A model generated the notes under the pieces. The model was not told the DNA's origin. It saw only the letters and a program-made list of their open reading frames with translations, and did no database searches. From Thermoplasmata archaeon (GTDB taxonomy: Archaea > Thermoplasmatota > Thermoplasmata > Lutacidiplasmatales > UBA184): a DNA stretch of 64,000 nucleotides. Below, in pieces: positions 1 through 64,000 of the stretch (position 1 is the stretch's first letter; every line of letters starts with the position of its first letter). Location: assembly GCA_021802125.1 (NCBI GenBank), contig JAKAAX010000006.1:7633-71632 (forward strand), in the 5' to 3' direction. A program made the translations under genes and the position numbers.

Positions 1-220
1 TCTCGTCGACGCTCTTCTTCGCGTCCTCGGTCACGCGGTAGCTGACGCGGATCTCGTCGCGGTTGAAGTTCTCCACGACGATGACGTAGATCCCCTTGTC
101 CATGGCCCCCGCGACGCAGGCGCCGGGCCCGTGGGCGCGGTAGTACTCCGGGAGGTCGGTCCCCCCACCCGCGAACGTGACCCGGAACGGGGTCTTCGTG
201 ACGACGGAGTTGGTCCCCAA
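1..220 (-). CDS. GHMP-family sugar kinase (HddA/COG2605-like), N-terminal part; the gene runs off the left edge
   Basis: Absent from the ORF track because it is open at the window edge. My minus-strand translation reads ..TKTPFRVTFAGGGTDLPEYYRAHGPGACVAGAMDKGIYVIVVENFNRDEIRVSYRVTEDAKKSVDE. The R-x-x-FAGGGTDLP motif is the N-terminal signature of this GHMP kinase subgroup. Start is assumed at TTG 220-218; a TATA-like TCAAATC lies at 263-257. Confidence 0.55.
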   Translation of the reverse strand, partial: MGTNSVVTKTPFRVTFAGGGTDLPEYYRAHGPGACVAGAMDKGIYVIVVENFNRDEIRVSYRVTEDAKKSVDE

Positions 221-370
221 CGACCTGCCACCCGTGAAAGGTGTCAAGATGCGAGAGATTTGAGGGTGGCCGTCGGTCCCGGAAGGGGTCCGGCCCCCCC
301 TTCCGACCCTCCGACCGCAGGGGGCAGCCGGGGACAAGTCTCTTGAACCGTCCCCTTTACAGGCCCGGGC

Positions 371-925
371 TTGAAGCGGGTCCAAGACGACGAGAACGAC
401 GGGTCCAAGGACGAGGAATCGGGCTCCGAGGGGCCCTCCGAGGCCGAGGGCGGTCCGTCCACCGAGAAGCGCGGAAGGGCGGTCGCCGGACCCCCGATGG
501 ACCTCTCCACCCGCCTGCGCCGGGGGCTGCGGACCTACCGGTTCGCGATCTCGATCGCCGTCACCATCGTGGGACTTGCCCTGTTCTTCATCGGGCTCTT
601 CGCTTGGACCCCCCTGGGCTCCCCCAGCGGACCTCTGGCCGGGCTGGAGCAGCCCCTTCTCGGGCCGGACGGGAACACCGGGGCCACCGGGCCCGACTGG
701 ACGCTCGCGATGCTGCCGGGAGGCGGGCTCATGGCCCTCATCGGAGGGTACCTGGTCGGTGTCTACGTCATCGCCCGGCGCCGCTTCGAGCACCTCATGA
801 AGACGAAGAGCAAGGCCGAGTTCCTCCGGAACGTGACCGAGGCCGAGGACCTGCTCTGGGACCTCACGCCCGAGGACGAGATCCGGCTGGTCCGCAAGAA
901 GCTCGAGCTCAAGATCCGCGGTTGA
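371..925 (+). CDS. hypothetical membrane protein (acidic N-tail, two predicted TM helices, charged C-terminal helix)
   Basis: 184-aa ORF with high third-position GC. Hydrophobic runs are FAISIAVTIVGLALFFIGLFAW and GGLMALIGGYLVGVYVIA. The start is uncertain: TTG 371 or ATG 497 (MDLSTRLRRG). TTTACA lies at 356-361. Confidence 0.55.
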   Translation: MKRVQDDENDGSKDEESGSEGPSEAEGGPSTEKRGRAVAGPPMDLSTRLRRGLRTYRFAISIAVTIVGLALFFIGLFAWTPLGSPSGPLAGLEQPLLGPDGNTGATGPDWTLAMLPGGGLMALIGGYLVGVYVIARRRFEHLMKTKSKAEFLRNVTEAEDLLWDLTPEDEIRLVRKKLELKIRG

Positions 926-1016
926 ACGGCGCCGTCGTCCGGGCGCGCGTGCCGCTCCTGGACCGGAGGCTCATCCTCGGAGCGGTTTCAATTAGGCCCT
1001 TCCTCTCGCCCGGGCC

Positions 1017-1913
1017 ATGCCCGACCTCCAGTTCCGCAAGCTCCGGACCCCGGAGGAGTTCCGCATGGCGGAAGAGGTCCAGATCAAAGCGTGGGGGATG
1101 CACGGTGAGCACCCCGTCCCGGCCTCCCTCCAGCGGGCGATCCAGGACAACGGGGGGCTCATCCTCGGGGCATTCCACGACATCCATCTGATCGGGTTCA
1201 CCCTGGGGTTCGTGGCGTGGGATGGCCAGGAGCTCTACCTCTGGTCGCACATGAACGCCGTCCTGCCGGAGTACCAGAACCACAAGGTCGGCTTCCGGCT
1301 GAAGGAGGCCCAGCGGGAGGAGGTCCTGCGGATGGGCCTTCCGAAGATCCGGTGGACCTTCGACCCCCTCGTCGCAAAGAACGGGTACCTCAACGTCCGC
1401 CGTCTCGGCGCCTACCCTGACCGATACATGCACCACTACTACGGCACGATGGACACCGAGCAGACCGGGGGGATCCCCACCGACCGGGTCCGGGTCACGT
1501 GGCTCCTCACTTCTCCGCATGTCGAGGAACGGCTCGGGGGGAAGGTCCCCTCGAAGGACGACGACCTCGCCCGGTTCGGGTCGAGCCAGGTGTTGGTCGA
1601 CACGGAGCTCGGCGAGGCCGGGCTGCGGATCCCCCGCGAGGTGCACGAGCCGGAGGAGGGCCGCTCGTCGGGGGTCCTGGAGGTGCCTTTCGACATGTCC
1701 GCGCTGCGGGAGCACCAGCCGAAGGACCTTCGAGGGTGGCGCCTCGCGACCCGGGAGGCGTTCCGGGCCGCCCACGATCTGGGTTGGGGGGTCGACGACT
1801 TCGCCGTGGTCAGCGTGGAGCACGAGCGGAGGGCCTTCTACTTCCTCGCTCCGCGACCCGCCGAGCCCACGCCTGGGGCCCCGTCCGGGGCCGACGTGAA
1901 CCCTCCTCCCTGA
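1017..1913 (+). CDS. GNAT-fold acyltransferase-like protein (COG3375-type)
   Basis: 298-aa ORF. The segment GFTLGFVAWDG..LYLWSHMNAVLPEYQNHKVGFRLKEAQREEVLRMGL looks like a GNAT core. It lies immediately upstream of, and co-oriented with, the enolase-superfamily racemase/OSBS homolog. Confidence 0.65.
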   Translation: MPDLQFRKLRTPEEFRMAEEVQIKAWGMHGEHPVPASLQRAIQDNGGLILGAFHDIHLIGFTLGFVAWDGQELYLWSHMNAVLPEYQNHKVGFRLKEAQREEVLRMGLPKIRWTFDPLVAKNGYLNVRRLGAYPDRYMHHYYGTMDTEQTGGIPTDRVRVTWLLTSPHVEERLGGKVPSKDDDLARFGSSQVLVDTELGEAGLRIPREVHEPEEGRSSGVLEVPFDMSALREHQPKDLRGWRLATREAFRAAHDLGWGVDDFAVVSVEHERRAFYFLAPRPAEPTPGAPSGADVNPPP

Positions 1914-1950
1914 GCTCATTGCGAACCCCAGGCAAGGAGGTGGAGGTCCT

Positions 1951-3150
1951 TTGGTCCCCCGACCGTCCTCGCGGAAGGGAGGGGGGACCGGCGCGACTCC
2001 CCCGGTGCACCTCCGTCGGGCCGTGCTGGAGGAGCTCGAGATGCCCCTCGTCCGTCCGTTCACGACGAGCTTCGGCACGGAGAAGGCCCGCAGGGTGCTC
2101 CTGCTCTCGCTGGAGGAGGCGCATGGAGAGGTGGGGTGGGCGGAGTGCGTCGCAGGGCGCGACCCGCTCTACTCCTACGAATCCGTGGCCACGGTCCGTG
2201 AGGTGCTCTTCCGCTACCTTCTCCCGGTCCTCGAGCGCTCCGCCGAACGCGCGACCCCCCAGCGCTTCTTGGAAGGTGCGTCGGAGATCCGAGGGCATCC
2301 GATGGCGAAGGCGCTGGTGGAGATGGCGCTCTTCGACCTCGCGGCCCGGCGGGAGGGGGTCCCGCTCCAACGGCTGCTCGCCGGGAAGAGGCCCGTGCGC
2401 GAGCGTGTGGAGGTCGGGGTCTCCGTCGGGATGGCCTCCTCCCCCGCCGAACTTCTCCGGCAGCTCGAGGGGTACTCGGGGGCCGGGTACCGTCGGCTGA
2501 AGCTCAAGGTCGAACCGGGGCGCGACCGGGCCTTCGTCCTCGCCGCTCGACGGGCGTTCCCGGAGAGCCCTCTGTGGATCGACGCCAATCAGGCGTACGG
2601 GGCCCAAGACGTTCCCCGCCTCGTGGGGCTCTGCCGGGACTCCAATGTCCAGGTCGTCGAGCAACCGTTCCCCGAGGACGCGCTGCTCCTCCACGCCCGA
2701 TTGGCCCGGGCCCTGGGCCGGGGAGCGAAGGTGTGCCTCGACGAATCCGTGGGTTCGGTCGAGCGGCTGGACCTGGCGCTCAAAGAGCGCGCCTTCGGGT
2801 GTCTCAACATCAAGCCCGGACGTGTCGGAGGTCTCTCGACCTCCGTCGCGCTCCACGACCGGTGCGAGCGCGCGGCGATCCCGGTGTGGTGCGGGGGGAT
2901 GCTGGAGACCGGCGTGGGGCGAGCGCACAACGTGCACCTCGCGAGCCTTCCGAACTTCCGGCTGCCGGCGGACCTCTCCGCGTCGGACCGGTACTGGACG
3001 GAGGACCTCGTCGACCCGCCCTTCCGTTTGGGACCCGGTAGCACGCTCGTGGTCCCGCGGGGGAGCGGGACCGGAGTGGAGCCGGTCGAGGCCCGGATAC
3101 GTAAGCGAAGGGTCGCTCGGCGCGCTCGTCGCCTCCATCAAAGGATATGA
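1951..3150 (+). CDS. enolase-superfamily enzyme, o-succinylbenzoate synthase / N-acyl(succinyl)amino acid racemase family
   Basis: Catalytic and metal-ligand motifs are in order: KxK (RRLKLKVEPG), WIDANQAY, VEQPF, CLDES, LNIKPGRVGG, CGGMLETG. The true start may be the internal GTG near 2006 (VHLRRAVLEELEMPLV). Confidence 0.85.
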   Translation: MVPRPSSRKGGGTGATPPVHLRRAVLEELEMPLVRPFTTSFGTEKARRVLLLSLEEAHGEVGWAECVAGRDPLYSYESVATVREVLFRYLLPVLERSAERATPQRFLEGASEIRGHPMAKALVEMALFDLAARREGVPLQRLLAGKRPVRERVEVGVSVGMASSPAELLRQLEGYSGAGYRRLKLKVEPGRDRAFVLAARRAFPESPLWIDANQAYGAQDVPRLVGLCRDSNVQVVEQPFPEDALLLHARLARALGRGAKVCLDESVGSVERLDLALKERAFGCLNIKPGRVGGLSTSVALHDRCERAAIPVWCGGMLETGVGRAHNVHLASLPNFRLPADLSASDRYWTEDLVDPPFRLGPGSTLVVPRGSGTGVEPVEARIRKRRVARRARRLHQRI

Positions 3151-4232
3151 CCGCCCCCCCGCCTCGCTCCGGCATGGTCCGGCGCCCCGTCAGGCCGAGA
3201 TCGTCCCGCGGCGTCGCGGGCGCGTCCCCGAGCCGAGGGGGAGACCTCTTCGACCGAGGGTCCCTGGTCGTGATGTTCGTCTTCCTGTTCGCGATCGGCC
3301 TCGGGGCGACGGCTGGGCTCCTCGGCGGATTCCAGACCCTTGCCCCTCCCACGACGTTCAACGGCGCGCGGCCCGCGACCCTTGTCGTCGTCGCGGCGGT
3401 CCTGGCCGTGTCCATCCCGGCCTGCATCGGCCTCGTCTGGGTATTGCGCAACCGCAACGGGCAGGCCATCTTCTCTCAGGGAGCCGCGGTCACGCTCCTG
3501 GCGTTGGTGATCGTCCTGCTGGTGGCGGCGGGCCTGATGGCCCTCGGATCGATGCTCGATTATCACCGGGTGACGGGCTACGTCCCCGGAGGCAACTCTA
3601 CGGCGGCCGGGGGGAACACCACGACCGGCAACTCTTCCGTGCCCAACGGGAACTCCACGAACACGACCGCGGCGAAGGGCCCTCCCCCTCCCCTCAGCGG
3701 TCTGCTCAATTCTCCCTACGCTCCGATACTTCTGCCCCTGACCATCGGGATCATCCTCTCCCTGGTCCTGGTCCCTCTCATCACCTACGCCCTGCGACGG
3801 GGCCGGACGCCGGCTCCACCTGCGGAGACCGGGCCCACCGAGCTGGTGCAACACCTCGAACAGGCGGTCGCTTCGCTCGAGATGGGGGACCTGAGCGAGG
3901 CCCGAGCGAAGATCGTGTCCGCCTACGGAGCGTTGCTCCGCGACCTTGAGACCCGGGGGGTCGGAGACCTCGACCTGCTCACCCCCCGCGAGATCGAGCT
4001 GCTGATGGAGAGCCGCTTGGGCCTCTCCTCGCCCTCCGCGCACAGCCTCCGCGAGCTCTTCGAGGAGGCCCGTTACAGCGAGCACGCGATGTCCGAGGCG
4101 CAGGCCTCAGCGGCCCGCGCCTCCCTGGTCGAGATCCTGGACCAGTTGAAGGCCCGTCTCCCCTCCGCGGGGGCGGCGGAGACGACCGGTCCGGGGACGG
4201 ACGTCGAGGCGGGAGAGGTGGGAGCGCGTTGA
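3147..4232 (+). CDS. polytopic membrane protein with C-terminal DUF4129-like domain
   Basis: Its ATG overlaps the racemase stop (ATGA). It has 4-5 hydrophobic helices and an N/T/S-rich loop (NSTAAGGNTTTGNSSVPNGNSTNTT). The C-terminal LLTPREIELL....LRELFEEARYSEH pattern is typical of DUF4129 proteins found beside MoxR/DUF58. Confidence 0.7.
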   Translation: MTAPPPRSGMVRRPVRPRSSRGVAGASPSRGGDLFDRGSLVVMFVFLFAIGLGATAGLLGGFQTLAPPTTFNGARPATLVVVAAVLAVSIPACIGLVWVLRNRNGQAIFSQGAAVTLLALVIVLLVAAGLMALGSMLDYHRVTGYVPGGNSTAAGGNTTTGNSSVPNGNSTNTTAAKGPPPPLSGLLNSPYAPILLPLTIGIILSLVLVPLITYALRRGRTPAPPAETGPTELVQHLEQAVASLEMGDLSEARAKIVSAYGALLRDLETRGVGDLDLLTPREIELLMESRLGLSSPSAHSLRELFEEARYSEHAMSEAQASAARASLVEILDQLKARLPSAGAAETTGPGTDVEAGEVGAR

Positions 4233-4642
4233 GCCGGACCGAGGTCTACGCCCGCCGGTCGATCCTGGCGATCGGGATCCTCTTCGCCGTGCTCGCCTCC
4301 CTCGAGGTCGACAACACGTCGATGTCTCTGGAGTTCGGCGCCACCGCCGCCGCCTTTTTGACCCTCGCCGGGCTGCTCGCCCTCGCGGTCCGAATGCCCT
4401 CCCTCCCGCCTCTCATCCTCCCCCAAACCTCTCTCTGGCAGACGCGGGTCAGGCAGGCGCGAGACGGGGATGGGCTCGCCCGTCTCCACATCCTGGAGGC
4501 CCTGGAGTCCGCCGCGACGGCGGGGGGCCTGGTCGACGAGCACCACTTGCTCGACCGGCGCGAGGAGGTCCTGGGGTTGCCCCGAAAGGAGTTCGAAGAG
4601 CTGCTCACCCGCGAGGTCCAACGGATCGAGGCACGGGTGTGA
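4229..4642 (+). CDS. small hypothetical membrane protein (MoxR-operon member)
   Basis: Its TTG start overlaps the upstream stop by 4 nt. Two hydrophobic helices are SILAIGILFAVLASL and [15 protein letters not shown]. It ends 10 nt before the MoxR start. Confidence 0.5.
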   Translation: MSRTEVYARRSILAIGILFAVLASLEVDNTSMSLEFGATAAAFLTLAGLLALAVRMPSLPPLILPQTSLWQTRVRQARDGDGLARLHILEALESAATAGGLVDEHHLLDRREEVLGLPRKEFEELLTREVQRIEARV

Positions 4643-4652
4643 GAGGAACCCT

Positions 4653-5603
4653 ATGAACGGTGGAAGCTCGAAGGCGCGGCTAGAACAGGTCATCGCGGGC
4701 GTGGGCCAGGTCGTCGTCGGAAAGCAGGAGGCCCTTCGGACGCTCTTGGTCGGTCTGCTCGCCGACGGGCACATCCTTCTGGAGGACCTGCCCGGCCTGG
4801 GCAAGACCCTCATCGCCAAGTCCTTCTCCTCGGCGCTGGGACTCGCCTTCACCCGGGTCCAGTTCACGGCGGACCTGCTCCCCACCGACATCACCGGCGG
4901 GGAGATCTACGATCCCTCCTCCGGGAAGTTCTCGTTCCGGAAGGGACCGGTCTTCACCCACATCCTCCTCGCAGACGAGATCAACCGCGCCCCGCCCAAG
5001 GTCCAGTCGGCCCTGCTGGAGTCGATGCAGGAGTACCAGGTGACCTCCGAAGGGACGACGTACCCCCTGGAGCGGCCGTTCCTGGTCATGGCGACGCAGA
5101 ACCCGATCGAGCTCGAGGGGACCTATCCGCTTCCGGAGGCCCAGGTGGACCGCTTCCTTCTGCGCCTCACCGTCGGCTATCCCACGGCCGGGGAGGAGCG
5201 GGCGATCCTCGCTCGCAGGCGCCTGGCGAAGACCGAGCTCCAGCCTCCGCCGGCCGTCCTCGCTCCCGGGGAGTTCCGAGGGCTCCAGACGGCGGTGGAG
5301 AACGTCTCCATCACCCCCGCGCTCGAAGGGTACATCGTCGATCTGGTCTCCGCCACCCGGGCCGACCCGAGGGTCGAGGTGGGGGCGTCGCCCCGCGGCT
5401 CGCTCGCGCTCGCGAAGCTCTCCCGAGCGAAGGCGCTCCTGGAGGGGAGGGACTTCGTGCTCCCGGACGACGTGAAGTCGCTCGCCCTCCCCGCGCTCGC
5501 CCATCGCATCGTGATCAAGCCCGAACCGTGGATCCGCGGTCTGCGCGGGACGACGGTGGTCAGCGAGGTCATCCGGAAGGTCCCGGTCCCGAAGGTGGGC
5601 TGA
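4653..5603 (+). CDS. MoxR-family AAA+ ATPase
   Basis: Walker A is LEDLPGLGKTL and Walker B is HILLADEINRAPPKVQSALLE. The segments MATQNPIELEGTYPLPEAQVDRF and GASPRG are also present. The start is taken at ATG 4653 (MNGGSSKARLEQV), in frame inside track ORF 4470..5603. Confidence 0.92.
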   Translation: MNGGSSKARLEQVIAGVGQVVVGKQEALRTLLVGLLADGHILLEDLPGLGKTLIAKSFSSALGLAFTRVQFTADLLPTDITGGEIYDPSSGKFSFRKGPVFTHILLADEINRAPPKVQSALLESMQEYQVTSEGTTYPLERPFLVMATQNPIELEGTYPLPEAQVDRFLLRLTVGYPTAGEERAILARRRLAKTELQPPPAVLAPGEFRGLQTAVENVSITPALEGYIVDLVSATRADPRVEVGASPRGSLALAKLSRAKALLEGRDFVLPDDVKSLALPALAHRIVIKPEPWIRGLRGTTVVSEVIRKVPVPKVG

Positions 5604-5643
5604 CCTCCTCTCGACGCGCGGACCACGGGCGGGAGAGGGACGG

Positions 5644-6969
5644 ATGACCGAGCCGGAGACCTTTCTCCCGGCCTCCCCTCGCGCCTCGTGGAGGGCACGG
5701 GCGCTGCTCCTGTTCGGCCTCGGCGGCACGGCGCTCGTCGCGGGGCTCGTCCTGCGCTCCTCCGCCGGCGTGATGCTCGCGGCGCCGCTCCTGCTCGCCC
5801 CGGCCTCGTCCTTCCTGCTCGCGCCGAGGACCGCGACCCGGGTCGTGGTCCGTGGCGAGCTCTCGGAGAAGGGCGACGACCTGGAGATGGCCATGACCTT
5901 CGAGGCCTCCCCTCCGCTCCCGGGAGGATGGATCGACGTGGAGATCGAGCCCCCCGAGGGGGTCCTCCCGGTGGAGGGGGTCTCGCGCCGGGTCGTGGTC
6001 CGACCGGGCGAGCCGCTCTCCGCCACCTTCCGCATGCGGCCGTTCCGCCCGCTCTTCGTGCGGCTCACGACGCCGAAGGTCCGGTGGAGGGACCCTCTCG
6101 GTCTCTCGGAGATCCTGCTGCCCGCCCGGGGCGAAGGCCTCTCGCTCGAGCGCTACCCCCCGGAGGTGCGGCGCGTCCCCCGGCTCGCGATCCAGCGCAC
6201 GACCCCGTTGCCGGGCGAGGTGCGCTCCCGCCGCCGGGCCATCCAGGGGGACTTCGTCTCGATCCGCGACTACCAACCCGGCGACCCGCCCCGGCAGCTC
6301 AACTGGTGGGCCTCGGCCCGGAGGGGGAAGCTGGCCTCCAACGAGTTCCACGCCGAGCGCAGCGGCGAGATGATCATCTGCGTCGACGCCCGCCCGAGCG
6401 GGCTTCCCGGCGGGGACGATGCGCAGCTCCTGGGGGTCTCCCGGGCCGCGGCGCTCGGGCTCGCTCGGTACCTGCTGAAGGAGAAGACCCGGGTCGGGCT
6501 GGTGATCTTCGGTGAGTTCGTCAAGATCACCCGGCTGGGCGGGGGCCGCGTCCAGCGCTTCGCGATCGAACAGGCGCTGCAGGACGCGCGGCTCTCGGAC
6601 GTGGCCGCCCCGGTCGAGCGGCTTTCGGTCTCGCTCCAGCGGCACTTCCCGATGGGAACGCCCGTGCTCCTGCTCACGCCGATGATCGACGACGAGACCG
6701 TGGCCTCCGGCTACTTCCTCCGGAGACGGGGCTACCCCTGCATGTTGCTCTGCCCATCCCCCACGACGCTCGAGGCCGAGCGCATGGAGCTCAAGGCCTC
6801 GGACGCGGACATCACCCTGCGGTTGGTCCGTCTCCTCCGACGCCGCCGGCTCGCCGAGGCTTGGGAGAGCGCACCGGTCGTCGAGTGGGAGGACTTCACG
6901 AGCCTCGCCTCGCTCGTCGCCTTCCTGCGACGCCCTCCGGCCACGATGCTCCAGGGAGGTGTGGGGTGA
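5644..6969 (+). CDS. DUF58 domain protein (vWA-like partner of MoxR)
   Basis: Two N-terminal TM helices are followed by the hallmark FVSIRDYQPGDPPRQLNWWASARRGKLASNEF and VCVDARPS. Confidence 0.85.
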   Translation: MTEPETFLPASPRASWRARALLLFGLGGTALVAGLVLRSSAGVMLAAPLLLAPASSFLLAPRTATRVVVRGELSEKGDDLEMAMTFEASPPLPGGWIDVEIEPPEGVLPVEGVSRRVVVRPGEPLSATFRMRPFRPLFVRLTTPKVRWRDPLGLSEILLPARGEGLSLERYPPEVRRVPRLAIQRTTPLPGEVRSRRRAIQGDFVSIRDYQPGDPPRQLNWWASARRGKLASNEFHAERSGEMIICVDARPSGLPGGDDAQLLGVSRAAALGLARYLLKEKTRVGLVIFGEFVKITRLGGGRVQRFAIEQALQDARLSDVAAPVERLSVSLQRHFPMGTPVLLLTPMIDDETVASGYFLRRRGYPCMLLCPSPTTLEAERMELKASDADITLRLVRLLRRRRLAEAWESAPVVEWEDFTSLASLVAFLRRPPATMLQGGVG

Positions 6970-7586
6970 GCCTCGAGGACGGTGCGCTCTCCCCGAGCGA
7001 CCCGGTCGCGGACGTGATCTCCTACCAGGAGATCGCCCGCAGGCAGGCGCATCCGCCGCTGGTCCGCCGGGCCGGGATTTCCTCTTTGGAACTGCTGGCG
7101 ACGCTCGCGCCCTTCCTTCCCTTCCCCCTCTGGGTCCTCGGCGGCGGCGTCCGGTGGATCGAGCTTCCGCTCCTGATCGCTCTGCTCGTCGCGGCGGGGT
7201 CGGGGATGCTGATCCGAAGGCTCCCGTCCCCCCTGCCGTCCGTCGGAGCCCTCCCTGCCGCCACCGTCTGGGTCGTCGCGGTCCTCCTCCTGCCCGGAGG
7301 GGTCCTCGCCCTGGTCTGTGCAATGCTCGCAGGGATCGCGCTCGTGCTCTACGCTGCGCTCCCGGCTCCAGGGGAGCTGGCTCCTCCGGCGGTCGCGGTG
7401 CTCTCCCAGGCGATGGTCCCGATCCTCGGAGGGGGGCTCTCCCTCCTCGTGGCGATCTCGCTCTTGGGGGTCGCCGCTCCCCTGTACGCGGTGGTGCTCG
7501 TGCCCACCCTGGGAGCGTTGGCGCTCGCTGTCCATCTCTTCAGCAAGGAGGAAGGGGTAGGGGGAGGACAGGAACGTCCGGCGTAG
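6966..7586 (+). CDS. hypothetical polytopic membrane protein (last gene of the MoxR operon)
   Basis: GTG 6966 overlaps the DUF58 stop (GTGA). About 5 hydrophobic helices are present (LLIALLVAAGSGML, VWVVAVLLLPGGVLALV, and others). The track ORF 6861..7586 is in the same frame but starts upstream inside DUF58. Confidence 0.55.
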   Translation: MSLEDGALSPSDPVADVISYQEIARRQAHPPLVRRAGISSLELLATLAPFLPFPLWVLGGGVRWIELPLLIALLVAAGSGMLIRRLPSPLPSVGALPAATVWVVAVLLLPGGVLALVCAMLAGIALVLYAALPAPGELAPPAVAVLSQAMVPILGGGLSLLVAISLLGVAAPLYAVVLVPTLGALALAVHLFSKEEGVGGGQERPA

Positions 7587-7854
7587 GGAGCCCCGGAGGG
7601 GGCCAGCGCCTCGGGGGGAGGGTTCAAGTCCCCGAGGGAGGTCCCGGACCCCGTGCCCCCGAGAGGGGGCACCAGGGCGCCGTCGAAGGGTCCCTCCTGA
7701 CCACCCTGCGGACGGGTCGTCCGCACGGGATGAAGAGAGGACAACCCCGGTGTCCGACAGCCCCGGCCGGGTCAGGACGCGGAGAGGGCCGAAGAGCCCA
7801 CCGTGAGGCGGTCCGTTACGGCCGGGGGACACAGAGGACCGCCGGGGAGGCGAG

Positions 7855-8544
7855 GTGACGCGGTACGACACGGCCGCTCAGGCCCGTCTGCGGACGGGGT
7901 CCCGACGATTGAACCTCGTCCTTGCGGCCATCCTGATCGCGGGCGCCACCTATCTCCTCGCGAGCTACATCGTGCTCTCGCTGTCGCCCTACCCTCCGCT
8001 CAACGCCTTCGAGCTCGTGCTCGCGATCCTCGTCTACTGCCTGGCGGCGATCCCGCTGAGCCAGGCCTTCATCCGTCGCCCTCACCCCGAGTCGGTGGAG
8101 GTCCGGGAGGAGGGGCTCTTCCTCCGGTTCGCGAAGCGGCCTCCGGTCCGAATCGCGTGGGAGGACCGGCCGGTCACTCTCGCCTACGACGACCGGGAGT
8201 TGCGGGGTATCCACCGCCGACCGGAGGGGATGGAGGTCGCGGTCTACATCCCGCTGCCCGGGAGGGACCAGGGCTCTCCGGCCTTCCGCCCCATGGAGAT
8301 CGAGGTGAGCGGCGACGCGTTCGACGAGATCGCGAAGCGGATGAAGCAGGCCGGGTTCCGGACCTTCTCGGAGCGCTGGAGCCGCCGCCGCCCCGGCCAG
8401 ATGGTCGAGTTCCTCACCCCCAAGGAGCTCCAAGATCGTCAGGAGCGCCGGGAGCTCGCCTCCGCGCTCGACGAACCCCGTCGCCGCTCCCGCGCCTCTT
8501 CGGGGTCCCGGACCCGCCCCTCGCGAGAGGACCGCAGCAAGTGA
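7855..8544 (+). CDS. hypothetical membrane protein, two TM helices followed by a bacterial-PH-like (DUF304-type) soluble domain
   Basis: 229-aa ORF with an SD-like GGAGGCGAG before the GTG start. TM helices are LNLVLAAILIAGATYLLASYIV and LVLAILVYCLAAIPL. They are followed by VEVREEGLFLRFAKRPPVRIAWEDRPV. Confidence 0.5.
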   Translation: MTRYDTAAQARLRTGSRRLNLVLAAILIAGATYLLASYIVLSLSPYPPLNAFELVLAILVYCLAAIPLSQAFIRRPHPESVEVREEGLFLRFAKRPPVRIAWEDRPVTLAYDDRELRGIHRRPEGMEVAVYIPLPGRDQGSPAFRPMEIEVSGDAFDEIAKRMKQAGFRTFSERWSRRRPGQMVEFLTPKELQDRQERRELASALDEPRRRSRASSGSRTRPSREDRSK

Positions 8545-8627
8545 CCCGGACCGGGGGTCGCCCGCCCCGCGCGGTTTCGCTCCAGCCTCAGGTCTTATCT
8601 GCCCCCTTCCCTCCGACAAGTGGACCG

Positions 8628-8924
8628 ATGAGCTGCGAAGAGAGCCATCACCCGCCCCCCCAGGCGGTCGCAAGCTTCTCGACGGGGGGACACCCGACCG
8701 GTTCGGAGATCGTCGTCGGGGGCTTCCTGATGTTCCTCGGGCTCGCGCTCTTCTACACCTGGATCGCGACGTTCCAAGCCATCTGGGCCATCGGGGTCCT
8801 TCCCTTCGCCCTCGGGGGGATCCTCATCTTCCACGCGGACCCGATAATGGAGTCGCTGCGCAAGTGGCGCTCACCCGAGGCCGCTAAGGCTCCCTCCAGG
8901 TCGGCCAGCGACCCCGCCCACTGA
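8628..8924 (+). CDS. small hypothetical membrane protein
   Basis: ATG 8628 lies in frame within track ORF 7803..8924. Two hydrophobic helices are IVVGGFLMFLGLALFYTWIA and AIGVLPFALGGILIF. Confidence 0.4.
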   Translation: MSCEESHHPPPQAVASFSTGGHPTGSEIVVGGFLMFLGLALFYTWIATFQAIWAIGVLPFALGGILIFHADPIMESLRKWRSPEAAKAPSRSASDPAH

Positions 8925-9081
8925 AGGCCCCTTCGCTCTCCCCGGGGTCGGGATCGGCCGGACCGGGGGCACCCCCACCGAGCGCGGGGGTCGCTTCCCG
9001 TGCCAGCGGTTCGTCGAAGTCTCTTCCTCCGCGTCGAAGGCGGACCAAAAGCTCAAGCGCTCGGAATCGTGATGCTCCCCC

Positions 9082-10032
9082 GTGAGCCCCTCGCAGCCTC
9101 TGGCGATCGTCGCGGACCCGTTGGACAAGACGGCCGTCGCTCTCCTGGGGGAGCACGCCCGCGTGGTGGACGCGACCGCCGGCAAGGAAGCCCTCGAGCG
9201 CGAGATCGCCACCGCGGACGCGCTCCTGGTGCGGAGCCGTACGAAGGTCGACGAGGCGCTCATCGCGCGGGCCCGGGACCTCCGGGTCATCGGTCGGGCC
9301 GGGGTGGGCGTCGACAACATCGACGTGCCGGCCGCCTCCCGCCGAGGCATCCCTGTCGTGAACGCCCCGGCCGCGGCCACCACCAGCGTGGCGGAGCTGG
9401 TCGTGGGCCTCCTGGTCGCCGTCGCGCGCGACTTCGGGTCGCAGGTCCCCGCGGCGAAGAAGGGGGACTGGAAAAAGGCGGGCAACGGGCTCGAGCTCGC
9501 CGGGCGCACCGTCGGGTTCGTGGGCTACGGGCGGATCGCCAGGGAGGCGGGCGCGCGCCTGAAGGCCTTCGGCATGAAGGTCCAGGCCTACGACCCCTAC
9601 CTCTCGAGCTCCCCCGACGGCGTGCCGCTGCTTCCCCTGGAAGAGCTCCTGAGGAAGAGCCAGGTGATCTCCCTGCACACCCCGCTCACTCCGGAGACCC
9701 GGCGGTTGCTGAGCGCGGAGAACCTCGCCAAGCTCCCGAAGGGGGCGATCGTGCTCAACGTCGCGCGCGGCGGGCTCGTGGACGAGGACGCGCTCCTCGC
9801 CGCCCTGGAGTCGGGGCATCTGGCCGGAGCGGCGCTCGACGTCTTCGAAGAGGAGCCCCCACGCAACGCGAAGCTCCTCGCGCACCCCAAGCTCGTGGTG
9901 ACCCCGCACATCGGCGCCTCGACGCACGAGGCCCAGGCCCGCGCGGGGGCGGTCACCGTCGAGCAGGTGCTGAAGGTCCTCCGGGGAGAGACTCCCGACT
10001 ACTGTGTCAATCCCGAGGTACGAAGAACATGA
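9082..10032 (+). CDS. serA: D-3-phosphoglycerate dehydrogenase-type D-2-hydroxyacid dehydrogenase (short form)
   Basis: The NAD-binding motif is GFVGYGRIAREAGARL. RAGVGVDNIDV, LLRKSQVISLHTPLT, LNVARGGLVDEDAL and PHIGAST are also present. Confidence 0.85.
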   Translation: MSPSQPLAIVADPLDKTAVALLGEHARVVDATAGKEALEREIATADALLVRSRTKVDEALIARARDLRVIGRAGVGVDNIDVPAASRRGIPVVNAPAAATTSVAELVVGLLVAVARDFGSQVPAAKKGDWKKAGNGLELAGRTVGFVGYGRIAREAGARLKAFGMKVQAYDPYLSSSPDGVPLLPLEELLRKSQVISLHTPLTPETRRLLSAENLAKLPKGAIVLNVARGGLVDEDALLAALESGHLAGAALDVFEEEPPRNAKLLAHPKLVVTPHIGASTHEAQARAGAVTVEQVLKVLRGETPDYCVNPEVRRT

Positions 10033-11264
10033 CCGCGGTCACCACCCCCGCACGACCCAACCCCCCCTCGCCGAACTCTACCGTGTCCGCCCACGGGAAC
10101 CCCGCCACTTCCGGCGGGACCCTCTCGGGCTCGTTCTTCGACCCGTACACGAGCACGTTCCTCCTCGCCGGGCCCGTGAAGCTCCACCCCCGGATCCAGC
10201 AGGCGATGGCTGCCCCTTCGCTCAACCACCGCGGGGAGTACTTTCACGAGATCGTCCACGAGATCAAGGAGCTCCTGCCCCTGGTCTTCGGCCGCCCGGG
10301 CCACCAGGTGGTGCTCACCGGAAGCGGCACGGCCGGCCTGGAGGCGATGGTCTCGGGCCTGGTGAAGCGGAACGAGAAGGTGGTCGTGGTCTCCAACGGC
10401 CACTTCGGCGACCGGATGGAGAAGCTCGTCGAACGCTTCGGGCAGCTCGTTCCCGTCCGCGGGACGTGGGGCAAACCCGTCAGCCTGGAGCTCATCAAGG
10501 CCTCCATCGAGCAGAACTCTCCGAAGGCCGTCGCCATGGTGTACAACGAGACCTCCGTCGGGTTCACCAATCCTCTCGAGACGGTGGGTGCGCTCGCCCG
10601 GAAATCGGGGGCGCTCTTCCTGGTGGACGCGATCAGCGCGCTCCCCGGACTTCCGACCCCGAGCGACGCCGCCGGGGTCGACGCGGTGGTGGTGGGGAGC
10701 CAGAAGGGGCTCGCCGCACCCCCGGGGCTCGCCATGGTCCACCTCTCCGACCGCGCCAAGGGCGCGCTCGCGCCGCAGACGTTCTACAACGACCTCGCGG
10801 AGCACGTGAAGAGCCTGGAGAAGGACGACACCCCCTACACTCCGGCGGTGCCGCTCTTCCTCGCGCTGCGGGAGGCCCTCCTCCTGCTCAAGGAGGAAGG
10901 TGTCGACCGGCGCCAGGCCCGGACCCGGCGGCTCGCCGAGGCCACCCGCGCCTCCGTGAAGGCCATGGGGCTCTCGCTCTTCCCGGAGGAGGAGTTCGCC
11001 TCCGACACCGTGACCGCGATCCGATATCCCGCGGGGGTCGAGGACTCGGCCTTCCGCGCGGCGCTGCGGGACCGGCACAACCTCATCGTTTCGGGCGGGC
11101 AGGGACAGGCCAAGGGCCAGATCTTCCGGATCGGGCACATGGGGTTCTCGAGCTTCGGCGAGGTCCTCACGGGCATCGCCGCGGTCGAGCGGGAGATGCA
11201 CCGGATGGGAAAGGTCCCCGCCCTGGGCCCCGGGGTCTCGACCTTCGAGCGTTACCTTCCCTGA
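10029..11264 (+). CDS. class V pyridoxal-phosphate aminotransferase (serine-pyruvate / phosphoserine aminotransferase type)
   Basis: Its ATG overlaps the serA stop (ATGA). LLAGPVKLHPRIQQAM, LTGSGTAGLEAMV, VDAISALPG and the PLP-lysine context VVVGSQKGLAAPPG are present. Confidence 0.85.
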   Translation: MTAVTTPARPNPPSPNSTVSAHGNPATSGGTLSGSFFDPYTSTFLLAGPVKLHPRIQQAMAAPSLNHRGEYFHEIVHEIKELLPLVFGRPGHQVVLTGSGTAGLEAMVSGLVKRNEKVVVVSNGHFGDRMEKLVERFGQLVPVRGTWGKPVSLELIKASIEQNSPKAVAMVYNETSVGFTNPLETVGALARKSGALFLVDAISALPGLPTPSDAAGVDAVVVGSQKGLAAPPGLAMVHLSDRAKGALAPQTFYNDLAEHVKSLEKDDTPYTPAVPLFLALREALLLLKEEGVDRRQARTRRLAEATRASVKAMGLSLFPEEEFASDTVTAIRYPAGVEDSAFRAALRDRHNLIVSGGQGQAKGQIFRIGHMGFSSFGEVLTGIAAVEREMHRMGKVPALGPGVSTFERYLP

Positions 11265-11378
11265 GCCCGAGGCAGGGGCGGAGGGAGGAGAGGGAGCGAC
11301 GGCTCTCTCCCGCTCTCTCTCACCCTTCCTCTTCCACCGCGACCGCGAGCGCTCAGCGGGACCCCCGCGAGGGCGCGC

Positions 11379-11834
11379 TCAGATATCGACGATGACCCGA
11401 GCGCGCCGACGTTCCAAGTCCACCTGGAGACGATGCAGGGTGACCGCCTTCACCTGGACGTGGACCGGGTGTCGGGCGGGGTCGAAGTCCTCTCCACGGA
11501 GCTCGGCGCGGAGCTTCCTGGGCGGATCGCCCTGGAGCTCGACACGGAACGCGGAAGCGAGGAACCCCTCTTCGTCGAAGAGCCCGATGAGCTCGGTCAG
11601 ATAGGCCACGACCAGCCCTTCGACCGAGTCGGCCTCGACGGCGATCTGACGGGTCTCGCGAGCCTGGATCCCGGTGAGGTCCGTCACAAGCTCCGTGAAC
11701 CCCCGTCCGAGCTCCGCGAAGAGCCCCTCGGCGGAGGCGGCCCGGGCGCCGATGCCCACGTCGGCGGTGGTCCCGAACCTCCAGTGGGCCGGAGCATGGC
11801 CCGGAGGCTCCTCGTCCACTTCGGAGCTTCTCAT
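11379..11834 (-). CDS. archease
   Basis: 151 aa. The segments TADVGIGARAASAEGLFAE, EGLVVAYLTELI and HVQVKAVTLHRLQV are typical of archease, the RtcB/tRNA methyltransferase cofactor. Confidence 0.85.
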   Translation of the reverse strand: MRSSEVDEEPPGHAPAHWRFGTTADVGIGARAASAEGLFAELGRGFTELVTDLTGIQARETRQIAVEADSVEGLVVAYLTELIGLFDEEGFLASAFRVELQGDPPRKLRAELRGEDFDPARHPVHVQVKAVTLHRLQVDLERRRARVIVDI

Positions 11835-11916
11835 GGGGGGAAGGCGCCCCGGGGGGCCCTATGTCCCCAGGAAACCTCGCTCTTATGAGGAGGAGGACGC
11901 CTCCTCGGGTGCAACC

Positions 11917-12711
11917 ATGCGCGCGACGCTGGTCATCCCGACCCTGAACGAGGCGGAGGGCATCGGCCGTACCCTCGCCACCTTCCGGGCGGCGGCCGAG
12001 GAGGCGAACCGTAGCCTGTTCCTCAAGTCCCCCGTGGAGTGGGAGATCCTCGTCGTGGACGGGGCCTCCACCGACGGCACGGCCGAGATCGCCACGAGGC
12101 TCGGGGCGAAGGTCATCCTCGAGAAGCGGAAGGGGTACGGCCGCGCGTACAAGACGGGGTTCGAGCAAGCGACCGGAGACTACGTCGCGACGCTCGACGG
12201 GGACGGGACGTACCCCGCGGAGATGGTCCCCTGGTTCCTGCTCCACCTCCTCCACCACCAGAAGGACTTCCTCACAGGGGACCGCCTCACCTACCTCGCC
12301 CCCAAGTCGATGACCACCGAGCACAGGATCGGGAACTTCATGCTGAACTTCCTCATCGGGGTCTTCTTCCACTCCTGTCTGCAGGGGGCCCCCGCGCGGA
12401 TCCTCGTCGACTCCCAGAGCGGTTTCTGGGTCTTCCGACGGACCGCGCTCGCCTCGATGCGGCTGACCTCGGACGGGATGGCGCTCTCCGAAGAGATCAA
12501 GCTCGAGGCGATGATCCGCGGGCTCAAGTTCGAGGAGGTCCCGATCCACTACGCCGAGCGGTGGGGGCGGCCGAAGCTGTCGAGCTGGAGGGACGGTCTC
12601 CACAACATGACCTTCCTGGTCCGCAAGCGGTTCCAGATGTCCCAGGAGAACCGGCTGGCGCGGCGTGTGCCCGTGGCCAAGGCCTCTTCATCTCCGCAGG
12701 GACCGGCCTGA
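11917..12711 (+). CDS. family-2 glycosyltransferase (dolichyl-phosphate sugar synthase-like)
   Basis: VIPTLNEAEGI, VVDGASTDGT, ATLDGDGTYP (a DxD-type motif) and VDSQSGFWVFRR are present. The start is taken at ATG 11917, in frame within track ORF 11674..12711. Confidence 0.85.
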   Translation: MRATLVIPTLNEAEGIGRTLATFRAAAEEANRSLFLKSPVEWEILVVDGASTDGTAEIATRLGAKVILEKRKGYGRAYKTGFEQATGDYVATLDGDGTYPAEMVPWFLLHLLHHQKDFLTGDRLTYLAPKSMTTEHRIGNFMLNFLIGVFFHSCLQGAPARILVDSQSGFWVFRRTALASMRLTSDGMALSEEIKLEAMIRGLKFEEVPIHYAERWGRPKLSSWRDGLHNMTFLVRKRFQMSQENRLARRVPVAKASSSPQGPA

Positions 12712-12778
12712 GGACGGCCGCAGCCGGAACGGCGGTCGCGGTGGGCGACCAGGGGAGCGCAGGGGTACCGGCTCGCCC

Positions 12779-12931
12779 CTACTTCGTCTTGCCCGCGCGT
12801 TCCTTCGATTTCACGCGCAGACCGTGGTAGCCGCACTTGCGGCACTGGACGGCCCGGGGCGGGTTGCGGGCCGAGCAGTTCATGCAGATCTTCTTGTTGA
12901 GCAGCCGGGCGGTGGCTTCGGCGAACGGCAT
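12779..12931 (-). CDS. rpl40e: 50S ribosomal protein L40e
   Basis: The 50-aa product is [50 protein letters not shown], with the CxxC..CxxC zinc ribbon of L40e. It forms only the 3' end of the 907-aa shadow ORF 12779..15502. Confidence 0.9.
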
Positions 12932-12956
12932 GGGACCCGCGCCACCTGACCCCGGG

Positions 12957-12962
12957 TATTTG
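12957..12962 (-). promoter_or_regulatory. TATA-like box for rpl40e
   Basis: The minus strand reads CAAATA, 26-31 nt upstream of ATG 12931. It is one of the few AT-rich spots in the region and is consistent with a leaderless mRNA. Confidence 0.4.
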
Positions 12963-13029
12963 AGGATTGAATGGGGGGTGACCTCGACCCGTTCCCGGGG
13001 GAAGCTCGAGTGCTTCTCGAGGGCCAAGG

Positions 13030-13037
13030 CTATTAAC
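13030..13037 (+). promoter_or_regulatory. TATA-like box (CTATTAAC) upstream of small ORF 13064
   Basis: An AT-rich octamer lies 27-34 nt upstream of ATG 13064, which is leaderless-type spacing. Confidence 0.4.
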
Positions 13038-13063
13038 CCACTTCCACGGATGCGTCTAGAGCC

Positions 13064-13279
13064 ATGGAGAACGACCTGACGAAGGACCGGGCTCCCGCCC
13101 TCCCTCGTCCTCCGTCGGTAAGGCGGAGCGGGGCCCCCGACCTCCCGCAGGCCGACCGCCGCATGGTCCCGCTCGAGGGAACCCCCCTCCACGTCGAGGC
13201 TTACCCCTGGACGGGGGGCCTCGTGCTCTGGTCGCAGGACCCGCAGGGACGCTGGGTCCGCCTGCCGTTGCGCCGGTAG
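13064..13279 (+). CDS. small hypothetical protein (71 aa)
   Basis: The ORF has high third-position GC and a correctly spaced TATA-like box. I recognise no family. Confidence 0.35.
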
Positions 13280-13363
13280 TCCCTGAGGCCGACAACGGTC
13301 GCCTCCGAGGCCGGAAGTTCCGCTTCTGGGAACCCTCAAACCTCCCCCCGGGCTCTCCCGAAC

Positions 13364-14014
13364 GTGATCGGTCTCGAGGACGGAACGATCGCGGTCACGC
13401 TGGCCCGTCGCGCGCTCGAGGAGTGTCTGGACTGGCCCGAGGACAAGGACCCGGGGTCGCTCGCGGAGAGGGAGACCCTGCCCCCGATCTTCGACGAGAA
13501 GCGTGGGCTCTTCGTGACGCTGCTCCAGTACCCGACCTCGGACCTTCGGGGGTGCATCGGGTTCACCGAGCCGATCTACCGTCTCCGCCAGGGGATCCCC
13601 CGCGCGGCGATCTACGCCGCGAAGGAGGACCCCCGCTTCCCACCCCTGGAGCGTTCGGAGCTCGCCCGGGTCCGGGTCGAGGTCTCGCTGCTCACCCCCC
13701 CGGAACCCCTCGTGGCGCGGGTCCCCACGGACCTCACCGGGATGGTCGAGATCGGGAGGGACGGGCTCATGGTGGCCGAGGGGGGCATGAAAGGGGTGCT
13801 CCTCCCCCAGGTGGCCGTGGACGAGGGTTGGGGCGTCGAGCAGTTCCTCTCCCACACGTGCATCAAGGCCGGTCTCTCTCCGGCGGCCTGGCGGCGTCCG
13901 GGTCCCCGCTTCTGGCGCTTCCGCTCCGAGATCTTCGCCGAGGAGCGGCCGCGCGGGAAGGTCGCCCAGCACTCGCTGGACGCTCCCGCTCCCACGAGCT
14001 CCTCCCGCCCGTAG
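13364..14014 (+). CDS. AMMECR1 domain protein
   Basis: [33 protein letters not shown] and [17 protein letters not shown] are the conserved AMMECR1 core. Confidence 0.85.
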
Positions 14015-14040
14015 CCCCGTCCCCGCGCGGCGGGGGAGCC

Positions 14041-17000
14041 CTACGCCTTCTCGAGGTGCAGATGGAAGGACGCCCCTTCCACGTCGTCCCACCGGCGGAC
14101 CTCGGGCGTGGTCGGGGGCGTCGTCGTCGAGAGGCGCACCTCGGTGGCGAGGCACTCCTTCGCGATCCACTCCTGGTGGGCGCGCAGGGCTTCCGCCAGG
14201 TCTCCCTCCGCCCACAGCTCGAGCCGGATCTGGTCGGAGATCGCAAGCTTGCGCTCCTTCCGTGTCATCTGCACGCGGCGGACGACCTCCCGGGCCAGGC
14301 CTTCGAGGAAGAGCTCGCGGCTCGGCTTCCGGGAGAGGGCGGCCGAAGGCTCGCCCGGCTTCTCCCCCCGTGAAAGGACCCAGACGTCGGGGGAGAACCT
14401 CGACCCCTGGAACTCCTCCGGAGAGGTGAGCTCCACCCGCTTCACGTTGAGCTCTTCCTGGAGCAGGGGCGCGAGCCGGTCCCCGAAGGCGCGGAGCGTG
14501 CCCTCCGCCATCCCGGCGATGCGTAGTTCTTCGAGGGGCATCCGGGACCGTACGCCGGCCTCGTTGCGCAGCCGGCGCACCGTCTCGACGACCTGGAGCA
14601 CCTGGGCCATCGCGCCCTCGAGCGCGAGGTCCCGGGGGACCTGAGGTCGCGGATAGGGGAGGAGGTGGAGGCTCGGGGCCCCCGTCCGGTAGTCGTTCCC
14701 CGACACCCTCTGGAAGAGCTCCTCGGCGGAGAAGGGGGCGAGTGGGGCCAGGAGCCCCGCGAGGGTGAGCAGGGTGTAGGAGAGCGTCTCGTAGGCGCTG
14801 CGCTTCTCCGGGGTCACCGTCTCCTGCCAGAACCGTGGACGGGAACGGCGGAGCCACCAGGTGGAGATCTCCTGGACGAGCGACTCGATCGCCTGCGCCG
14901 CGGTGTGCGCGTCGAACCTCTCGAGGGAGAGGTCGACGACCTCGGCGGTGCCGGCGAGACGGGAGAGCAACCAGCGATCGAGGGGGTCGGAGGTGGTGGG
15001 AGGTCTCTCGGATGGAGGGACCCGGTCGACGTCCCAGTTCGTCCGGTAGAACTCGAGGACGTTGAGGAGCGTCGTGAGCGGGCGAAGCCCGGTCTGACGG
15101 ATCGTGAGCTCTCCGAAGCGGAACGACTCGGTGTAGGAGGACAGGTAGATCGCGAGGCGGGTGGGGTCCGCGCCCATGCGCTCCATGGTGAACATCGGGT
15201 CGGCCACGTTCCCCTTCGACTTCGACATCTTCTTGCCCTGGTCGTCGAGCGCCATCCCGTGGCAGAGGACGTGGCGGTAGGCCGGACGGCCGAAGAGGGC
15301 CGTGGAGATGACCAGCATCGTGTAGAACCACCCCCGGGTCTGGTCGATGCCCTCCGCGACGTAATCGAGGGGGGCCCCCGTGTCGAAGGGGGTGCCCGTC
15401 TGGAACGGGTGATGGAACTGGGCGAAGGGGGCCGAGCCGCTGTCGTACCAGGTGTCGATGACGTACGGCTCGCGCGTCATCCGGTCGTGGTGGTCCGGGC
15501 AACTGACCTCGAGCTCATCGACCGTCGGGCGGTGCGGGTCGAAGTTCGCGGGCAGGGGGCGGCCGTGGAGGGTCGCCAGCTCCTCGAAACCGCCGACGAC
15601 CACCGTGTGGCCCTTGGGGCAGCTCCAGATCGGCAGCGGCGTCCCCCAGTAGCGGTTCCGTGACAGCGCCCAGTCCTTCCCCTCGGCGAGGAAGTTCCCG
15701 AACCGGCCGTCGCGCAGGTGCTCCGGGTCCCAGACGACCCCCGCGTTGTTCGCGAGGAGCTCGTCGCGCAGCTTGTGCGTGCGGACGAACCACGTGTCCA
15801 GCGCGCGGTACATCAGGGGCCGGTCGCAGCGCCAGCAGAACGGGTAGGTGTGCTTGTAGGTCGAACGGCGCCAGAGCACCCCTCGGACGTGGAGCTCCTC
15901 GGAGAGGATCTTGTCCGCGTCCTTGAACCACTTCCCCACCACCTGGGGGACGAGGTCGGTGAACCTTCCGGAGGGGTCGAGCGGGTCGAATACGCCCAGG
16001 CCCACCTCTTGGCCGAGTTGGAAATCGTCCACTCCGAAGGAGGGGGCGACGTGCACGAGGCCGGTCCCTTCTTCGGCGGTCACGAACGGCGCCGGGTAGG
16101 TGTGGAACCGCTCGGGCGTAGAGGGGACGATCCCCGGGAAGGGGGGCTCGTACGTGCGGCCGACGAGGTCGCTGCCCTTGAACCGGGCGAGCACCTTCGG
16201 GCGGTCCTTCTCCTGCGGGAAGTACCGCTCCAGCGCGGACTCGGCGAGCGTGTACTCCGACCCGTCCTCCTCCGCGAAGGTGACGTAGTCCATCTCCGGG
16301 CCCACGGCCACCGCGAGGTTCGAGGGGAGGGTCCAGGGCGTTGTGGTCCAGACCAGAAGGTAGGACGGTCGGGCGTCGGGGGCCCCCCCGACGAGCCGCA
16401 GGCGGAGCGTGACCGACGGGTCGGTGGTGTCGCGGTAGCCCTGCGCCACCTCGTGCGTCGCTTCCGGGGTCTCGCACCGGGGGCAGTAGGGGACCACGTA
16501 GTGGCCCTTCTCCAGGAGTCCCTTCCCGTGGAGCTGTTTGAGCGACCACCACACGCTCTCCATGAACTTCGGGTCCATGGTGAAGTAGGGATTCTCGTAG
16601 TCGAGCCAGAACCCGAGCCTCCGGGAGAACTGCTGCCAGGTCTCGACGTAGGCGAGGACGCTCTTGCGGCACTCCGCGGCGAAGGGGCCCACGCCATACT
16701 CCAGGATCTGCTTCTTGCTCGCCCATCCGTGGGACTTCTCGACCTCGACCTCCACGGGGAGCCCGTGGCAGTCCCAGCCCGCCATCGTGGAGACGATCCG
16801 GTACCCCTTCATCCGGCGGTGGCGGAGGCCCATGTCCTTGAGCACCCGGGGAAAGAGGTGGCCCACGTGCGGCTTCCCGTTGGCCGTGGGGGGCCCTTCG
16901 GTGAACCGGAACACGGGGCCATCGGAGTTGAGTGCCAGCGCCCGCGCCGCGACGTTCTCCCGGGCCCAGAACTCGAGCACGCGCTGCTCCATGGCCAGCA

Positions 17001-17097
17001 CCTGGCTCTGAGGGGTGCCTCCGGAGGGCGCGGCCTTCGGGGATGCAGGGGTCACGACGCTCGACATGGCTCGGAGGGGCTCCGCCATCTGGCCCAC
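14041..17097 (-). CDS. ileS: isoleucine--tRNA ligase
   Basis: 1018 aa. The HIGH-type motif is [12 protein letters not shown] and the KMSKS motif is [10 protein letters not shown]. The class Ia editing and anticodon-binding regions are colinear with archaeal IleRS. Confidence 0.95.
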
Positions 17098-17176
17098 CCT
17101 TCTTCTCCCTTTCTCCTCGACCTCGGTGCTCCGGCGGAGCAGGTGGCAGGGGGAAGGGGCGCGACCCGGCGCCGGG

Positions 17177-17692
17177 TCAGCCGGGAGCGTGGGAGTTCCC
17201 GTCCGCTACGGGGTCCCCCGTCGCCCCTTCCCGCGGGGCGATCGGCTTACGGCGCGGGTCCAGCGCACGGTAGGTGCGATAGAGGAGGAAGAGCAGGACC
17301 AGAACGAGCACGGACTGGACCACCAGGAACGCGTCCGGGAGCGATCCGGTCGACAGGCCGGCGCCGATCCCGCCCATCAGGATGACCAGGAGCAGCGACG
17401 CGGCGGAGTAGGGCAAGGCGCGGGAACGATCGTGGCGAAGGAGGAGCCCGAGCGCGAAGAGCACGAGGATCGCGACCCCGAGAAGAGCGCCGGCGGTCAC
17501 GTGGGCCTGGGTCTCCCATCCCGGCTGCTGCAGAAGGCAGCTGGGATACGCGCGGCAGTCGAACCCTCCGGCGGCGGTCACTCCCAGCGCCAGGACCGCG
17601 GCCACGAGAGCAAGAATGAAGGAGAGAAGCGCGGCGGCCCGGGCCGTGCGGAGCAAGAGCGGATGGGGTCCCGTCGTGGCCCCTCCCGTCAT
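17177..17692 (-). CDS. hypothetical 4-TM membrane protein
   Basis: 171 aa with four hydrophobic helices and a CRAYPSC loop. It lies directly upstream of ileS on the same strand. Confidence 0.5.
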   Translation of the reverse strand: MTGGATTGPHPLLLRTARAAALLSFILALVAAVLALGVTAAGGFDCRAYPSCLLQQPGWETQAHVTAGALLGVAILVLFALGLLLRHDRSRALPYSAASLLLVILMGGIGAGLSTGSLPDAFLVVQSVLVLVLLFLLYRTYRALDPRRKPIAPREGATGDPVADGNSHAPG

Positions 17693-17740
17693 GGCAGATG
17701 TGGAACGGGCCGCCGCTTTGAGGATGACCGCCCTCCTGTC

Positions 17741-17811
17741 CGGTCCTTACTGAGCGCGAGGACGGGCAAGCGGGAAGGAGAGCCCGCCCTCCAGCTCGGC
17801 GGTCCTTACTG
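17741..17811. repeat. 12-nt direct repeat CGGTCCTTACTG (17741-17752 and 17800-17811)
   Basis: Two exact 12-mers lie 59 nt apart in the 124-bp spacer upstream of the membrane-protein gene that starts at 17692. Confidence 0.6.
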
Positions 17812-17816
17812 GTAGC

Positions 17817-18743
17817 TCAAACCTCGAGGGTATGCCCCCGTCGGGGGCCCGAGCGCGGGGAGGGAGGTCTGCGCGAACGCCCGCGTGCCCCCGCCTCACC
17901 ACCGGGGCGCGGCTCCTGACGCAGAGCGTAGTAGACCTCCGTGGTGTACGGGGTCATCAACTTTCGTCGCCCTCGCGCGCCGGGGTGGGTCTCCAGGACC
18001 TGACGGAAACGGTCGAGGAACTCGGCCTTCCTTTCGCCAGGGAGCGCGGCGATGTAGCTCAAGCTGAGGAAGCGGTCCTCGAGGAGCCGACGGGTCAGCC
18101 ACTGCTCGTGGTGGAAGGTGCGGAGGCGGAGCGGGGTGAACCCTGACCCGGGTCGGAACGCTCGCCTCCACTTCTCCCACCCTCGGCGCGGCACCGAACG
18201 GTTCTCGTAGCGCTGAGAGACCTTCAGGATCTCACGTCGCCACCCTTTCCGATGTTCGCGAACGTTCCAGAGGATGGCGAGCCCACCACCGGGACGGAGG
18301 ATGCGGCGGATCTCGATCAGGGCGCGCTCGTGGTCGAACCAGTGGAAGGCCTGGGCGACGGTGACCAGGTCCGCGCAGCCGTCCGGCAGCCCGGTGCGTT
18401 CGGCGGTCCCGGCAACGACGCGGACCCCGGGGACCGCGCGCCGGAACTCCCGCCGCATCGCCGGCAGGGGTTCCACGGCGAGGATGCGGGCTCCGGTGCC
18501 CACGAGCCCCCGGGTCCATTTCCCCGTTCCCGCGGCGAGGTCGATCACCGTGGACCCTGGACCGATGTGGAACGCGCGGGCCACGAAGCGCGCGGCCGAG
18601 GCCGGATAGTCCGGTCGGCCGCGCTCGTACGCCCCCGCCGCCCGCGAGAACCCCCGGTCCGCGATGCGGTGGACGCCGCGCGCGCGCCGCCCCGGCCTAC
18701 CGGTCAAGGCCGGAAGAGACGACGGTGCTGGACCATGATGCAC
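17817..18743 (-). CDS. class I SAM-dependent methyltransferase
   Basis: Motif I is VIDLAAGTGKWT. ILAVEP, DLVTVAQAFHWF and LRPGGGLAILW are also present. An alternative GTG start at 18674 would remove the 40-nt overlap with the upstream gene. Confidence 0.8.
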   Translation of the reverse strand: MHHGPAPSSLPALTGRPGRRARGVHRIADRGFSRAAGAYERGRPDYPASAARFVARAFHIGPGSTVIDLAAGTGKWTRGLVGTGARILAVEPLPAMRREFRRAVPGVRVVAGTAERTGLPDGCADLVTVAQAFHWFDHERALIEIRRILRPGGGLAILWNVREHRKGWRREILKVSQRYENRSVPRRGWEKWRRAFRPGSGFTPLRLRTFHHEQWLTRRLLEDRFLSLSYIAALPGERKAEFLDRFRQVLETHPGARGRRKLMTPYTTEVYYALRQEPRPGGEAGARGRSRRPPSPRSGPRRGHTLEV

Positions 18744-19129
18744 AGGTCCTGGTAGAACTCGATCCCCTTCTGGCGGACCTTCTCGCCCGAGGCATCGTCG
18801 CGAACGCCCAGCTGGAGCCAGACCGCACGAGGGGGAGGCGAGAGCGTCAGCGCTTCCTCGACGACCCCCGGGACGGCCTCGCTCTTTCGGAAGACGTCCA
18901 CGATGTCCACGTGAAGGTCGCTCGGGATGTCCTTGAGCGACGCGTAGGCCTTCTGTCCGAGGACCTCTTTCACGGCGGGGTTCACCGGGACCACCCGGTA
19001 CCCCTTGGTCATCAGGAACCGTCCGACCTCGTTCGAGTCGCGGTCCGGTTTGTCGCTCATCCCGACGACCGCGATGGTCTTCGCGCTCCCAAGCAGCTCC
19101 CGCATCCTCCCGTCGTCCATGGTTCTCAC
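18704..19129 (-). CDS. CoA-binding domain protein (YccU/YneT-like)
   Basis: KTIAVVGMSDKPDRDSNEVGRFL..GYRVVPVNP and VDIVDVFR are the typical CoA_binding_2 pattern. Confidence 0.85.
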   Translation of the reverse strand: MRTMDDGRMRELLGSAKTIAVVGMSDKPDRDSNEVGRFLMTKGYRVVPVNPAVKEVLGQKAYASLKDIPSDLHVDIVDVFRKSEAVPGVVEEALTLSPPPRAVWLQLGVRDDASGEKVRQKGIEFYQDLCIMVQHRRLFRP

Positions 19130-19133
19130 CCGC

Positions 19134-20627
19134 TCAGGGACCGGGACCGGGACCGGAAGCCAAGAGGATTGTGTGTGACAGTCCCCGACCGCTCGCGGGC
19201 AACGGAGGCCACGCTCCCTCGGGGAGGTCCTCGAACTCCTCGGGGTGGCCGACCCCGGAGCGCACGGAGGGGACCGAGGGGGGAGGCCAAGAGACCGGGG
19301 CGACGGAAGGGCTGGGCCCAGGGGCCGCCTGGGGCTCGGGGAACACCCGGGAGATGGCGAGGCTTGGAGCCTCTCCCGCGAGCGGAAGCGGCTCGCCGCA
19401 CCGGGGACACCGCATCGGGAACCCCTGGATGTCGCCGACGACGATCGCCCCGCATCTGCGGCAGAGCGGGGGGACGAAGGCTGCGCGACCTCCGACCGAT
19501 CCTGCCACCTGGGGCGAGGGCGGTGCGGGAGGCGTGCTCACCGGCGTGAGCCCCGCCGGTAGCGGCGGGGGTCCTGTCGTGGCGCCCGGGGAACCGGGAG
19601 GAACCGTCGCCCCCGGCGTGGGCCATACAATGCCCGGAGCGGCGGCGGCGCTCTCGCTCGTCACGGACCCAGCAGGTGGAAGATCGTGGGCCGTCCACGA
19701 GGGCCATGGTCCCTCCCGGCCGGACGGGGTCAGCCCGCGGGCCCCGGGGAGCTCCCTCCCCTCTGCCGAACGCTCGCGGAGGATGACGATGAGGGCGACC
19801 ACCGCACACAACGCGAGGAACCCGTAGTGGAGGGCCAGCCCTCCGTTCTGGCCCACGGAGGGAAGGAACTGCGAGAACGAGGTCGCGTCATACCCGCCGT
19901 GGAGGAGGCTCACCACGAGCAGGTTCCCGCTGCTCCGGACGTAGGTGTAGGCGAAAGTGAGTCCCAATAGAAAGATCGGGAGGTAGAAGACCAGCGAGAC
20001 CTCCTGATAGGTCTGGGCGTAGTAGGCGTGCGCCGCGGTGAAGAGCAGGCTCGTCCAGACCGCGTGCACCTTCCAGCGGCGGGTGCCGAACAGCAGCAGG
20101 GCCCCGCCGAGGACGAACCCCCGGAAGAGCGTCTCCTCGATGACCCCCACGGGGAAGGAGATGGCGATGAAGAAGAGCGGGGCGCTGGCGGCCGTCTGCT
20201 CGAGCTGCGTGTACCGGTCCAGGAATTGGATGTAGTGGTGCGCGTCGATCGCGAGATAGACCGCCGCGAGAAGGATCACGAGGAGGATGGTGAGCACCCC
20301 GAAGACGCCGAACCAGCGGAGCCCCTCCACGGTACCGCGCTGCGTCCGGTGGACGAAGTTCCGCAGCGTCTGCGGGCCCAAGAGGGCGAAGAACGCCACG
20401 AGCCCGGGAAGGTAGGTGGTCGCGGCTCCGAAGAGCTCCCCCTGCCAAAGCCCCTGGATGTGAGGGTAGAACGGCAGGTACTGGACGTAGATGCCGGCCA
20501 TCAGGATGACGATGGCCAGGACGTAGCGCCAGAGATCCGGGACGTGCAGCGGCGTCGGGGATGGCGAGTGAGCCTGCACGGTAGCGAGCGGGGCGACCAC
20601 GTTCCCGTCCGACCAACCTCCCGCCAT
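19134..20627 (-). CDS. CPBP-family (CAAX/Abi) intramembrane metalloprotease fused to a Pro-rich linker and C-terminal zinc ribbon
   Basis: CPBP motifs are VIEETLFRGFV, FTAAHAY and SLLHGGYD. The C-terminal half carries CRRCGAIV....RCPRCGEPL. Confidence 0.8.
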   Translation of the reverse strand: MAGGWSDGNVVAPLATVQAHSPSPTPLHVPDLWRYVLAIVILMAGIYVQYLPFYPHIQGLWQGELFGAATTYLPGLVAFFALLGPQTLRNFVHRTQRGTVEGLRWFGVFGVLTILLVILLAAVYLAIDAHHYIQFLDRYTQLEQTAASAPLFFIAISFPVGVIEETLFRGFVLGGALLLFGTRRWKVHAVWTSLLFTAAHAYYAQTYQEVSLVFYLPIFLLGLTFAYTYVRSSGNLLVVSLLHGGYDATSFSQFLPSVGQNGGLALHYGFLALCAVVALIVILRERSAEGRELPGARGLTPSGREGPWPSWTAHDLPPAGSVTSESAAAAPGIVWPTPGATVPPGSPGATTGPPPLPAGLTPVSTPPAPPSPQVAGSVGGRAAFVPPLCRRCGAIVVGDIQGFPMRCPRCGEPLPLAGEAPSLAISRVFPEPQAAPGPSPSVAPVSWPPPSVPSVRSGVGHPEEFEDLPEGAWPPLPASGRGLSHTILLASGPGPGP

Positions 20628-20757
20628 GATGAGCCTTCACGCGCGGGCGGACCCAACCGGGGAGGGCGGCGGGACCCAGCGGGGTCCCCCCGCGAGCGCC
20701 AGAATGCCTCCAAGCCAGGGGGAACGACGTCGCGTGGGGTCGGGCGGCGTGGCCCCT

Positions 20758-21225
20758 TCAGGCACGCGTGTGGGTCAGGACCGTCCGGTCCTTCAGCCGC
20801 TGCTGACAGTAGCTGTACAGCGCGTCGTAGGCGGGGAACTGCAGTCGCATGTTCTCGTGGTCATCCTTCGCGACGGCCCGGAAGCCCATCGCGAGCGCCT
20901 CCAGTCCCGCGGACTCCGCCCGAGGGTGGGCGAGGTTCGCGTCCGCGCCGCGGACGATCTCGGCGAGGTCGAGAAGCGCCGGGTCGGTCAGCTTGTACTT
21001 GCGGATGACCGCGTCGAAGCTCACCCGCTCCTCCCCCCTCTCCTCGTAGTGGAAGATCTCCGCGCCGGGCGTGTCGAAGGGGATCGCCCCGTCCTTCTTC
21101 GCGACCTCCAGGACCTTCTCCTTGGGGACGAAGAGGAACTCGGCCTCCTTGTCCACGAATCGCTTGATCACCCAGGGGCACGCGATGCGGTCGACCTTCG
21201 CCTTCTCTCGGGTCACGAACTTCAT
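20758..21225 (-). CDS. ChrB C-terminal domain (chromate-resistance-associated) protein
   Basis: VTREKAKVDRIACPWVIKRFVDKEAEFLFVP...IPFDTPGAEIFH matches the stand-alone ChrB_C family pattern as I recall it. Confidence 0.7.
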   Translation of the reverse strand: MKFVTREKAKVDRIACPWVIKRFVDKEAEFLFVPKEKVLEVAKKDGAIPFDTPGAEIFHYEERGEERVSFDAVIRKYKLTDPALLDLAEIVRGADANLAHPRAESAGLEALAMGFRAVAKDDHENMRLQFPAYDALYSYCQQRLKDRTVLTHTRA

Positions 21226-21311
21226 GGTCCACCTTACGCCGTCGAAACGGCAGAAGGGATGAACCCTCAGTATACCGGTCCGAACCCCCCGCAGGGGCGA
21301 CCTAGGGCGAA

Positions 21312-21833
21312 CTACTGGGGCTCGGCGGGGCCCGAGGCGGCCGGGGAGGCGCCGTCGGGGGTCTGCGTCCCGTCGGTCTTCCGTCTACGGGGGACCTCCT
21401 TGCCGTGGATCCCATAGTCGCTCACCGCGAAGGACCAGGGCCGGTAGACCTCTTCGGTCACCTGGACCTTGGGCTCGGGCTTCTTGGGGGGAAAGTAGGG
21501 AACGGTTCCCGGGGCGTGCGCCACCGTCGGCACGGGGGTCCTCGCAAGGCCGACGCCCGCGCGGAGCGGGGCCCGCGTGGAGGGGTCAAGTGCCGGCGCG
21601 GCGGCGAGCCTCTTTCCCGGCGGGGGAGCATAGGCTCCCGACACGGAGTTGGAGGGCGTGGGAGCCTGGGCCTGGAGCCCGTTGAAGCGAAGGAAGGAGA
21701 GGAGTGCCCGTCGGGGCTGGGGTTCGTCGCGGTTCGGCGTAGAGGTCTGCACGGACGCGATCGAGCCGGTTCGCACTACTTGAAGGCTGACGATTAGTGG
21801 CGTTCCAGAGCGTGGATTGCGTGCTAGTGACAC
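21312..21833 (-). CDS. hypothetical protein (Pro/Ala-rich)
   Basis: 173-aa ORF with high third-position GC in this frame. The opposite-strand ORF looks like a shadow frame. No family recognised. Confidence 0.4.
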   Translation of the reverse strand: MSLARNPRSGTPLIVSLQVVRTGSIASVQTSTPNRDEPQPRRALLSFLRFNGLQAQAPTPSNSVSGAYAPPPGKRLAAAPALDPSTRAPLRAGVGLARTPVPTVAHAPGTVPYFPPKKPEPKVQVTEEVYRPWSFAVSDYGIHGKEVPRRRKTDGTQTPDGASPAASGPAEPQ

Positions 21834-21852
21834 GCAGGGAGAGGCCGGAGGG

Positions 21853-22173
21853 CTACCCCTCCCCCTCTCCTTCGTCGTCGTTCCCCTCCGGACGCTCCGG
21901 GAGGTTGCGGCCCTGCGAGGGAGCGGCGATCCCTCCGCTCGACCAGGTCCGCTCGGCCGCCGTGAGGCATGCGAGAGCGTCGTCGAGGGTCCGCTGGAGC
22001 TCCCCGACGCTCGCGGCGCGGGCCTCGAGCACCAGTTCTGCTCCCTCGGTGCGTCCGAGGACGAACGTCGAGTTGTCGGGGGCGAGCGCCTTCAGGAGCG
22101 TCTCCGCCTCCTCCCGGGAGGAGCAGGTGCGTCGCACGGTGGCGGTGGCTCCAACCGACGTGGGCACCGTCAT
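21853..22173 (-). CDS. KEOPS complex subunit Pcc1-like protein
   Basis: ATG 22173 overlaps the upstream stop (ATGA). TATVRRTCSSREEAETLLKALAPDNSTFVLGRTEGAELVLEARAASVGELQRTLDDALACL fits the Pcc1/CTAG pattern (beta-strand, alpha-helix, LRaxxnsfLrwl-like helix). Confidence 0.55.
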   Translation of the reverse strand: MTVPTSVGATATVRRTCSSREEAETLLKALAPDNSTFVLGRTEGAELVLEARAASVGELQRTLDDALACLTAAERTWSSGGIAAPSQGRNLPERPEGNDDEGEGEG

Positions 22174-23177
22174 CGACGCTTCTTCTCCCGTTGCGCGCCG
22201 GCGGGGGCGGCCGTCGCGTTCGGGGACTTCTTCCCAGGACCGGCCGAGAGGGCGCCGAAGACCGGGGCCTGGGCCTGGCCCTGCTCCGTCAGGGCCCTCT
22301 GCGCCTGCCGGTGAAGATGCCCGAGCACGCTCGGCCAGACCTTCCGGTCCTTCCGTTCCTTGTTCTCGAAGTTCTCGACCCCGAGGTACTTCGAGAACGC
22401 CTGCTCGGCGGGGCCCACCCACTTCCCATCCAGAGGTCCGAAGTAGTAGCCCAGGGCCCTCAGGTCCTTCTGGAGCTCCATGACCACCTCCGGGCGGAGG
22501 GGGACGAGCGTCCCAGGGTCCTCGCGCTCGAGCATCGTCATGTCGTAGAGCCGGAAGACGCGCTTGAGCTCCTCGATCGGAGTGGGATGGTCGTCCACCC
22601 GCAGGTCGATGTACCGGTCGAGGTCCTTCCCGTAGCTTCCCTGAGGCTTTGCGACGTAGAGGGCCGCGGACTGCTGCCCCCTCCGGTCCCCGCCCATCTT
22701 CTGTCCTGCGGTGAGCGCGGCGAGCAAGCGGTCCGCGAGGTCGCCCGGGGTGGTCTCCATGGCCCTCGCCATCGCCTCGACGACGTCCTGGGAGAGCAGG
22801 ATGTTCCCCTGGCAGGCGAACCCTTCTCCCACGACGTGCCCGGCCCATTCCATGCACTTGGGTCCGGTGTACGAGGCGGCGCGGCCCTTCCCGTCGACGA
22901 TGCCCAGCTGCCGGTGATCCCGCTTGGGGTCGGCCCGGGCGAGGCGCTCGATGACCTCGGCCGCGGAGAGCCCCTTGCGCAGGAGCGCGAGCCCCTCCGG
23001 CCCGTAGCTCATGTTGGCGAGCGCCTGCGTCGCGATCGCCCCGGTCTCAGCTTCGACCCAGGGGACGACGGACCCCACGGAGATGAACTTGGACTGGACC
23101 GCCACGCCCCACTCTCGCCGGTCGAGGTCGGCCGCCACGATCGAGAACGTGCTCGGACGGGCGACGCGGTGGGGCAT
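22170..23177 (-). CDS. DUF1028 (Ntn-hydrolase-fold) protein with C-terminal peptidoglycan-binding-like (PG_binding_1) domain
   Basis: STFSIVAADLDRREWGVAVQSKF is the typical DUF1028 N-terminus. The C-terminal VMELQKDLRALGYYFGPLDGKWVGPAEQAFSKYLG is a PG_binding_1 motif. The start is taken at ATG 23177. Confidence 0.8.
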   Translation of the reverse strand: MPHRVARPSTFSIVAADLDRREWGVAVQSKFISVGSVVPWVEAETGAIATQALANMSYGPEGLALLRKGLSAAEVIERLARADPKRDHRQLGIVDGKGRAASYTGPKCMEWAGHVVGEGFACQGNILLSQDVVEAMARAMETTPGDLADRLLAALTAGQKMGGDRRGQQSAALYVAKPQGSYGKDLDRYIDLRVDDHPTPIEELKRVFRLYDMTMLEREDPGTLVPLRPEVVMELQKDLRALGYYFGPLDGKWVGPAEQAFSKYLGVENFENKERKDRKVWPSVLGHLHRQAQRALTEQGQAQAPVFGALSAGPGKKSPNATAAPAGAQREKKRR

Positions 23178-23278
23178 CGAGGGCTCCTGTCCCGCGGAAC
23201 GCGGCCGAGCTTTGAAGGCTCCCAGCGCTCGGACCGACCGGGGGTCGACCCTCTCCTCGCTCAAAGCCGGTGGCCGCC

Positions 23279-24274
23279 TCACCCGGTGGACGTGCAGCAG
23301 GTCTCGTCGGAGGCGTGCCTCCGCGAGGGGTCGTGCGCCTCGACCTCGAAGACGGCGTGGACGATCCCGAAGTCGTCCGCCAGCCGCTCTCTCAGCTGCG
23401 CGATCACCCGCATGCTGTCCCGGACCGAGATGTCCGCCGTCCGGACGTGGGCCGTCATACAGACAAGGGAGGAGCAGACCGACCAGACGTGGACGTCGTG
23501 CAGGCCCTCGACGTTCGGAACGGACTTCGCCGTGCGGACGATGGCCTCCACCGAGAGGTCCTTCGGGACCTTCTCCGACAGCGTGGCCCAGGACTCCCGG
23601 AACAGGGGGATGGACTCCCAGATGAGGATCGCCGCCACGAACAGGGCGGCGGCGGGGTCCACCCAGGTGAGGGTGGGCCGGAGGAGGAGGACGACGCCGA
23701 CCGACAGGAGCGCGAGGGTGATCAGCACGTCGCTCAGCAGGTGGAGGAAGACGCTGCGGAGGTTGAGGTCGCGCGCTCGCCGGGGCGTGCGGCCGACGAG
23801 GACCGCCGAAGCGGAGCGGAACACGATCGTCGGCACGGCCGCGGCCACGAGCCAGAGCGGGTCCACGCTCCCGAGCGGGGGACGACCGGCCTCCAGGGCC
23901 GAGATCGAGGCGTAGGCGAAGCCCAGGCCGGTCGACAGGATGAGGCAGGCGTTCACGAGGGCGGCGAAGACCTCGGCCCGGTGGAGGCCGAAGGTGTGCT
24001 CGCTCGTCGCGCCCTTGCCGGCCAAGGACAGGGCCTCGAAGGAGACCGCGAAGGCGATCAGGTCCGGGATGTCGTGGACGGCGTCCGCGGTGAGCGAGAG
24101 GCTTCGGCTGAACCAGGCCCCCAGAGCCTCCACCAGGAGGATGATGACGGCGAAGAGAAGCGAGATCTTCAGACCACGAAGGACCGAAGCCTCGGCCTCG
24201 CCCTCCCCGTGGGGCTGCGCTCGGCCAGAAGGACGCACGGTGGCGGAGGTCGCCGTCGGGACGGACATGCCCAT
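23279..24274 (-). CDS. cation diffusion facilitator (CzcD/ZitB-type) metal efflux transporter
   Basis: SLSLTADAVHDIPD, HTFGLHRAEV, HLLSDVLI, and the C-terminal domain VHDVHVWSV..MTAHV are present. Confidence 0.9.
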   Translation of the reverse strand: MGMSVPTATSATVRPSGRAQPHGEGEAEASVLRGLKISLLFAVIILLVEALGAWFSRSLSLTADAVHDIPDLIAFAVSFEALSLAGKGATSEHTFGLHRAEVFAALVNACLILSTGLGFAYASISALEAGRPPLGSVDPLWLVAAAVPTIVFRSASAVLVGRTPRRARDLNLRSVFLHLLSDVLITLALLSVGVVLLLRPTLTWVDPAAALFVAAILIWESIPLFRESWATLSEKVPKDLSVEAIVRTAKSVPNVEGLHDVHVWSVCSSLVCMTAHVRTADISVRDSMRVIAQLRERLADDFGIVHAVFEVEAHDPSRRHASDETCCTSTG

Positions 24275-24278
24275 GAGG

Positions 24279-24542
24279 TCAGAGCGCGCTGGCCACGACC
24301 TCCCGCAGCTCTTCGACCGCCTGTCCGGTCGAGCTCCTTTCGGGGACGGTGCGCAGGCACTCCGCGACCAGCTCGTCCACGATGGCTTGGAGGGCGGCGT
24401 CGAGCGAGGACCGGACGGCCGAGATCTGGTGCACGATGTCGGGGTAGCTTCGCCCCTCGTGGGTCATGGTGTGCACCGCGTGCAGGTGCCCCTCGATCCG
24501 CGCGAGCCGTGCCTCGATGGCGTGCCTTCCGCTTGGCACCAT
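24279..24542 (-). CDS. CsoR/RcnR-family (DUF156) metal-sensing transcriptional repressor, non-canonical ligand set
   Basis: 87 aa. RLARIEGHL....DIVHQISAVRSSL is colinear with CsoR. It ends 4 nt upstream of the CDF start. Confidence 0.85.
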   Translation of the reverse strand: MVPSGRHAIEARLARIEGHLHAVHTMTHEGRSYPDIVHQISAVRSSLDAALQAIVDELVAECLRTVPERSSTGQAVEELREVVASAL

Positions 24543-24559
24543 ATCCCCTCGGGGGGGAT
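24543..24559. promoter_or_regulatory. putative repressor operator A (ATCCCC-N5-GGGGAT palindrome) abutting the csoR-like start codon
   Basis: The plus strand reads ATCCCCTCGGGGGGGAT. It has the same half-sites as operator B and covers the expected transcription start. Confidence 0.5.
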
Positions 24560-24576
24560 GCTAGGCCGGCTCTACC

Positions 24577-24582
24577 TATAAA
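24577..24582 (-). promoter_or_regulatory. TATA box (TTTATA on the minus strand) of the csoR-like/CDF operon
   Basis: A perfect archaeal TATA hexamer lies 35-40 nt upstream of ATG 24542, between the two palindromes. Confidence 0.6.
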
Positions 24583-24586
24583 TCGT

Positions 24587-24609
24587 CCTATCCCCCCCTG
24601 GGGGATAGG
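24587..24609. promoter_or_regulatory. putative repressor operator B (CCTATCCCCC-N3-GGGGGATAGG perfect inverted repeat)
   Basis: A perfect 10-bp inverted repeat lies directly upstream of the TATA box. Its C-tract/G-tract architecture resembles known CsoR boxes. Confidence 0.55.
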
Positions 24610-24651
24610 CTGGCGGCCCCGGAGCGTGGCGGGTGGCCCGGCCCACCGCCT

Positions 24652-25752
24652 TCACTCTTCCTGCCATCGGAAGGCACGGATCGCGGCGAGGAAGAGGAGG
24701 ACCGCGAGCCCGACCACGACGAGCAGGTCCGTCAGCGCTCCCGTGGTGTTCTGGAACACCATCGTGTTGTTGAGCCCGTCGATGACGTAGTAGAGCGGAA
24801 GGACGTGGGCCACGGCCTGGAGATAATCGGGGAAGAGGGAGACCGGGAAGAATGTCCCGGAGAGGAACATCATCGGGAACGTCACGAGGTTGCCCACGAC
24901 CGAGGCGCTCTCGGGGGTCTTCGAGAAGGTGCCCAGGAGAAGGCCCAACGAAACGAAGAGCATGGGCCCGAAGATGAGGAAGGGGATGGTCAGGAGCGTC
25001 GGGGTCGCCGTCGCCCCGAAGAGCCCTCGTCCCACCGCCAGCATGACGACCGTGGACGCGAAGACCAGCACCAGATACCAAAGGACGGAGGCGGCGAGCC
25101 ACTCCCCGCGCGTGAGCGGGGTCAAGGACAGCTGGCGGAACAGTTTCTGTTTCTTGTACTGGGCGGCGATGTTCGTCATCGAGAACATCGGGCTCGTCAG
25201 GATCGAGAAACCGATGAGCCCGGGGACGAGGTAGTCGATGTACTGGTACGTCGTGCTCCCGACGTTGAGCTCCATCGTCCCCACCACGGGGGCTTGCCCC
25301 GACTGGGCGTAGTTCATCGACGTCACGGCGTACCCGACCGCGCCCTGGACGATCCCGGCCGTCGAGGGCTGGGCCGGGTCGGTGTAGACAATGACCTTGA
25401 CCGGACGGTGGGCCGCGAAGGAGGCCTGGAAGCCTGCCGGCAGGACGATCCCTGCGGTGTACCCCTTCGAGACCAACCACGTGGAGAGGTTGCCGACGGA
25501 GGAGGAGACCATGTGGACCGAGACCGCGCCCGTCGCGTTCAGGCTGGTGAGGAACATCTGGCTCGCCACCGAGGTCCCGTCCAAGTTCTGGACATAGACG
25601 GGGGACGAGCTCGAACCGGTGTTCGAGAAGATGGAGCCGAAAAGGAGGATCAGGATGATCGGGAAGATGAGCGAGAAGAAGAGCCCGACGCGGCTCCTCA
25701 GGTAGGTCCGGGCGAAGACCAGGAGGTAGGCCGCCACCCTCGAGGGCCTCAT
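24652..25752 (-). CDS. ABC-2 type transporter permease (copy 1)
   Basis: Six to seven TM helices. It is colinear with copy 2 at 30867..32087 (FSLIFPIILILLFGSIF, EYKKxKLF, LSLTPLTRGEWL, VTFPMMFLSGTFFPV, LPLYYVIDG). ATG 25752 overlaps the ATPase stop. Confidence 0.85.
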   Translation of the reverse strand: MRPSRVAAYLLVFARTYLRSRVGLFFSLIFPIILILLFGSIFSNTGSSSSPVYVQNLDGTSVASQMFLTSLNATGAVSVHMVSSSVGNLSTWLVSKGYTAGIVLPAGFQASFAAHRPVKVIVYTDPAQPSTAGIVQGAVGYAVTSMNYAQSGQAPVVGTMELNVGSTTYQYIDYLVPGLIGFSILTSPMFSMTNIAAQYKKQKLFRQLSLTPLTRGEWLAASVLWYLVLVFASTVVMLAVGRGLFGATATPTLLTIPFLIFGPMLFVSLGLLLGTFSKTPESASVVGNLVTFPMMFLSGTFFPVSLFPDYLQAVAHVLPLYYVIDGLNNTMVFQNTTGALTDLLVVVGLAVLLFLAAIRAFRWQEE

Positions 25753-26705
25753 GTCCGCCCTCCCTTCGCGTCCGTCCCGGGCTCGGATGCCCGCGATCCT
25801 CCCTCGTCGATCCGCCCCACCAGCCGGACAAAGACGTCCTCGAGGGTGTCGCGCGTCGTCCCCACCCCCGACCACGCGAGACCGCTTGCGGAGACCCACT
25901 GGAGCACCTCCAGGATCTCCTCCTTGGCCTGGACCTCCACCTCCGTCCGTCCGTTCACGAGCGAGACGGGACGGCGCCACCACCCTTCGAGGGCCTTCGC
26001 GAGGGACGGTGGTCCCTCGAGGACCAGCCGCTGAGGTCGCCCGAACCTCTCGATGATCTCGCCCGGCGTACCGTGGGCGATGATCTTTCCGTGGTCGATG
26101 ATCGCGACGCGGTCGGCGAGGCTCTGGGCCTCCTCGAGATAGTGCGTCGTGAGGAAGATCGTCCGTCCTCCCTTGCGGAGGGACCGGATCACGGTCCAGA
26201 CGGTCCGGCGCGCCTGGGGGTCGAGCCCAGTTGTCGGTTCGTCCAGGAAGAGGACCTCCGGGTCGTTCACCAGGGCGAGCGCGAGGCCCAGCTTCTGCTT
26301 CTGTCCGCCCGAGAGCTTCTCGAACTGGTCGTCCGCCTTCTCCTCGAGCTCGACCTCCCGCAGAAGCGACACGGGGTCCGGCCGCTTGTCGAAGAGGCGG
26401 GCGTAGAACTGGATCGCCTCGGTGGGCGTGATCTTGTCGAAGAAGGAGAAGTCCTGGGGGATCACCCCCACGCGACGCTGCAGCTTCGCGCGCTCCGTCC
26501 AAGGGTCGTGGCCCAGCACCCGGACCTTCCCGGCGCTCCGGGGACGGATGCCTTCCAGGACCTCCACCGTGGTCGTCTTTCCGGCCCCGTTCGGGCCCAG
26601 GAAGGCGAAGACCTCTCCCGCCCGAAGCTTCAGGTCAATCCCGTCGACCGCCGCCAGGGGGCCGTAGCGTTTCACCAGGCCCTGCACCTCGACCGTGGGC
26701 TCCAT
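25749..26705 (-). CDS. ABC transporter ATP-binding protein (copy 1)
   Basis: Walker A is GPNGAGKTT, the signature is LSGGQKQKL, and Walker B is LFLDEPTTGLD. The H-loop TTHYLEE is present. The start is taken at ATG 26705 (MEPTVEVQGL) by analogy with the paralog. Confidence 0.9.
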   Translation of the reverse strand: MEPTVEVQGLVKRYGPLAAVDGIDLKLRAGEVFAFLGPNGAGKTTTVEVLEGIRPRSAGKVRVLGHDPWTERAKLQRRVGVIPQDFSFFDKITPTEAIQFYARLFDKRPDPVSLLREVELEEKADDQFEKLSGGQKQKLGLALALVNDPEVLFLDEPTTGLDPQARRTVWTVIRSLRKGGRTIFLTTHYLEEAQSLADRVAIIDHGKIIAHGTPGEIIERFGRPQRLVLEGPPSLAKALEGWWRRPVSLVNGRTEVEVQAKEEILEVLQWVSASGLAWSGVGTTRDTLEDVFVRLVGRIDEGGSRASEPGTDAKGGRT

Positions 26706-26968
26706 GCCTCTCCTGGCGCGTCCTTCGGGCCGCTCTTCGTTCCCCGCCCGACGGCGAGGACGACGGCGCGGCCACCGGTCTTGACCTACATCTCCCGTCC
26801 GTCCGGCCTCGCCCACGGTCCCCCCTCCATCCAGGGGAGACACGGCCGGGCACGGGGGGGCGGGCCGCTCAGCTCCTACGGCGGCCGCGAGCTCGCCTTC
26901 GCGTGTCAACCGGACTTAACGCCGAGTGTAAACGCTCGGGCGAGGGTGGTCTACCGAGGTCCAAGCGT

Positions 26969-27595
26969 ATGCCCGCTCCCGCTCCAGCTCCGAGCCGTCC
27001 ACACGTCGTGATCCGCTCCCGCGATCCCCCCTCGATGGCCTCTCCGAAAGAGGAGGTCTCCCGCGCTGCGCCCACCGGCGCCGCGCGGAACGGGGGACCG
27101 GAACCGAAGGTGCGGGACCTGATGTCGACCGAGCTCCTGGTCTGCCAGAGCTCCGACAGCTGCGAGGAGGTCGCCGAGCGGATGCGTCAGGGGAACGTCG
27201 GGATGCTCCCGGTGATGGACGGAGGACGCCCGGTGGGGGTCGTGACCGACCGGGACCTCGTCACGCGCCATCTGGCCCCCGGGCTCGGGCGCGTCCCGCA
27301 CCGCTCCGTCGCGCTCTGCATGACCCCACGCCTCATCGCGGTCGGCCCCGAAGCCTCCGTCTCGGAGGCGACCCGGCTCATGCGCGAGAGCGGAGTGCGG
27401 CGGCTCTTGGTGCTCCAGCAGGGGGTCCTTCAGGGGATCGTGACCCTGGACGACATCACGCTCGAGGTCGGTCGCCTGGCGAGCGCGGCCCTGGTCATCC
27501 AGCGGGCCCTGTCCGACTACCACGAGGGTCGCATGACCTCGCGCAAGGCGGCCCGGGGGGACCGAGGGGTCCCCCAGGTGACGGTAAAGGCATGA
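26969..27595 (+). CDS. CBS-pair domain protein
   Basis: The two CBS motifs are VRDLMSTELLVCQ..VGMLPVMDGGRPVGVVTDRDL and CMTPRLIAV..RRLLVLQQGVLQGIVTLDDI. The start is ambiguous among 26903, 26969 and 27035. Confidence 0.75.
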   Translation: MPAPAPAPSRPHVVIRSRDPPSMASPKEEVSRAAPTGAARNGGPEPKVRDLMSTELLVCQSSDSCEEVAERMRQGNVGMLPVMDGGRPVGVVTDRDLVTRHLAPGLGRVPHRSVALCMTPRLIAVGPEASVSEATRLMRESGVRRLLVLQQGVLQGIVTLDDITLEVGRLASAALVIQRALSDYHEGRMTSRKAARGDRGVPQVTVKA

Positions 27596-27645
27596 GCGCG
27601 TGAAACGCGCGTCGGGGCCGTAGGGACCGGGCCCCACCGGCGGGA

Positions 27646-28848
27646 CTACAGGAGGTTCTCGAACTCCTTGGTGACCTCGGGATACTTCTCCCGCACGGCC
27701 TTCAGGATGTTGAGGACGGAGAGCTTCTCGAGCTTCACGCCCGAGAGGGCGTCGATGATCTTGTCGAAGACCTCGTCGGGCAGCGAGACAAGCTTCTCCT
27801 TCGCGACCCAGTTGCGCAGCAGCTTCTCCTCGAGGAGCACCCGCCAGCCCCGGTCATATTGCATCAGGAACTCCTTCGATGAGTCCCCCTTCGCCGCGGC
27901 CTCGGCGGCGACCCTGCCGGCCACCTTGCCCGCGATGCAGCCGTTCGCGATGCCCCCGCCGGTGAGCGGGTCGATCATCCGCGCGGCATCGCCCACGAGC
28001 ATGAGCCCGTCCGTGACCGACTGCTTGATCGGCGGAGAGATCGAGACCCCTCCTCCCACCATGTCGATCTTCTTGCCCTTCGCGTAGCCGGGGTGGTGCT
28101 CGATCCAGCGGTCGAGGTAGGCCTTCGTCTCGGCGGCGTTCTTGATCTGGGAGACCTGGACCCCGATCCCGACGTTCGCCAGCCCCTCACCCTTGGGGAA
28201 GACCCAGACGTAGCCGCCCGGGGCGACCTTGCCCAGGTAGAAGTCGCAGTAGCGAACGTCGGAGTCGACGTTCGTCATACGGTACTGCAAACAGGAGTCC
28301 ATGTCGCGGAGCTGGAGGTTCGTCGGCAGCCCGGCCCACCGACCGACCTGGCTCTCGAACCCGTCCGCGCCCACGACGACCTTGGCGTGGATCTCGAAGG
28401 GCTGGCCCATGTGCGTCGCCTTGACGCCCGCGATCCTCCCGTCCTTGCGCAGGAGCTCCTTCGCGTGGGTCTTGAGATGGATGGTGGTGCCGGCGTTGGC
28501 GGCGTCGATCGCGAGCGCCTTGTCGAACGCGTCGCGCTCGACCACGTAGCCGACCTCGTTGCCGGCGTGCCTCTCGTTGATCTCCATCACCCTCTCGGAC
28601 GGAGAGTAGATGCGCGCGCCTTCGACCTCGAGGTTGATCCATCGGTTCGAGGGCGTGATGCCGACGTCGGCCAGCCAGGTCTTCGAGATCCCCTCGCCGC
28701 ACCGGACCGGGGAGCCGATCTCCTGGCGCTTCTCGATCATGACGACGTTCGCACCGTGCTTCGCCGCCCACTTGGCGGTCATGCTGCCGGCGGGGCCCGC
28801 CCCGACCACCAACACATCGCACTTGACGTCCTGGACCATCTTGCTCAC
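27646..28848 (-). CDS. digeranylgeranylglycerophospholipid (geranylgeranyl) reductase
   Basis: The FAD motif is DVLVVGAGPAGSMTAKWAA. Also present are RCGEGIS (catalytic Cys), FYLGKVAPGGYVWVFPKG and LVGDAARMIDPLTGGGI. Confidence 0.9.
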   Translation of the reverse strand: MSKMVQDVKCDVLVVGAGPAGSMTAKWAAKHGANVVMIEKRQEIGSPVRCGEGISKTWLADVGITPSNRWINLEVEGARIYSPSERVMEINERHAGNEVGYVVERDAFDKALAIDAANAGTTIHLKTHAKELLRKDGRIAGVKATHMGQPFEIHAKVVVGADGFESQVGRWAGLPTNLQLRDMDSCLQYRMTNVDSDVRYCDFYLGKVAPGGYVWVFPKGEGLANVGIGVQVSQIKNAAETKAYLDRWIEHHPGYAKGKKIDMVGGGVSISPPIKQSVTDGLMLVGDAARMIDPLTGGGIANGCIAGKVAGRVAAEAAAKGDSSKEFLMQYDRGWRVLLEEKLLRNWVAKEKLVSLPDEVFDKIIDALSGVKLEKLSVLNILKAVREKYPEVTKEFENLL

Positions 28849-28911
28849 GTTCTCCCGCTCTGGTTCGATCTTCGGTGGTTCGTTCTGGGAGGCCCTGCTC
28901 CGGGGAGCTCC

Positions 28912-29112
28912 TCACTCGATGCTGATCGCCCCGACGGGGCAGGCACGGACGCAGATATTGCAGCGCGTGCAGACCTCTTCGTCGAAGCCGATGCGCCACT
29001 CGTCAAGGTAGATGCAGTTGAGGGGGCAGATGCCGACACAGGCACCGCACGAGACGCAGATCTCGCCCTGAGACTCGATGTGCAGGTCCTTCTTGCTCGG
29101 CACGGGGTGCAC
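28912..29112 (-). CDS. 2x[4Fe-4S] ferredoxin
   Basis: 66 aa with two clusters: CVSCGACVGICP and CTRCNICVRACP. It is co-oriented with the GGR gene, 63 nt upstream of it, with no intervening TATA. Confidence 0.85.
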   Translation of the reverse strand: MHPVPSKKDLHIESQGEICVSCGACVGICPLNCIYLDEWRIGFDEEVCTRCNICVRACPVGAISIE

Positions 29113-29140
29113 CAGAGGAGGGGTTTGCTCGCGACCTGGG

Positions 29141-29148
29141 TTTATTAA
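29141..29148 (-). promoter_or_regulatory. TATA box (TTAATAAA on the minus strand) for the ferredoxin-GGR unit
   Basis: An AT-rich island lies 29-36 nt upstream of the ferredoxin start at 29112 and overlaps the trxB stop codon. Confidence 0.5.
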
Positions 29149-30194
29149 CCTTTTGCTTCGCTGGCCACGGCGCTCTTGGCCCTAGAAATGCTGCCGTCGG
29201 AGGCGCCGTGCTCGGGCACGGTTGCGGGGCTCCCGGCCCCCTCCTCCGCAGGTCCTTCAAGGCCCTCTTCCGCGAGCCATCGTTCCGTGTCAATCGCGGC
29301 CATGCAGCCCATCCCCGCCGCGGTCACCGCCTGACGGTAGCGGTGGTCTTGGACGTCCCCCGCGGCGAAGAGGCCGGGGACCGTCGTCCGCGTGTGTTCC
29401 GTGGTCTTGAGGTACCCCGTCGCATCGAGCTCCAACATGCCGCGGAAAAGCGCGGTCGTCGGCTCGTGACCGATCGCGACGAAGACCCCTCCGCAGGGTA
29501 CAACCCGCACCTCACCGGTTCGGGTGTCCCGGACCCGGACGCCCGTGACGCTGCCCTCCCCAAGGACCTCCTCGATGGCCGAGTTCCAGAGGAAATGGAT
29601 CTTCGGGTTCTTCCGCGCCCGCTCGGACATGATCCGGCTCGCGCGAAGGGTGTCCCGGCGGTGCACCACCGTGACCTTGCTCGCGAACTTGGTGAGGAAG
29701 GTCGCCTCCTCCATCGCGGTGTCCCCGCCGCCGGCCACGATGAGCTCCTTGCCCTTGAAGAAGAACCCGTCGCAGGTCGCGCAGGCCGAGACGCCGTGGC
29801 CCCGGAGCTTCTCCTCGCCCGGGACGTTCAGCCACTTGGCCTGGGCCCCGGTGGCGACGATGACCGCGTCGGCGACGATCTCGGTCCCTCCGGCGGTGAA
29901 GAGGTGGAACGGGCGTTTCGTCACGTCCAGGCGGCTCACGTTGTCGTCCAGGATGCGCGTGCCGAACCGCTCGGCCTGCTTGCGGAAGAGGTCGATGAGG
30001 TCCGGGCCCTGAATCCCTTCCGGGAACCCGGGGTAGTTCTCGACCTCGTTGGTGATCATGAGCTGCCCGCCCGCCGGCACCCCGCCGATGACGATGGGGC
30101 GGAGGTTCGCCCGGGCGGTGTAGAGCGCGGCGGTGAGCCCCGCCGGACCGCTCCCCAGGATGGCGACGCGCGTGTGCATGGCTGAGGGCTTCAT
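29145..30194 (-). CDS. trxB: thioredoxin-disulfide reductase
   Basis: VAILGSGPAGLTAA, the redox-active CATCDG, GGGDTAMEEA and GLFAAGDV are present. A roughly 45-aa C-terminal extension follows. Confidence 0.9.
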   Translation of the reverse strand: MKPSAMHTRVAILGSGPAGLTAALYTARANLRPIVIGGVPAGGQLMITNEVENYPGFPEGIQGPDLIDLFRKQAERFGTRILDDNVSRLDVTKRPFHLFTAGGTEIVADAVIVATGAQAKWLNVPGEEKLRGHGVSACATCDGFFFKGKELIVAGGGDTAMEEATFLTKFASKVTVVHRRDTLRASRIMSERARKNPKIHFLWNSAIEEVLGEGSVTGVRVRDTRTGEVRVVPCGGVFVAIGHEPTTALFRGMLELDATGYLKTTEHTRTTVPGLFAAGDVQDHRYRQAVTAAGMGCMAAIDTERWLAEEGLEGPAEEGAGSPATVPEHGASDGSISRAKSAVASEAKG

Positions 30195-30862
30195 GGGTCT
30201 CGTGCTTCCTTCCGGTCGTGGCGGCCCTTCGACGCGGGGCGAGGTCCTCCCACGCCGCGCGGTCTACGAGCAGGGCCGTTCGAGGGTCTATCTAGAACCC
30301 GGGAAGGGGACATAACGAGTCCACCCCCCTGCGAAGGTCTCGCGTACTCGCTCCTCCAGAAGACCAGCGGCAGCTCCTCCTTCCCCTCCTCCATCGCCAC
30401 CACCTGCCCGAGGAAGAGGCGGTGGGTGGACCGGGTCACCGTCTGGACGACCTTGCACTCGAAGCTCCCGAGGCTCCCGTCAAGGAGAGGGCTTCCGAGG
30501 GGCCCCCGATGGAAGCGCACCCCCTCGAACTTCTCGGAGGAGGGACGACGCGAGGCAAAGCGCTCCGACAAGGAGAGCTGACGCGCGGACAGGAGGTTCA
30601 CCCCGAACCTGTGGGAAGCCTCGACGAGGGGCGTCGTGTCCGCCTTCGCGTTCAGCGCGACCAGGACCGTCGGCGGCTCCAAGCTCACCGAGAGGAAGGC
30701 GTTCACGGTCATTCCTGCGTCACGTCCGCGGTGGCTCGCCGTCACGACGGTGACGCCGGTGGCGAACCTTCCCATGACGGATCGGAACGTCTCCGGGGAG
30801 ATGCCCGAAGGCGGGGACGACGTCCGGGAGGAGGAACGGGCCTTTGAGGGAGGAGATGCCAT
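30191..30862 (-). CDS. flavin reductase-like (FMN-binding split-barrel, HpaC/RutF-type) protein
   Basis: FRSVMGRFATGVTVVT....GMTVNAFLSVSLEPPTVLVAL...HRFGVNLL is present. Its stop overlaps the trxB ATG (ATGA). The start at 30862 lies 4 nt after the permease stop. Confidence 0.8.
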   Translation of the reverse strand: MASPPSKARSSSRTSSPPSGISPETFRSVMGRFATGVTVVTASHRGRDAGMTVNAFLSVSLEPPTVLVALNAKADTTPLVEASHRFGVNLLSARQLSLSERFASRRPSSEKFEGVRFHRGPLGSPLLDGSLGSFECKVVQTVTRSTHRLFLGQVVAMEEGKEELPLVFWRSEYARPSQGGGLVMSPSRVLDRPSNGPARRPRGVGGPRPASKGRHDRKEARDP

Positions 30863-30866
30863 GGGT

Positions 30867-32087
30867 TCACTCCTCACGCCAGCGGAAGACGAGCACGGCC
30901 GCGACGAACGCGACCGCGGCCATGACCGAGACGATCCCCAGGTCGATGAGCGCATGGGCGACGTCGGAGAACACGCTCACGGACTCGATGCCATCGATGA
31001 CATAGTAGAGCGGCCAGACCTTCGCGTAGGGCTGGAGCCAGCCGGGCATCACCGAGACGGGGATGAAAGACCCGGAGAGGAACATCATCGGGAAGGTGAC
31101 CAGGTTCCCGATGATCCCTGCCGTCTCCGCGCGCTTGGAGACCGTGCCGATGAGCATGCCCAGGGAGACGAAGAGGAGCGGGCCGACCAGGAGGAAGGGG
31201 ATGAGGAGCGGACCCACGATCACGTGGGCCCCGTAGGCCAGGATCCCCGTCGCGAAGAGGATCGCGGCGGCGAGGAAGGTGAGGAGCCAGTTGAACAGGA
31301 TCTTGGAGAGGAGCCACTCCCCCTTCGTGAGCGGGGTCAGGGAGAGGGCCTTGAACAGCTTCTCTTTCTTGTATTCCGAGGTGACGTTCACCATCGAGAA
31401 CATCGGGGTCATCAGGATCGCGAATCCGATGAGGCCCGGGATCTCGAAGTCGATGGTCTTCGGGGTGAAGGAGAGGCTGCCCACGGGGACCGCCTTCGCG
31501 AGATAGGCGACGGGAGCCCCCTTGAAGTTCTGGAGCGCAAGTTGCACGGCTCCCGAAACGATGGCGGCCGAGGTCGAGTCGAAGGGGTTGTCGTAGAACT
31601 GCAGCGCGACGGGGACCCCTCTCCCCCCGTGGGTGAGATTCCACACCTGCTCGCCGAATCCCGCGGGGATGACGATCCCGTTCGACTCGGAGTGTTGAGA
31701 GAGGTAGGTCCCGAGCGGGCCCGCCGACGCGGACACGTTGTGGATCGTGACGAGCCCGGTCTCCTCCACGTAATGGTAGAAGGCGAGCGTCGTCGCGTTC
31801 TGCCCATCCAGGTTCTGGATGTAGAGGGGAACGGCGGAGGGGGCCGAGGAACCGCTGAAGATGGCCCCGAAGAGGAGGACCAGGATGACGGGGAAGAGCA
31901 GGGAGAAGAAGAGGGCCTCCGGGTTCCGCATGTAGGCCCGGGTGTAGAGGACGAAGTCCGCCCAGACATGCGAAGGCCGGAGGAAGCTCCTCCTTCGTGC
32001 GGCTCCCTTCGCGCGCGAGCCGTGGGCCGGGGAGGACGGGAGGGACGGGGCCGAAGGGTCGGAGGAGGGGTCGGAGGGCAGCGTCAC
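30867..32087 (-). CDS. ABC-2 type transporter permease (copy 2)
   Basis: It is colinear with copy 1. GTG 32087 overlaps the ATPase stop (GTGA). Confidence 0.85.
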   Translation of the reverse strand: MTLPSDPSSDPSAPSLPSSPAHGSRAKGAARRRSFLRPSHVWADFVLYTRAYMRNPEALFFSLLFPVILVLLFGAIFSGSSAPSAVPLYIQNLDGQNATTLAFYHYVEETGLVTIHNVSASAGPLGTYLSQHSESNGIVIPAGFGEQVWNLTHGGRGVPVALQFYDNPFDSTSAAIVSGAVQLALQNFKGAPVAYLAKAVPVGSLSFTPKTIDFEIPGLIGFAILMTPMFSMVNVTSEYKKEKLFKALSLTPLTKGEWLLSKILFNWLLTFLAAAILFATGILAYGAHVIVGPLLIPFLLVGPLLFVSLGMLIGTVSKRAETAGIIGNLVTFPMMFLSGSFIPVSVMPGWLQPYAKVWPLYYVIDGIESVSVFSDVAHALIDLGIVSVMAAVAFVAAVLVFRWREE

Positions 32088-33007
32088 GCGCGCACCTCTC
32101 CGCCCTCTTCCATCTCTCCCACGAGCGTGATGAAGACCTCCTCGAGCGTGTCGCGCTGGGTGCTGATGTCCGGCCAGACCAACCCGGAGGCGGCGATCGC
32201 CTGCAGGGCGTCGATCAAGACCTGCTTCTGGTGGAGCGGGACCTCGACCTGGTTCCCTTTCACTTCCGAGGAGAGCCCCGGGACCCGCTGAAGGACCTTC
32301 AGGAGCTCGGGGGTCGCCTCCAGGACGATGCGGGGGCCCCGACCGTACTTCGCGATCAGCTCGGCGGGAGATCCCTCCGTCACGATCTTCCCGTGGTGGA
32401 TGATCGCGACCTGGTCGGCGAGGTTCTCGGCCTCCTCCAGATAATGCGTCGTGAGGAAGATCGTCCGCCCCTCCTTACGGAGCTCCCGGAGCAGCTCCCA
32501 GACCGCCCGGCGCGCCTGCGGGTCGAGCCCGGTCGTGGGTTCGTCCAAGAAGACGAGCTCGGGGTCGTTGACGAGCGCGAGCGCGATCCCGAGCTTCTGC
32601 TTCTGTCCTCCGGAAAGCTTGTCGAAGGTGTCGTTCGCCTTTTCTTCCAGCAGGACGCGCCTCAGCAGCGCCGGGGCATCCACCTGCACGTCGAACAGGC
32701 GCCCGTAGTACTGGACCGCCTCCAGAGGGGTGACCTTGTCGAAGAAGCGGAACCCTTGGGGCATCACCCCGACGCGTCGGTGGACCTCCCCCGCGTCGTG
32801 CCAGGGGTCCAGCCCGAGCACCCGGAGCGTCCCGTGGGTGGCGCGACGCAGCCCCTCCAGGATCTCCACCGTGGTGGTCTTTCCTGCCCCGTTCGGTCCG
32901 AGGAAGGAGTACACCTTACCGGTCGGTACGGAGAACGATATCCCGTCCACGGCCCGGAGCTTCCCATACTCCTTGACCAGGCCGTCGACGGAGATGACCG
33001 CGTCCAT
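32084..33007 (-). CDS. ABC transporter ATP-binding protein (copy 2)
   Basis: GPNGAGKTT, LSGGQKQKL, VFLDEPTTGLD and TTHYLEE are present. The start is ATG 33007 (MDAVISVDGL). Confidence 0.9.
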   Translation of the reverse strand: MDAVISVDGLVKEYGKLRAVDGISFSVPTGKVYSFLGPNGAGKTTTVEILEGLRRATHGTLRVLGLDPWHDAGEVHRRVGVMPQGFRFFDKVTPLEAVQYYGRLFDVQVDAPALLRRVLLEEKANDTFDKLSGGQKQKLGIALALVNDPELVFLDEPTTGLDPQARRAVWELLRELRKEGRTIFLTTHYLEEAENLADQVAIIHHGKIVTEGSPAELIAKYGRGPRIVLEATPELLKVLQRVPGLSSEVKGNQVEVPLHQKQVLIDALQAIAASGLVWPDISTQRDTLEEVFITLVGEMEEGGEVRA

Positions 33008-33032
33008 CGGTCGTCGGCGACGCGTGTTCCCG

Positions 33033-33038
33033 TATAAT
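33033..33038 (-). promoter_or_regulatory. TATA box (ATTATA on the minus strand) for the ABC-2 / flavin reductase / trxB operon
   Basis: It lies 26-31 nt upstream of ATG 33007, which is leaderless spacing. Confidence 0.5.
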
Positions 33039-33250
33039 GTCTCATCAAAAGGCGGCCCGGTCACGTCCTGGCCCGTGCGCGCTCCTTCGGGCGCGCGGAC
33101 CCGGCCCGCTGGGCTCCGGCACCCCTTGCGTGCAAGGTCCGGCCCACGGGGGACCCCGACCCTCCCTCCTCCTCCCTCCTCCTTCCGTGGGCCCCTGGCC
33201 CGGGCCCACGGGTCCCTCGCGGAGAGAAGCGTTCCCCGTCGCCCGCAGTC

Positions 33251-33256
33251 CTTAAC
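33251..33256 (+). promoter_or_regulatory. TATA-like box (CTTAAC) for the flavoprotein-glpD-lipid kinase operon
   Basis: It lies 27-32 nt upstream of GTG 33283. Confidence 0.4.
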
Positions 33257-33282
33257 AGCCCTCCCCCTACCCATGCTCTGCC

Positions 33283-35142
33283 GTGACCGCCCCGACGGCA
33301 TCGTCCCCCCCACCCCCCGCATCGCCCAAACCCAAGGCCGGGGAGCCGACGAGCTCCAACGCATCCTCCCCGCCGGCCCGGGCTGCTGCGAGCGGGGGCG
33401 GAGGCCGGGTGCCCCATCCGTCCCCGCACTTCTCCGGAGCCCGTTGGTGGGCATGGGGGAACATCACGCACCGGTTCCCGCCGAGCCGCTCGCAACGGCT
33501 GAAGGAGTTCCTCCGGCACGAGCTCGGCGTTCCGTCGCTGGGTGCGGGCGGTCCCGGGGCGGACCTCGAGACCCTCTCGATCCCTCCCGGGCGGCTCGAC
33601 GCGGCCGAGGTGCAGGCGATCCGGGCACTGCTCCCGACGGGGGCGGTCAGCGACGAACGCGAGGAGCGGCTGCTCCACTCCTTCGGTCGGTCCTACGTGG
33701 ACGTGGTCATCGCGCGAAGGGGACATCTGCACCAGCTCACGGACCTCGTCGTTCATCCGGCCTCCGTGCAGGAGGTGGAGGATGTCCTCCGGTACGCGCA
33801 CACCCACGACCTCGCCGTCGTCCCGTGGGGCGGTGGCACCAGCGTTGTCGGCGGGGTCGACCCCGAGCGCGGGGGGCACCGGGGGGTACTGACGCTCTCG
33901 CTCCAGCGGCTGATGGACCCGCTCGGGCTCGACGAGATGAGCCGCCTCGCCAGGTTCCAGTGCGGCATCCCCGGCCCGGACCTCGAGAAGTACCTCAACG
34001 ATCGGAAGTTCACGCTCGGGCACTTCCCCCAGTCCTTCGAGTTCTCGACCCTGGGCGGCTGGATCGCGACGCGATCCTCCGGCCAGGCATCGTCGCGGTA
34101 TGGGGAGATCGTCGAACGCCTGCGGGGCGCGACGGTGGTCACTCCCGTCGGAACGTACCGATGGGAGCGCGGGGTCACGGAGTCCTCCGGCCCGGACCCG
34201 TCACTGCTCTTCCCCGGTTCGGAAGGGACGCTCGGGATCTTCGTCGAAGCGACCCTCGCCGTGGACCCGGTTCCCGCGCGAAGGTCCTACCGGCTCGCGA
34301 TCTTCCCTGACTGGGAGAGCGGGATCGACGCCGCGCGCGACCTTTCCCAGGAGCCTCCTCACCCCGCCGTCCTCCGGATCGCCGACGCGCAGGAGACCCT
34401 CCTTACGCTCGAGGGGAGGCCCCCCGCCGAGACCACGGGGGAACGCGTCCGAGCGAGGATCGAGACCGGGTATCTCGGGCTGCGCAAGCTCGAGGAGGGG
34501 TCCATGTGCCTCGCCGTCATCGGCTACGAGGGCACGGAGCGGGAGGTCCGTCACGGCGACGAGCGCCGTCGGGAGGTCCTCCGCGCCCACGGTGGAACGG
34601 ACATCGGTTCGAAGGCGGGGGACCTCTGGCTCAAGGAACGCTTCCTGCTGCCCTACCTCCGGGACGACCTCCTGGAGGACGGCTGGCTGGTCGAGACCCT
34701 GGAGACCGGGGCCGCTTGGAGCGAGATCAAAGGCCTCGCGAGCCAGGTCCACGATGCGCTCCAGAGCACGGCCCGGCGGGGGAAGTTCCCCATCCTCACC
34801 GCGGCTCACCTCTCCCACACCTCGTCCACCGGGACCGGGCTCTACTTCACCATCATCGCGCCGCAGGACCCCCAGGACCCGGTCGGCCAGTGGCTCTCTT
34901 TGAAGGAGGCCGCGACCGAGACCCTGCTGCGAGCCGGCGGAGTGCTGTCCCACCATCACGGGGTCGGCAAGATGCACCGGCCGTGGGTGGGGGGGTATCG
35001 GAAGTCCTTGGCCGGGCTCACGCTCCACGCGGCCAAAAGCTCGTTCGACCCGCTGGGGATCCTGAACCCCGGCAAGACGCTCCCCGAGCCCCGCGTCGAC
35101 CCGGCCTCCTCCCGGCCGAAGGGCGGAGCGGCCGGGCGGTAG
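33283..35142 (+). CDS. FAD-linked oxidase, alkyldihydroxyacetonephosphate-synthase (AGPS)-like
   Basis: The N-terminal RWWAWGN resembles the AGPS WNGWG motif. The FAD_binding_4 core is VVPWGGGTSVVGG...GIPGPDLEKYL...TLGGWIATRSSG...GSEGTLG. The C-terminal HHHGVG is present. Confidence 0.8.
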   Translation: MTAPTASSPPPPASPKPKAGEPTSSNASSPPARAAASGGGGRVPHPSPHFSGARWWAWGNITHRFPPSRSQRLKEFLRHELGVPSLGAGGPGADLETLSIPPGRLDAAEVQAIRALLPTGAVSDEREERLLHSFGRSYVDVVIARRGHLHQLTDLVVHPASVQEVEDVLRYAHTHDLAVVPWGGGTSVVGGVDPERGGHRGVLTLSLQRLMDPLGLDEMSRLARFQCGIPGPDLEKYLNDRKFTLGHFPQSFEFSTLGGWIATRSSGQASSRYGEIVERLRGATVVTPVGTYRWERGVTESSGPDPSLLFPGSEGTLGIFVEATLAVDPVPARRSYRLAIFPDWESGIDAARDLSQEPPHPAVLRIADAQETLLTLEGRPPAETTGERVRARIETGYLGLRKLEEGSMCLAVIGYEGTEREVRHGDERRREVLRAHGGTDIGSKAGDLWLKERFLLPYLRDDLLEDGWLVETLETGAAWSEIKGLASQVHDALQSTARRGKFPILTAAHLSHTSSTGTGLYFTIIAPQDPQDPVGQWLSLKEAATETLLRAGGVLSHHHGVGKMHRPWVGGYRKSLAGLTLHAAKSSFDPLGILNPGKTLPEPRVDPASSRPKGGAAGR

Positions 35143-35157
35143 GGGGCCCCCGCACCC

Positions 35158-36816
35158 GTGTCCGTCGCGTCAACCCCGGCCTCCCCGTCCGCCCGCCCTA
35201 CGGAAGCCAGGACCCGCGACGCGCCCCACCGCTCTCTGGGGACCCGGACCGAAAGGTGGAGGGCCCTCCTCGACGGCCCCTTCGACCTGCTCGTCGTGGG
35301 CGGGGGGATCACCGGCGCGGGGATCGCATCGGAAGCGACCCGGCGGGGGGCCCGCGTCGCGCTCGTGGAACGGGAGGACTTCGGCGGGGGGACCTCCGGC
35401 GCAACGTCGAAGATGCTGCACGGAGGCTTGCGCTACCTCCAGCAGCGGAAGATCCGGCTCGTGCGGGAGGCGCTCCTCGAGCGCGGACGGCTCGTGCGCG
35501 CGCTCGGGCCGGACCGGGTCCAGCGAACGGAGTTCCTCCTCCCGCTCGACGGGGGGCTCGGCCACCGTCTCTCCCTCCGCTTCGGGACCTGGCTCTACGA
35601 GCGGCTCTCCGGTCGCCTCTCGCTGGGCCCCCGCCGCCGGCTCTCCCCGAGCGAGGTCACCTCCCGTGTCCCGTTCCTCGCGATGGAGGGGGTCCACGGG
35701 GGAGTGCTCTACTTCGAAGGCGTGGTGGATGACACGCTCCTGACGCTCGTCCGGGTCGGTCAGGCCGTCGAGCGGGGGGCGGTCGCGGTCAACCACGTCG
35801 AGGCCGTCGCGCCGCTCCTCGAGAAGGGGGAGCTCCGGGGCGTTTCCGTCCGCGACCGTCTCACCGACGCCACGGGGGAGGTCCGGGCGAAGCAGGTGAT
35901 CAACGCCGCGGGGGTCTGGTCCACCTCGTGGGCGGGAGGGGATCGCTCTCCCGCCCTCCGTCCCTCCAAGGGGGTGCACCTGGTCTTCCGTCGCGAGCGG
36001 CTGCCTCTGGAAGTGGCGGTCGTGCTGGGCGCGCCGGAGGGGCGGTGGGTCTTCGCCCTTCCCTACGGCCCTCTCTCGATCGTCGGCACCACGGACACGG
36101 AGGCCCCGCCAGACCCGGACCATGTTCGGGCGGAGCCGGACGACGTCCGCTACCTTCTCGAGGTCGCGCGGCGGCACTTCCCGTCGCTCCATCTGGGGCC
36201 CAAGGACGTGGTCGACGTCTATGCCGGCCTGAGACCTCTGCTGGCCGGCCCCGCCGCCCGGACGAACGACCTCTCGCGCGAGGACGTCGTCCATCGGGAC
36301 GCGAGCGGTCTCCTCACCGTCGTGGGCGGGAAACTGACGACGCATCGGGCCATGGCGGAAAGGGCGCTCAAGGTCTCGGGCATCGGCGACGTCCGGTCAG
36401 GGACGAACACACCCACATCCCCTGCCCGAGGGCCCCTCCCCACCACCTCCGAGTGGAACTGGTGGGCCTTCCCGCCTCGCTGGGAGCGGACCCCCTGCCC
36501 CGGTGCGACGCTCACCTCGGAGGTCCTTCGGGCCCCGCGGGAGAGCTGGAGCGCGTCCCTGTCCCCCTGGGTCAGAGCCTCCGTGCACGTGGCCGGCGCG
36601 GGGACCCTCGTGGACGTCATCGACCGTCGTCTGCACACCTTGCAGCGGTTGGACCCCGCGTTCCCGGAGCTCGTGAGCGAGGTCGCGCGGGAGGTCCAGG
36701 GCCTGCTGGGCTGGACCGACGCGGAACGCGACCGCCAGCGAGAGGATTATCTGGCGAGAGCTCGCTTTGAGACCCAAGCGGTCCTGGCGGCCCGCGGAGG
36801 TTCCGAGTCCCAGTGA
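35158..36816 (+). CDS. glpD: FAD-dependent glycerol-3-phosphate dehydrogenase (GlpA/GlpD family)
   Basis: DLLVVGGGITGAGIASEA, FGGGTSGATSKMLHGGLRYL and KGVHLVF are present, with the C-terminal alpha-helical domain. It starts 15 nt after the upstream stop. Confidence 0.85.
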   Translation: MSVASTPASPSARPTEARTRDAPHRSLGTRTERWRALLDGPFDLLVVGGGITGAGIASEATRRGARVALVEREDFGGGTSGATSKMLHGGLRYLQQRKIRLVREALLERGRLVRALGPDRVQRTEFLLPLDGGLGHRLSLRFGTWLYERLSGRLSLGPRRRLSPSEVTSRVPFLAMEGVHGGVLYFEGVVDDTLLTLVRVGQAVERGAVAVNHVEAVAPLLEKGELRGVSVRDRLTDATGEVRAKQVINAAGVWSTSWAGGDRSPALRPSKGVHLVFRRERLPLEVAVVLGAPEGRWVFALPYGPLSIVGTTDTEAPPDPDHVRAEPDDVRYLLEVARRHFPSLHLGPKDVVDVYAGLRPLLAGPAARTNDLSREDVVHRDASGLLTVVGGKLTTHRAMAERALKVSGIGDVRSGTNTPTSPARGPLPTTSEWNWWAFPPRWERTPCPGATLTSEVLRAPRESWSASLSPWVRASVHVAGAGTLVDVIDRRLHTLQRLDPAFPELVSEVAREVQGLLGWTDAERDRQREDYLARARFETQAVLAARGGSESQ

Positions 36817-37925
36817 GCGCTTCCAGCCCCACCTCCCCCGCTTCCACCTCTTCCACCACTTCCACCTCTTCCAGCTCCTCCCCCTCTCCACCCGCTCCCC
36901 CCTCCGCGCTCTCCGTCTCAGCCTCAGCCTCGGGCACGGCCTCGGGCTCCGGGCGCGGGCCCTCCGTGCCGCCCACGATCTCCCGGTCCACCCCCCAACG
37001 CGTGTACGTCGTCCTCAACCCGTGGGCGGGTGGGCGGAAGGGCGAGCAGCGCTGGGCGGAGCTCGAGGTCCCGATCAAGACGCGCTTTCCGGTCCTCACG
37101 GTCCTGAGGACCACGCGTCCCCAGGAGGAGGCTGCCCTGGGGCGGCGCGCGGTTCGCGAGGGCGCGGACCTGGTCATCGCCGCCGGAGGCGACGGGACGC
37201 TCAGCGGGGTGGTCGACGGCGTCCTCTCCGAGCCTCCCATGACGCACGCCACTCCCCCGGCCCTCGCCGTGCTGCCCATCGGGAGCGGGAGCGACTTCGC
37301 GCGCGGGCTCGGACTTCCCAGGGACCCCGCCCAGGTGGTCCCGCTCATCGCCGCGGGCGCGCCGCGCGAGCTCGATGTCGGGCGTCTCACGTTCCTGGGT
37401 GAGACCCCACCGCGCGTGCGCTACTTCGTCAACCAGTCGTACGTGGGCTTCGGGGCAAAGGTCGTGCGGCGCGTCAACCAGAAGAAAGGCGGGGCCGGCC
37501 GGGAAGGCGCCTACTCGCGCGCCGTCCTCCCCGAGCTCTTCCACCACCACCCGCTGCCGGTGCACATGCAAGGTGCGGGAGCTCCGAAGGACACCTACGG
37601 GCTCAGCAATCTCGTGGTGGCCATCGGGAGGTACTCGGGCGGCGGCATGCTCTCCTCCCCAAACTCGGACCCCACCGACGGTCTCTTCGACATGATCTCC
37701 GTCGGACCCGTCTCGCGTCTGCGCCTGCTCTCCAACCTGTCCAAGTTCCGGTCCGGCAAGCACCTCGCGCTCAAGAACATCCTCTCCTGGCGGGGCATCC
37801 AGCTCCAGGTGGAGGCCCAGGGAGGGACCACGGCTGAGCAGATCGTCGAGGCGGACGGGGACGTCGTGGGGAACCTGCCGGTCCTCTACGAGGTCGTCCC
37901 CAAGGCGCTCACCTTCTGGGGGTGA
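36813..37925 (+). CDS. diacylglycerol-kinase-family lipid kinase (YegS/BmrU/DagK type) with Ser/Thr/Pro-rich N-terminus
   Basis: VVLNPWAGG and the catalytic loop VIAAGGDGTLSGVVDGV are present. GTG 36813 overlaps the glpD stop (GTGA). An alternative start at GTG 37002 would drop the low-complexity tail. Confidence 0.8.
   Translation: MSASSPTSPASTSSTTSTSSSSSPSPPAPPSALSVSASASGTASGSGRGPSVPPTISRSTPQRVYVVLNPWAGGRKGEQRWAELEVPIKTRFPVLTVLRTTRPQEEAALGRRAVREGADLVIAAGGDGTLSGVVDGVLSEPPMTHATPPALAVLPIGSGSDFARGLGLPRDPAQVVPLIAAGAPRELDVGRLTFLGETPPRVRYFVNQSYVGFGAKVVRRVNQKKGGAGREGAYSRAVLPELFHHHPLPVHMQGAGAPKDTYGLSNLVVAIGRYSGGGMLSSPNSDPTDGLFDMISVGPVSRLRLLSNLSKFRSGKHLALKNILSWRGIQLQVEAQGGTTAEQIVEADGDVVGNLPVLYEVVPKALTFWG
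36841..36876 (+). repeat. 2 x 18-nt tandem repeat (CTTCCACCTCTTCCA core) inside a pyrimidine-rich tract of roughly 100 nt
   Basis: CTTCCACCTCTTCCA occurs at 36841-36855 and 36859-36873. The plus strand is strongly C/T-biased from about 36818 to 36935. Confidence 0.7.
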
Positions 37926-38104
37926 GCTCCCGGGCGGCTTCGGAGGAGGTCTCCGGGGCTCGGGATTAGCGGTTCCCCGGATGCGCCGGGGATGGAACGC
38001 TGGTCGGCGAAAGCGAACGCGTCGTGCCCGGAGCGAAAGGACAGGGTGGATGGGGGAACTGGGGACGGGAGGGGTTTACCGGGCCCGTGCCTCGGGTTGG
38101 GGGT

Positions 38105-38806
38105 TCAGGGCGATTCAAGGGGAGCTGTGTGCCCGGGCCGATCGGCCCCCTCTCGTTCCCATTGCTGAAGTCGACGGGAGTTCTCCTGCAGACGGACCAG
38201 GCGCGCTCCCGCGTCATCGGCGAGCAAGTTCCGGGTGGCGGCGACGAGGAGCCGGTAAGGGGCACGGCCCTCCGCGAGCTCCTCGGGTGAATGGTAGGTC
38301 TCGAGCAGGTGGCTCTCCCCGTCGTCCCACGTCATGAGGCCGAAGCCGTCGCCGGGGACCCAGACGAGCATGATCGAGGAGAATCCGATCCCTTCGCTGC
38401 CGGGAATGTCCTCCCGGGCCACGACGAAGAGCTCGGGGGAGGAGGTCCCGGTCTCCTGGAGGATCTCCCCCATGATCTCGGCCCGGTGGAAGAGCTGGAG
38501 GGCGTTCTCGAGAGGCGAGCCGCTCCTCTCCTCCAGGGCTTGACGCGCGCGGAAGGAAGGGTGCCACCGGTGACCCTTCGCGGACCGGGAGACATCTCCC
38601 CCGCGGGCGTTCCGGGCCACTACCGACGGGTCCTCCCCACCCGTCGTCGGGGCCTCTTCCTTTCCGCGCGCCGCCCACTTCGGTATCGTGATCTCGTCGA
38701 GGCTCCTCGCCGACTGGTCGGTATGGCGAGACTCGCGTCCGCTCATTGAGGTCCTCAGAAGCCGAGGAGGGCGCTCGGCCCACCTTGACACCGTAGTTAT
38801 GCGCAT
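38105..38806 (-). CDS. hypothetical protein
   Basis: 233-aa ORF with good third-position GC. No motif recognised. An alternative start is ATG 38746. Confidence 0.45.
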   Translation of the reverse strand: MRITTVSRWAERPPRLLRTSMSGRESRHTDQSARSLDEITIPKWAARGKEEAPTTGGEDPSVVARNARGGDVSRSAKGHRWHPSFRARQALEERSGSPLENALQLFHRAEIMGEILQETGTSSPELFVVAREDIPGSEGIGFSSIMLVWVPGDGFGLMTWDDGESHLLETYHSPEELAEGRAPYRLLVAATRNLLADDAGARLVRLQENSRRLQQWEREGADRPGHTAPLESP

Positions 38807-38920
38807 GCCCGTACTTGAACGTTTTGAGCCGGGTCTCGAGCCAAGTTACGGAGGACGGACGAGAACGACGGCGGAGCGCCGCTCCACCGGAGGACCGTGG
38901 CCCTTCTCGAGCTCACGCGC

Positions 38921-39889
38921 TCACTCGAGGCCGCAACGGACCGAGGAGGTGCCCTCCGAGCGGCTCCCCCACGCGATGTTCGAGGTGTTCCGAGCCACGG
39001 CGAAGCGCCCTTTGCGGTCCACGGCCACGATGCCCACCGAGTCGTCCGGCATCTGGGCGATCGTCCGCTCGGCGGCGGCCTGGACGCCCTCGTGCCGGAG
39101 CCGATAGCGCTCGGCGATCGAGCGCGTCAGCATGTGTCGGATGATCACTTCCCCGATCCCGGTGGCAGAGATGCCCAGGTCCGGGTCGGCGTAGGTGCCG
39201 CAGCCGACGAGGGAGCTGTCCGAGACCCGTCCCTCCATCTTGAGGAAGATCCCTCCCGTGGAGGTCGCGGCGGCGAGGCGACCCTTGGCGTCGAGCGCGA
39301 CCGCGCCGACGGTCCCATGCAACAGCTCGGGGTGCTTCCGCACCAGCTTGCGAAGCGGGGTCCACCAGGCCGGGTGTCGCGACGGTCTCCCGTCGGACCA
39401 CCGGCCGCGGTCGCCCTTTCCTTTCTCGAGGTCGCGCCGGAGCTCCAGGTAGAGCTTGCGACGGGCGGGGGTCCCGATGCGCTCCTTCGGGAACCCCATC
39501 GCCTGCGCGAACCGGTCGACCCCCTTGCCGCAGAGGAGAACGTGCGGGGTCTCCTCCATGACCTTCCGAGCGACCGCGATCGCCCGCGGGGTCCACGTGA
39601 GGTTGGAGACCGCCCCGGCCTCCCCGCGGCCGGTCACGATCGCGGCGTCGAGCTCCGCCCGTCCCCGGAGGTTCAGGACAGCCCCGCGACCGCAGTTGAA
39701 CTTCCCGGAGTCCTCCATCCAGCGGACGGCCGCCGTCGCGGCCTCGGTCGCGTCATCGATCTCTCCCCACCCGGCTTCGAGGGCGGAACGGAGGCCCCGG
39801 AGCGCCTCCTCCCCGTGCTCGGGCGCGATGCGACCGGCCCCACCATGGACGATCAGGCGCCGCATGCGGAAGGCCGATTGGAACCCCAA
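38921..39889 (-). CDS. isoaspartyl peptidase / L-asparaginase (plant-type, Ntn hydrolase)
   Basis: IVHGGAG, NCGRGAVL, the autoprocessing site HGTVGAVALD, STGGI, GRVSDSSLVGCGTYAD and SATGIGE are present. The likely start is ATG 39865 (MRRLIVHGGAG). Confidence 0.85.
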   Translation of the reverse strand: MGFQSAFRMRRLIVHGGAGRIAPEHGEEALRGLRSALEAGWGEIDDATEAATAAVRWMEDSGKFNCGRGAVLNLRGRAELDAAIVTGRGEAGAVSNLTWTPRAIAVARKVMEETPHVLLCGKGVDRFAQAMGFPKERIGTPARRKLYLELRRDLEKGKGDRGRWSDGRPSRHPAWWTPLRKLVRKHPELLHGTVGAVALDAKGRLAAATSTGGIFLKMEGRVSDSSLVGCGTYADPDLGISATGIGEVIIRHMLTRSIAERYRLRHEGVQAAAERTIAQMPDDSVGIVAVDRKGRFAVARNTSNIAWGSRSEGTSSVRCGLE

Positions 39890-39931
39890 GATAAGCTCGC
39901 GCTCTAGGCGCCCGGAAGGGTTCCCCTCCCG

Positions 39932-40633
39932 TCACCCGAGCGTGTTCAGCAAGGCCGGGATCTGGGCGAGCGTCGTGACGGAGGTCACGCCCGCCGCGGT
40001 CGTCGCACCATGACGGTCCACGAGCACCGCGAACATCCCCGCCGAACGGGCCCCGACGATGTCCTTCGCGAGGTCGTCACCGACGAACAGGACCTCCGAG
40101 ACGGGGCGCTCGAGGCGATCGGCCACCGCGCGGAACAGCTTCGGGTCCGGCTTGTCCCACTCGGTGTCCTCGACCGAGAGGATCGCCCCGAAGTACCTCC
40201 CGACCCCGAGCCGCTCCAGCTCCGCGCGGACCTCGAGGGAGCTTCTCAGCGTCTGGGCCAGCACGCCCATCGGGATGCGTGAGGCGGCGAGGGCGCCCAG
40301 GCAGGGCAGAACCCCTCCGTAGAGCCCATGGACCCGTAGCGCGTCCCATTGCTCGTCGAGCCGGGCCAGAAGCTCCTCCTGGTCACCCGGGAGGGCGAGC
40401 ACCTCCAGGGCGGCCTGCAGGCAGTCGCGACGGACCTCCCGGCTCCATCGGTGACCCCGGGGCAGCCCCTGGTACTTCTCCCGCCATCGCCGGCGCGAGG
40501 CCGTCTCGGCCTTCTTGTAGGCCTCCGGAGGGCGTTCGTAACCCATGGGGTGGAGGATCTCCCGGAGCACCTCCTCTCCCGGCCGCTCTCGGACGAGCGT
40601 CCCCGCCCTGTCGAAGATCACGGCCCGGATCAT
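39932..40633 (-). CDS. HAD-superfamily hydrolase
   Basis: Motif I is VIFDRAGTL, where the second Asp is replaced by Ala as in haloacid-dehalogenase-type members. Motif IV is LFVGDDLAKDIVGARSAGM. Confidence 0.8.
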   Translation of the reverse strand: MIRAVIFDRAGTLVRERPGEEVLREILHPMGYERPPEAYKKAETASRRRWREKYQGLPRGHRWSREVRRDCLQAALEVLALPGDQEELLARLDEQWDALRVHGLYGGVLPCLGALAASRIPMGVLAQTLRSSLEVRAELERLGVGRYFGAILSVEDTEWDKPDPKLFRAVADRLERPVSEVLFVGDDLAKDIVGARSAGMFAVLVDRHGATTAAGVTSVTTLAQIPALLNTLG

Positions 40634-40659
40634 GGCGGCGAGTCAAATGCGCACGTTGG

Positions 40660-40671
40660 TATATATGTAAA
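40660..40671 (-). promoter_or_regulatory. TATA box region (TTTACATATATA on the minus strand) for the HAD hydrolase gene
   Basis: This is the most AT-rich spot in the window. It lies 27-38 nt upstream of ATG 40633. Confidence 0.55.
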
Positions 40672-40785
40672 TCATGACGGCCCTCGCGCCTCCGCCCGAA
40701 ACGTACGCGGGGGGTGGAAAGTTGAGAAGGACCGGGCAGCGGGGCGGTCCGGGGGAGGGGAGAGGCGGGGCCCGGAGGACCTTGA

Positions 40786-41970
40786 CTAGAGGTACTTCTC
40801 GATGAGGTTCTCGGTCGTGTCGAAGACGATCTTCTGACCGCTGAACGCTTTCTTGTTCATGTAGAACGAGGCCTTCGCCGAGTTCACCGCCGCCACGGGG
40901 AACTGGTCGGAGAGCGGCGCCACGACCATGCAGGTGTCCTGGATGACCTTGGCCCCGGCCTGACGCAGGACCTCCACCGCGGACGCGGTCTCCTGGATCA
41001 CCTGGCGGTTCGAACAGACCCAGAGCTCCGTGCCGGGTTTGAGCTTGCGGCCCTTCTGCTTGACCGCCTTGGCGATCTGGATGAGCTCCCCTTTCGTGCA
41101 GTGGGGGCAGCCGATCGCGACGAGCTGGGGGTTCTCGTCGCATCCCAGGCAGCGCTGGAACTCGCCCACCACCCCCGCGTCCACCTGGATCCGCTCCAGG
41201 CCGCGGACGTCCTGAAGGTGGGCCTCCGGGGTGACGCCCTCGACGTGCATCATCGGCACCGCCCCCCAGGCGGACATCGAGCTGCCGAGCTCCTTCAGTC
41301 CGTCGAGGTCGGGGCGGACGCCGCGGAAGTAGGGGATCTTGCGCCCGAGGAGCTTGCCCAGGTAGGCTCCCAGCACCGTGTAGCGAATGGGGCCCTTGGA
41401 GACGTCCACGTCGACCACGACCTGGGCCCTTCGGCCCTCCTGTCGGTGCAGGCCGTGGTCGGGGGTCTTCCCGAGCACGGCGCTGGCGAGGGCGCTCGGC
41501 GCCCCCTCCCGGTTGGAATAGGCCCCGAGCACGCTGTTCGCGTAGATCACCGCCGAACTCTCCGCCCAGGCGAGGTGCGCTCCCTTCGGGGGGGCGAAGT
41601 CCGTCGTGTAGGGGGTGCAGGTGAACGTCGGCACCGCGCCCATGGTCATGAGGGCCTTCACGATCCGGTCCTGCTTGGACCGGAAGTCGTCGCTCGTCCG
41701 GACGAGCCCGGGCCCTCCCACGTCGTACCCCGCAGGGTTGATCGTCGTGGGGACCGCGAACTTGACCTCCTGGGCCATCTCCTCCAGGAACTCGGTCCCG
41801 GCGGAGCCCATGGTCTTGTAGGAGATGCCGGAGAGCTGCACGGAGTAGATGGGGAGCAGCTTGCGAGCCCCGTACATCTCCCCCAGCGTGACGAGGATCT
41901 TCATGCACTCCTGCTTCCGGGGACCCCCCTCCCCCCGCAGGACCGCCTCCTCCTCGCGCGTGAGCTCCAT
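40786..41970 (-). CDS. aconitase X catalytic (large) subunit / DUF521, phosphomevalonate-dehydratase-like
   Basis: 394 aa starting at ATG 41970 (MELTREEEAVL). IYSVQLSG, TINPAG, FTCTPY, AWAESSAVIYANSVLGA and the Cys-containing GCPHCT are typical of AcnX large subunits. The track ORF extension to 42207 is rejected. Confidence 0.85.
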   Translation of the reverse strand: MELTREEEAVLRGEGGPRKQECMKILVTLGEMYGARKLLPIYSVQLSGISYKTMGSAGTEFLEEMAQEVKFAVPTTINPAGYDVGGPGLVRTSDDFRSKQDRIVKALMTMGAVPTFTCTPYTTDFAPPKGAHLAWAESSAVIYANSVLGAYSNREGAPSALASAVLGKTPDHGLHRQEGRRAQVVVDVDVSKGPIRYTVLGAYLGKLLGRKIPYFRGVRPDLDGLKELGSSMSAWGAVPMMHVEGVTPEAHLQDVRGLERIQVDAGVVGEFQRCLGCDENPQLVAIGCPHCTKGELIQIAKAVKQKGRKLKPGTELWVCSNRQVIQETASAVEVLRQAGAKVIQDTCMVVAPLSDQFPVAAVNSAKASFYMNKKAFSGQKIVFDTTENLIEKYL

Positions 41971-41996
41971 GGGTGCCGTTGGAACGCCTGCCCCGT

Positions 41997-42004
41997 GTAT
42001 TAAG
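41997..42004 (-). promoter_or_regulatory. TATA-like box (CTTAATAC on the minus strand) for the AcnX gene
   Basis: It lies 27-34 nt upstream of ATG 41970. Confidence 0.45.
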
Positions 42005-42103
42005 CCATCCCGGTGCGGTCGGTCTGACGACCTTCGAGGGCGGGGAAGGGTCCTCGGCACCCCCCCCCAGCAAGGCTCTTCTATCCCTCGAGATGCGAAC
42101 CCC

Positions 42104-42155
42104 ACGGCGATGAAGTCCGCCGCAACCGCCGGCCCGCGGCTGATGACTTCTACCT
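42104..42155 (+). promoter_or_regulatory. fluoride riboswitch (crcB RNA motif)
   Basis: ACGGCGAUGAAGUCCGCCGCAACCGCCGGCCCGCGGCUGAUGACUUCUACC is present. P1 is GGCG/CGCC and P3 is CCGC/GCGG. The pseudoknot pairs GAAGUC (42112-17) with GACUUC (42145-50). The conserved GAUG, AACCGCC and CUGAUGA..CUAC blocks are colinear with the crystallised Thermotoga petrophila aptamer. It ends about 50 nt upstream of the crcB start. Confidence 0.85.
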
Positions 42156-42206
42156 CCAAGCGGGCGAAGGACCCCACGAGGGGTCGGTCAGGAGGAGAAG
42201 CCGGCA

Positions 42207-42608
42207 ATGGACGAGACCCAGGCAGGACTGGTAGCCCTAGTGGCGATCGGAGGGGCGATCGGGAGCGTCGCGCGTTACGGCGTGAGCGGGCTCCTGTCGC
42301 GGAGTGATTTCCCCTGGGGCACCTTCGCGGTGAACCTGACGGGGACCTTTCTGCTCTCCTTCCTCTATTTCCTCTCGCTCGAGCGGGGCTTCCAGACGAC
42401 GGACCTCCGAACCTTCCTCTTCGTCGGAGTGTTCGGCGGCTACACGACGTTCTCGACCTTCGGGCTGGAGACGGTCCTCCTCTTCCGGGGAGGGGAGGTG
42501 CCCATGGCCGCCTTGAACATCCTCTTCAACGGCGGGCTCTGTGTGCTCGGGGCCTTCCTCGGGGCGGCCCTGGGGATCTTGCTGGGGGGGAGGGTTCCGT
42601 GGAGCTGA
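42207..42608 (+). CDS. crcB: fluoride ion channel CrcB/FluC
   Basis: GGAIGSVARY, GTFAVNLTGTFLL and GGYTTFSTF are present. An SD-like GGAGGAG lies at 42190-42196. Confidence 0.9.
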   Translation: MDETQAGLVALVAIGGAIGSVARYGVSGLLSRSDFPWGTFAVNLTGTFLLSFLYFLSLERGFQTTDLRTFLFVGVFGGYTTFSTFGLETVLLFRGGEVPMAALNILFNGGLCVLGAFLGAALGILLGGRVPWS

Positions 42609-42928
42609 AGGAGAAGACCGTCCGACTGAAGATCTACCTCGGGGAGTCCGACCACTACCGGGGGAAGCCCTCCTACCAGGCGGTGGTGCACCTGCTCCGA
42701 AAACGGGGGTTCTGGGGCGCCACGGTCACGAGGGGCATCTACGGCTACGGCAAGCGGAGCCTCCTGCACACCGCGTCGGTCCTGCGTCTGAGCGAGGACC
42801 TCCCGCTCATCATCGAGGTGGTCGAGTCGGAGGCCAAGGTCGAGGCGATCGTCCCGGAGCTCAGCGAGATGGTCAAGGGCGGGCTCATCACCGTGGAGGA
42901 CGTTCGCGTCCTCCGGCACATCGGCTAG
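42599..42928 (+). CDS. DUF190 domain protein (PII-like, crcB-associated)
   Basis: LKIYLGESDHYRGKPSYQAVVHLLRKRGFWGATVTRGIYGYG....LPLIIEVVE is present. It overlaps the crcB end by 10 nt. Confidence 0.85.
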   Translation: MELKEKTVRLKIYLGESDHYRGKPSYQAVVHLLRKRGFWGATVTRGIYGYGKRSLLHTASVLRLSEDLPLIIEVVESEAKVEAIVPELSEMVKGGLITVEDVRVLRHIG

Positions 42929-42994
42929 CCACGCCCGGCGTGGCCCGCGCCCCGCGCGAGGGGGCCGAAGGCTTGACATGCGTTCATTTTTTAC

Positions 42995-43648
42995 GTGCGT
43001 ATGGAAATGCGCGCCCGGGCGGTCGGCGTCGGCATCGCGTTCCTCATCATCGGTCTCGTGTTCTTCCTGGTCCCGATCACGGGACAGTCGGTGGGCTCCT
43101 ACACGTACTACTCCGGCACCTCCGCGCCCTACGACTTCTTCGAGCCCTCCTTGACCCCCGGGACGCTTACGTTCCACGTGGACGCCTTCGCCGCCACCAC
43201 GGTCACGATCTCGGTCTACTCCTGCGGCTCCGACACGTCCTGCAGCGGGGGGTCGACCTACCAGACCACCAAGGACCTGGTCGCCCAGGCCAGCGGCGCG
43301 GACCCCAGCCTCACCTTCACGGGAGCCTCGGGCACGGGCTACGAGGTGTACTCCAGCGCAAGCTCGTCCATCGATGTCAGCTACGACGGACCGCTCTTTG
43401 GAGGGTTCTTCGGAGCCGCCTTCGCCGTCCTGGGCGCCCTCCTCTTCGTCGGAGGGCTCCTCGCCAAGCCCATGAAGCGCGGGTCGCCCGGGGGCACCAA
43501 GGCCGCCTCGACACTGCGCTCCTCCGGAGGCGTCATCCCGGCTTCCGCGTTGCCTCCGACGCCCCCCTCCCCTGCTCCCGGGGGCGGCGCCGGCATCGCG
43601 GGCTACTCGGGCACCCCCGGGGAGCCCTACGCGCCTCCCCCGAAGTAG
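42995..43648 (+). CDS. hypothetical membrane-anchored protein (N- and C-terminal TM helices, S/T/G-rich middle, Pro-rich tail)
   Basis: 217-aa ORF with a T-rich TATA-like CATTTTTTAC at 42985-42994. The true start is probably ATG 43001 or 43007. Confidence 0.5.
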   Translation: MRMEMRARAVGVGIAFLIIGLVFFLVPITGQSVGSYTYYSGTSAPYDFFEPSLTPGTLTFHVDAFAATTVTISVYSCGSDTSCSGGSTYQTTKDLVAQASGADPSLTFTGASGTGYEVYSSASSSIDVSYDGPLFGGFFGAAFAVLGALLFVGGLLAKPMKRGSPGGTKAASTLRSSGGVIPASALPPTPPSPAPGGGAGIAGYSGTPGEPYAPPPK

Positions 43649-43733
43649 GGTCGGGCGCCCGTCCCGCCGGCGCTTCCGCTCCTAGCTAGAGGACCGGTCG
43701 GTCCCACCACCGCGGGGAAGGCGGCCCCGTCCC

Positions 43734-45860
43734 TCAGGGGTGCAGGTGGATGAGGGTCGGGAGGTTGTACTGGACGATGACGGTGATGAACAGGATCGAG
43801 ATCGTGTTGACCACCTTGATGAGCGGGTTGATCGCGGGGCCCGCCGTGTCCTTCGTCGCGTCGCCCACGGTGTCGCCCACCACGGCGGCCTTGTGCGCGT
43901 CGGACTTCTTGCCCCCGTAGTGCCCCTGCTCGATGTACTTCTTCCCGTTGTCCCACGCGCCGCCGCCCGTGGTCATGAAGATCGCGAGGGGGAGCCCGGA
44001 GAGGATGACCCCGATGAGGAGCCCGCCGAGCGCGATCGGCCCGAGGAGGAGCCCCACGGCGATCGGGGTCACAACGCCGATGGCGGCGGGGAGCATCAGC
44101 TCGTGGAGCGCGGTGCGGGTCACGATGTCGACGCACGTGCCGTACTCCGGCTTGCCCGTGCCCTCCATGATCCCTTTGATCGTCTTGAACTGGCGGCGGA
44201 CCTCCTGGACCACGGCCTGGGCGGCGGTCCCGACGGCGCGCATCAGGAAGGCCGTGAAGAAGAACGGAAGCACGGCTCCGATGATGAGCCCCACGACGAC
44301 GGTCGGGCTGTTGATCGCGAGGTCGCTCGCGTTGATCGGGGGCAGGTTGAGGGAGTTCGCGACGCTGCCGGCCGCCTGGGTGTAGGCCGCGAAGAGCACG
44401 AGGGCGGCGAGGGCCGCGGAGCCCACCGCGTACCCCTTCGTGACGGCCTTCGTGGTGTTCCCGACGGCGTCCAGGGGGTCGGTGATCTCGCGCGCCTCCT
44501 TCGGGAGGTTCGCCATCTCCGCGATGCCGCCCGCATTGTCGGTGATGGGGCCGAACGCGTCGATGGAGATGATCATCCCGGTCGCCGAGAGCATGCTCGC
44601 CGCGGCGAGCCCGATCCCGTAGAGCCCGAAGTGCGTCGCGTCGACGCCGCTGGGGGCGGAGAGGTACATCACGCCGAAGGAGACCAGGGTCCCCGCGACG
44701 ATCGTGAGGGCGGGGATGATGGTGGACTCGAGCCCCACCGCCATCCCTTCGATGACGACCGGGCCGGGACCGCTCTGGGCCGCCTTCGCGATGGCCTCGA
44801 CGGGGCGGTGGATCCCCGTGTAGAAGTCCGTGGAGAAGATGATCACGACCATCACGATGAGCCCCATCGTGCTGGCGATGAACACCGGGAACCAGGAGCT
44901 GCCCATCAGGGAGTAGGAGAGCACCGCGAGGCCGACGATGCCCACGATCGTCGTCCCGATCATCCCCTTGTAGAGCGCGCCCATGATGTTCGTGCTCCCC
45001 TTCGACATCCGGACCAGGGGGAACCCGACGAGGGTGGCCACGATGGCCCACGCCCCGATCACGAGGGGGAAGATGATCGCGTTGCCGAGCTTCGCGACCA
45101 CGTCCGTGAGCAGGAACGCGAGGAGCATCGTCGAGACCGCCGTCACGACGTAGGTCTCGAACAGGTCGGCCGCCATGCCCGCGCAGTCGCCGACGTTGTC
45201 CCCGACATTGTCCGCGATGACCGCGGGGTTCCGGGGGTCGTCCTCGGGGATCCCGGCCTCGACCTTCCCGACGAGGTCCGCCCCGACGTCCGCGCCCTTG
45301 GTGTAGATGCCCCCTCCGACCCGTGCGAAGAGGCTCATGAGCGACGCGCCGAAGATGAACCCGGTCATGTCCAGGATGTTCCCGCCGTAGCCGATGTAGA
45401 ACCCGATGAGGCCGAGCAGGGCGAACCCTGCGACGGAGAGCCCCGTGACGGAGCCTCCCTGGAAGGCGAACCGCATCGCGGCGTCGAGGTCGCCCTTCTT
45501 GGCGACCTGGGCCGTGCGGACGTTCGCACGGACGGAGACGTACATCCCTACGTACCCCGCGAGGGCGCTTCCCGCGGCACCCACGACGAACCCGAGGGCG
45601 AGACGGCCGCTGGTGGTCCAGCCTCCGGACCCGGTGGAGAGCCCCACCAGGATCAGGACGGCAAGCACCGCGCCTACGACGGCGACGGTCTTGTACTCTC
45701 TAGAGAGGAAAGCCTCCGCGCCCTCGCGGACGGCGTTGGAGATCGCCCGCATCTTCTCGTCCCCCTCCTCGGCGCGCAGGACAAGGATCGATTGGCCCCC
45801 GGCATACCCAAGGGCAAGGATGGCGGCGAGCAGCACTAGCACTTCGAGTGTCGAGACCAA
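43734..45860 (-). CDS. hppA: membrane-bound proton/sodium-translocating pyrophosphatase
   Basis: 708 aa. GGIYTKGADVGADLVGKVE, DDPRNPAVIADNVGDNVGDCAGMAADLFETY and GGAWDNGKKYIE are present. The start is TTG, preceded by the SD-like GGGGGAG. Confidence 0.95.
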   Translation of the reverse strand: MVSTLEVLVLLAAILALGYAGGQSILVLRAEEGDEKMRAISNAVREGAEAFLSREYKTVAVVGAVLAVLILVGLSTGSGGWTTSGRLALGFVVGAAGSALAGYVGMYVSVRANVRTAQVAKKGDLDAAMRFAFQGGSVTGLSVAGFALLGLIGFYIGYGGNILDMTGFIFGASLMSLFARVGGGIYTKGADVGADLVGKVEAGIPEDDPRNPAVIADNVGDNVGDCAGMAADLFETYVVTAVSTMLLAFLLTDVVAKLGNAIIFPLVIGAWAIVATLVGFPLVRMSKGSTNIMGALYKGMIGTTIVGIVGLAVLSYSLMGSSWFPVFIASTMGLIVMVVIIFSTDFYTGIHRPVEAIAKAAQSGPGPVVIEGMAVGLESTIIPALTIVAGTLVSFGVMYLSAPSGVDATHFGLYGIGLAAASMLSATGMIISIDAFGPITDNAGGIAEMANLPKEAREITDPLDAVGNTTKAVTKGYAVGSAALAALVLFAAYTQAAGSVANSLNLPPINASDLAINSPTVVVGLIIGAVLPFFFTAFLMRAVGTAAQAVVQEVRRQFKTIKGIMEGTGKPEYGTCVDIVTRTALHELMLPAAIGVVTPIAVGLLLGPIALGGLLIGVILSGLPLAIFMTTGGGAWDNGKKYIEQGHYGGKKSDAHKAAVVGDTVGDATKDTAGPAINPLIKVVNTISILFITVIVQYNLPTLIHLHP

Positions 45861-45899
45861 GGGAACTCCCCCGTTTCGGGTCTCGGCGGATGGACCCCC

Positions 45900-45907
45900 T
45901 TATAAAA
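45900..45907 (-). promoter_or_regulatory. TATA box (TTTTATAA on the minus strand) for hppA
   Basis: It lies 40-47 nt upstream of the TTG start, implying a short SD-bearing leader. Confidence 0.55.
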
Positions 45908-45976
45908 GCCCTGCACGGGGAGTCGCGAGGTCCGCGAGCCAGGGATTTCCTGCCCCGGCCCCCCTCCGGACCCTCC

Positions 45977-46447
45977 TCAGCCCCCGGACCTGCGCAGCAA
46001 GAGCCGGGCGCGGTGCTCTTCGAACGTGACGGTGAACGCCCGGAAGATCGAGTCGCGTCCGAGCACGACGTACGGGATCCGGCCGGGGTCCCGGGGGACC
46101 GAGACGGGGAGGCGCGCGAACCGGTGGATGACCTTGCCCTTGTGCAGCACCTCGAGGGTCAGCAGGCCGTCGAAGGTCGAGAAGTCCCCCCCTCCCCCTC
46201 CCGCGACGGGACCCGGGGTCAGGTGGAGGCCGACCTCCTCGGCGATCTCGACGGGAACGAAGGAGCTGGTCGCGCCGGAGTCCGCGAGCGCGACGGTGCG
46301 AAGGGTCCCCCGCCGTCCACGCAGCCGGACGTGAAGGAGCGGGAAGGCGATCCGCCGACGGTTCAGCGTGAAGAGGAGGTAGTCCTGGACGTAGCGAGCG
46401 TCCTTGGTCCCCTTCTTCCGCCTACGGACCCGAGGCGTGCTCCCCAC
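45977..46447 (-). CDS. retropepsin-like (clan AA) aspartic protease
   Basis: The active-site context is ALADSGATSSFV, followed by a C-terminal VVLGRDSI dimerisation-type strand. 156 aa. Confidence 0.7.
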   Translation of the reverse strand: MGSTPRVRRRKKGTKDARYVQDYLLFTLNRRRIAFPLLHVRLRGRRGTLRTVALADSGATSSFVPVEIAEEVGLHLTPGPVAGGGGGDFSTFDGLLTLEVLHKGKVIHRFARLPVSVPRDPGRIPYVVLGRDSIFRAFTVTFEEHRARLLLRRSGG

Positions 46448-46453
46448 CTCCGG

Positions 46454-46678
46454 TCAACGGACCCGCGGAGGGTGCGTTCGCGCCAGTCCCTCCCGCGGAA
46501 GGACCTTCATCACGAAGGGCTCCTCCCTCGGGTGCTTCACCCGGGCGCGAGCGAGGCACGCGCACAGGTCGGTGCCGGTCTCCACCACACAGTCGTTGAC
46601 CAGGACGATCCACTCGCCGCGATGTTCCTCGGCCCGAAAGTCCACCGGGAGGAGGCTCTTGCCGCCGGGACCGCTCAT
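46454..46678 (-). CDS. DUF5678-like small protein
   Basis: 74 aa. HRGEWIVLVNDCVVETGTDLCACLARARVKHPREEPFVMKV matches the gkWVAi-vdgkVva-g-dl pattern. It lies 6 nt upstream of the protease gene. Confidence 0.5.
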   Translation of the reverse strand: MSGPGGKSLLPVDFRAEEHRGEWIVLVNDCVVETGTDLCACLARARVKHPREEPFVMKVLPREGLARTHPPRVR

Positions 46679-46753
46679 ATCCCACTATCGGTGACGCACG
46701 CCATAACCCTTCCCTCCGAGGCGGAAGGAAAGGGTCCGACCCGCCCGGGAGGG

Positions 46754-46818
46754 AACGCCATCAGCTCGCCCATCAATCATCATCGTTCAGCCGGTTCTAG
46801 GCGTCATCATCTGGCGCC
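46754..46818 (-). ncRNA. C/D box sRNA (2'-O-methylation guide)
   Basis: The minus strand has C AUGAUGA (46810-46804), a 13-nt guide, D' CUGA (46790-46787), a 3-nt loop, C' AUGAUGA (46783-46777), a 12-nt guide and D CUGA (46764-46761). The terminal stem is CGCCA/UGGCG. Confidence 0.8.
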
Positions 46819-46878
46819 GGAGGCAAGCGCGCCCGTCGCGTAAAGGTGTCGCATCGAGTGGGGAAGGAGGAAGGCGGC

Positions 46879-47370
46879 CTAATCGGGCACGGTCTCGTGC
46901 CTCAGCTCGCGGTCGAACCGCTCGCGGAGGGCGGGGAGGGAAAGGCCGCGCCGGGAGGCCACCAGCAGGGCCGCAGCCGCGGGAAGCACCCCCAGGTCGG
47001 AGGCCACCTTCCCGGTCTCCTCCCGGAGCCGGCCCGCGTCCTCTCCGGTCGAGGCGCGCACCTCCTCCAGGACCCGGGTGAGCAGGTCGGGCGCTGCCGC
47101 CGACCGCGCGGACGGACGGAGATCGGCAGGAGGTCGGTAGGTGATCGGGACCGCGACCGCATCCAGCTCCGGGGCCCCCACTAGGGTACCTGGAGTGGGG
47201 CCCGGGAGCAAGAGCCGCTCCGTCTGCATCGCGCCGACGAGCTGCTCGGCCTCGCTCGGACGGAACCATCGAAGTTGCGCGTAGAGCGCCTCCACGAACT
47301 CCTTCGGCGGGGAAGGTTTGTGCCCGAGCAGGTCCCAGAGCCGGGTGGCTACGATCCTGAGGTCATCCAT
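46879..47370 (-). CDS. DUF2240-like archaeal protein
   Basis: ATG 47370 is in frame within track ORF 46879..47787. KEFVEALYAQLRWFRPSEAEQLVGAMQTERLL matches the DUF2240 N-domain pattern. Confidence 0.6.
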   Translation of the reverse strand: MDDLRIVATRLWDLLGHKPSPPKEFVEALYAQLRWFRPSEAEQLVGAMQTERLLLPGPTPGTLVGAPELDAVAVPITYRPPADLRPSARSAAAPDLLTRVLEEVRASTGEDAGRLREETGKVASDLGVLPAAAALLVASRRGLSLPALRERFDRELRHETVPD

Positions 47371-48092
47371 CGGGTCAGCACCTCCTTGGCCGGGAAGATC
47401 TCCCCCTGCGCACCGGCCGAGACCGCCTCCTGGGGAGCGGGCGGGACGAAGGGCCCTCCCACGTACGTGGGCCCTCCGGCTGCGACGCGACGGACGAGCG
47501 CCCAGTCCACGGTCTCCTCCTGGCTCGAGAGGATCACTTCCCGGATGCCCCGCTCCCGGGCCGCGCTGACCAGGTCCTCCACCGACGCGTCCGCCAGGTC
47601 CGAGTCGTTCGAGACGATCTTCCCCTCGGACCGCTGGACGTCGAGGACGACCTGGGAGGAGAGCTTGAGCGAGCGAGAGATCTCCCGTCCGTCCCGCAGG
47701 CTGGCCGTGCTGATGACCACCTTCGACGCCCCGGCGACGAGCACGTCCATCATCTGGTCGGCGTCCCGGCAGCCGGCATCGACCCACATCTCCTGCCCAC
47801 GCGTGAGCTCCTGGAGGTACTCGAACTGGGGGCGCTGGTAGTGGACCCCTTCGACGTCCACCACGTAGATGCGGTGATAGATCGAGAGCAGGTGGTCGAC
47901 CGCGTCAAAGACGTCGACCGGCTCCCCCTCGGGCCCCACCAGCGCCAGGTTACGCTCCGTCTTTCGGTCCGGGAACACGATCCTCCCCCGCTCCAGGAAG
48001 ATGCAGGGGAAGAGCAGGTCCTCCTCCCGGGGTTCGGACGACTTGCCGGGGGTGGTGGATAGCGGGGATCTGGCGCGAGTGGGCACGGGCAC
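47349..48092 (-). CDS. HisA/HisF-related TIM-barrel protein (COG1411-like)
   Basis: IYVVDVEGV....QEMWVDAGCRD....GASKVVISTASL....VVLDVQRSEGKIV is a (beta-alpha)8 ProFAR-isomerase-like pattern. The start is uncertain. Confidence 0.5.
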   Translation of the reverse strand: MPVPTRARSPLSTTPGKSSEPREEDLLFPCIFLERGRIVFPDRKTERNLALVGPEGEPVDVFDAVDHLLSIYHRIYVVDVEGVHYQRPQFEYLQELTRGQEMWVDAGCRDADQMMDVLVAGASKVVISTASLRDGREISRSLKLSSQVVLDVQRSEGKIVSNDSDLADASVEDLVSAARERGIREVILSSQEETVDWALVRRVAAGGPTYVGGPFVPPAPQEAVSAGAQGEIFPAKEVLTRWMTSGS

Positions 48093-48235
48093 GCCGCGAA
48101 GATGCGTACGCCCCCCATGTAGGTTCCTCGCGCGCGTCCCCCCCGGTCCCCCTCCCCCCCAAGGCCGACCATCGGCGGGCCGCGAGGCGGACCCGTCTCC
48201 ACGCTAGAGGTATGAGCGGGGGACGTTTGGGCCCC

Positions 48236-48556
48236 GCGCCAGGAGGAGGTGGGCAGTTGACGGTACCTAGGCCTCGCAAGGGGTCGGGCGCTGAGGAAAG
48301 TCCCCACTCCGGGAACCAGGGGGGCGGGCGCAAGCCCGCCGGGCGAGAGCCCGAGCCACGGAGCAGACACGACACAGCCGGAGGGTACGAGGAATCGGAA
48401 CAGCCGAGGAGATTCCTTCCGGAAATGTTGAAACGGCCGTCTCCCCCGGAGCAAGCCCGAAGGCCCGGCATGAGCGCGGTTCCGCGACCGGCGAGATGGG
48501 CGCGCAGTCGAATGCTGTCGGAACAGAATGGGGCTTACGACCTCGACCTGGCCCGC
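48236..48556 (+). ncRNA. rnpB: RNase P RNA (archaeal type A-like)
   Basis: CR-I is GAGGAAAGUCC at 48293-48303. CR-V is ACAGAAUGGGGCUUAC at 48522-48537. A UGAAACGGC element lies near 48428. A GNRA-capped P3 candidate lies at 48270-48285. The P1 candidate pairs GCCAGG-AG-GAGGU (48238-48250) with ACCUC-GA-CCUGGC (48540-48552). Ends are accurate to about +/-30 nt. Confidence 0.85.
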
Positions 48557-48582
48557 CCGTCAGGCAACTGGCGGGCGGTTTA
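48553..48582 (+). terminator. stem-loop plus U-tract after RNase P RNA
   Basis: A 7-bp stem pairs CCGCCCG (48553-59) with CGGGCGG (48572-78) and is followed by TTTA. Confidence 0.3.
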
Positions 48583-48903
48583 CCCCACCCCCGTGGCCTG
48601 AGGCCCCAGCCGGCCGTGCGGCGCGAGGGAGCGGAACGCGAGATCGACGCTCCCGTCCTCCCGATCTCTCGATCGAGTTCGACCCCTCCGAGCGGAACGG
48701 CCAACTGACGAGGGGAACCTGACTCCCCAGGAAGTTCCTCAGGGCATTCAAGGTCGGGGCACCGTCGTGGAGACGCCCTACGAACTCGAGGCCCTCACCG
48801 GGGGGACGCTCCGTCGGTCGCTCCTCGGCGAGCCCGCCCCCCAGCCCGCGGCAGAGCGTCCCTGAAATGTCACCTTGATACGGCCCGCACCCGTATTGTC
48901 GAC

Positions 48904-49998
48904 ATGGCCCCTGACCCCGAGGAATCCCCTCGGGCGGCGCTCCACCGTCTCTCCGGAGGTTACCGGACGACGCAGGCCGTCTACGTCATGGCACGGTTGG
49001 GCGTGGCGGACCGTCTCGCATCGGGACCCAAGGACGCCCTCACGCTGGCCCGAGAGGTGGGGGCGGATCCCGACCGTCTCCACCGCGTCCTTCGGATGCT
49101 GGTCTCCCTGGGGGTGCTGACGATGGATGAGCTCGGACGTTTCGGTCTCTCCGACGTCGGGGAGCTCCTGAGGAGCGAGGTCCGGGGGTCGATGTTCGCT
49201 TTCGCGATCTTCCAGGGAGAAGAACCCTACCGGGCCTTCGGGGAGCTCCTCCATACCGTCCAGAAGGGAGAGGCCGCGTTCGATCACATCTACGGTACGG
49301 GCCACTTCGAGTACCTCGCCCAGCATCCCGAAGCGAGATCCACTTTCCACCGCGCCATGGCGAGCACGATCGCCTCCATGGGCAGCCCCCTCCGAGGCTA
49401 CGAGATGGGAGGGCACAAGGTCATGGTCGACGTGGGCGGGGGGAACGGGGAGCTCCTCTCCGAAACCCTCCGGTCGCACCCGTCGCTCCGGGGCCTCCTC
49501 TTCGACCTCCCGGAGGCCGTGAAGGGGGCCCAGGCCTGCTTCTCCGAGGCCGGTGTCGCGGACCGTTGCGAGGTCCGCACCGGGTCCGCCTTCGAATCCG
49601 TTCCGGCCGGGGGAGACCTCTACGTGATGTCGAGAGTGCTCCACGACTGGCCCGACGAGAGGGCCCGTCTCTTGCTCACCAACTGTCACCGCGCGATGAA
49701 GCCCGACGGCACGCTCCTGCTCATCGAGAGCGTCCTTCCCGAGCCTCGCGCGCCCGCGCCCCTTCTCTCGCGGGACCTCATGATGATGGTGATGAACGGG
49801 GGACGGGAGCGTACCGAACGGGAGTGGCGCTCGCTGTTGGAATCCGGCGGGTTCGCCCTCTCCCGCGTCCATGGCGCCGACGGAACTTTCCGTCTGATCG
49901 AGGCCAGCCCTCTCCCACCGCACGTGGACCACGCTTCAGGCGCCGGCGCCCCCGAGACCGACGCTTCGGCAGGGCGCCGTCGGTCCCACCCTGGCTGA
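48904..49998 (+). CDS. class I SAM-dependent O-methyltransferase (family 2, with N-terminal dimerisation/wHTH domain)
   Basis: Motif I is VMVDVGGGNGELL. LLFDLPEAV and YVMSRVLHDWPDE are present, with the catalytic His context. A TATA-like CTTGATAC lies about 25-30 nt upstream of the ATG. Confidence 0.85.
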   Translation: MAPDPEESPRAALHRLSGGYRTTQAVYVMARLGVADRLASGPKDALTLAREVGADPDRLHRVLRMLVSLGVLTMDELGRFGLSDVGELLRSEVRGSMFAFAIFQGEEPYRAFGELLHTVQKGEAAFDHIYGTGHFEYLAQHPEARSTFHRAMASTIASMGSPLRGYEMGGHKVMVDVGGGNGELLSETLRSHPSLRGLLFDLPEAVKGAQACFSEAGVADRCEVRTGSAFESVPAGGDLYVMSRVLHDWPDERARLLLTNCHRAMKPDGTLLLIESVLPEPRAPAPLLSRDLMMMVMNGGRERTEREWRSLLESGGFALSRVHGADGTFRLIEASPLPPHVDHASGAGAPETDASAGRRRSHPG

Positions 49999-50209
49999 GC
50001 AGAGCTCCGCGCGCTCCTCCACGCCCGGACCTTCGGGCAAGCTCGAGGACCTGTCGAGAGGCGGGGTCGCGAGGGGGTGATATCCTGGGAGATCGGGCCC
50101 GCTACCCACGTGCCCGTCACGAACCGGGCGCTTCCTGAGGGTTTCCGGGCCACAGGCTGGTGGGGGACCTACCCCTCGACCGTCAGCCCTTACACGATAA
50201 GCTTTAGAC

Positions 50210-51274
50210 GTGAACCAAGGTGAAGGAGATGGCCCTGGCGGCGCGGGGCCCAAGGGGGGAGTCTTGGACAAGCTCGACATCGCCCTTCTTCGCGAGCTCA
50301 CCCAGGCCGGGACGGTCTGGCCGGCCAATCCCCACCTGTCCTCCTCCCACCGCGCCATCGCCCGGAAGCTGGGGGTCTCTGCGGGCACGGTCCGGAACCG
50401 GGTCCTGCGCATGACGCGGAGCGGGTTCCTCCAGGGCATCCGGGTGTACGCGAATCCCGGGGTCCTCGGGCTGCTCTCAGGGTCCTACACCCTCGAGACC
50501 CCGCCGGGTTCGCGGCGAGGCGAGACGATCGCCCGGCTCTCGCAGGTCGAAGGCATCGTCTTCTTCGAGAACTTCCACGGGTCGTTGCTCGGGCTCGGGG
50601 TCGTCGCCGAGGACGAGGTCGGCATGCAGAGGCTGCTCGCCGAGATCGACAAGGCCGTCGGGTCCAAGCGCGGGACCTACACCCCGGTCCATCATCCCCC
50701 CTGCGCGGTCCGACCGACCGAGGCCGAGTGGGCGCTCCTCTCCCGCATCGTACCGGACGGGTTCCGCTCCTACCGTGAGCTTTCCAGTGCGCTCGGCGTC
50801 CCCATCCGCACCCTCAAGCGACGCGTCGCGAGGCTCGCCCGGGGAGGCGCCCTGCTCTCCTTTCCCCGTCTCGACTACCGCGCCCTCAACGGCGGCATCA
50901 CCGCGGAGCTCCTGATCTCCTACGTCCCGGGTCCGGCCAAGGATGCGTGCAGGGCCAAGGTCCTGAACGGTCTCGAACCGTGGATGACGTACGCCGGCGT
51001 CTGGGAGGAGTTCGAGGTCTATCGGCTGATCCTGCCCAACCCCTCGGTGGGCACGGAGCTGGCCGAGGCGCTGGCCGCCGACCCCGGGGTCGCCATGTCG
51101 AGGTTCGAGCTCGTCGACGGCGTCTACGATCGCTTCGAGTCTCTCCTCCCGCACATCGCCCGACGTTGCGGACGGAGATACGGCACGTCCCCCGGGCCCC
51201 TCCCACCGAGCTCGCCCTCGAGGTCGCGGCAACGGGCGGGCGCCCCGCGCGGACGTTCCCGAACACCGTCCTAG
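50210..51274 (+). CDS. tandem Lrp/AsnC-type winged-helix transcriptional regulator
   Basis: There are two HTH modules: LDIALLRELTQ...HRAIARKLGVSAGTVRNRVLRM and EWALLSRIV...YRELSSALGVPIRTLKRRVARL. Each is followed by an alpha/beta ligand-type domain. The likely true start is TTG 50264 (MDKLDIALL), which has an SD-like GGGGGGAG. Confidence 0.7.
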   Translation: MNQGEGDGPGGAGPKGGVLDKLDIALLRELTQAGTVWPANPHLSSSHRAIARKLGVSAGTVRNRVLRMTRSGFLQGIRVYANPGVLGLLSGSYTLETPPGSRRGETIARLSQVEGIVFFENFHGSLLGLGVVAEDEVGMQRLLAEIDKAVGSKRGTYTPVHHPPCAVRPTEAEWALLSRIVPDGFRSYRELSSALGVPIRTLKRRVARLARGGALLSFPRLDYRALNGGITAELLISYVPGPAKDACRAKVLNGLEPWMTYAGVWEEFEVYRLILPNPSVGTELAEALAADPGVAMSRFELVDGVYDRFESLLPHIARRCGRRYGTSPGPLPPSSPSRSRQRAGAPRGRSRTPS

Positions 51275-51465
51275 TCCGGAAAGGTCCGCGCCGCGTGGCC
51301 CCTCGACGAACCGCGGGCGCGGAGGGCGCCTTGGCACTTTTGTTCACTCCGTCTTAACACGCGTCTATGACCATCCCGCCCCGTACCCGTTCGGACAAAG
51401 GCTGAGCCCTTTCCCTGAATGGTCGCGGCCGGTCCATTCGAGGAGCGAGTCCGGCTGTCGGTTCG

Positions 51466-54400
51466 ATGAACGAGCGGGGAGGCGACCCGGGGCGGCGGAC
51501 GTCGCGGCTGCTGATGGCGTCCGTCGCGGTGGGCGCGGTGCTTCTGCTCCTGCTCCCCGCGCTGGCCCCGGCGGTCCAGGGTGCGCCGCCCTCGCCGGCT
51601 TCCCAAGGGAAGGGCGGAGCCGCCGCTTCTCCCCCCGGCGGGTCCTCGGGGAACTCGGCTGCAGCAGCGGCGACCAGCCCAGGCCCGACCCACGGTCTGA
51701 AGGCTCCGCAGCGTGGATGCGATGCGCCCGCCGGATGGCTCCCGATCTGCCCGCAGGGAGTGTCGGCCACATCTCTCCCGAGTATCGCGACCAACAGTCC
51801 GTGGCAACCGGTCACGACGACCCACACTCCTCCGTTCGGCACCGGAGGATGGGGGGCGATGGCCTACGACCCGGCGGACGGGTACGTGCTGCTCTGGCTG
51901 CTCAACCTGACCTCGGGTGGCACGGACACCTGGACGTACTCGGGTGGCCAATGGAAGATGCTCGCGCCCGCCACCTCGCCTCCTGTGAACACGAACTACC
52001 CGACCATGACGTTCGACCCGGACCCCGCGGCCTGCTGGGTGGGAACGAACGGTTGCTTGGTCCTCATGATGGGCCGCACGTACGGGACCGAGCTCGAGTG
52101 GCAGTATGCGGGCGGCAGTTGGGTCAACGCGACCGGGTCCCTGACGCATATCATCGTGTCGCCTCAGAGCGATCTCGGGCTCGCGTTCGACCAGAACCGG
52201 ACCGACTGCGGTCCCTACGCCGGCGCCAACGGCTGCCTGATGGCCGCCTCCGGATGGGACGTCAACGCGACCTGCGGCATCCCGTGCATCGCGCCGGATT
52301 ACAGCGTCCGCGTGTGGGCCTACAACGAGGCCACGAAGGCCTGGGGGTCTTTCCCCAGCGGAGTGAGCGGGGGTGCCGTCGAGGACTTCGGCGCGACCAC
52401 GCTGCTCTACGATCCGAACGTGGGCCACCTGCTGATGCGCGCGCCCATGGCCCAGCTGTGCCACTACGAGATCTGCGGCCTGGAGCCGTCCACCTTGGAG
52501 CTCACCAGCAGCGGTTGGTCCTTCCTGTACGGGACGTGCGGGTCCACGCCGTACTGCTCCGACGGTCTGCATGGGCTCGAGAACGCGGGGATCGTCTTCG
52601 ACGCCGCGAACGCCTTTGCGTTCGTGTTCGGAGGGATGAACTCGTCGTCCAGCTCCGCGTTCAACACCTCCTGGGCCTTCTACGGCGACCAGTTCTCTCC
52701 GCCCGGCTCGGCCTGGCTCAACCTCGACGAGCTCGCGAGCCTGGGGACCGGCCCGAACCCCTCGCCTCACTCGCGCTTCGACCCGTTCGTCGCCTACGAC
52801 CCGAACTCGGCCGACTGCGGTGGCGGGACGCCCGCCCACGGCTGCGTGGTGCTCTTCGGCGGGTCCCTCTATCAGGACACGTGGCGGTTCTGGCTGCCGG
52901 TCACCCCGGAGATCTACGCCAACCCCGACCCGGTCTCGCAGGGGCACACGCTCTGGATCAACGTGACGGTGGTCGGCGGTACGGGGCACTTCATCTGGTT
53001 CAACCGGACCTGGAAGGGGAGCACCTATCCCGTCGGTTGCGCGGTGAACTCCATCGCCGACGACCTCCACAGCCGGGTCTCCTGCGTGCCGACCTTCTCC
53101 ACGAGCTGCCCGGGCGCCCACGGGAACTTCTTCAACGTCTCGGTCACCGTTACCGATAGCAGCGGTGAGCAGGGAACGTCCGGTTGGGACCCTCTCGTCG
53201 TCAACCCCTCTCCCCTCGTGGTGCACTTCTACGACCGGTACCCCGTCTGGTGGCAAGGGGTGGACCTCGGTCTGCTGGACCCGGTCGGGATCAACGACCT
53301 CACGGACAACTTCGGGATCGCGACCTGGGCCCAGTCGTACGACCCCAACTCCCCCACCGCCTGGGTGGCCATCGATGCCGAGGCGGTGCTGGTCCAGGAA
53401 CAGACCCCCCTGCCGCTCACCTGGACCTCCTGGGACGGGGTCGGGGTGGACTACGCCACCCTGACGGCCTCCCAGCTCGCCAAGCTCCCGCTCGACGATT
53501 CGATCGAGTTCAGCGTCCAGCTCGGACCGGCAGGCAGCTCGACGGCCTGCGCCACGGTCTACTCCGACTTGAACCTGAACGCGACGTACGGCAAGCACAA
53601 GCTCTCGTACTTCCCCGTGGGCCTCAGCGGCCAGTACGGGGCGGTGGACCCCGGCAGCATGGTCCAACCGCTGCTCGAGGGCATCCCCGCGATGGTGGCC
53701 GCGACCACCGCGTCCATCACGACCCTCTCCTGGGGCGACCAGGGAGGCCACGGGCAGATCCTGGCGTTCAACGCCACATACTTCATCAACGCGACGCTCG
53801 TGATGAACATCGCCGCGCTCACCGGTGCGACGCTGCCGGACCCCGTGGCGGGCACCGCGTCCATCATCCCACGGGCCAACGTCGCCCTCTCCATCAGCTC
53901 CTTCGGAAAGGTCAGCATCACCGCGGGAGCCTCCGTCCAGTTCCCGTTAGGCAAGGTCGCCGGGATCTCTTTCACCATCACCGAGAGCTTCACGGCCCAG
54001 GCCAAGTTCCAGTTCGAGCAGTACTACGCGGGGCTCACGTACGTGGGGCACCTCGTGCTCACGAATTTCTCCATCGCGTTGGGAGTGGTGATCAAGGCCT
54101 CGGTCACCTTCCCGATCTATGGGATCAGTCTCGGCCCGCTGGGCACCATCGGGTTCACGATGACGATCGCCGTGGCTTTAGGCGCGACGATCGGGGTGTT
54201 CTTCAATCAGACGAACGCGCCGCTCACGTGTCCCGTCGGGTGTTTCCTCGGATGGTTGCCCGTCGTGCTCCAGAAGGTCCAGGCGCTGATCTCCCTCGCC
54301 ATCAGCGTCGCGTTGGGGCTCTCGATCGCGGTGGCCAGCATCAGCATGGGCGGCACCCTGGAGTTCGACATCTACCTCCAGAACGTCCAGCCCGTCCTCC

Positions 54401-56793
54401 GCGGATGGCAGCTCATCGGGACGGTGTTCGTCAGCGTGAGCGTCCTCTTCTGGACGTGGACGGACAACCTCTGGTCCGGGGTCATCGCCTCCAACGGCAC
54501 TCCCAACCCTGGCATCTTAGGTGGGCCGGGGTACAGGGCAGCGAACAACTCCTTCGTCGTCGGCCCTCGGTACTACAACGTCTCGGGCTACCAGGCGGTG
54601 GTCTGGGTCCCCGGGTCGGTGCAGGGGCCCCTCATCAACGACGTGTATCCTTCGGGGGCCTTCGACATGGCCGGGGGCTCCGGCGGTCCCGCGGTCCTCT
54701 ACGCGACGGACAACGTCTCGCAACCACGGAACCTGGGTCTCTCGCTGGGGATGCTCTCGCTGGACCCGGCGAACCGTACCGCGACCCCGGTGAGCTTCTC
54801 GCTCCCTCCGGGGGAGATCGAGTTCAACCCCCGTCTCGTGAGCGTGAACGGGGGAGGGCTCCTCGCGCTCTGGGACGCCCTGCCCGACGCGCAGACCACG
54901 GTCGCCGGGCCCTCCCAGGTGACCGGCGTCTCGCTCCAGAGCGCGCTCTGGGACCCCACGAGCCGGACCTGGGGCCCTCCGACCACGCTCTCCACCGGGG
55001 CCTTCCCGATCTCCTACACCGCAGGCTCCTGCGGAACCGACACCCGCGTGGTGCACCTCGATGCTCCGTCCCTCCTGGGTCACGGCGGGTCGCTCGTCGA
55101 GCAGGACCTCGTGAGCGGGGTCACGATCGCTTCGGTGAGCGACCCGCTGGCCTCCGACGTCGTGTCGTTCGATTGTCCCAGCGGGCTCGTGTCGGTGAGG
55201 AACATCGACGGGAACTACACGGTGGTCAACATGACGAGCGGAACCCCGTGGGCGGTCCCCACCGTGCCCGGGTACAACCTGTCGTTCGTGTCCCACGCGG
55301 GAGGGAGCCCCGGAGACCTCGCGGTCCTGTACCGGGATTCCTCGTCCACACAGCTGCAGATCGACGGCACGGGCGGACAGCTTCTCGCGAACGTGACCCT
55401 CCCGGAGAACGTTTCCTCGGTCCAGGTGGACCTCGACGGCGGGACCTGGGTGGTGGCCGCTCAGGCCCCGGACGGGGTCCAGGTGTACCTGGTCCAGGGC
55501 ACCTCTCTGGCGCTGGTCCGTGACCTTCCCTGGCAGAACCTGACCCAGACCCGTCTTTCGGTCTCGCCCGGAGGAACGGCCACCCTCGTCGGCGAGACGA
55601 AGAACGGGGGTCCGGGGCTCCCGTGGATGAACCTCAGTGCCGCCTACGTGCCCCTGACCGCGGTCGGGCCCATCTCCGCGCTCCCGGGTTCCGTGGACGC
55701 CGGGGCACCGGTCACGTTGAGCGCCACCGCGGAGTCGGTGAACGGCCCGCTGCAGTACCTCTGGACCGGGTTGCCTCCCGGGTGCGTGTCCCTGAACGCC
55801 CCGTCGATCACGTGCACGCCCACGACGCCCGGGACCTACGGGATCGCCCTGCGGGTCACGGATGGACGCGGGGTCACCGCGACAAGCTCGACACTGACCT
55901 TCGAGGTCGGAGCGCCTCCCGCGGTCGGTGCGGTGAACGTCTCCAGCGCCCGGGTCGAGGCGGGGAGCTTCGTGAACTTCACCGCCCCGGTAAGTAGCTT
56001 GGGAGCGACCTCGTTCGCCTACTCGTGGTTCGGCCTTCCTCCCGGCTGCACTTCCGTGAGCACGCCTTTGCTGGTCTGCGCGCCCTCCGCCCCTGGGAAC
56101 TACACGGTCGGGGTGACCGAGCTCGACCTGAGGGGCGGCTCGGTGAGCGAGACCCCGGTCTCGATCGAGGTGCTTCCCCGGCTCGCCGTGGCCTTCCTCA
56201 CCGCGAGCGGCGACCAGGTGGCGACGGGGACCTCGGTCCGTTTCTCCGCCTCGGGTGAGGCCGGGGTCGGGCCCTACGCCTACTCCTGGGGGGGACTACC
56301 GAGCGGGTGCGCCTCCGTCTCGGTCAGTTCGCTGTCCTGCTCCTTCCCCGCCGCCGGGACCTTCTGGGTCACCGTGGTGATCACCGACGCGGACGGGATC
56401 ACGGCCGCCCGGTCCGTCAAGATCGTCGTGGAGTCTCCCCCCGCCGCCGGCGTGAGTGCGTTCCTCCTGGAGGTTCTGCTGTTGGTCGGCGTCGCCGCCG
56501 TAGCGGCTGCGAACGTGGCGGTCTGGTGGTGGCTGCCCAAGCGCAAGGCCCGCGGAGCTGGACCCAAGGCCGAGCAAGACACGTCAGAGACCCCCGCGCC
56601 GACACCGGGGTCCGCTACGCCCGCGCAGGCGCCTGCGACCACCTCGGCTCCCATTCCCAATCCCGCTCCTGCTCCCACTCCTGCTCCCACTCCTGCTCCC
56701 GTTGCCTCTCCGTCCGAGGTGGATGCGGGCGGCCAAGCAGCCTCTCCGCCAGCCTCGGCCGCTTCTCCGCCGGAGGGGGACCGGGGTGCATGA
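51466..56793 (+). CDS. giant (1775 aa) secreted/membrane protein: signal peptide, Kelch-like repeats, internal hydrophobic module, three Cys-containing He_PIG/PKD-like domains, C-terminal TM anchor and Pro/Ala/Thr-rich tail
   Basis: The signal sequence is RRTSRLLMASVAVGAVLLLLLPALAPAVQG. Kelch-type segments include AMAYDPADGYVLLW and TWTYSGGQW. The repeats carry W-x-GLPPGC...C-x-P...G-x-Y...V-x-D. The TM helix is LLEVLLLVGVAAVAAANVAVWWWL, followed by KRKAR. Confidence 0.8.
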   Translation: MNERGGDPGRRTSRLLMASVAVGAVLLLLLPALAPAVQGAPPSPASQGKGGAAASPPGGSSGNSAAAAATSPGPTHGLKAPQRGCDAPAGWLPICPQGVSATSLPSIATNSPWQPVTTTHTPPFGTGGWGAMAYDPADGYVLLWLLNLTSGGTDTWTYSGGQWKMLAPATSPPVNTNYPTMTFDPDPAACWVGTNGCLVLMMGRTYGTELEWQYAGGSWVNATGSLTHIIVSPQSDLGLAFDQNRTDCGPYAGANGCLMAASGWDVNATCGIPCIAPDYSVRVWAYNEATKAWGSFPSGVSGGAVEDFGATTLLYDPNVGHLLMRAPMAQLCHYEICGLEPSTLELTSSGWSFLYGTCGSTPYCSDGLHGLENAGIVFDAANAFAFVFGGMNSSSSSAFNTSWAFYGDQFSPPGSAWLNLDELASLGTGPNPSPHSRFDPFVAYDPNSADCGGGTPAHGCVVLFGGSLYQDTWRFWLPVTPEIYANPDPVSQGHTLWINVTVVGGTGHFIWFNRTWKGSTYPVGCAVNSIADDLHSRVSCVPTFSTSCPGAHGNFFNVSVTVTDSSGEQGTSGWDPLVVNPSPLVVHFYDRYPVWWQGVDLGLLDPVGINDLTDNFGIATWAQSYDPNSPTAWVAIDAEAVLVQEQTPLPLTWTSWDGVGVDYATLTASQLAKLPLDDSIEFSVQLGPAGSSTACATVYSDLNLNATYGKHKLSYFPVGLSGQYGAVDPGSMVQPLLEGIPAMVAATTASITTLSWGDQGGHGQILAFNATYFINATLVMNIAALTGATLPDPVAGTASIIPRANVALSISSFGKVSITAGASVQFPLGKVAGISFTITESFTAQAKFQFEQYYAGLTYVGHLVLTNFSIALGVVIKASVTFPIYGISLGPLGTIGFTMTIAVALGATIGVFFNQTNAPLTCPVGCFLGWLPVVLQKVQALISLAISVALGLSIAVASISMGGTLEFDIYLQNVQPVLRGWQLIGTVFVSVSVLFWTWTDNLWSGVIASNGTPNPGILGGPGYRAANNSFVVGPRYYNVSGYQAVVWVPGSVQGPLINDVYPSGAFDMAGGSGGPAVLYATDNVSQPRNLGLSLGMLSLDPANRTATPVSFSLPPGEIEFNPRLVSVNGGGLLALWDALPDAQTTVAGPSQVTGVSLQSALWDPTSRTWGPPTTLSTGAFPISYTAGSCGTDTRVVHLDAPSLLGHGGSLVEQDLVSGVTIASVSDPLASDVVSFDCPSGLVSVRNIDGNYTVVNMTSGTPWAVPTVPGYNLSFVSHAGGSPGDLAVLYRDSSSTQLQIDGTGGQLLANVTLPENVSSVQVDLDGGTWVVAAQAPDGVQVYLVQGTSLALVRDLPWQNLTQTRLSVSPGGTATLVGETKNGGPGLPWMNLSAAYVPLTAVGPISALPGSVDAGAPVTLSATAESVNGPLQYLWTGLPPGCVSLNAPSITCTPTTPGTYGIALRVTDGRGVTATSSTLTFEVGAPPAVGAVNVSSARVEAGSFVNFTAPVSSLGATSFAYSWFGLPPGCTSVSTPLLVCAPSAPGNYTVGVTELDLRGGSVSETPVSIEVLPRLAVAFLTASGDQVATGTSVRFSASGEAGVGPYAYSWGGLPSGCASVSVSSLSCSFPAAGTFWVTVVITDADGITAARSVKIVVESPPAAGVSAFLLEVLLLVGVAAVAAANVAVWWWLPKRKARGAGPKAEQDTSETPAPTPGSATPAQAPATTSAPIPNPAPAPTPAPTPAPVASPSEVDAGGQAASPPASAASPPEGDRGA
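55660..56445 (+). repeat. three tandem repeats of about 90 codons encoding Cys-variant He_PIG/PKD-like domains
   Basis: The three units are LQYLWTGLPPGCVSLNAPSITCTPTTPGTYGIALRVTD, FAYSWFGLPPGCTSVSTPLLVCAPSAPGNYTVGVTELD and YAYSWGGLPSGCASVSVSSLSCSFPAAGTFWVTVVITD. Confidence 0.75.
56668..56700 (+). repeat. 12-nt tandem repeat CCTGCTCCCACT (about 2.75 copies) encoding the PAPT tail
   Basis: Seen directly: the copies lie at 56668-79, 56680-91 and 56692-700. Confidence 0.8.
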
Positions 56794-59700
56794 TCGCTCG
56801 GAGCTCATGCCGCCGCGCCCGGATCGGAGCCGCGGTCCTCTCTCTCCTGCTCCTGGTCCTTCTCCTCCTCCCGGGCTCGCTGGTCTCGGGCAGGGGGCCC
56901 TCGCCCTACGTCGGAAGCCCGCATGGGGCGAGCCCCTCCTATGCTCCGGCCCCCTCAGCGAGCTCCTCCTCGCCGGGAAAGCTCTCCCCAAGGGCGTCCG
57001 AGCACGGGGCTTCCGCCGAGGTGAGGACGGTCCCCCCGGGGAGCCGGCCCGCGGGGTGGCCCGCTTCGCTCTCCTTCCCGCTGACGCGATCCTCCCTCGC
57101 GCAATTCCGGCCGAAGGTCGCCTCCGCGCCGATCGGGACGTGGGGCCTCGTGGGAACTCCCGCCGACCGTTTCGGTGCGAGCATGGCGTACGACCCCGAC
57201 CTCGGAAGGACCGTGCTCTTCGGAGGCTTCGACTGGAACGGCCACACGTACGGTGACACCTGGTCCTATGACCCGGCCAACGAGACGTGGGCTCCGGTCC
57301 CCTCTCCTACCTCTCCCGAGCCCCGTGGGTTCTCCGCGATGGCGTACGACGCCACGGACCACCTGTTGATCCTCTTCGGAGGCGACACCCTCCAAGGTTC
57401 GATGGACGCGGACACCTGGGGCCTCACCGCCGCGGGGACCTGGGAGAACCTGACCCCTTCCGTGGTCACCCCTTTCAACAACCCCTCTCCCCGGGAGTGG
57501 GCCTCCCTCGCCCCCTCCTTCGCGAGCGGCGTGGTCCTCTACGGGGGTTACGGGTACGTGGCCGGGGTCGGAGAGATCCTGGGCGACACGTGGTCCTTCA
57601 CCCTGGCCACGGGCTGGACGCAGCTCTGCCTCTACGGATCGTGCGGGCCCACCACTCCGGGTCCCCTGTTCGGGGCCACGATGGGCTTCGACACGTTCGG
57701 GACGGATGACGTCCTGTTCGGTGGTGACTTCGGCCCGAGCTACACCAACGCCACGTGGATCCTGAACTCGACCGGGTGGTACAATCTGACGTCGTTGGAG
57801 GTCCCCTCACCGGGGGCCCGCGCGTTCGCGACGATGGCGCTCATCGGCGGGCTGGAGACGGTGATGGGCGGGCTTTCCACCAACGGAGGGGAGTACTCGG
57901 ACATGTGGATGTTCACGCCTCCTACTCCGACCACGTTCTGGTCCCCCGTGAGCACCCTCCCCTACGGGGGCTTCTGGATGTCCTCCGCCTTCGACTCGGC
58001 CTCCGGGCACACCGTTCTCTGGGGGGAAGCGAACTTTTCGTTCGGGATGATCCCGAACGTCTGGGGGTGGAACGGAGGGGGCTGGTACGCCGAGTACGGG
58101 CCGGCCGGCAGCTCCCCTCCCACGCCGGACCTGACCGAGATGGCCTATGACGCGGCCGACGGTTGCGTGGTGGCCTTCTCTCCCGGCGTGAACGGATTGT
58201 TCCCGACGACCTGGCGTTACCAGCACGGGGCCTGGACGAACATCACGCCCACCGTCCCCACCTTGGCGAACTCCCCGCTCTCGCGCTACGGGGCGGCGAT
58301 GGCTTACGATGCTTCCGACGGGGAGGTGATCCTCTACGGGGGGATCAACCTGCCCACGGGCCAGCTGGCTTCCGACACCTGGGCCTTCGCTGGGGGGACG
58401 TGGATGAACATTACCCCGGCCTCCTCCCCTCCGCCCCTCTTCTTCCCGGCGCTCGCCCCAGCCTTCCCCAGTGGCCCCCTGGTCCTCTTCGGGGGGGATG
58501 ACCTGTCGTACAACCCCACCGCCGCGACCTGGACGTTCCTGCACGGGGTCTGGACATCGCTGTCGCCGGCGACCTCGCCCCCCGCACGCTACGATGCGGC
58601 CGCGACCTGGGACCGGAGCGAGCACGGCGCGCTGATCTACGGCGGGAACGGAGGGACGGTCCTGGACGACACCTGGCGTTTCGACCTCGTGAACGACACG
58701 TGGGTCGCGGTCTGTCAGCCATCCTGCACCGGGGTCACCGTCTCGTACCCTACGATGACCTACGACCCCCGCGACAACAAGACCATCCTGGTCGGGGGAC
58801 AGACGGGCGGGGCCTTCTACCTCTCGAGCGGGGCGTGGGCGGTCCAGAACACGCTCCCGGCCCCGATGCCTCGCTGGCTCGCAACGATGACCTACGACGC
58901 GAACCCCTCCGACGGATACGCCCTCCTCTACGGAGGCACGGGCGGAGGACAGCTCTTCGCGGACACCTGGACCTTCACCCCCGAGCTCAACCTGTCCGCT
59001 CCCACCGTCAACCGGACGAGCGTCGATGCGACCCAGCAATCGGTGCGGGTGAGGGGAGGGGTGACCGGCGGCGGCGCCGGTGGCGATCTCGTGTCGTGGG
59101 AGAACCTCCCGCCGGGCTGCACCGGTCTCACCGGGACGAACTTCACCTGCGTCCCTACCGTAGCTGGGAACTACACGATCTTCGACCAGGCGAACACCAC
59201 GGGAGGGGTCCCCCTCGCGTCGGGGAGCGTGGTCGCGCTCACCGTTGACCCCGCGCTGGTCCTCTCCCCCGCGGTCCGGTCGGACCGTGCCAAGGTGGAC
59301 GTGGGGTCGAACGTGACCTTCTGGGCGAACGCCTCCGGTGGGACGGGCACGTACTCCGACCTCTGGGGCGGCCTGCGGCAAGCGGTCTGTTCCGGGTCGG
59401 CAGAGTCGATCACGTGTCACTTCCCGGTCCCGGGGACCTACACGGTCTCGCTCACGGTGACCGACTCGAACGGCATGACGCTCCACGCGGCGCCCGTTAC
59501 GGTGAACGTCTACCCCGTCCCGACCGTCAGCCTGCCCGTGGCCAGCCCGGACCCGGCCCAAGTGGGCTCGTCGCTGAGCCTCTCGGCGGCGGCGGCCGGA
59601 GGTGCCCCTCCTTTGAGCGAGATCTGGAACGGCTTGCCCCCGGGCTGCGCCTCCGCCTCCACCCTCCAGCTGAGCTGCACGCCCACCTCGCCCGGAAGCT

Positions 59701-60578
59701 TCCTGGTCAACGTGACGGTCACGGACTCGAACTCGATCTCCGCGGTCTCCTCCTCGCTGACGTTGATCGTCCTGGGGATCCCGCCCACCCTATCGGTCAC
59801 GGCCCAGGCCTCGCCGACCAGCGGCACCGCGCCCCTGGGCGTGGTCTTCACCGCCGTCTCTCAGGGAGGCGCGCCGCCCGTCGTCTTCTCCTGGGACTTC
59901 GGCGACGGGAGCCGGGGTGTCGGACCGACGGCCGCCCACACCTACGGGGCCGGAGGTCAGTTCGTGGCCGAGGTCTGGGCCAACGACTCCCAAGGTGGGA
60001 GCGCTGTTACCAGCGTCACGGTCTCGGTGAGCGCCCCGCCCCTCCGCGCCTACCTGGTCGAGACCCCGCGCACGCTCACAACGGGGGAGAGCGTCGACTG
60101 GGTGGTCCAGGTCTCCGGCGGGACCGCACCATACTCCGTCGCCTGGAGCGGGTTGCCGTCGGGCTGCCCCACTACCGGCACGAACGTCTCGTGCGCGCCG
60201 GGGAAGGCCGGGACGTACGCCGTCTCGGTCACCGTGACCGATCACACTGGTGTCTCCGCCACCGCGTCCGCCTCCCTCGTGGTCACCGGCGCCTCCACGA
60301 ACATCTCGCCCGCATCTCCGGGTCTTCTTCCGTGGGAGCTGGCGCTTCTCGTGGGAGGGATCCTCGCGGGGGCCGCTCTCCTGGTGGTGGGCCTTCGGCG
60401 TAGGAGACCCCCCACCTCGAAGGTGCCCGCTTCCGACGCCGCTCCCGCTCCCTCGGTGTCGGAGAAGACGGTCGAGCCTGTCGCAGGATCCAGCACCAAA
60501 GCACCCGAGCCCTCGCTCCCGGTCGCTCCTGCCGCCGACCCGAGCCCGCCCCCGAGCCCGACCAGCTCCGCGGATTGA
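56790..60578 (+). CDS. giant (1262 aa) secreted, C-terminally anchored Kelch-propeller / He_PIG-PKD repeat protein
   Basis: ATG 56790 overlaps the upstream stop (ATGA). The signal sequence is RRARIGAAVLSLLLLVLLLLPGSLVSG. There are at least 10 Kelch-like units (ASMAYDPDLGRTVLFGG..DTWSYD; SAMAYDATDHLLILFGG..DTWGL; and others). Four Cys-variant He_PIG units and one canonical PKD (FSWDFGDGS) follow. The TM helix is LALLVGGILAGAALLVVGL, followed by RRRR and a Pro-rich tail. Confidence 0.8.
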   Translation: MIARSSCRRARIGAAVLSLLLLVLLLLPGSLVSGRGPSPYVGSPHGASPSYAPAPSASSSSPGKLSPRASEHGASAEVRTVPPGSRPAGWPASLSFPLTRSSLAQFRPKVASAPIGTWGLVGTPADRFGASMAYDPDLGRTVLFGGFDWNGHTYGDTWSYDPANETWAPVPSPTSPEPRGFSAMAYDATDHLLILFGGDTLQGSMDADTWGLTAAGTWENLTPSVVTPFNNPSPREWASLAPSFASGVVLYGGYGYVAGVGEILGDTWSFTLATGWTQLCLYGSCGPTTPGPLFGATMGFDTFGTDDVLFGGDFGPSYTNATWILNSTGWYNLTSLEVPSPGARAFATMALIGGLETVMGGLSTNGGEYSDMWMFTPPTPTTFWSPVSTLPYGGFWMSSAFDSASGHTVLWGEANFSFGMIPNVWGWNGGGWYAEYGPAGSSPPTPDLTEMAYDAADGCVVAFSPGVNGLFPTTWRYQHGAWTNITPTVPTLANSPLSRYGAAMAYDASDGEVILYGGINLPTGQLASDTWAFAGGTWMNITPASSPPPLFFPALAPAFPSGPLVLFGGDDLSYNPTAATWTFLHGVWTSLSPATSPPARYDAAATWDRSEHGALIYGGNGGTVLDDTWRFDLVNDTWVAVCQPSCTGVTVSYPTMTYDPRDNKTILVGGQTGGAFYLSSGAWAVQNTLPAPMPRWLATMTYDANPSDGYALLYGGTGGGQLFADTWTFTPELNLSAPTVNRTSVDATQQSVRVRGGVTGGGAGGDLVSWENLPPGCTGLTGTNFTCVPTVAGNYTIFDQANTTGGVPLASGSVVALTVDPALVLSPAVRSDRAKVDVGSNVTFWANASGGTGTYSDLWGGLRQAVCSGSAESITCHFPVPGTYTVSLTVTDSNGMTLHAAPVTVNVYPVPTVSLPVASPDPAQVGSSLSLSAAAAGGAPPLSEIWNGLPPGCASASTLQLSCTPTSPGSFLVNVTVTDSNSISAVSSSLTLIVLGIPPTLSVTAQASPTSGTAPLGVVFTAVSQGGAPPVVFSWDFGDGSRGVGPTAAHTYGAGGQFVAEVWANDSQGGSAVTSVTVSVSAPPLRAYLVETPRTLTTGESVDWVVQVSGGTAPYSVAWSGLPSGCPTTGTNVSCAPGKAGTYAVSVTVTDHTGVSATASASLVVTGASTNISPASPGLLPWELALLVGGILAGAALLVVGLRRRRPPTSKVPASDAAPAPSVSEKTVEPVAGSSTKAPEPSLPVAPAADPSPPPSPTSSAD
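58985..60300 (+). repeat. five tandem Ig-like domain-coding repeats (four Cys-variant He_PIG, one PKD)
   Basis: The units are SWENLPPGCTGLTGTNFTCVP, LWGGLRQAVCSGSAESITCHF, IWNGLPPGCASASTLQLSCTP, FSWDFGDGS and AWSGLPSGCPTTGTNVSCAP. Confidence 0.7.
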
Positions 60579-60656
60579 CTCGCGAACGCGCTCCGGGCCC
60601 CGCTCACCGGGTCACTTCCCACAGCTCCCTCTGCGAGCCCGTTCGCCCGCCGTGCA

Positions 60657-60664
60657 GTATTTAC
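60657..60664 (+). promoter_or_regulatory. TATA-like box (GTATTTAC) for the third giant gene
   Basis: It lies 23-30 nt upstream of GTG 60687. A T5 tract at 60670-60674 could also terminate the upstream gene. Confidence 0.45.
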
Positions 60665-60686
60665 GGGAGTTTTTGCTCGCCAAGAT

Positions 60687-63600
60687 GTGAAGGGGGGACC
60701 TACCCGACCCCGGCGCGCGACCGTTCCCGAACGAACGTCTCTCGGCTCCAGGCTCCGCAGGGGCCCCCTCGTAGCGGGGGTCTTCTTCGCGGCCCTGATG
60801 GCCCTTCCCGCGCTGTTCGTCGGGATCGGGGCGTACGGTCCGGCGCATGCGCTTCCGAACGCCAGCGCAGAGGTGAGTGCCGGACCGGTCCAGGCGCCCT
60901 CCCACGCGAACCCTCGCATGATGCTCCCTCCCACCTTCGATCCCGGGTCTAGTTCACCCCTTGTCCCCGCGCCCCAGGTGAGCCCCACCGTGGGGATCAA
61001 CTACCAGGCCACGTGGGACCCGTCAGCCCAGAACGAGCCGGGCATCGCCGTGAATCCGACGAACCCGCTCGACATCATCGTCTCGGGGAACGACTACGAC
61101 ACGGCGGCCACTGGCTCCTCCGGATCCTGGGCGAGCGAGTTCACGTCCCTGAACGGTGGGCAATCGTGGTACTATCGCCCCGCGGCGATGAACAGCACCT
61201 TTGCCGGCGGCCATCCCTGCTTCGGGGGCGACTCCAACGTCTTCTTCGCGCCGGACGGGACCGCCTACTTCGCGGGCCTCGGCTACCCCACCGCCCAGAC
61301 GGCGCGTTGCTCGGGCAGCACCTCCACGAACGGGGGCCTCTTCGTCGCCCATTCCACCGACGGGGGTCTCACGTGGACGTACGTCCGGGTCGAACAGGAC
61401 GTCGGTTCCACTTGGGTGGACAAGGAATGGATGGGGATCGACCCCACCACGGGCACCGTCTCGATCGACGTGATGAACTACAGCTCGACCGCCTACATCG
61501 ACTACTGGTACTCCACGAACCACGGGGCTTCCTGGGTCGGACCCCGGCACGTGAACCCCTCGACCGACCAGAACATGGTCGCAGCCGGGCTCGCGATCGA
61601 CTCCTCCGGCGGAGTGGACGTGGTATGGCAGGGTGGCGCGAGCGGGAACGACATCGAGTTCTCTCGGGCGACGGCCCCCGGGCAGGCCTTCTCCGCCGAA
61701 GCGAACCTGGGCACGATCACCTGCGCCCCCACGGGGAGCTCCGGGTTCCCCGCCATCGGCGGTGTCGCCCGCATGAACTGCTTCCCCCAGATCTTTGGCG
61801 ACACCTGGGCGGGGAGCCCGTACCGGGGGAACCTCTACATCGTGTACACCGAGAACGTGAGCTCCCTGCAGATCAAGCTCCTGCGGTCGACGAACCTCGG
61901 GACCTCCTGGAGCTCGGCCATCGCGGTCAACAACGACCCCAGCGACGGGGCGGACCACTGGTGGCCTCAGTTGGCGGTGGGGACCAACGGGACGGTCTTC
62001 GTGGAGTTCCTGGACCGTCGGTACGTTCCCGGGAACTTCTACGTCGATACGACCGTCGCGGTCTCCACCGACGGGGGCCTGTCGTTCCCTCTGAACGTCC
62101 GGGTCTCTTCCGTGAGCGGGAACCCCACGGTGTGGTCGGCGTTCATGGGGGACTACGAGAACACCTTCTGGAGCCCCGCGGGCGACTTCTCGGTCTGGAC
62201 GGACTTCCGGAACGGGCTCCCGGGGAACCTGAACGAGAACCTGTACGTGGGCCAGCTCTCCTGGCTGAACCTCTCCTCGAACGTGGCGGGGGTCCCCGCC
62301 ATGGTCGACGGGAGCTCCCTCTCGCTCCCCACGACCGAGTACTGGACCCGGGGGACCGTCCACAACATCTCCGTCCCCACGAGCTTGGTCAGTGGAGGGG
62401 TGACCTACACGTTCTCCCATTGGCAGGGCATGTTCTCCTCCACCTCGAGCTCGCTGACGAACGTCGCGATGAACGACAGCTCTCCGCAGCTGGCCATCTA
62501 CAACGTGGCCGGCGCTCTCCCGCTCTCCGTCACCGTCTCGACCGTCCCGTCCGCGACCGCGACCTCGGGCTCGGCCGTCGCCGTCATGGCGGCCGTCACC
62601 TCGGGCGGCTCGCCCGTCGCGGGGGCGACGGTCACCTTCTCGGACACCCTCTCCGACACGTTCGCTCCCAACTCCGTCACCACGGGGACCAACGGCAACG
62701 CCTGGACCAACTTCACCGCTCCCACGGTCCTCTCTGCGACCGCGGACACCGTGACCGCCGCGGCCACCGCCAGCGGGTACTCCCCCGGATCCGGGACCGG
62801 GGCCATCACCATCGACCCGACCCCCCTCGTGGTCGTGCTGACGACGACGCCCTCGGGCAACGTGGTCGGGGGAGTCGTGGTCTTCGCCGAGGCCCGGGTG
62901 TCCCTCTCCGGCGGAGCTCCGGTGGCGGGGGCGACCGTGGCCCTTTCGGATTCGGCGGGCAGCACGTTCTCCCCGGCCACCTCTGCGAGCGACTCGGCGG
63001 GGTACGTCTACTCGAACTTCACGACCCCTGCGGTCGCTTCCCCCACCACCGACACGATCGATGCGGCGGCGACCGCACCCGGGCATCCCGGAGGTAACGG
63101 CACCGCGACGATCGCCCTCCAACCGGTACCGAACCTCACCGTCGCCCTTGTGCCGGTGCCTTCGAGCGGGACGCCCGGTACGAAGGTCGTTCTCCGTGCC
63201 ACGGTCTCGGACACCTCCGGTCCCTACGCGGGAGCGAAGGTGACCTTCGCGGACCAGCGGGGCGACCCCTTCTCCCCCGCCTCGGGGACGAGCAGCAGCG
63301 GGGGCACTGTCTGGAGCAACCTCACGCTCCCCACGACGCCCTTCCCGCTCACCCTCGTCGTCTGGGCGAACGCGACAGCGACCCTCGCGCGGCCCGGGGG
63401 CACGAGCACCACCGTCACGGACGAGCCGGTGCTCACCGGGTCCATCGTCGTCCCCGCCAGTCCTGTCACGGCGGGACTTCCCGCCGCGCTGAGCATCTCG
63501 GTCGCCTCCGCGGGGACCGCGATCGGTGGAGCCTCGCTCGTCTACTCCGATGTCCTCGGAGGGGTCTTTGCTCCCAGCGTCGGAACGAGCGCTCTGGGGA

Positions 63601-64000
63601 CGGGCATGGCCTACACGAACGTCACGGTCGCGAGCGTGAGCGCTCCTTCCGCCGACACGATCACCATCGCGGTCTCGGACGGGGGGTACGTCTCGGCCAC
63701 CCTCACCGCGACCCTCGAGGTCGACCCGGCGCCGCCGCTGGCCCTCAACCTCTCCACGACCTCCTACCAGGCCACGGCGGGCTCCACCGTTCCGGTCCGC
63801 GTCACGCTCCAGAGCACGGGAGCTCCGGTCGCGGGGGCGTCCGAGTCGTTCAGGACCTCCGCGGGGTCGCTCGATATCGTGTCGGCGACCACTCCGACCA
63901 ACGGGACCGTGGAACTCCTCCTGGTCGCACCCTCCCCGACGGCCGCGACCTCGGTCACCGTGACGGCGAGCGCCTCCGAGCCAGGCTACACGGCGGGGAC
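60687..64000 (+). CDS. giant secreted protein, 5' part only (runs off the right edge): signal peptide, BNR/Asp-box sialidase-like beta-propeller, then an array of Big_1-like Ig domains
   Basis: Absent from the track because the frame is open at the edge. My translation from GTG 60687 gives VKGGPTRPRRATVPERTSLGSRLRRGPLVAGVFFAALMALPALFVGIGAYGPAHA.... Asp-box motifs are HSTDGGLTW, YSTNHGASW, RSTNLGTSW and VSTDGGLSF. The repeats have the form GSPVAGATVTFSD...TTGTNGNAWTNFTAP. I met no in-frame stop up to 64000. Confidence 0.75.
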   Translation, partial: MKGGPTRPRRATVPERTSLGSRLRRGPLVAGVFFAALMALPALFVGIGAYGPAHALPNASAEVSAGPVQAPSHANPRMMLPPTFDPGSSSPLVPAPQVSPTVGINYQATWDPSAQNEPGIAVNPTNPLDIIVSGNDYDTAATGSSGSWASEFTSLNGGQSWYYRPAAMNSTFAGGHPCFGGDSNVFFAPDGTAYFAGLGYPTAQTARCSGSTSTNGGLFVAHSTDGGLTWTYVRVEQDVGSTWVDKEWMGIDPTTGTVSIDVMNYSSTAYIDYWYSTNHGASWVGPRHVNPSTDQNMVAAGLAIDSSGGVDVVWQGGASGNDIEFSRATAPGQAFSAEANLGTITCAPTGSSGFPAIGGVARMNCFPQIFGDTWAGSPYRGNLYIVYTENVSSLQIKLLRSTNLGTSWSSAIAVNNDPSDGADHWWPQLAVGTNGTVFVEFLDRRYVPGNFYVDTTVAVSTDGGLSFPLNVRVSSVSGNPTVWSAFMGDYENTFWSPAGDFSVWTDFRNGLPGNLNENLYVGQLSWLNLSSNVAGVPAMVDGSSLSLPTTEYWTRGTVHNISVPTSLVSGGVTYTFSHWQGMFSSTSSSLTNVAMNDSSPQLAIYNVAGALPLSVTVSTVPSATATSGSAVAVMAAVTSGGSPVAGATVTFSDTLSDTFAPNSVTTGTNGNAWTNFTAPTVLSATADTVTAAATASGYSPGSGTGAITIDPTPLVVVLTTTPSGNVVGGVVVFAEARVSLSGGAPVAGATVALSDSAGSTFSPATSASDSAGYVYSNFTTPAVASPTTDTIDAAATAPGHPGGNGTATIALQPVPNLTVALVPVPSSGTPGTKVVLRATVSDTSGPYAGAKVTFADQRGDPFSPASGTSSSGGTVWSNLTLPTTPFPLTLVVWANATATLARPGGTSTTVTDEPVLTGSIVVPASPVTAGLPAALSISVASAGTAIGGASLVYSDVLGGVFAPSVGTSALGTGMAYTNVTVASVSAPSADTITIAVSDGGYVSATLTATLEVDPAPPLALNLSTTSYQATAGSTVPVRVTLQSTGAPVAGASESFRTSAGSLDIVSATTPTNGTVELLLVAPSPTAATSVTVTASASEPGYTAG
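62518..64000 (+). repeat. tandem repeats of about 95 codons encoding Big_1 (invasin/intimin-type) Ig-like domains, at least 5 units
   Basis: The recurring pattern is (S/G)G(S/A)PVAGA(T/S)V.F.D...F.P......(S/T).G......(N/T)(F/L/V)T.P. The units start near 62518, 62830, 63130, 63430 and 63740. Confidence 0.65.

What the first reader, a model, noticed from the sequence alone, without database searches (positions are those of the whole stretch)
50210..64000. Locus of at least 14 kb: tandem-Lrp regulator followed by three co-oriented giant surface proteins
About a fifth of the window encodes three huge secreted proteins in a row: 1775 aa, 1262 aa and more than 1100 aa (truncated by the window edge). 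A double-HTH Lrp/AsnC-like regulator lies just upstream. The first two genes are translationally coupled (ATGA at 56790-56793). Both are built as signal peptide, Kelch propellers, Ig-like repeats, one TM helix, a polybasic stop-transfer and a Pro-rich cytoplasmic tail. The third swaps the Kelch region for a BNR/sialidase-like propeller plus a Big_1-like array and has its own TATA box at leaderless spacing. All three n-regions contain RR (GRRTSRLL, CRRARIG, RLRRGPLV), and N-x-S/T sequons are very frequent (NLT, NAT, NVS, NGT, NFT and others). This looks like a dedicated cell-surface or adhesion/glycan-interaction system of an archaeon, with domain combinations I do not recognise as a described family.
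Basis: partly seen in the sequence, partly recalled or inferred. Interest (0 to 1): 0.7.

Follow-up and report, generated by a model that had tools for sequence, protein, structure and literature searches.

The report
Regulated giant surface-protein operon, Thermoplasmata
An uncultured Thermoplasmata archaeon carries a conserved cassette made of a double Lrp-type regulator, a fixed 15-bp promoter box and two translationally coupled giant membrane-anchored surface proteins, one of which holds a roughly 640-residue module with no match in Pfam, NCBIfam or PDB sequences; the third giant gene is just a neighbour.

Summary
The ORFs are real, and the window is archaeal (RNase P RNA). The lengths (1775 aa, 1262 aa, more than 1100 aa), the ATGA overlap, the double-HTH regulator, the C-terminal TM helix with basic stop-transfer and Pro-rich tail, and the sequon excess all hold.

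Corrections:
- Gene 1 is not simply Kelch plus Ig. Residues ~585-1396 match no Pfam or NCBIfam family and no PDB sequence.
- With a 46-sequence alignment, AF2 (pLDDT 81) folds residues 804-1011 as nine very long amphipathic β-strands and residues 1053-1396 as a 7-bladed propeller.
- An exhaustive HMMER search finds this module in only 93 protein clusters. All named members are Thermoplasmata.
- The RR motifs are not conserved among orthologues, so there is no case for Tat export.

Conserved unit:
- The unit is gene 1 followed by a Kelch-PKD gene (4-bp overlap in five lineages), not the trio.
- The regulator and an invariant box, TGGCMCTTTTGKTCA (51332-51346), accompany it in 7 of 7 regulator-bearing loci and in 0 of 7 loci without the regulator.
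- Two regulator homologues chosen blind both sat next to a module gene, a Kelch-PKD gene and the box.
- Gene 3 (BNR-like propeller plus Big_1 array) is adjacent only in near-identical genomes.

Most likely this is a regulated heteromeric surface complex (adhesin or envelope). I class it as a new variant of the known archaeal propeller-PKD surface proteins.

The parts
50264..51274 (+). Tandem Lrp/AsnC-like regulator (REG). It is 336 aa from the TTG at 50264; the ORF could also start at the GTG at 50210 (354 aa). It has two HTH units and no recognisable RAM domain.
   Evidence: Pfam HTH_24 43.5 bits and HTH_AsnC-type 39.8 bits. HTH1 versus HTH2 is 41% identical. Both halves hit Lrp/AsnC PDB chains. 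There are 43 full-length homologue clusters named Lrp/AsnC, nearly all named ones Thermoplasmata and one Nitrososphaerales. Homologues sit next to the module gene in L001, L007, L011, L013, L019, L023 and L024.
51332..51346 (+). Conserved 15-bp box TGGCACTTTTGTTCA. It is probably the BRE/TATA of the gene 1-gene 2 promoter and/or the REG operator.
   Evidence: Invariant block in otherwise diverged intergenic DNA. It is the only site in the window at up to 3 mismatches. There is one copy in each REG-bearing module locus and none in the loci without REG.
51364..51372 (+). Second conserved block TCTATGACC, exactly 17 nt after the box. It is a candidate transcription start (initiator) region, which would imply a 5' UTR of about 100 nt.
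   Evidence: The spacing and sequence yCTAWsmCC are kept in eight loci. The distance from the T-run to the block is about 27 nt, which is the archaeal TATA-to-TSS distance (established knowledge; inference here).
51466..56793 (+). Gene 1: a 1775-aa type I surface protein. Order of parts: signal peptide; P/A/S linker; Cys-rich Kelch-like region; PKD-like domain; region X; long-strand β domain; 7-bladed propeller; 3 PKD domains; TM helix; Pro-rich tail.
51808..52905 (+). Gene 1 aa ~115-480: Cys-rich, divergent Kelch-like region.
   Evidence: No Pfam hit. In a local HMM, positions 20-65 match Kelch blades of Kelch-PKD proteins at 1e-5 to 5e-11. Many invariant Cys residues.
53875..54498 (+). Gene 1 aa 804-1011: long-strand β domain. 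It has nine strands, eight of them 16-31 residues long. One face is I/L/V, the other S/T/G/N.
   Evidence: AF2 with 46 sequences gives pLDDT 70-89 here. Family-level face hydropathy is about +2 to +3 against about -1 in seven of the nine strands, weaker in two. No Pfam, PDB-sequence or Foldseek match was seen for it.
54622..55653 (+). Gene 1 aa 1053-1396: 7-bladed β-propeller (28 strands) of no named family. The conserved PRYYN.S.Y motif lies just before it.
   Evidence: AF2 pLDDT above 90. Foldseek finds generic WD40-type 7-blade propellers, TM(target) 0.55-0.62 and 10-13% identity. Consensus.
55663..56430 (+). Gene 1 aa 1400-1655: three PKD domains (stalk).
   Evidence: Pfam PKD 55 bits. 35% identical to the PKD region of a 1262-aa Kelch-PKD protein, P0023.
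56449..56790 (+). Gene 1 TM helix (aa ~1662-1689, ending in an invariant WWW), a basic stop-transfer (LPKRKAR) and an 85-aa Pro-rich tail.
56790..60578 (+). Gene 2: a 1262-aa Kelch-PKD surface protein. Its start overlaps the gene 1 stop (ATGA). Order of parts: signal peptide; Kelch region aa ~115-740; PKD/He_PIG array aa ~745-1170; TM aa 1178-1204; RRRR; Pro-rich tail.
   Evidence: Orthologues (46-69% identity) follow gene 1 orthologues in every lineage.
60657..60662 (+). TATTTA, a TATA-like element about 25 nt upstream of the gene 3 GTG. It fits an independent, near-leaderless promoter.
   Evidence: Position only; no transcript data.
60687..64000 (+). Gene 3, which runs off the window and ends at window-equivalent 64535 (1282 aa from this GTG). 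Order of parts: signal peptide; BNR/Asp-box propeller aa ~105-530 (five Asp-box-like motifs at 61146-62087); Big_1 array from aa ~612; TM; RKRR; Pro-rich tail. It is a neighbour, not part of the conserved cassette.

Best explanation
The core of the locus is a regulated two-gene surface-protein cassette found in named members almost only in Thermoplasmata.

Shown: a tandem Lrp/AsnC-like transcription factor is encoded beside a promoter that carries a nearly invariant 15-bp box. The box is followed at TATA-to-TSS distance by a conserved start region.

Inferred: that promoter drives a bicistronic mRNA for gene 1 and gene 2. The ATGA overlap couples their translation, so the two proteins are made together and probably assemble with each other.

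Inferred from signal peptides, sequon and Cys content, and the C-terminal TM helix with basic cluster: both proteins are Sec-exported, N-glycosylated type I membrane proteins. A PKD stalk above the C-terminal TM helix holds the propeller heads away from the membrane.

Shown at the level of prediction and family distribution: gene 1 also carries a module that matches no Pfam or NCBIfam family and no PDB sequence. The module is an elongated domain of very long amphipathic β-strands followed by a 7-bladed propeller.

Inferred function: a conditionally expressed adhesion or cell-envelope complex, whose propellers bind an external ligand or a neighbouring cell surface. The regulator switches it on or off in response to a small molecule, as Lrp-family proteins typically do.

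Gene 3 is a separately transcribed surface protein of the same anchoring style that happens to lie next door.
For: Gene 1 family and pairing:
- Gene 1 has only 5 full-length homologues in 5.8e9 proteins. It occurs in 8 species-level genomes, 7 labelled Thermoplasmata and one labelled 'bacterium'.
- A 4-bp overlap with a Kelch-PKD gene is present in the window and in L001, L002, L004 and L008. In L008 the module is only about 29% identical.
- In L007 the two genes are 459 nt apart, and in L023 they are adjacent without overlap.
- Gene 2 orthologues (46-69% identity) are present in all gene 1 orthologue loci.

Regulator link:
- REG is 47.5% identical in L019, where the module is 27% identical.
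- The box TGGCMCTTTTGKTCA occurs in 7 of 7 non-redundant REG-plus-module loci and in 0 of 7 module loci without REG.
- Prospective test: REG homologues P0222 and P0216 were chosen only for contig length. Both lie beside a module gene (E 2e-187 and 5e-209), a Kelch-PKD gene and the box.

Surface location:
- Sequon excess.
- Signal peptides and C-terminal TM helices recur across the family.

The module:
- 93 clusters among 1.84e9 representatives.
- No Pfam, NCBIfam or PDB-sequence match.
- AF2 pLDDT 81.

Precedent: archaeal surface proteins built from propeller plus PKD domains are linked to cell-cell interaction in the literature.
Against: - There is no expression, localisation or binding data of any kind.
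- The box overlaps what looks like the core promoter. Its conservation could reflect an unusual promoter inherited together with REG rather than a REG operator.
- The loci are phylogenetically related, so 7/7 against 0/7 overstates independence.
- Half of the gene 1 lineages lack REG nearby, and some module proteins (L009, L018, L020) have no Kelch-PKD partner. Neither link is obligatory.
- No RAM effector domain was detected in REG.
- The three-dimensional arrangement of the long-strand domain (sandwich, groove or barrel) could not be inspected, because no coordinates are available.
- No ligand is known for any of the propellers.
Confidence: 0.6

Rival explanations
1. Gene 1 and gene 2 are the two subunits of the S-layer, or main cell-envelope lattice, of this lineage. 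This would be analogous in logic to the co-transcribed SlaA/SlaB of Sulfolobales. The long-strand β domain would act as a rigid strut and the propellers as lattice contacts.
For: - Giant, sequon-rich, membrane-anchored proteins made in a coupled ratio.
- S-layer proteins of Thermoplasmatales are stated to be still unidentified (PMC10354927).
- Propeller-PKD architecture is known from Methanosarcina surface-layer proteins (Jing 2002, cited).
Against: - A dedicated regulator suggests conditional rather than constitutive expression.
- Both proteins carry their own TM anchor.
- The family is patchy: 8 species for the orthogroup and 93 clusters overall.
- The same contig holds further giant surface genes (gene 3 and a 2622-aa ORF), so nothing singles this pair out.
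- No abundance data exist.
Confidence: 0.2
2. The long-strand amphipathic β domain of gene 1 is membrane-active or lipid-binding: a pore, a fusion element or a hydrophobic groove. The cassette would then mediate contact-dependent exchange with other cells, for example episymbionts.
For: - Nine strands, most with one fully hydrophobic face and one small/polar face carrying 13-16% charged residues.
- The domain sits in a cell-anchored protein with propeller heads.
- Thermoplasmata are known hosts of ARMAN/Micrarchaeota (PMC5498576).
Against: - The hydrophobic face runs over 8-11 alternate residues per strand. That is longer than a usual transmembrane β-strand and fits a buried core of a sandwich.
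- Foldseek listed no pore-forming or fusion protein among the top 50 hits in either library, although propeller hits dominate both lists.
- There is no similarity to aerolysin, MACPF or class II fusogens by sequence.
Confidence: 0.1
3. The genes encode extracellular enzymes rather than binding proteins. Gene 3 would be a sialidase-like glycosidase, and the Kelch regions would be galactose-oxidase-like catalytic domains.
For: - Asp-box propellers are the sialidase fold, and homologues carry BNR_2.
- Pfam Kelch_3 and Kelch_4 are named after the galactose oxidase central domain.
Against: - BNR scores 18 bits, below its 27-bit cut-off.
- No catalytic residues were tested.
- Kelch and BNR propellers are far more often binding scaffolds.
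- There is no hit to a glycoside hydrolase or oxidase family in Pfam or NCBIfam.
Confidence: 0.07
4. There is no system at all. These are independent, fast-evolving surface-protein genes that happen to cluster, and the regulator controls something else.
For: - Gene 3 indeed behaves this way.
- A REG homologue in L021 lies beside a different giant protein that lacks the module.
Against: - The gene 1 to Kelch-PKD order, usually with a 4-bp overlap, is kept down to about 27% identity.
- REG, the box and the module gene co-occur in 7 of 7 loci.
- Two blind predictions were met.
Confidence: 0.03

Closest known systems
Archaeal surface(-layer) proteins built from β-propeller and PKD domains (Methanosarcina mazei SLPs, Jing et al. 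2002; Kelch/YVTN-PKD-CARDB proteins of Mia14 and 'E-plasma')
   Same: Large secreted archaeal proteins that combine β-propellers with PKD/Ig arrays, proposed to act in the envelope and in cell-cell interaction. Gene 2 fits this description fully.
   Different: - Gene 1 inserts a module of about 640-800 residues (long-strand β domain plus a propeller of no named family) that these proteins lack.
- Anchoring is by a C-terminal TM helix with a basic cluster and a Pro-rich cytoplasmic tail.
- The genes form a translationally coupled pair with a dedicated regulator.
SlaA/SlaB S-layer operon of Sulfolobales (from my own knowledge)
   Same: Two co-transcribed, heavily N-glycosylated, all-β envelope proteins, one of them anchored by a C-terminal TM helix.
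   Different: There is no sequence or fold relationship. Here both partners are membrane-anchored and a specific regulator is attached. Lattice formation is unknown.
Archaeal Lrp/AsnC (FFRP) regulators such as Ss-LrpB, LysM, Ptr2 and LrpA
   Same: AsnC-type winged HTH. Ss-LrpB binds a 15-bp palindrome with an A/T-rich centre, TTGCAAAATTTGCAA (PMC1802622). The box found here, extended by its flanks, reads TTGGCACTTTTGKTCAA with TTG...CAA ends in four loci; in the window itself it ends in CAC.
   Different: - This is a single chain of about 315-360 aa with two HTH units, instead of a 140-160 aa HTH-RAM monomer.
- The RAM domain is not detectable.
- The box is only a weak inverted repeat and coincides with the TATA position.
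- Binding was not tested.
BNR/Asp-box (sialidase-fold) propeller proteins with Ig-like arrays (gene 3)
   Same: Five Asp-box-like motifs; distant homologues carry BNR_2; there is an array of Big_1 domains.
   Different: The score is below the Pfam BNR cut-off. No catalytic signature was examined. The protein is an archaeal TM-anchored form.

Membership tests
Lrp/AsnC (FFRP) transcription regulators | N-terminal AsnC-type winged helix-turn-helix | tested here: met
   HTH_24 scores 43.5 bits (cut-off 21.9) and HTH_AsnC-type 39.8 bits (cut-off 27) at aa 19-74. A second HTH near aa 184-215 is 41% identical to the first. PDB Lrp/AsnC chains hit both halves at E ~2e-3.
Lrp/AsnC (FFRP) transcription regulators | C-terminal RAM (αβ-sandwich) effector/oligomerisation domain (PF01037) | tested here: inconclusive
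   There is no PF01037 hit at E<=0.01. Each half has about 100 residues after its HTH, the right size for a RAM domain, and PDB matches extend to chain residues ~95. The fold was not modelled.
Kelch-repeat β-propeller | Repeated Kelch blades recognised by Pfam above the cut-off | tested here: met
   Gene 2: PF24681 134.9 bits (cut-off 50), Kelch_3 84.7 bits, Kelch_4 81.9 bits.
   There is no Pfam hit at E<=5 over aa 100-600. Only one blade-sized stretch (aa ~130-175) matches Kelch blades in a home-made HMM search. Distant family members do carry Pfam Kelch.
PKD domain | PKD profile above the cut-off | tested here: met
   Gene 1 scores 55 bits and gene 2 scores 73.3 bits against a 23.5-bit cut-off.
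BNR/sialidase-fold propeller (gene 3) | Asp-box repeats S-x-D-x-G-x-T-W | tested here: inconclusive
   Five relaxed motifs were found by regex. Pfam BNR scores 18.2 bits, below the 27-bit cut-off. Homologues at 26-32% identity carry PF13088/PF02012.
BNR/sialidase-fold propeller (gene 3) | Sialidase catalytic residues (Arg triad, nucleophilic Tyr/Glu) | not tested
Big_1 (invasin/intimin-type Ig) array (gene 3) | Big_1 profile above the cut-off, repeated | tested here: met
   57.4 bits against a 34.9-bit cut-off, in 5 stretches.
Tat (twin-arginine) substrates | Conserved S/T-R-R-x-F-L-K motif in the n-region | tested here: not met
   RR is present in the window proteins but is followed by T-S, A-R and G-P. 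It is absent from gene 1 orthologues P0003, P0005 and P0106 and from gene 3 orthologues as called.
Archaeal S-layer protein | Forms the 2-D lattice; dominant envelope protein | not testable with these tools
   This needs microscopy or proteomics of the organism.
β-pore-forming toxins / class II fusogens | Fold or sequence similarity of the long-strand domain to aerolysin, MACPF/CDC, HAP2 or E-type domains | tested here: inconclusive
   There are no PDB sequence hits. The Foldseek top-50 lists hold only propellers, which mask the other domain. The isolated domain could not be searched.

The most novel reading that the evidence does not exclude
The roughly 640-residue module (long amphipathic β-strand domain plus 7-bladed propeller), together with its Kelch-PKD partner, is either the long-sought envelope or S-layer machinery of wall-bearing uncultured Thermoplasmata, or a contact-dependent membrane- or lipid-interacting device. 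It would be switched by a single-chain double-Lrp regulator acting on a dedicated promoter box. That would make it a new class of archaeal cell-surface system rather than one more adhesin.
Probability: 0.15. Interest if true: 0.75.

Novelty: new variant of a known kind. Interest (0 to 1): 0.45.

Why it matters
Cell envelopes and cell-cell contacts of uncultured Thermoplasmata are essentially uncharacterised, and their S-layer proteins are still unidentified (PMC10354927).

This cassette offers three things:
- A protein module that matches no Pfam or NCBIfam family and no PDB sequence, found in named members only in Thermoplasmata. It has a confident predicted fold and could be named and deposited as a family.
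- A rare, directly testable regulator-operator-target triplet in an uncultured archaeal lineage: a single-chain double Lrp, a 15-bp box and a two-gene operon.
- A practical correction. Public gene calls cut off the signal peptides of gene 1 and gene 3, and hydropathy-based predictors would wrongly call gene 1 polytopic.

Without expression or localisation data the biological role stays generic (adhesion or envelope), which limits the surprise.

Tried and rejected
- The first AF2 run on aa 580-1400 with only 5 sequences gave pLDDT 44.7 and was unusable. It was replaced by a 46-sequence alignment.
- Foldseek against PDB and BFVD returned only generic 7-bladed propellers. The third fold search was not spent on the poor model.
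- PDB sequence searches with profiles A2 and A3 found nothing for the module.
With A2 it returned only close orthologues.
- A metagenome scan with the regulator alignment gave only 2 loci. One of them (L021) lies beside a different giant protein, and a 2-mismatch box there is at chance level, with about 0.7 expected.
- tblastn of the module against plasmid and phage collections found no match, so there is no sign of mobility.
- Extra TM helices in gene 1 (hydropathy) were rejected in favour of amphipathic β-strands.
- The Tat hypothesis was rejected.
- The ARAGORN 'tRNA-Asp (atc)' at 39767-39859 lies inside a high-GC3 ORF and is probably spurious.
- The long antisense ORFs (for example 51271-53751 and 61023-63122 on the - strand) are treated as high-GC artefacts.


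Full report

The window is about 70% G+C. It carries an archaeal RNase P RNA at 48241-48549 (172.7 bits). Named relatives of all proteins studied are Thermoplasmata MAGs, apart from one regulator homologue named Nitrososphaerales.

The four ORFs exist as described:
- The regulator runs from 50210 or 50264 to 51274.
- Gene 1 is 51466-56793 (1775 aa).
- Gene 2 is 56790-60578 (1262 aa).
- Gene 3 runs from the GTG at 60687 off the end of the window.

Third-codon G+C of 0.88-0.90 supports these frames. The long antisense ORFs are the usual high-GC artefacts. The ATGA overlap is read directly at 56790-56793.

The same contig is public (L006, ENA k141_1426537). It shows that gene 3 ends 535 nt beyond the window. 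After it come a DcsG_N-like gene and a 2622-aa ORF on the other strand. The rest of the window is housekeeping (class I aminoacyl-tRNA synthetase, geranylgeranyl reductase, ABC transporters, H+-PPase), so the locus is chromosomal.

**2. Domain content**

*Gene 2* is an ordinary Kelch-PKD protein. PF24681 scores 134.9 bits and PKD 73 bits. It has a signal peptide, a TM helix at aa 1178-1204, an RRRR cluster and a Pro-rich tail.

*Gene 3* has these features:
- Five Asp-box-like motifs.
- A sub-threshold BNR score of 18 bits, but Big_1 at 57.4 bits in five stretches.
- Distant homologues that carry BNR_2.
- The same TM, basic cluster and Pro-rich C-terminus.

Pfam and NCBIfam see only the three C-terminal PKD domains. 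Nothing is found at E<=5 over aa 100-600 or 580-1400. With HMMs built from the five full-length homologues:
- aa ~130-175 matches Kelch blades of Kelch-PKD proteins (1e-5 to 5e-11).
- aa 478-585 matches their PKD domains (about 1e-7).
- aa 585-760 matches nothing outside close relatives.

*Sequons* are enriched. Gene 1 has 29 against 11.4±3.1 in shuffles, and gene 2 has 21 against 7.4±2.5 (0 of 2000 shuffles reach either). Gene 3 is marginal at 18 against 11.9. Three cytoplasmic or membrane proteins of the window show no excess.

*The RR pairs* in the n-regions are not conserved. They are absent from 3 of 5 full-length gene 1 orthologue N-termini, and they do not fit the Tat consensus.

**3. 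The module with no family match**

An exhaustive HMMER search was run with a profile of gene 1 aa 580-1400 against 1.84e9 representative proteins. It found 93 proteins, 70 of them below 1e-30. These share profile positions ~180-816, which correspond to gene 1 aa ~760-1396. They are 800-3300 aa long, and most have a signal peptide and a C-terminal hydrophobic anchor. Those with names are Thermoplasmata.

Evidence that the module matches no existing family:
- No Pfam family covers it in five diverse members.
- The newer precomputed Pfam annotations of the members also lack one.
- PDB sequence searches with two profiles find nothing for it.
- Plasmid and phage collections hold no relative.
- It occurs once per protein and once in the window.

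*Structure prediction.* AF2 on five sequences failed with pLDDT 44.7. With a 46-sequence alignment it gave pLDDT 81 and pTM 0.62. The model has two parts:
- aa 804-1011 forms nine hairpin-connected β-strands, eight of them 16-31 residues long (pLDDT 70-89).
- aa 1053-1396 forms 28 strands, that is seven four-stranded blades (pLDDT above 90).

Across the family, most long strands have one face of mean hydropathy +2 to +3 (I/L/V) over 8-11 alternate positions. The other face averages about -1 (S/T/G/N) and carries 13-16% charged residues. This explains why a hydropathy scan flags aa 858-995. These segments are amphipathic β-strands, not extra TM helices, so the single-anchor type I topology stands.

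The hydrophobic face is longer than a membrane-spanning β-strand needs. That favours a buried core, meaning an elongated sandwich or strut. I could not inspect coordinates, and Foldseek lists were saturated by generic 7-bladed propellers (TM about 0.55-0.62, 10-13% identity). The geometry of this domain is therefore unresolved.

**4. What is conserved around it**

Gene 1 has only five full-length homologues (67, 59, 41 and 38% identity, plus itself). Orthologues occur in eight species-level genomes.

*The pair.*
- Every gene 1 orthologue locus has a gene 2 orthologue (46-69% identity) downstream.
- In the two deeper lineages a shorter Kelch-PKD paralogue sits between them. That paralogue overlaps gene 1 by 4 bp.
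- A family member only about 29% identical in the module (P0114, L008) is also followed, with a 4-bp overlap, by a Kelch-PKD gene.
- Three other distant members (L009, L018, L020) have no such partner.

*Gene 3.* It is adjacent only in genomes 96-98% identical to the window (L011). It lies four genes away in L001 and is absent from the flanks elsewhere. It has its own TATA-like element (TATTTA, 60657-60662) about 25 nt before its GTG. It is a neighbour, not a member of the cassette.

**5. The regulator and its box**

REG has two AsnC-type HTH units. It belongs to a family of at least 43 clusters of 313-360-aa single-chain proteins, annotated Lrp/AsnC. Homologues lie upstream of gene 1 in L001, L007, L011 and L013. 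In the distant locus L019, REG lies divergently upstream at 47.5% identity while the module is only 27% identical.

Aligning the intergenic DNA revealed one invariant block, TGGC[A/C]CTTTTG[T/G]TCA, at window 51332-51346.
- It is the only site in the 64-kb window at up to 3 mismatches, with 0.12 expected.
- It occurs exactly once in each of the seven fetched loci that have REG next to a module gene, and in none of the other fifteen.
- The only other near-matches, each with 2 mismatches, are at chance level.

*A prospective test.* I picked two further REG homologues purely for contig length: P0222 (52% identity) and P0216 (46%). Both lie beside a 1449- or 1463-aa protein that carries the module (E 2e-187 and 5e-209), followed by a 680-aa Kelch-PKD gene. 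Both have the box in the right intergenic position, with 2 and 1 mismatches.

Counting non-redundant loci, the box is present in 7 of 7 loci with REG and in 0 of 7 without. Loci without REG show ordinary TTTAT-type elements instead.

Exactly 17 nt after the box lies a second conserved block, yCTAWsmCC (window 51364-51372). This puts it about 27 nt from the T-run, which is the archaeal TATA-to-start distance. The box therefore coincides with the core promoter of the gene 1-gene 2 operon.

With its flanks the box reads TTGGCACTTTTGKTCAA in four loci (L007, L013, L019, L024); the window reads ...TTCAC. In style it recalls the 15-bp Ss-LrpB box TTGCAAAATTTGCAA (PMC1802622), but the inverted repeat is weak. 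Whether REG binds it, and whether it activates or represses, is inference.

**6. Most likely mechanism**

Shown:
- A conserved cassette of REG, the promoter box, the module gene and the Kelch-PKD gene.
- Translational overlap between the two structural genes.
- Export and anchor signals on both proteins.
- Sequon excess.
- The predicted fold of the module.

Inferred:
- One regulated transcript.
- Production of the two proteins in a fixed ratio, and a heteromeric complex on the cell surface.
- PKD stalks that lift the propeller heads, with the long-strand domain acting as a spacer.
- A function in adhesion, cell-cell contact or envelope architecture, consistent with what is proposed for propeller-PKD proteins of other archaea.

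Gene 1 looks like a Kelch-PKD-TM protein of the gene 2 type into which region X and the module were inserted. Its C-terminal PKD region is 35% identical to that of a 1262-aa Kelch-PKD protein (P0023).

**7. Rivals**

- A two-component S-layer is possible. S-layer proteins of this class are unidentified. However, a dedicated regulator, the patchy distribution and several other giant surface genes on the same contig argue against it.
- A membrane- or lipid-active role for the amphipathic β domain cannot be excluded without coordinates.
- Enzymatic roles have no support beyond fold names.
- 'No system' is refuted for REG, gene 1 and gene 2, and accepted for gene 3.

**8. Novelty**

The kind is known: archaeal surface proteins made of propellers and PKD domains. 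What I found no description of is new in three respects:
- The module matches no Pfam or NCBIfam family and no PDB sequence.
- It pairs conservatively with a Kelch-PKD partner.
- It has a single-chain double-Lrp regulator with a dedicated promoter box.

I rate it a new variant of a known kind, with interest 0.45. The regulator-box-operon triplet is the most directly testable part.

Noticed in passing
window 48241-48549 (+): Archaeal RNase P RNA (RF00373, 172.7 bits, full length). It lies between a HisA/F-like gene and an O-methyltransferase gene, and it fixes the domain of life of the contig.
   Followed up: partly
window 42097-42159 (+), then 42208-42929: A fluoride riboswitch (53.3 bits) lies directly upstream of a CrcB gene and a DUF190/P-II-like gene. 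This is a classic fluoride-export unit, here in an archaeon.
   Followed up: no
window 39767-39859 (-): ARAGORN reports a 93-nt 'tRNA-Asp' with anticodon atc. It lies inside an ORF with GC3 0.91 (38921-39889, - strand) and has no Rfam tRNA hit, so it is probably a false positive.
   Followed up: partly
window 51466 and 60687; public proteins P0001 and the L006 18940 call: Public gene calls start gene 1 at Met132 (1644 aa) and gene 3 at Met38. Both calls cut off the signal peptide. Orthologue N-termini support the longer start for gene 1; for gene 3 only the complete signal peptide and the TATA spacing support it.
   Followed up: yes
L006 22793-24935 (window-equivalent 64651-66793, beyond the window end): Just past gene 3 lie a DcsG_N-like (ATP-grasp N-terminal) gene of 299 aa and a further 2622-aa giant ORF, both on the minus strand. 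A DcsG_N homologue (50% identity) is also near the gene 3 homologue in L001.
   Followed up: partly
window 48904-49998 (+); L001 7590-8609: An O-methyltransferase (Dimerisation + Methyltransf_2) lies directly upstream of the regulator. It is kept there (65% identity) in L001/L012 but not in L013.
   Followed up: partly
L008 5259-7217 (-) and L019 4319-6016 (-): Two distant module loci both have a TPR + adenylate/guanylate-cyclase gene a few kb upstream. This may be shared ancestry or a second regulatory link.
   Followed up: no
L019 12593-14432: The Kelch-PKD partner in this assembly is frame-broken. tblastn shows Kelch repeats at 12593-13546, while the called 293-aa ORF is in another frame and is followed by a 310-aa PKD-TM ORF. 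This is an assembly error or a pseudogene.
   Followed up: partly
L021 4017-10581: A regulator homologue (46% identity) sits between a ~640-aa ORF and a convergent giant ORF of at least 1005 aa that ends in a TM helix, a basic cluster and a Pro-rich tail but lacks the module. This regulator family may therefore control other giant surface genes too. A 2-mismatch box at 4083-4097 is at chance level.
   Followed up: partly
window 51271-53751 (-), 57807-59561 (-), 61023-63122 (-): Long antisense ORFs (826, 584 and 699 aa) lie opposite the giant genes. They did not pass the codon-position G+C filter used for gene picking, and the homology evidence lies on the + strand; they are the typical high-GC artefacts.
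   Followed up: yes
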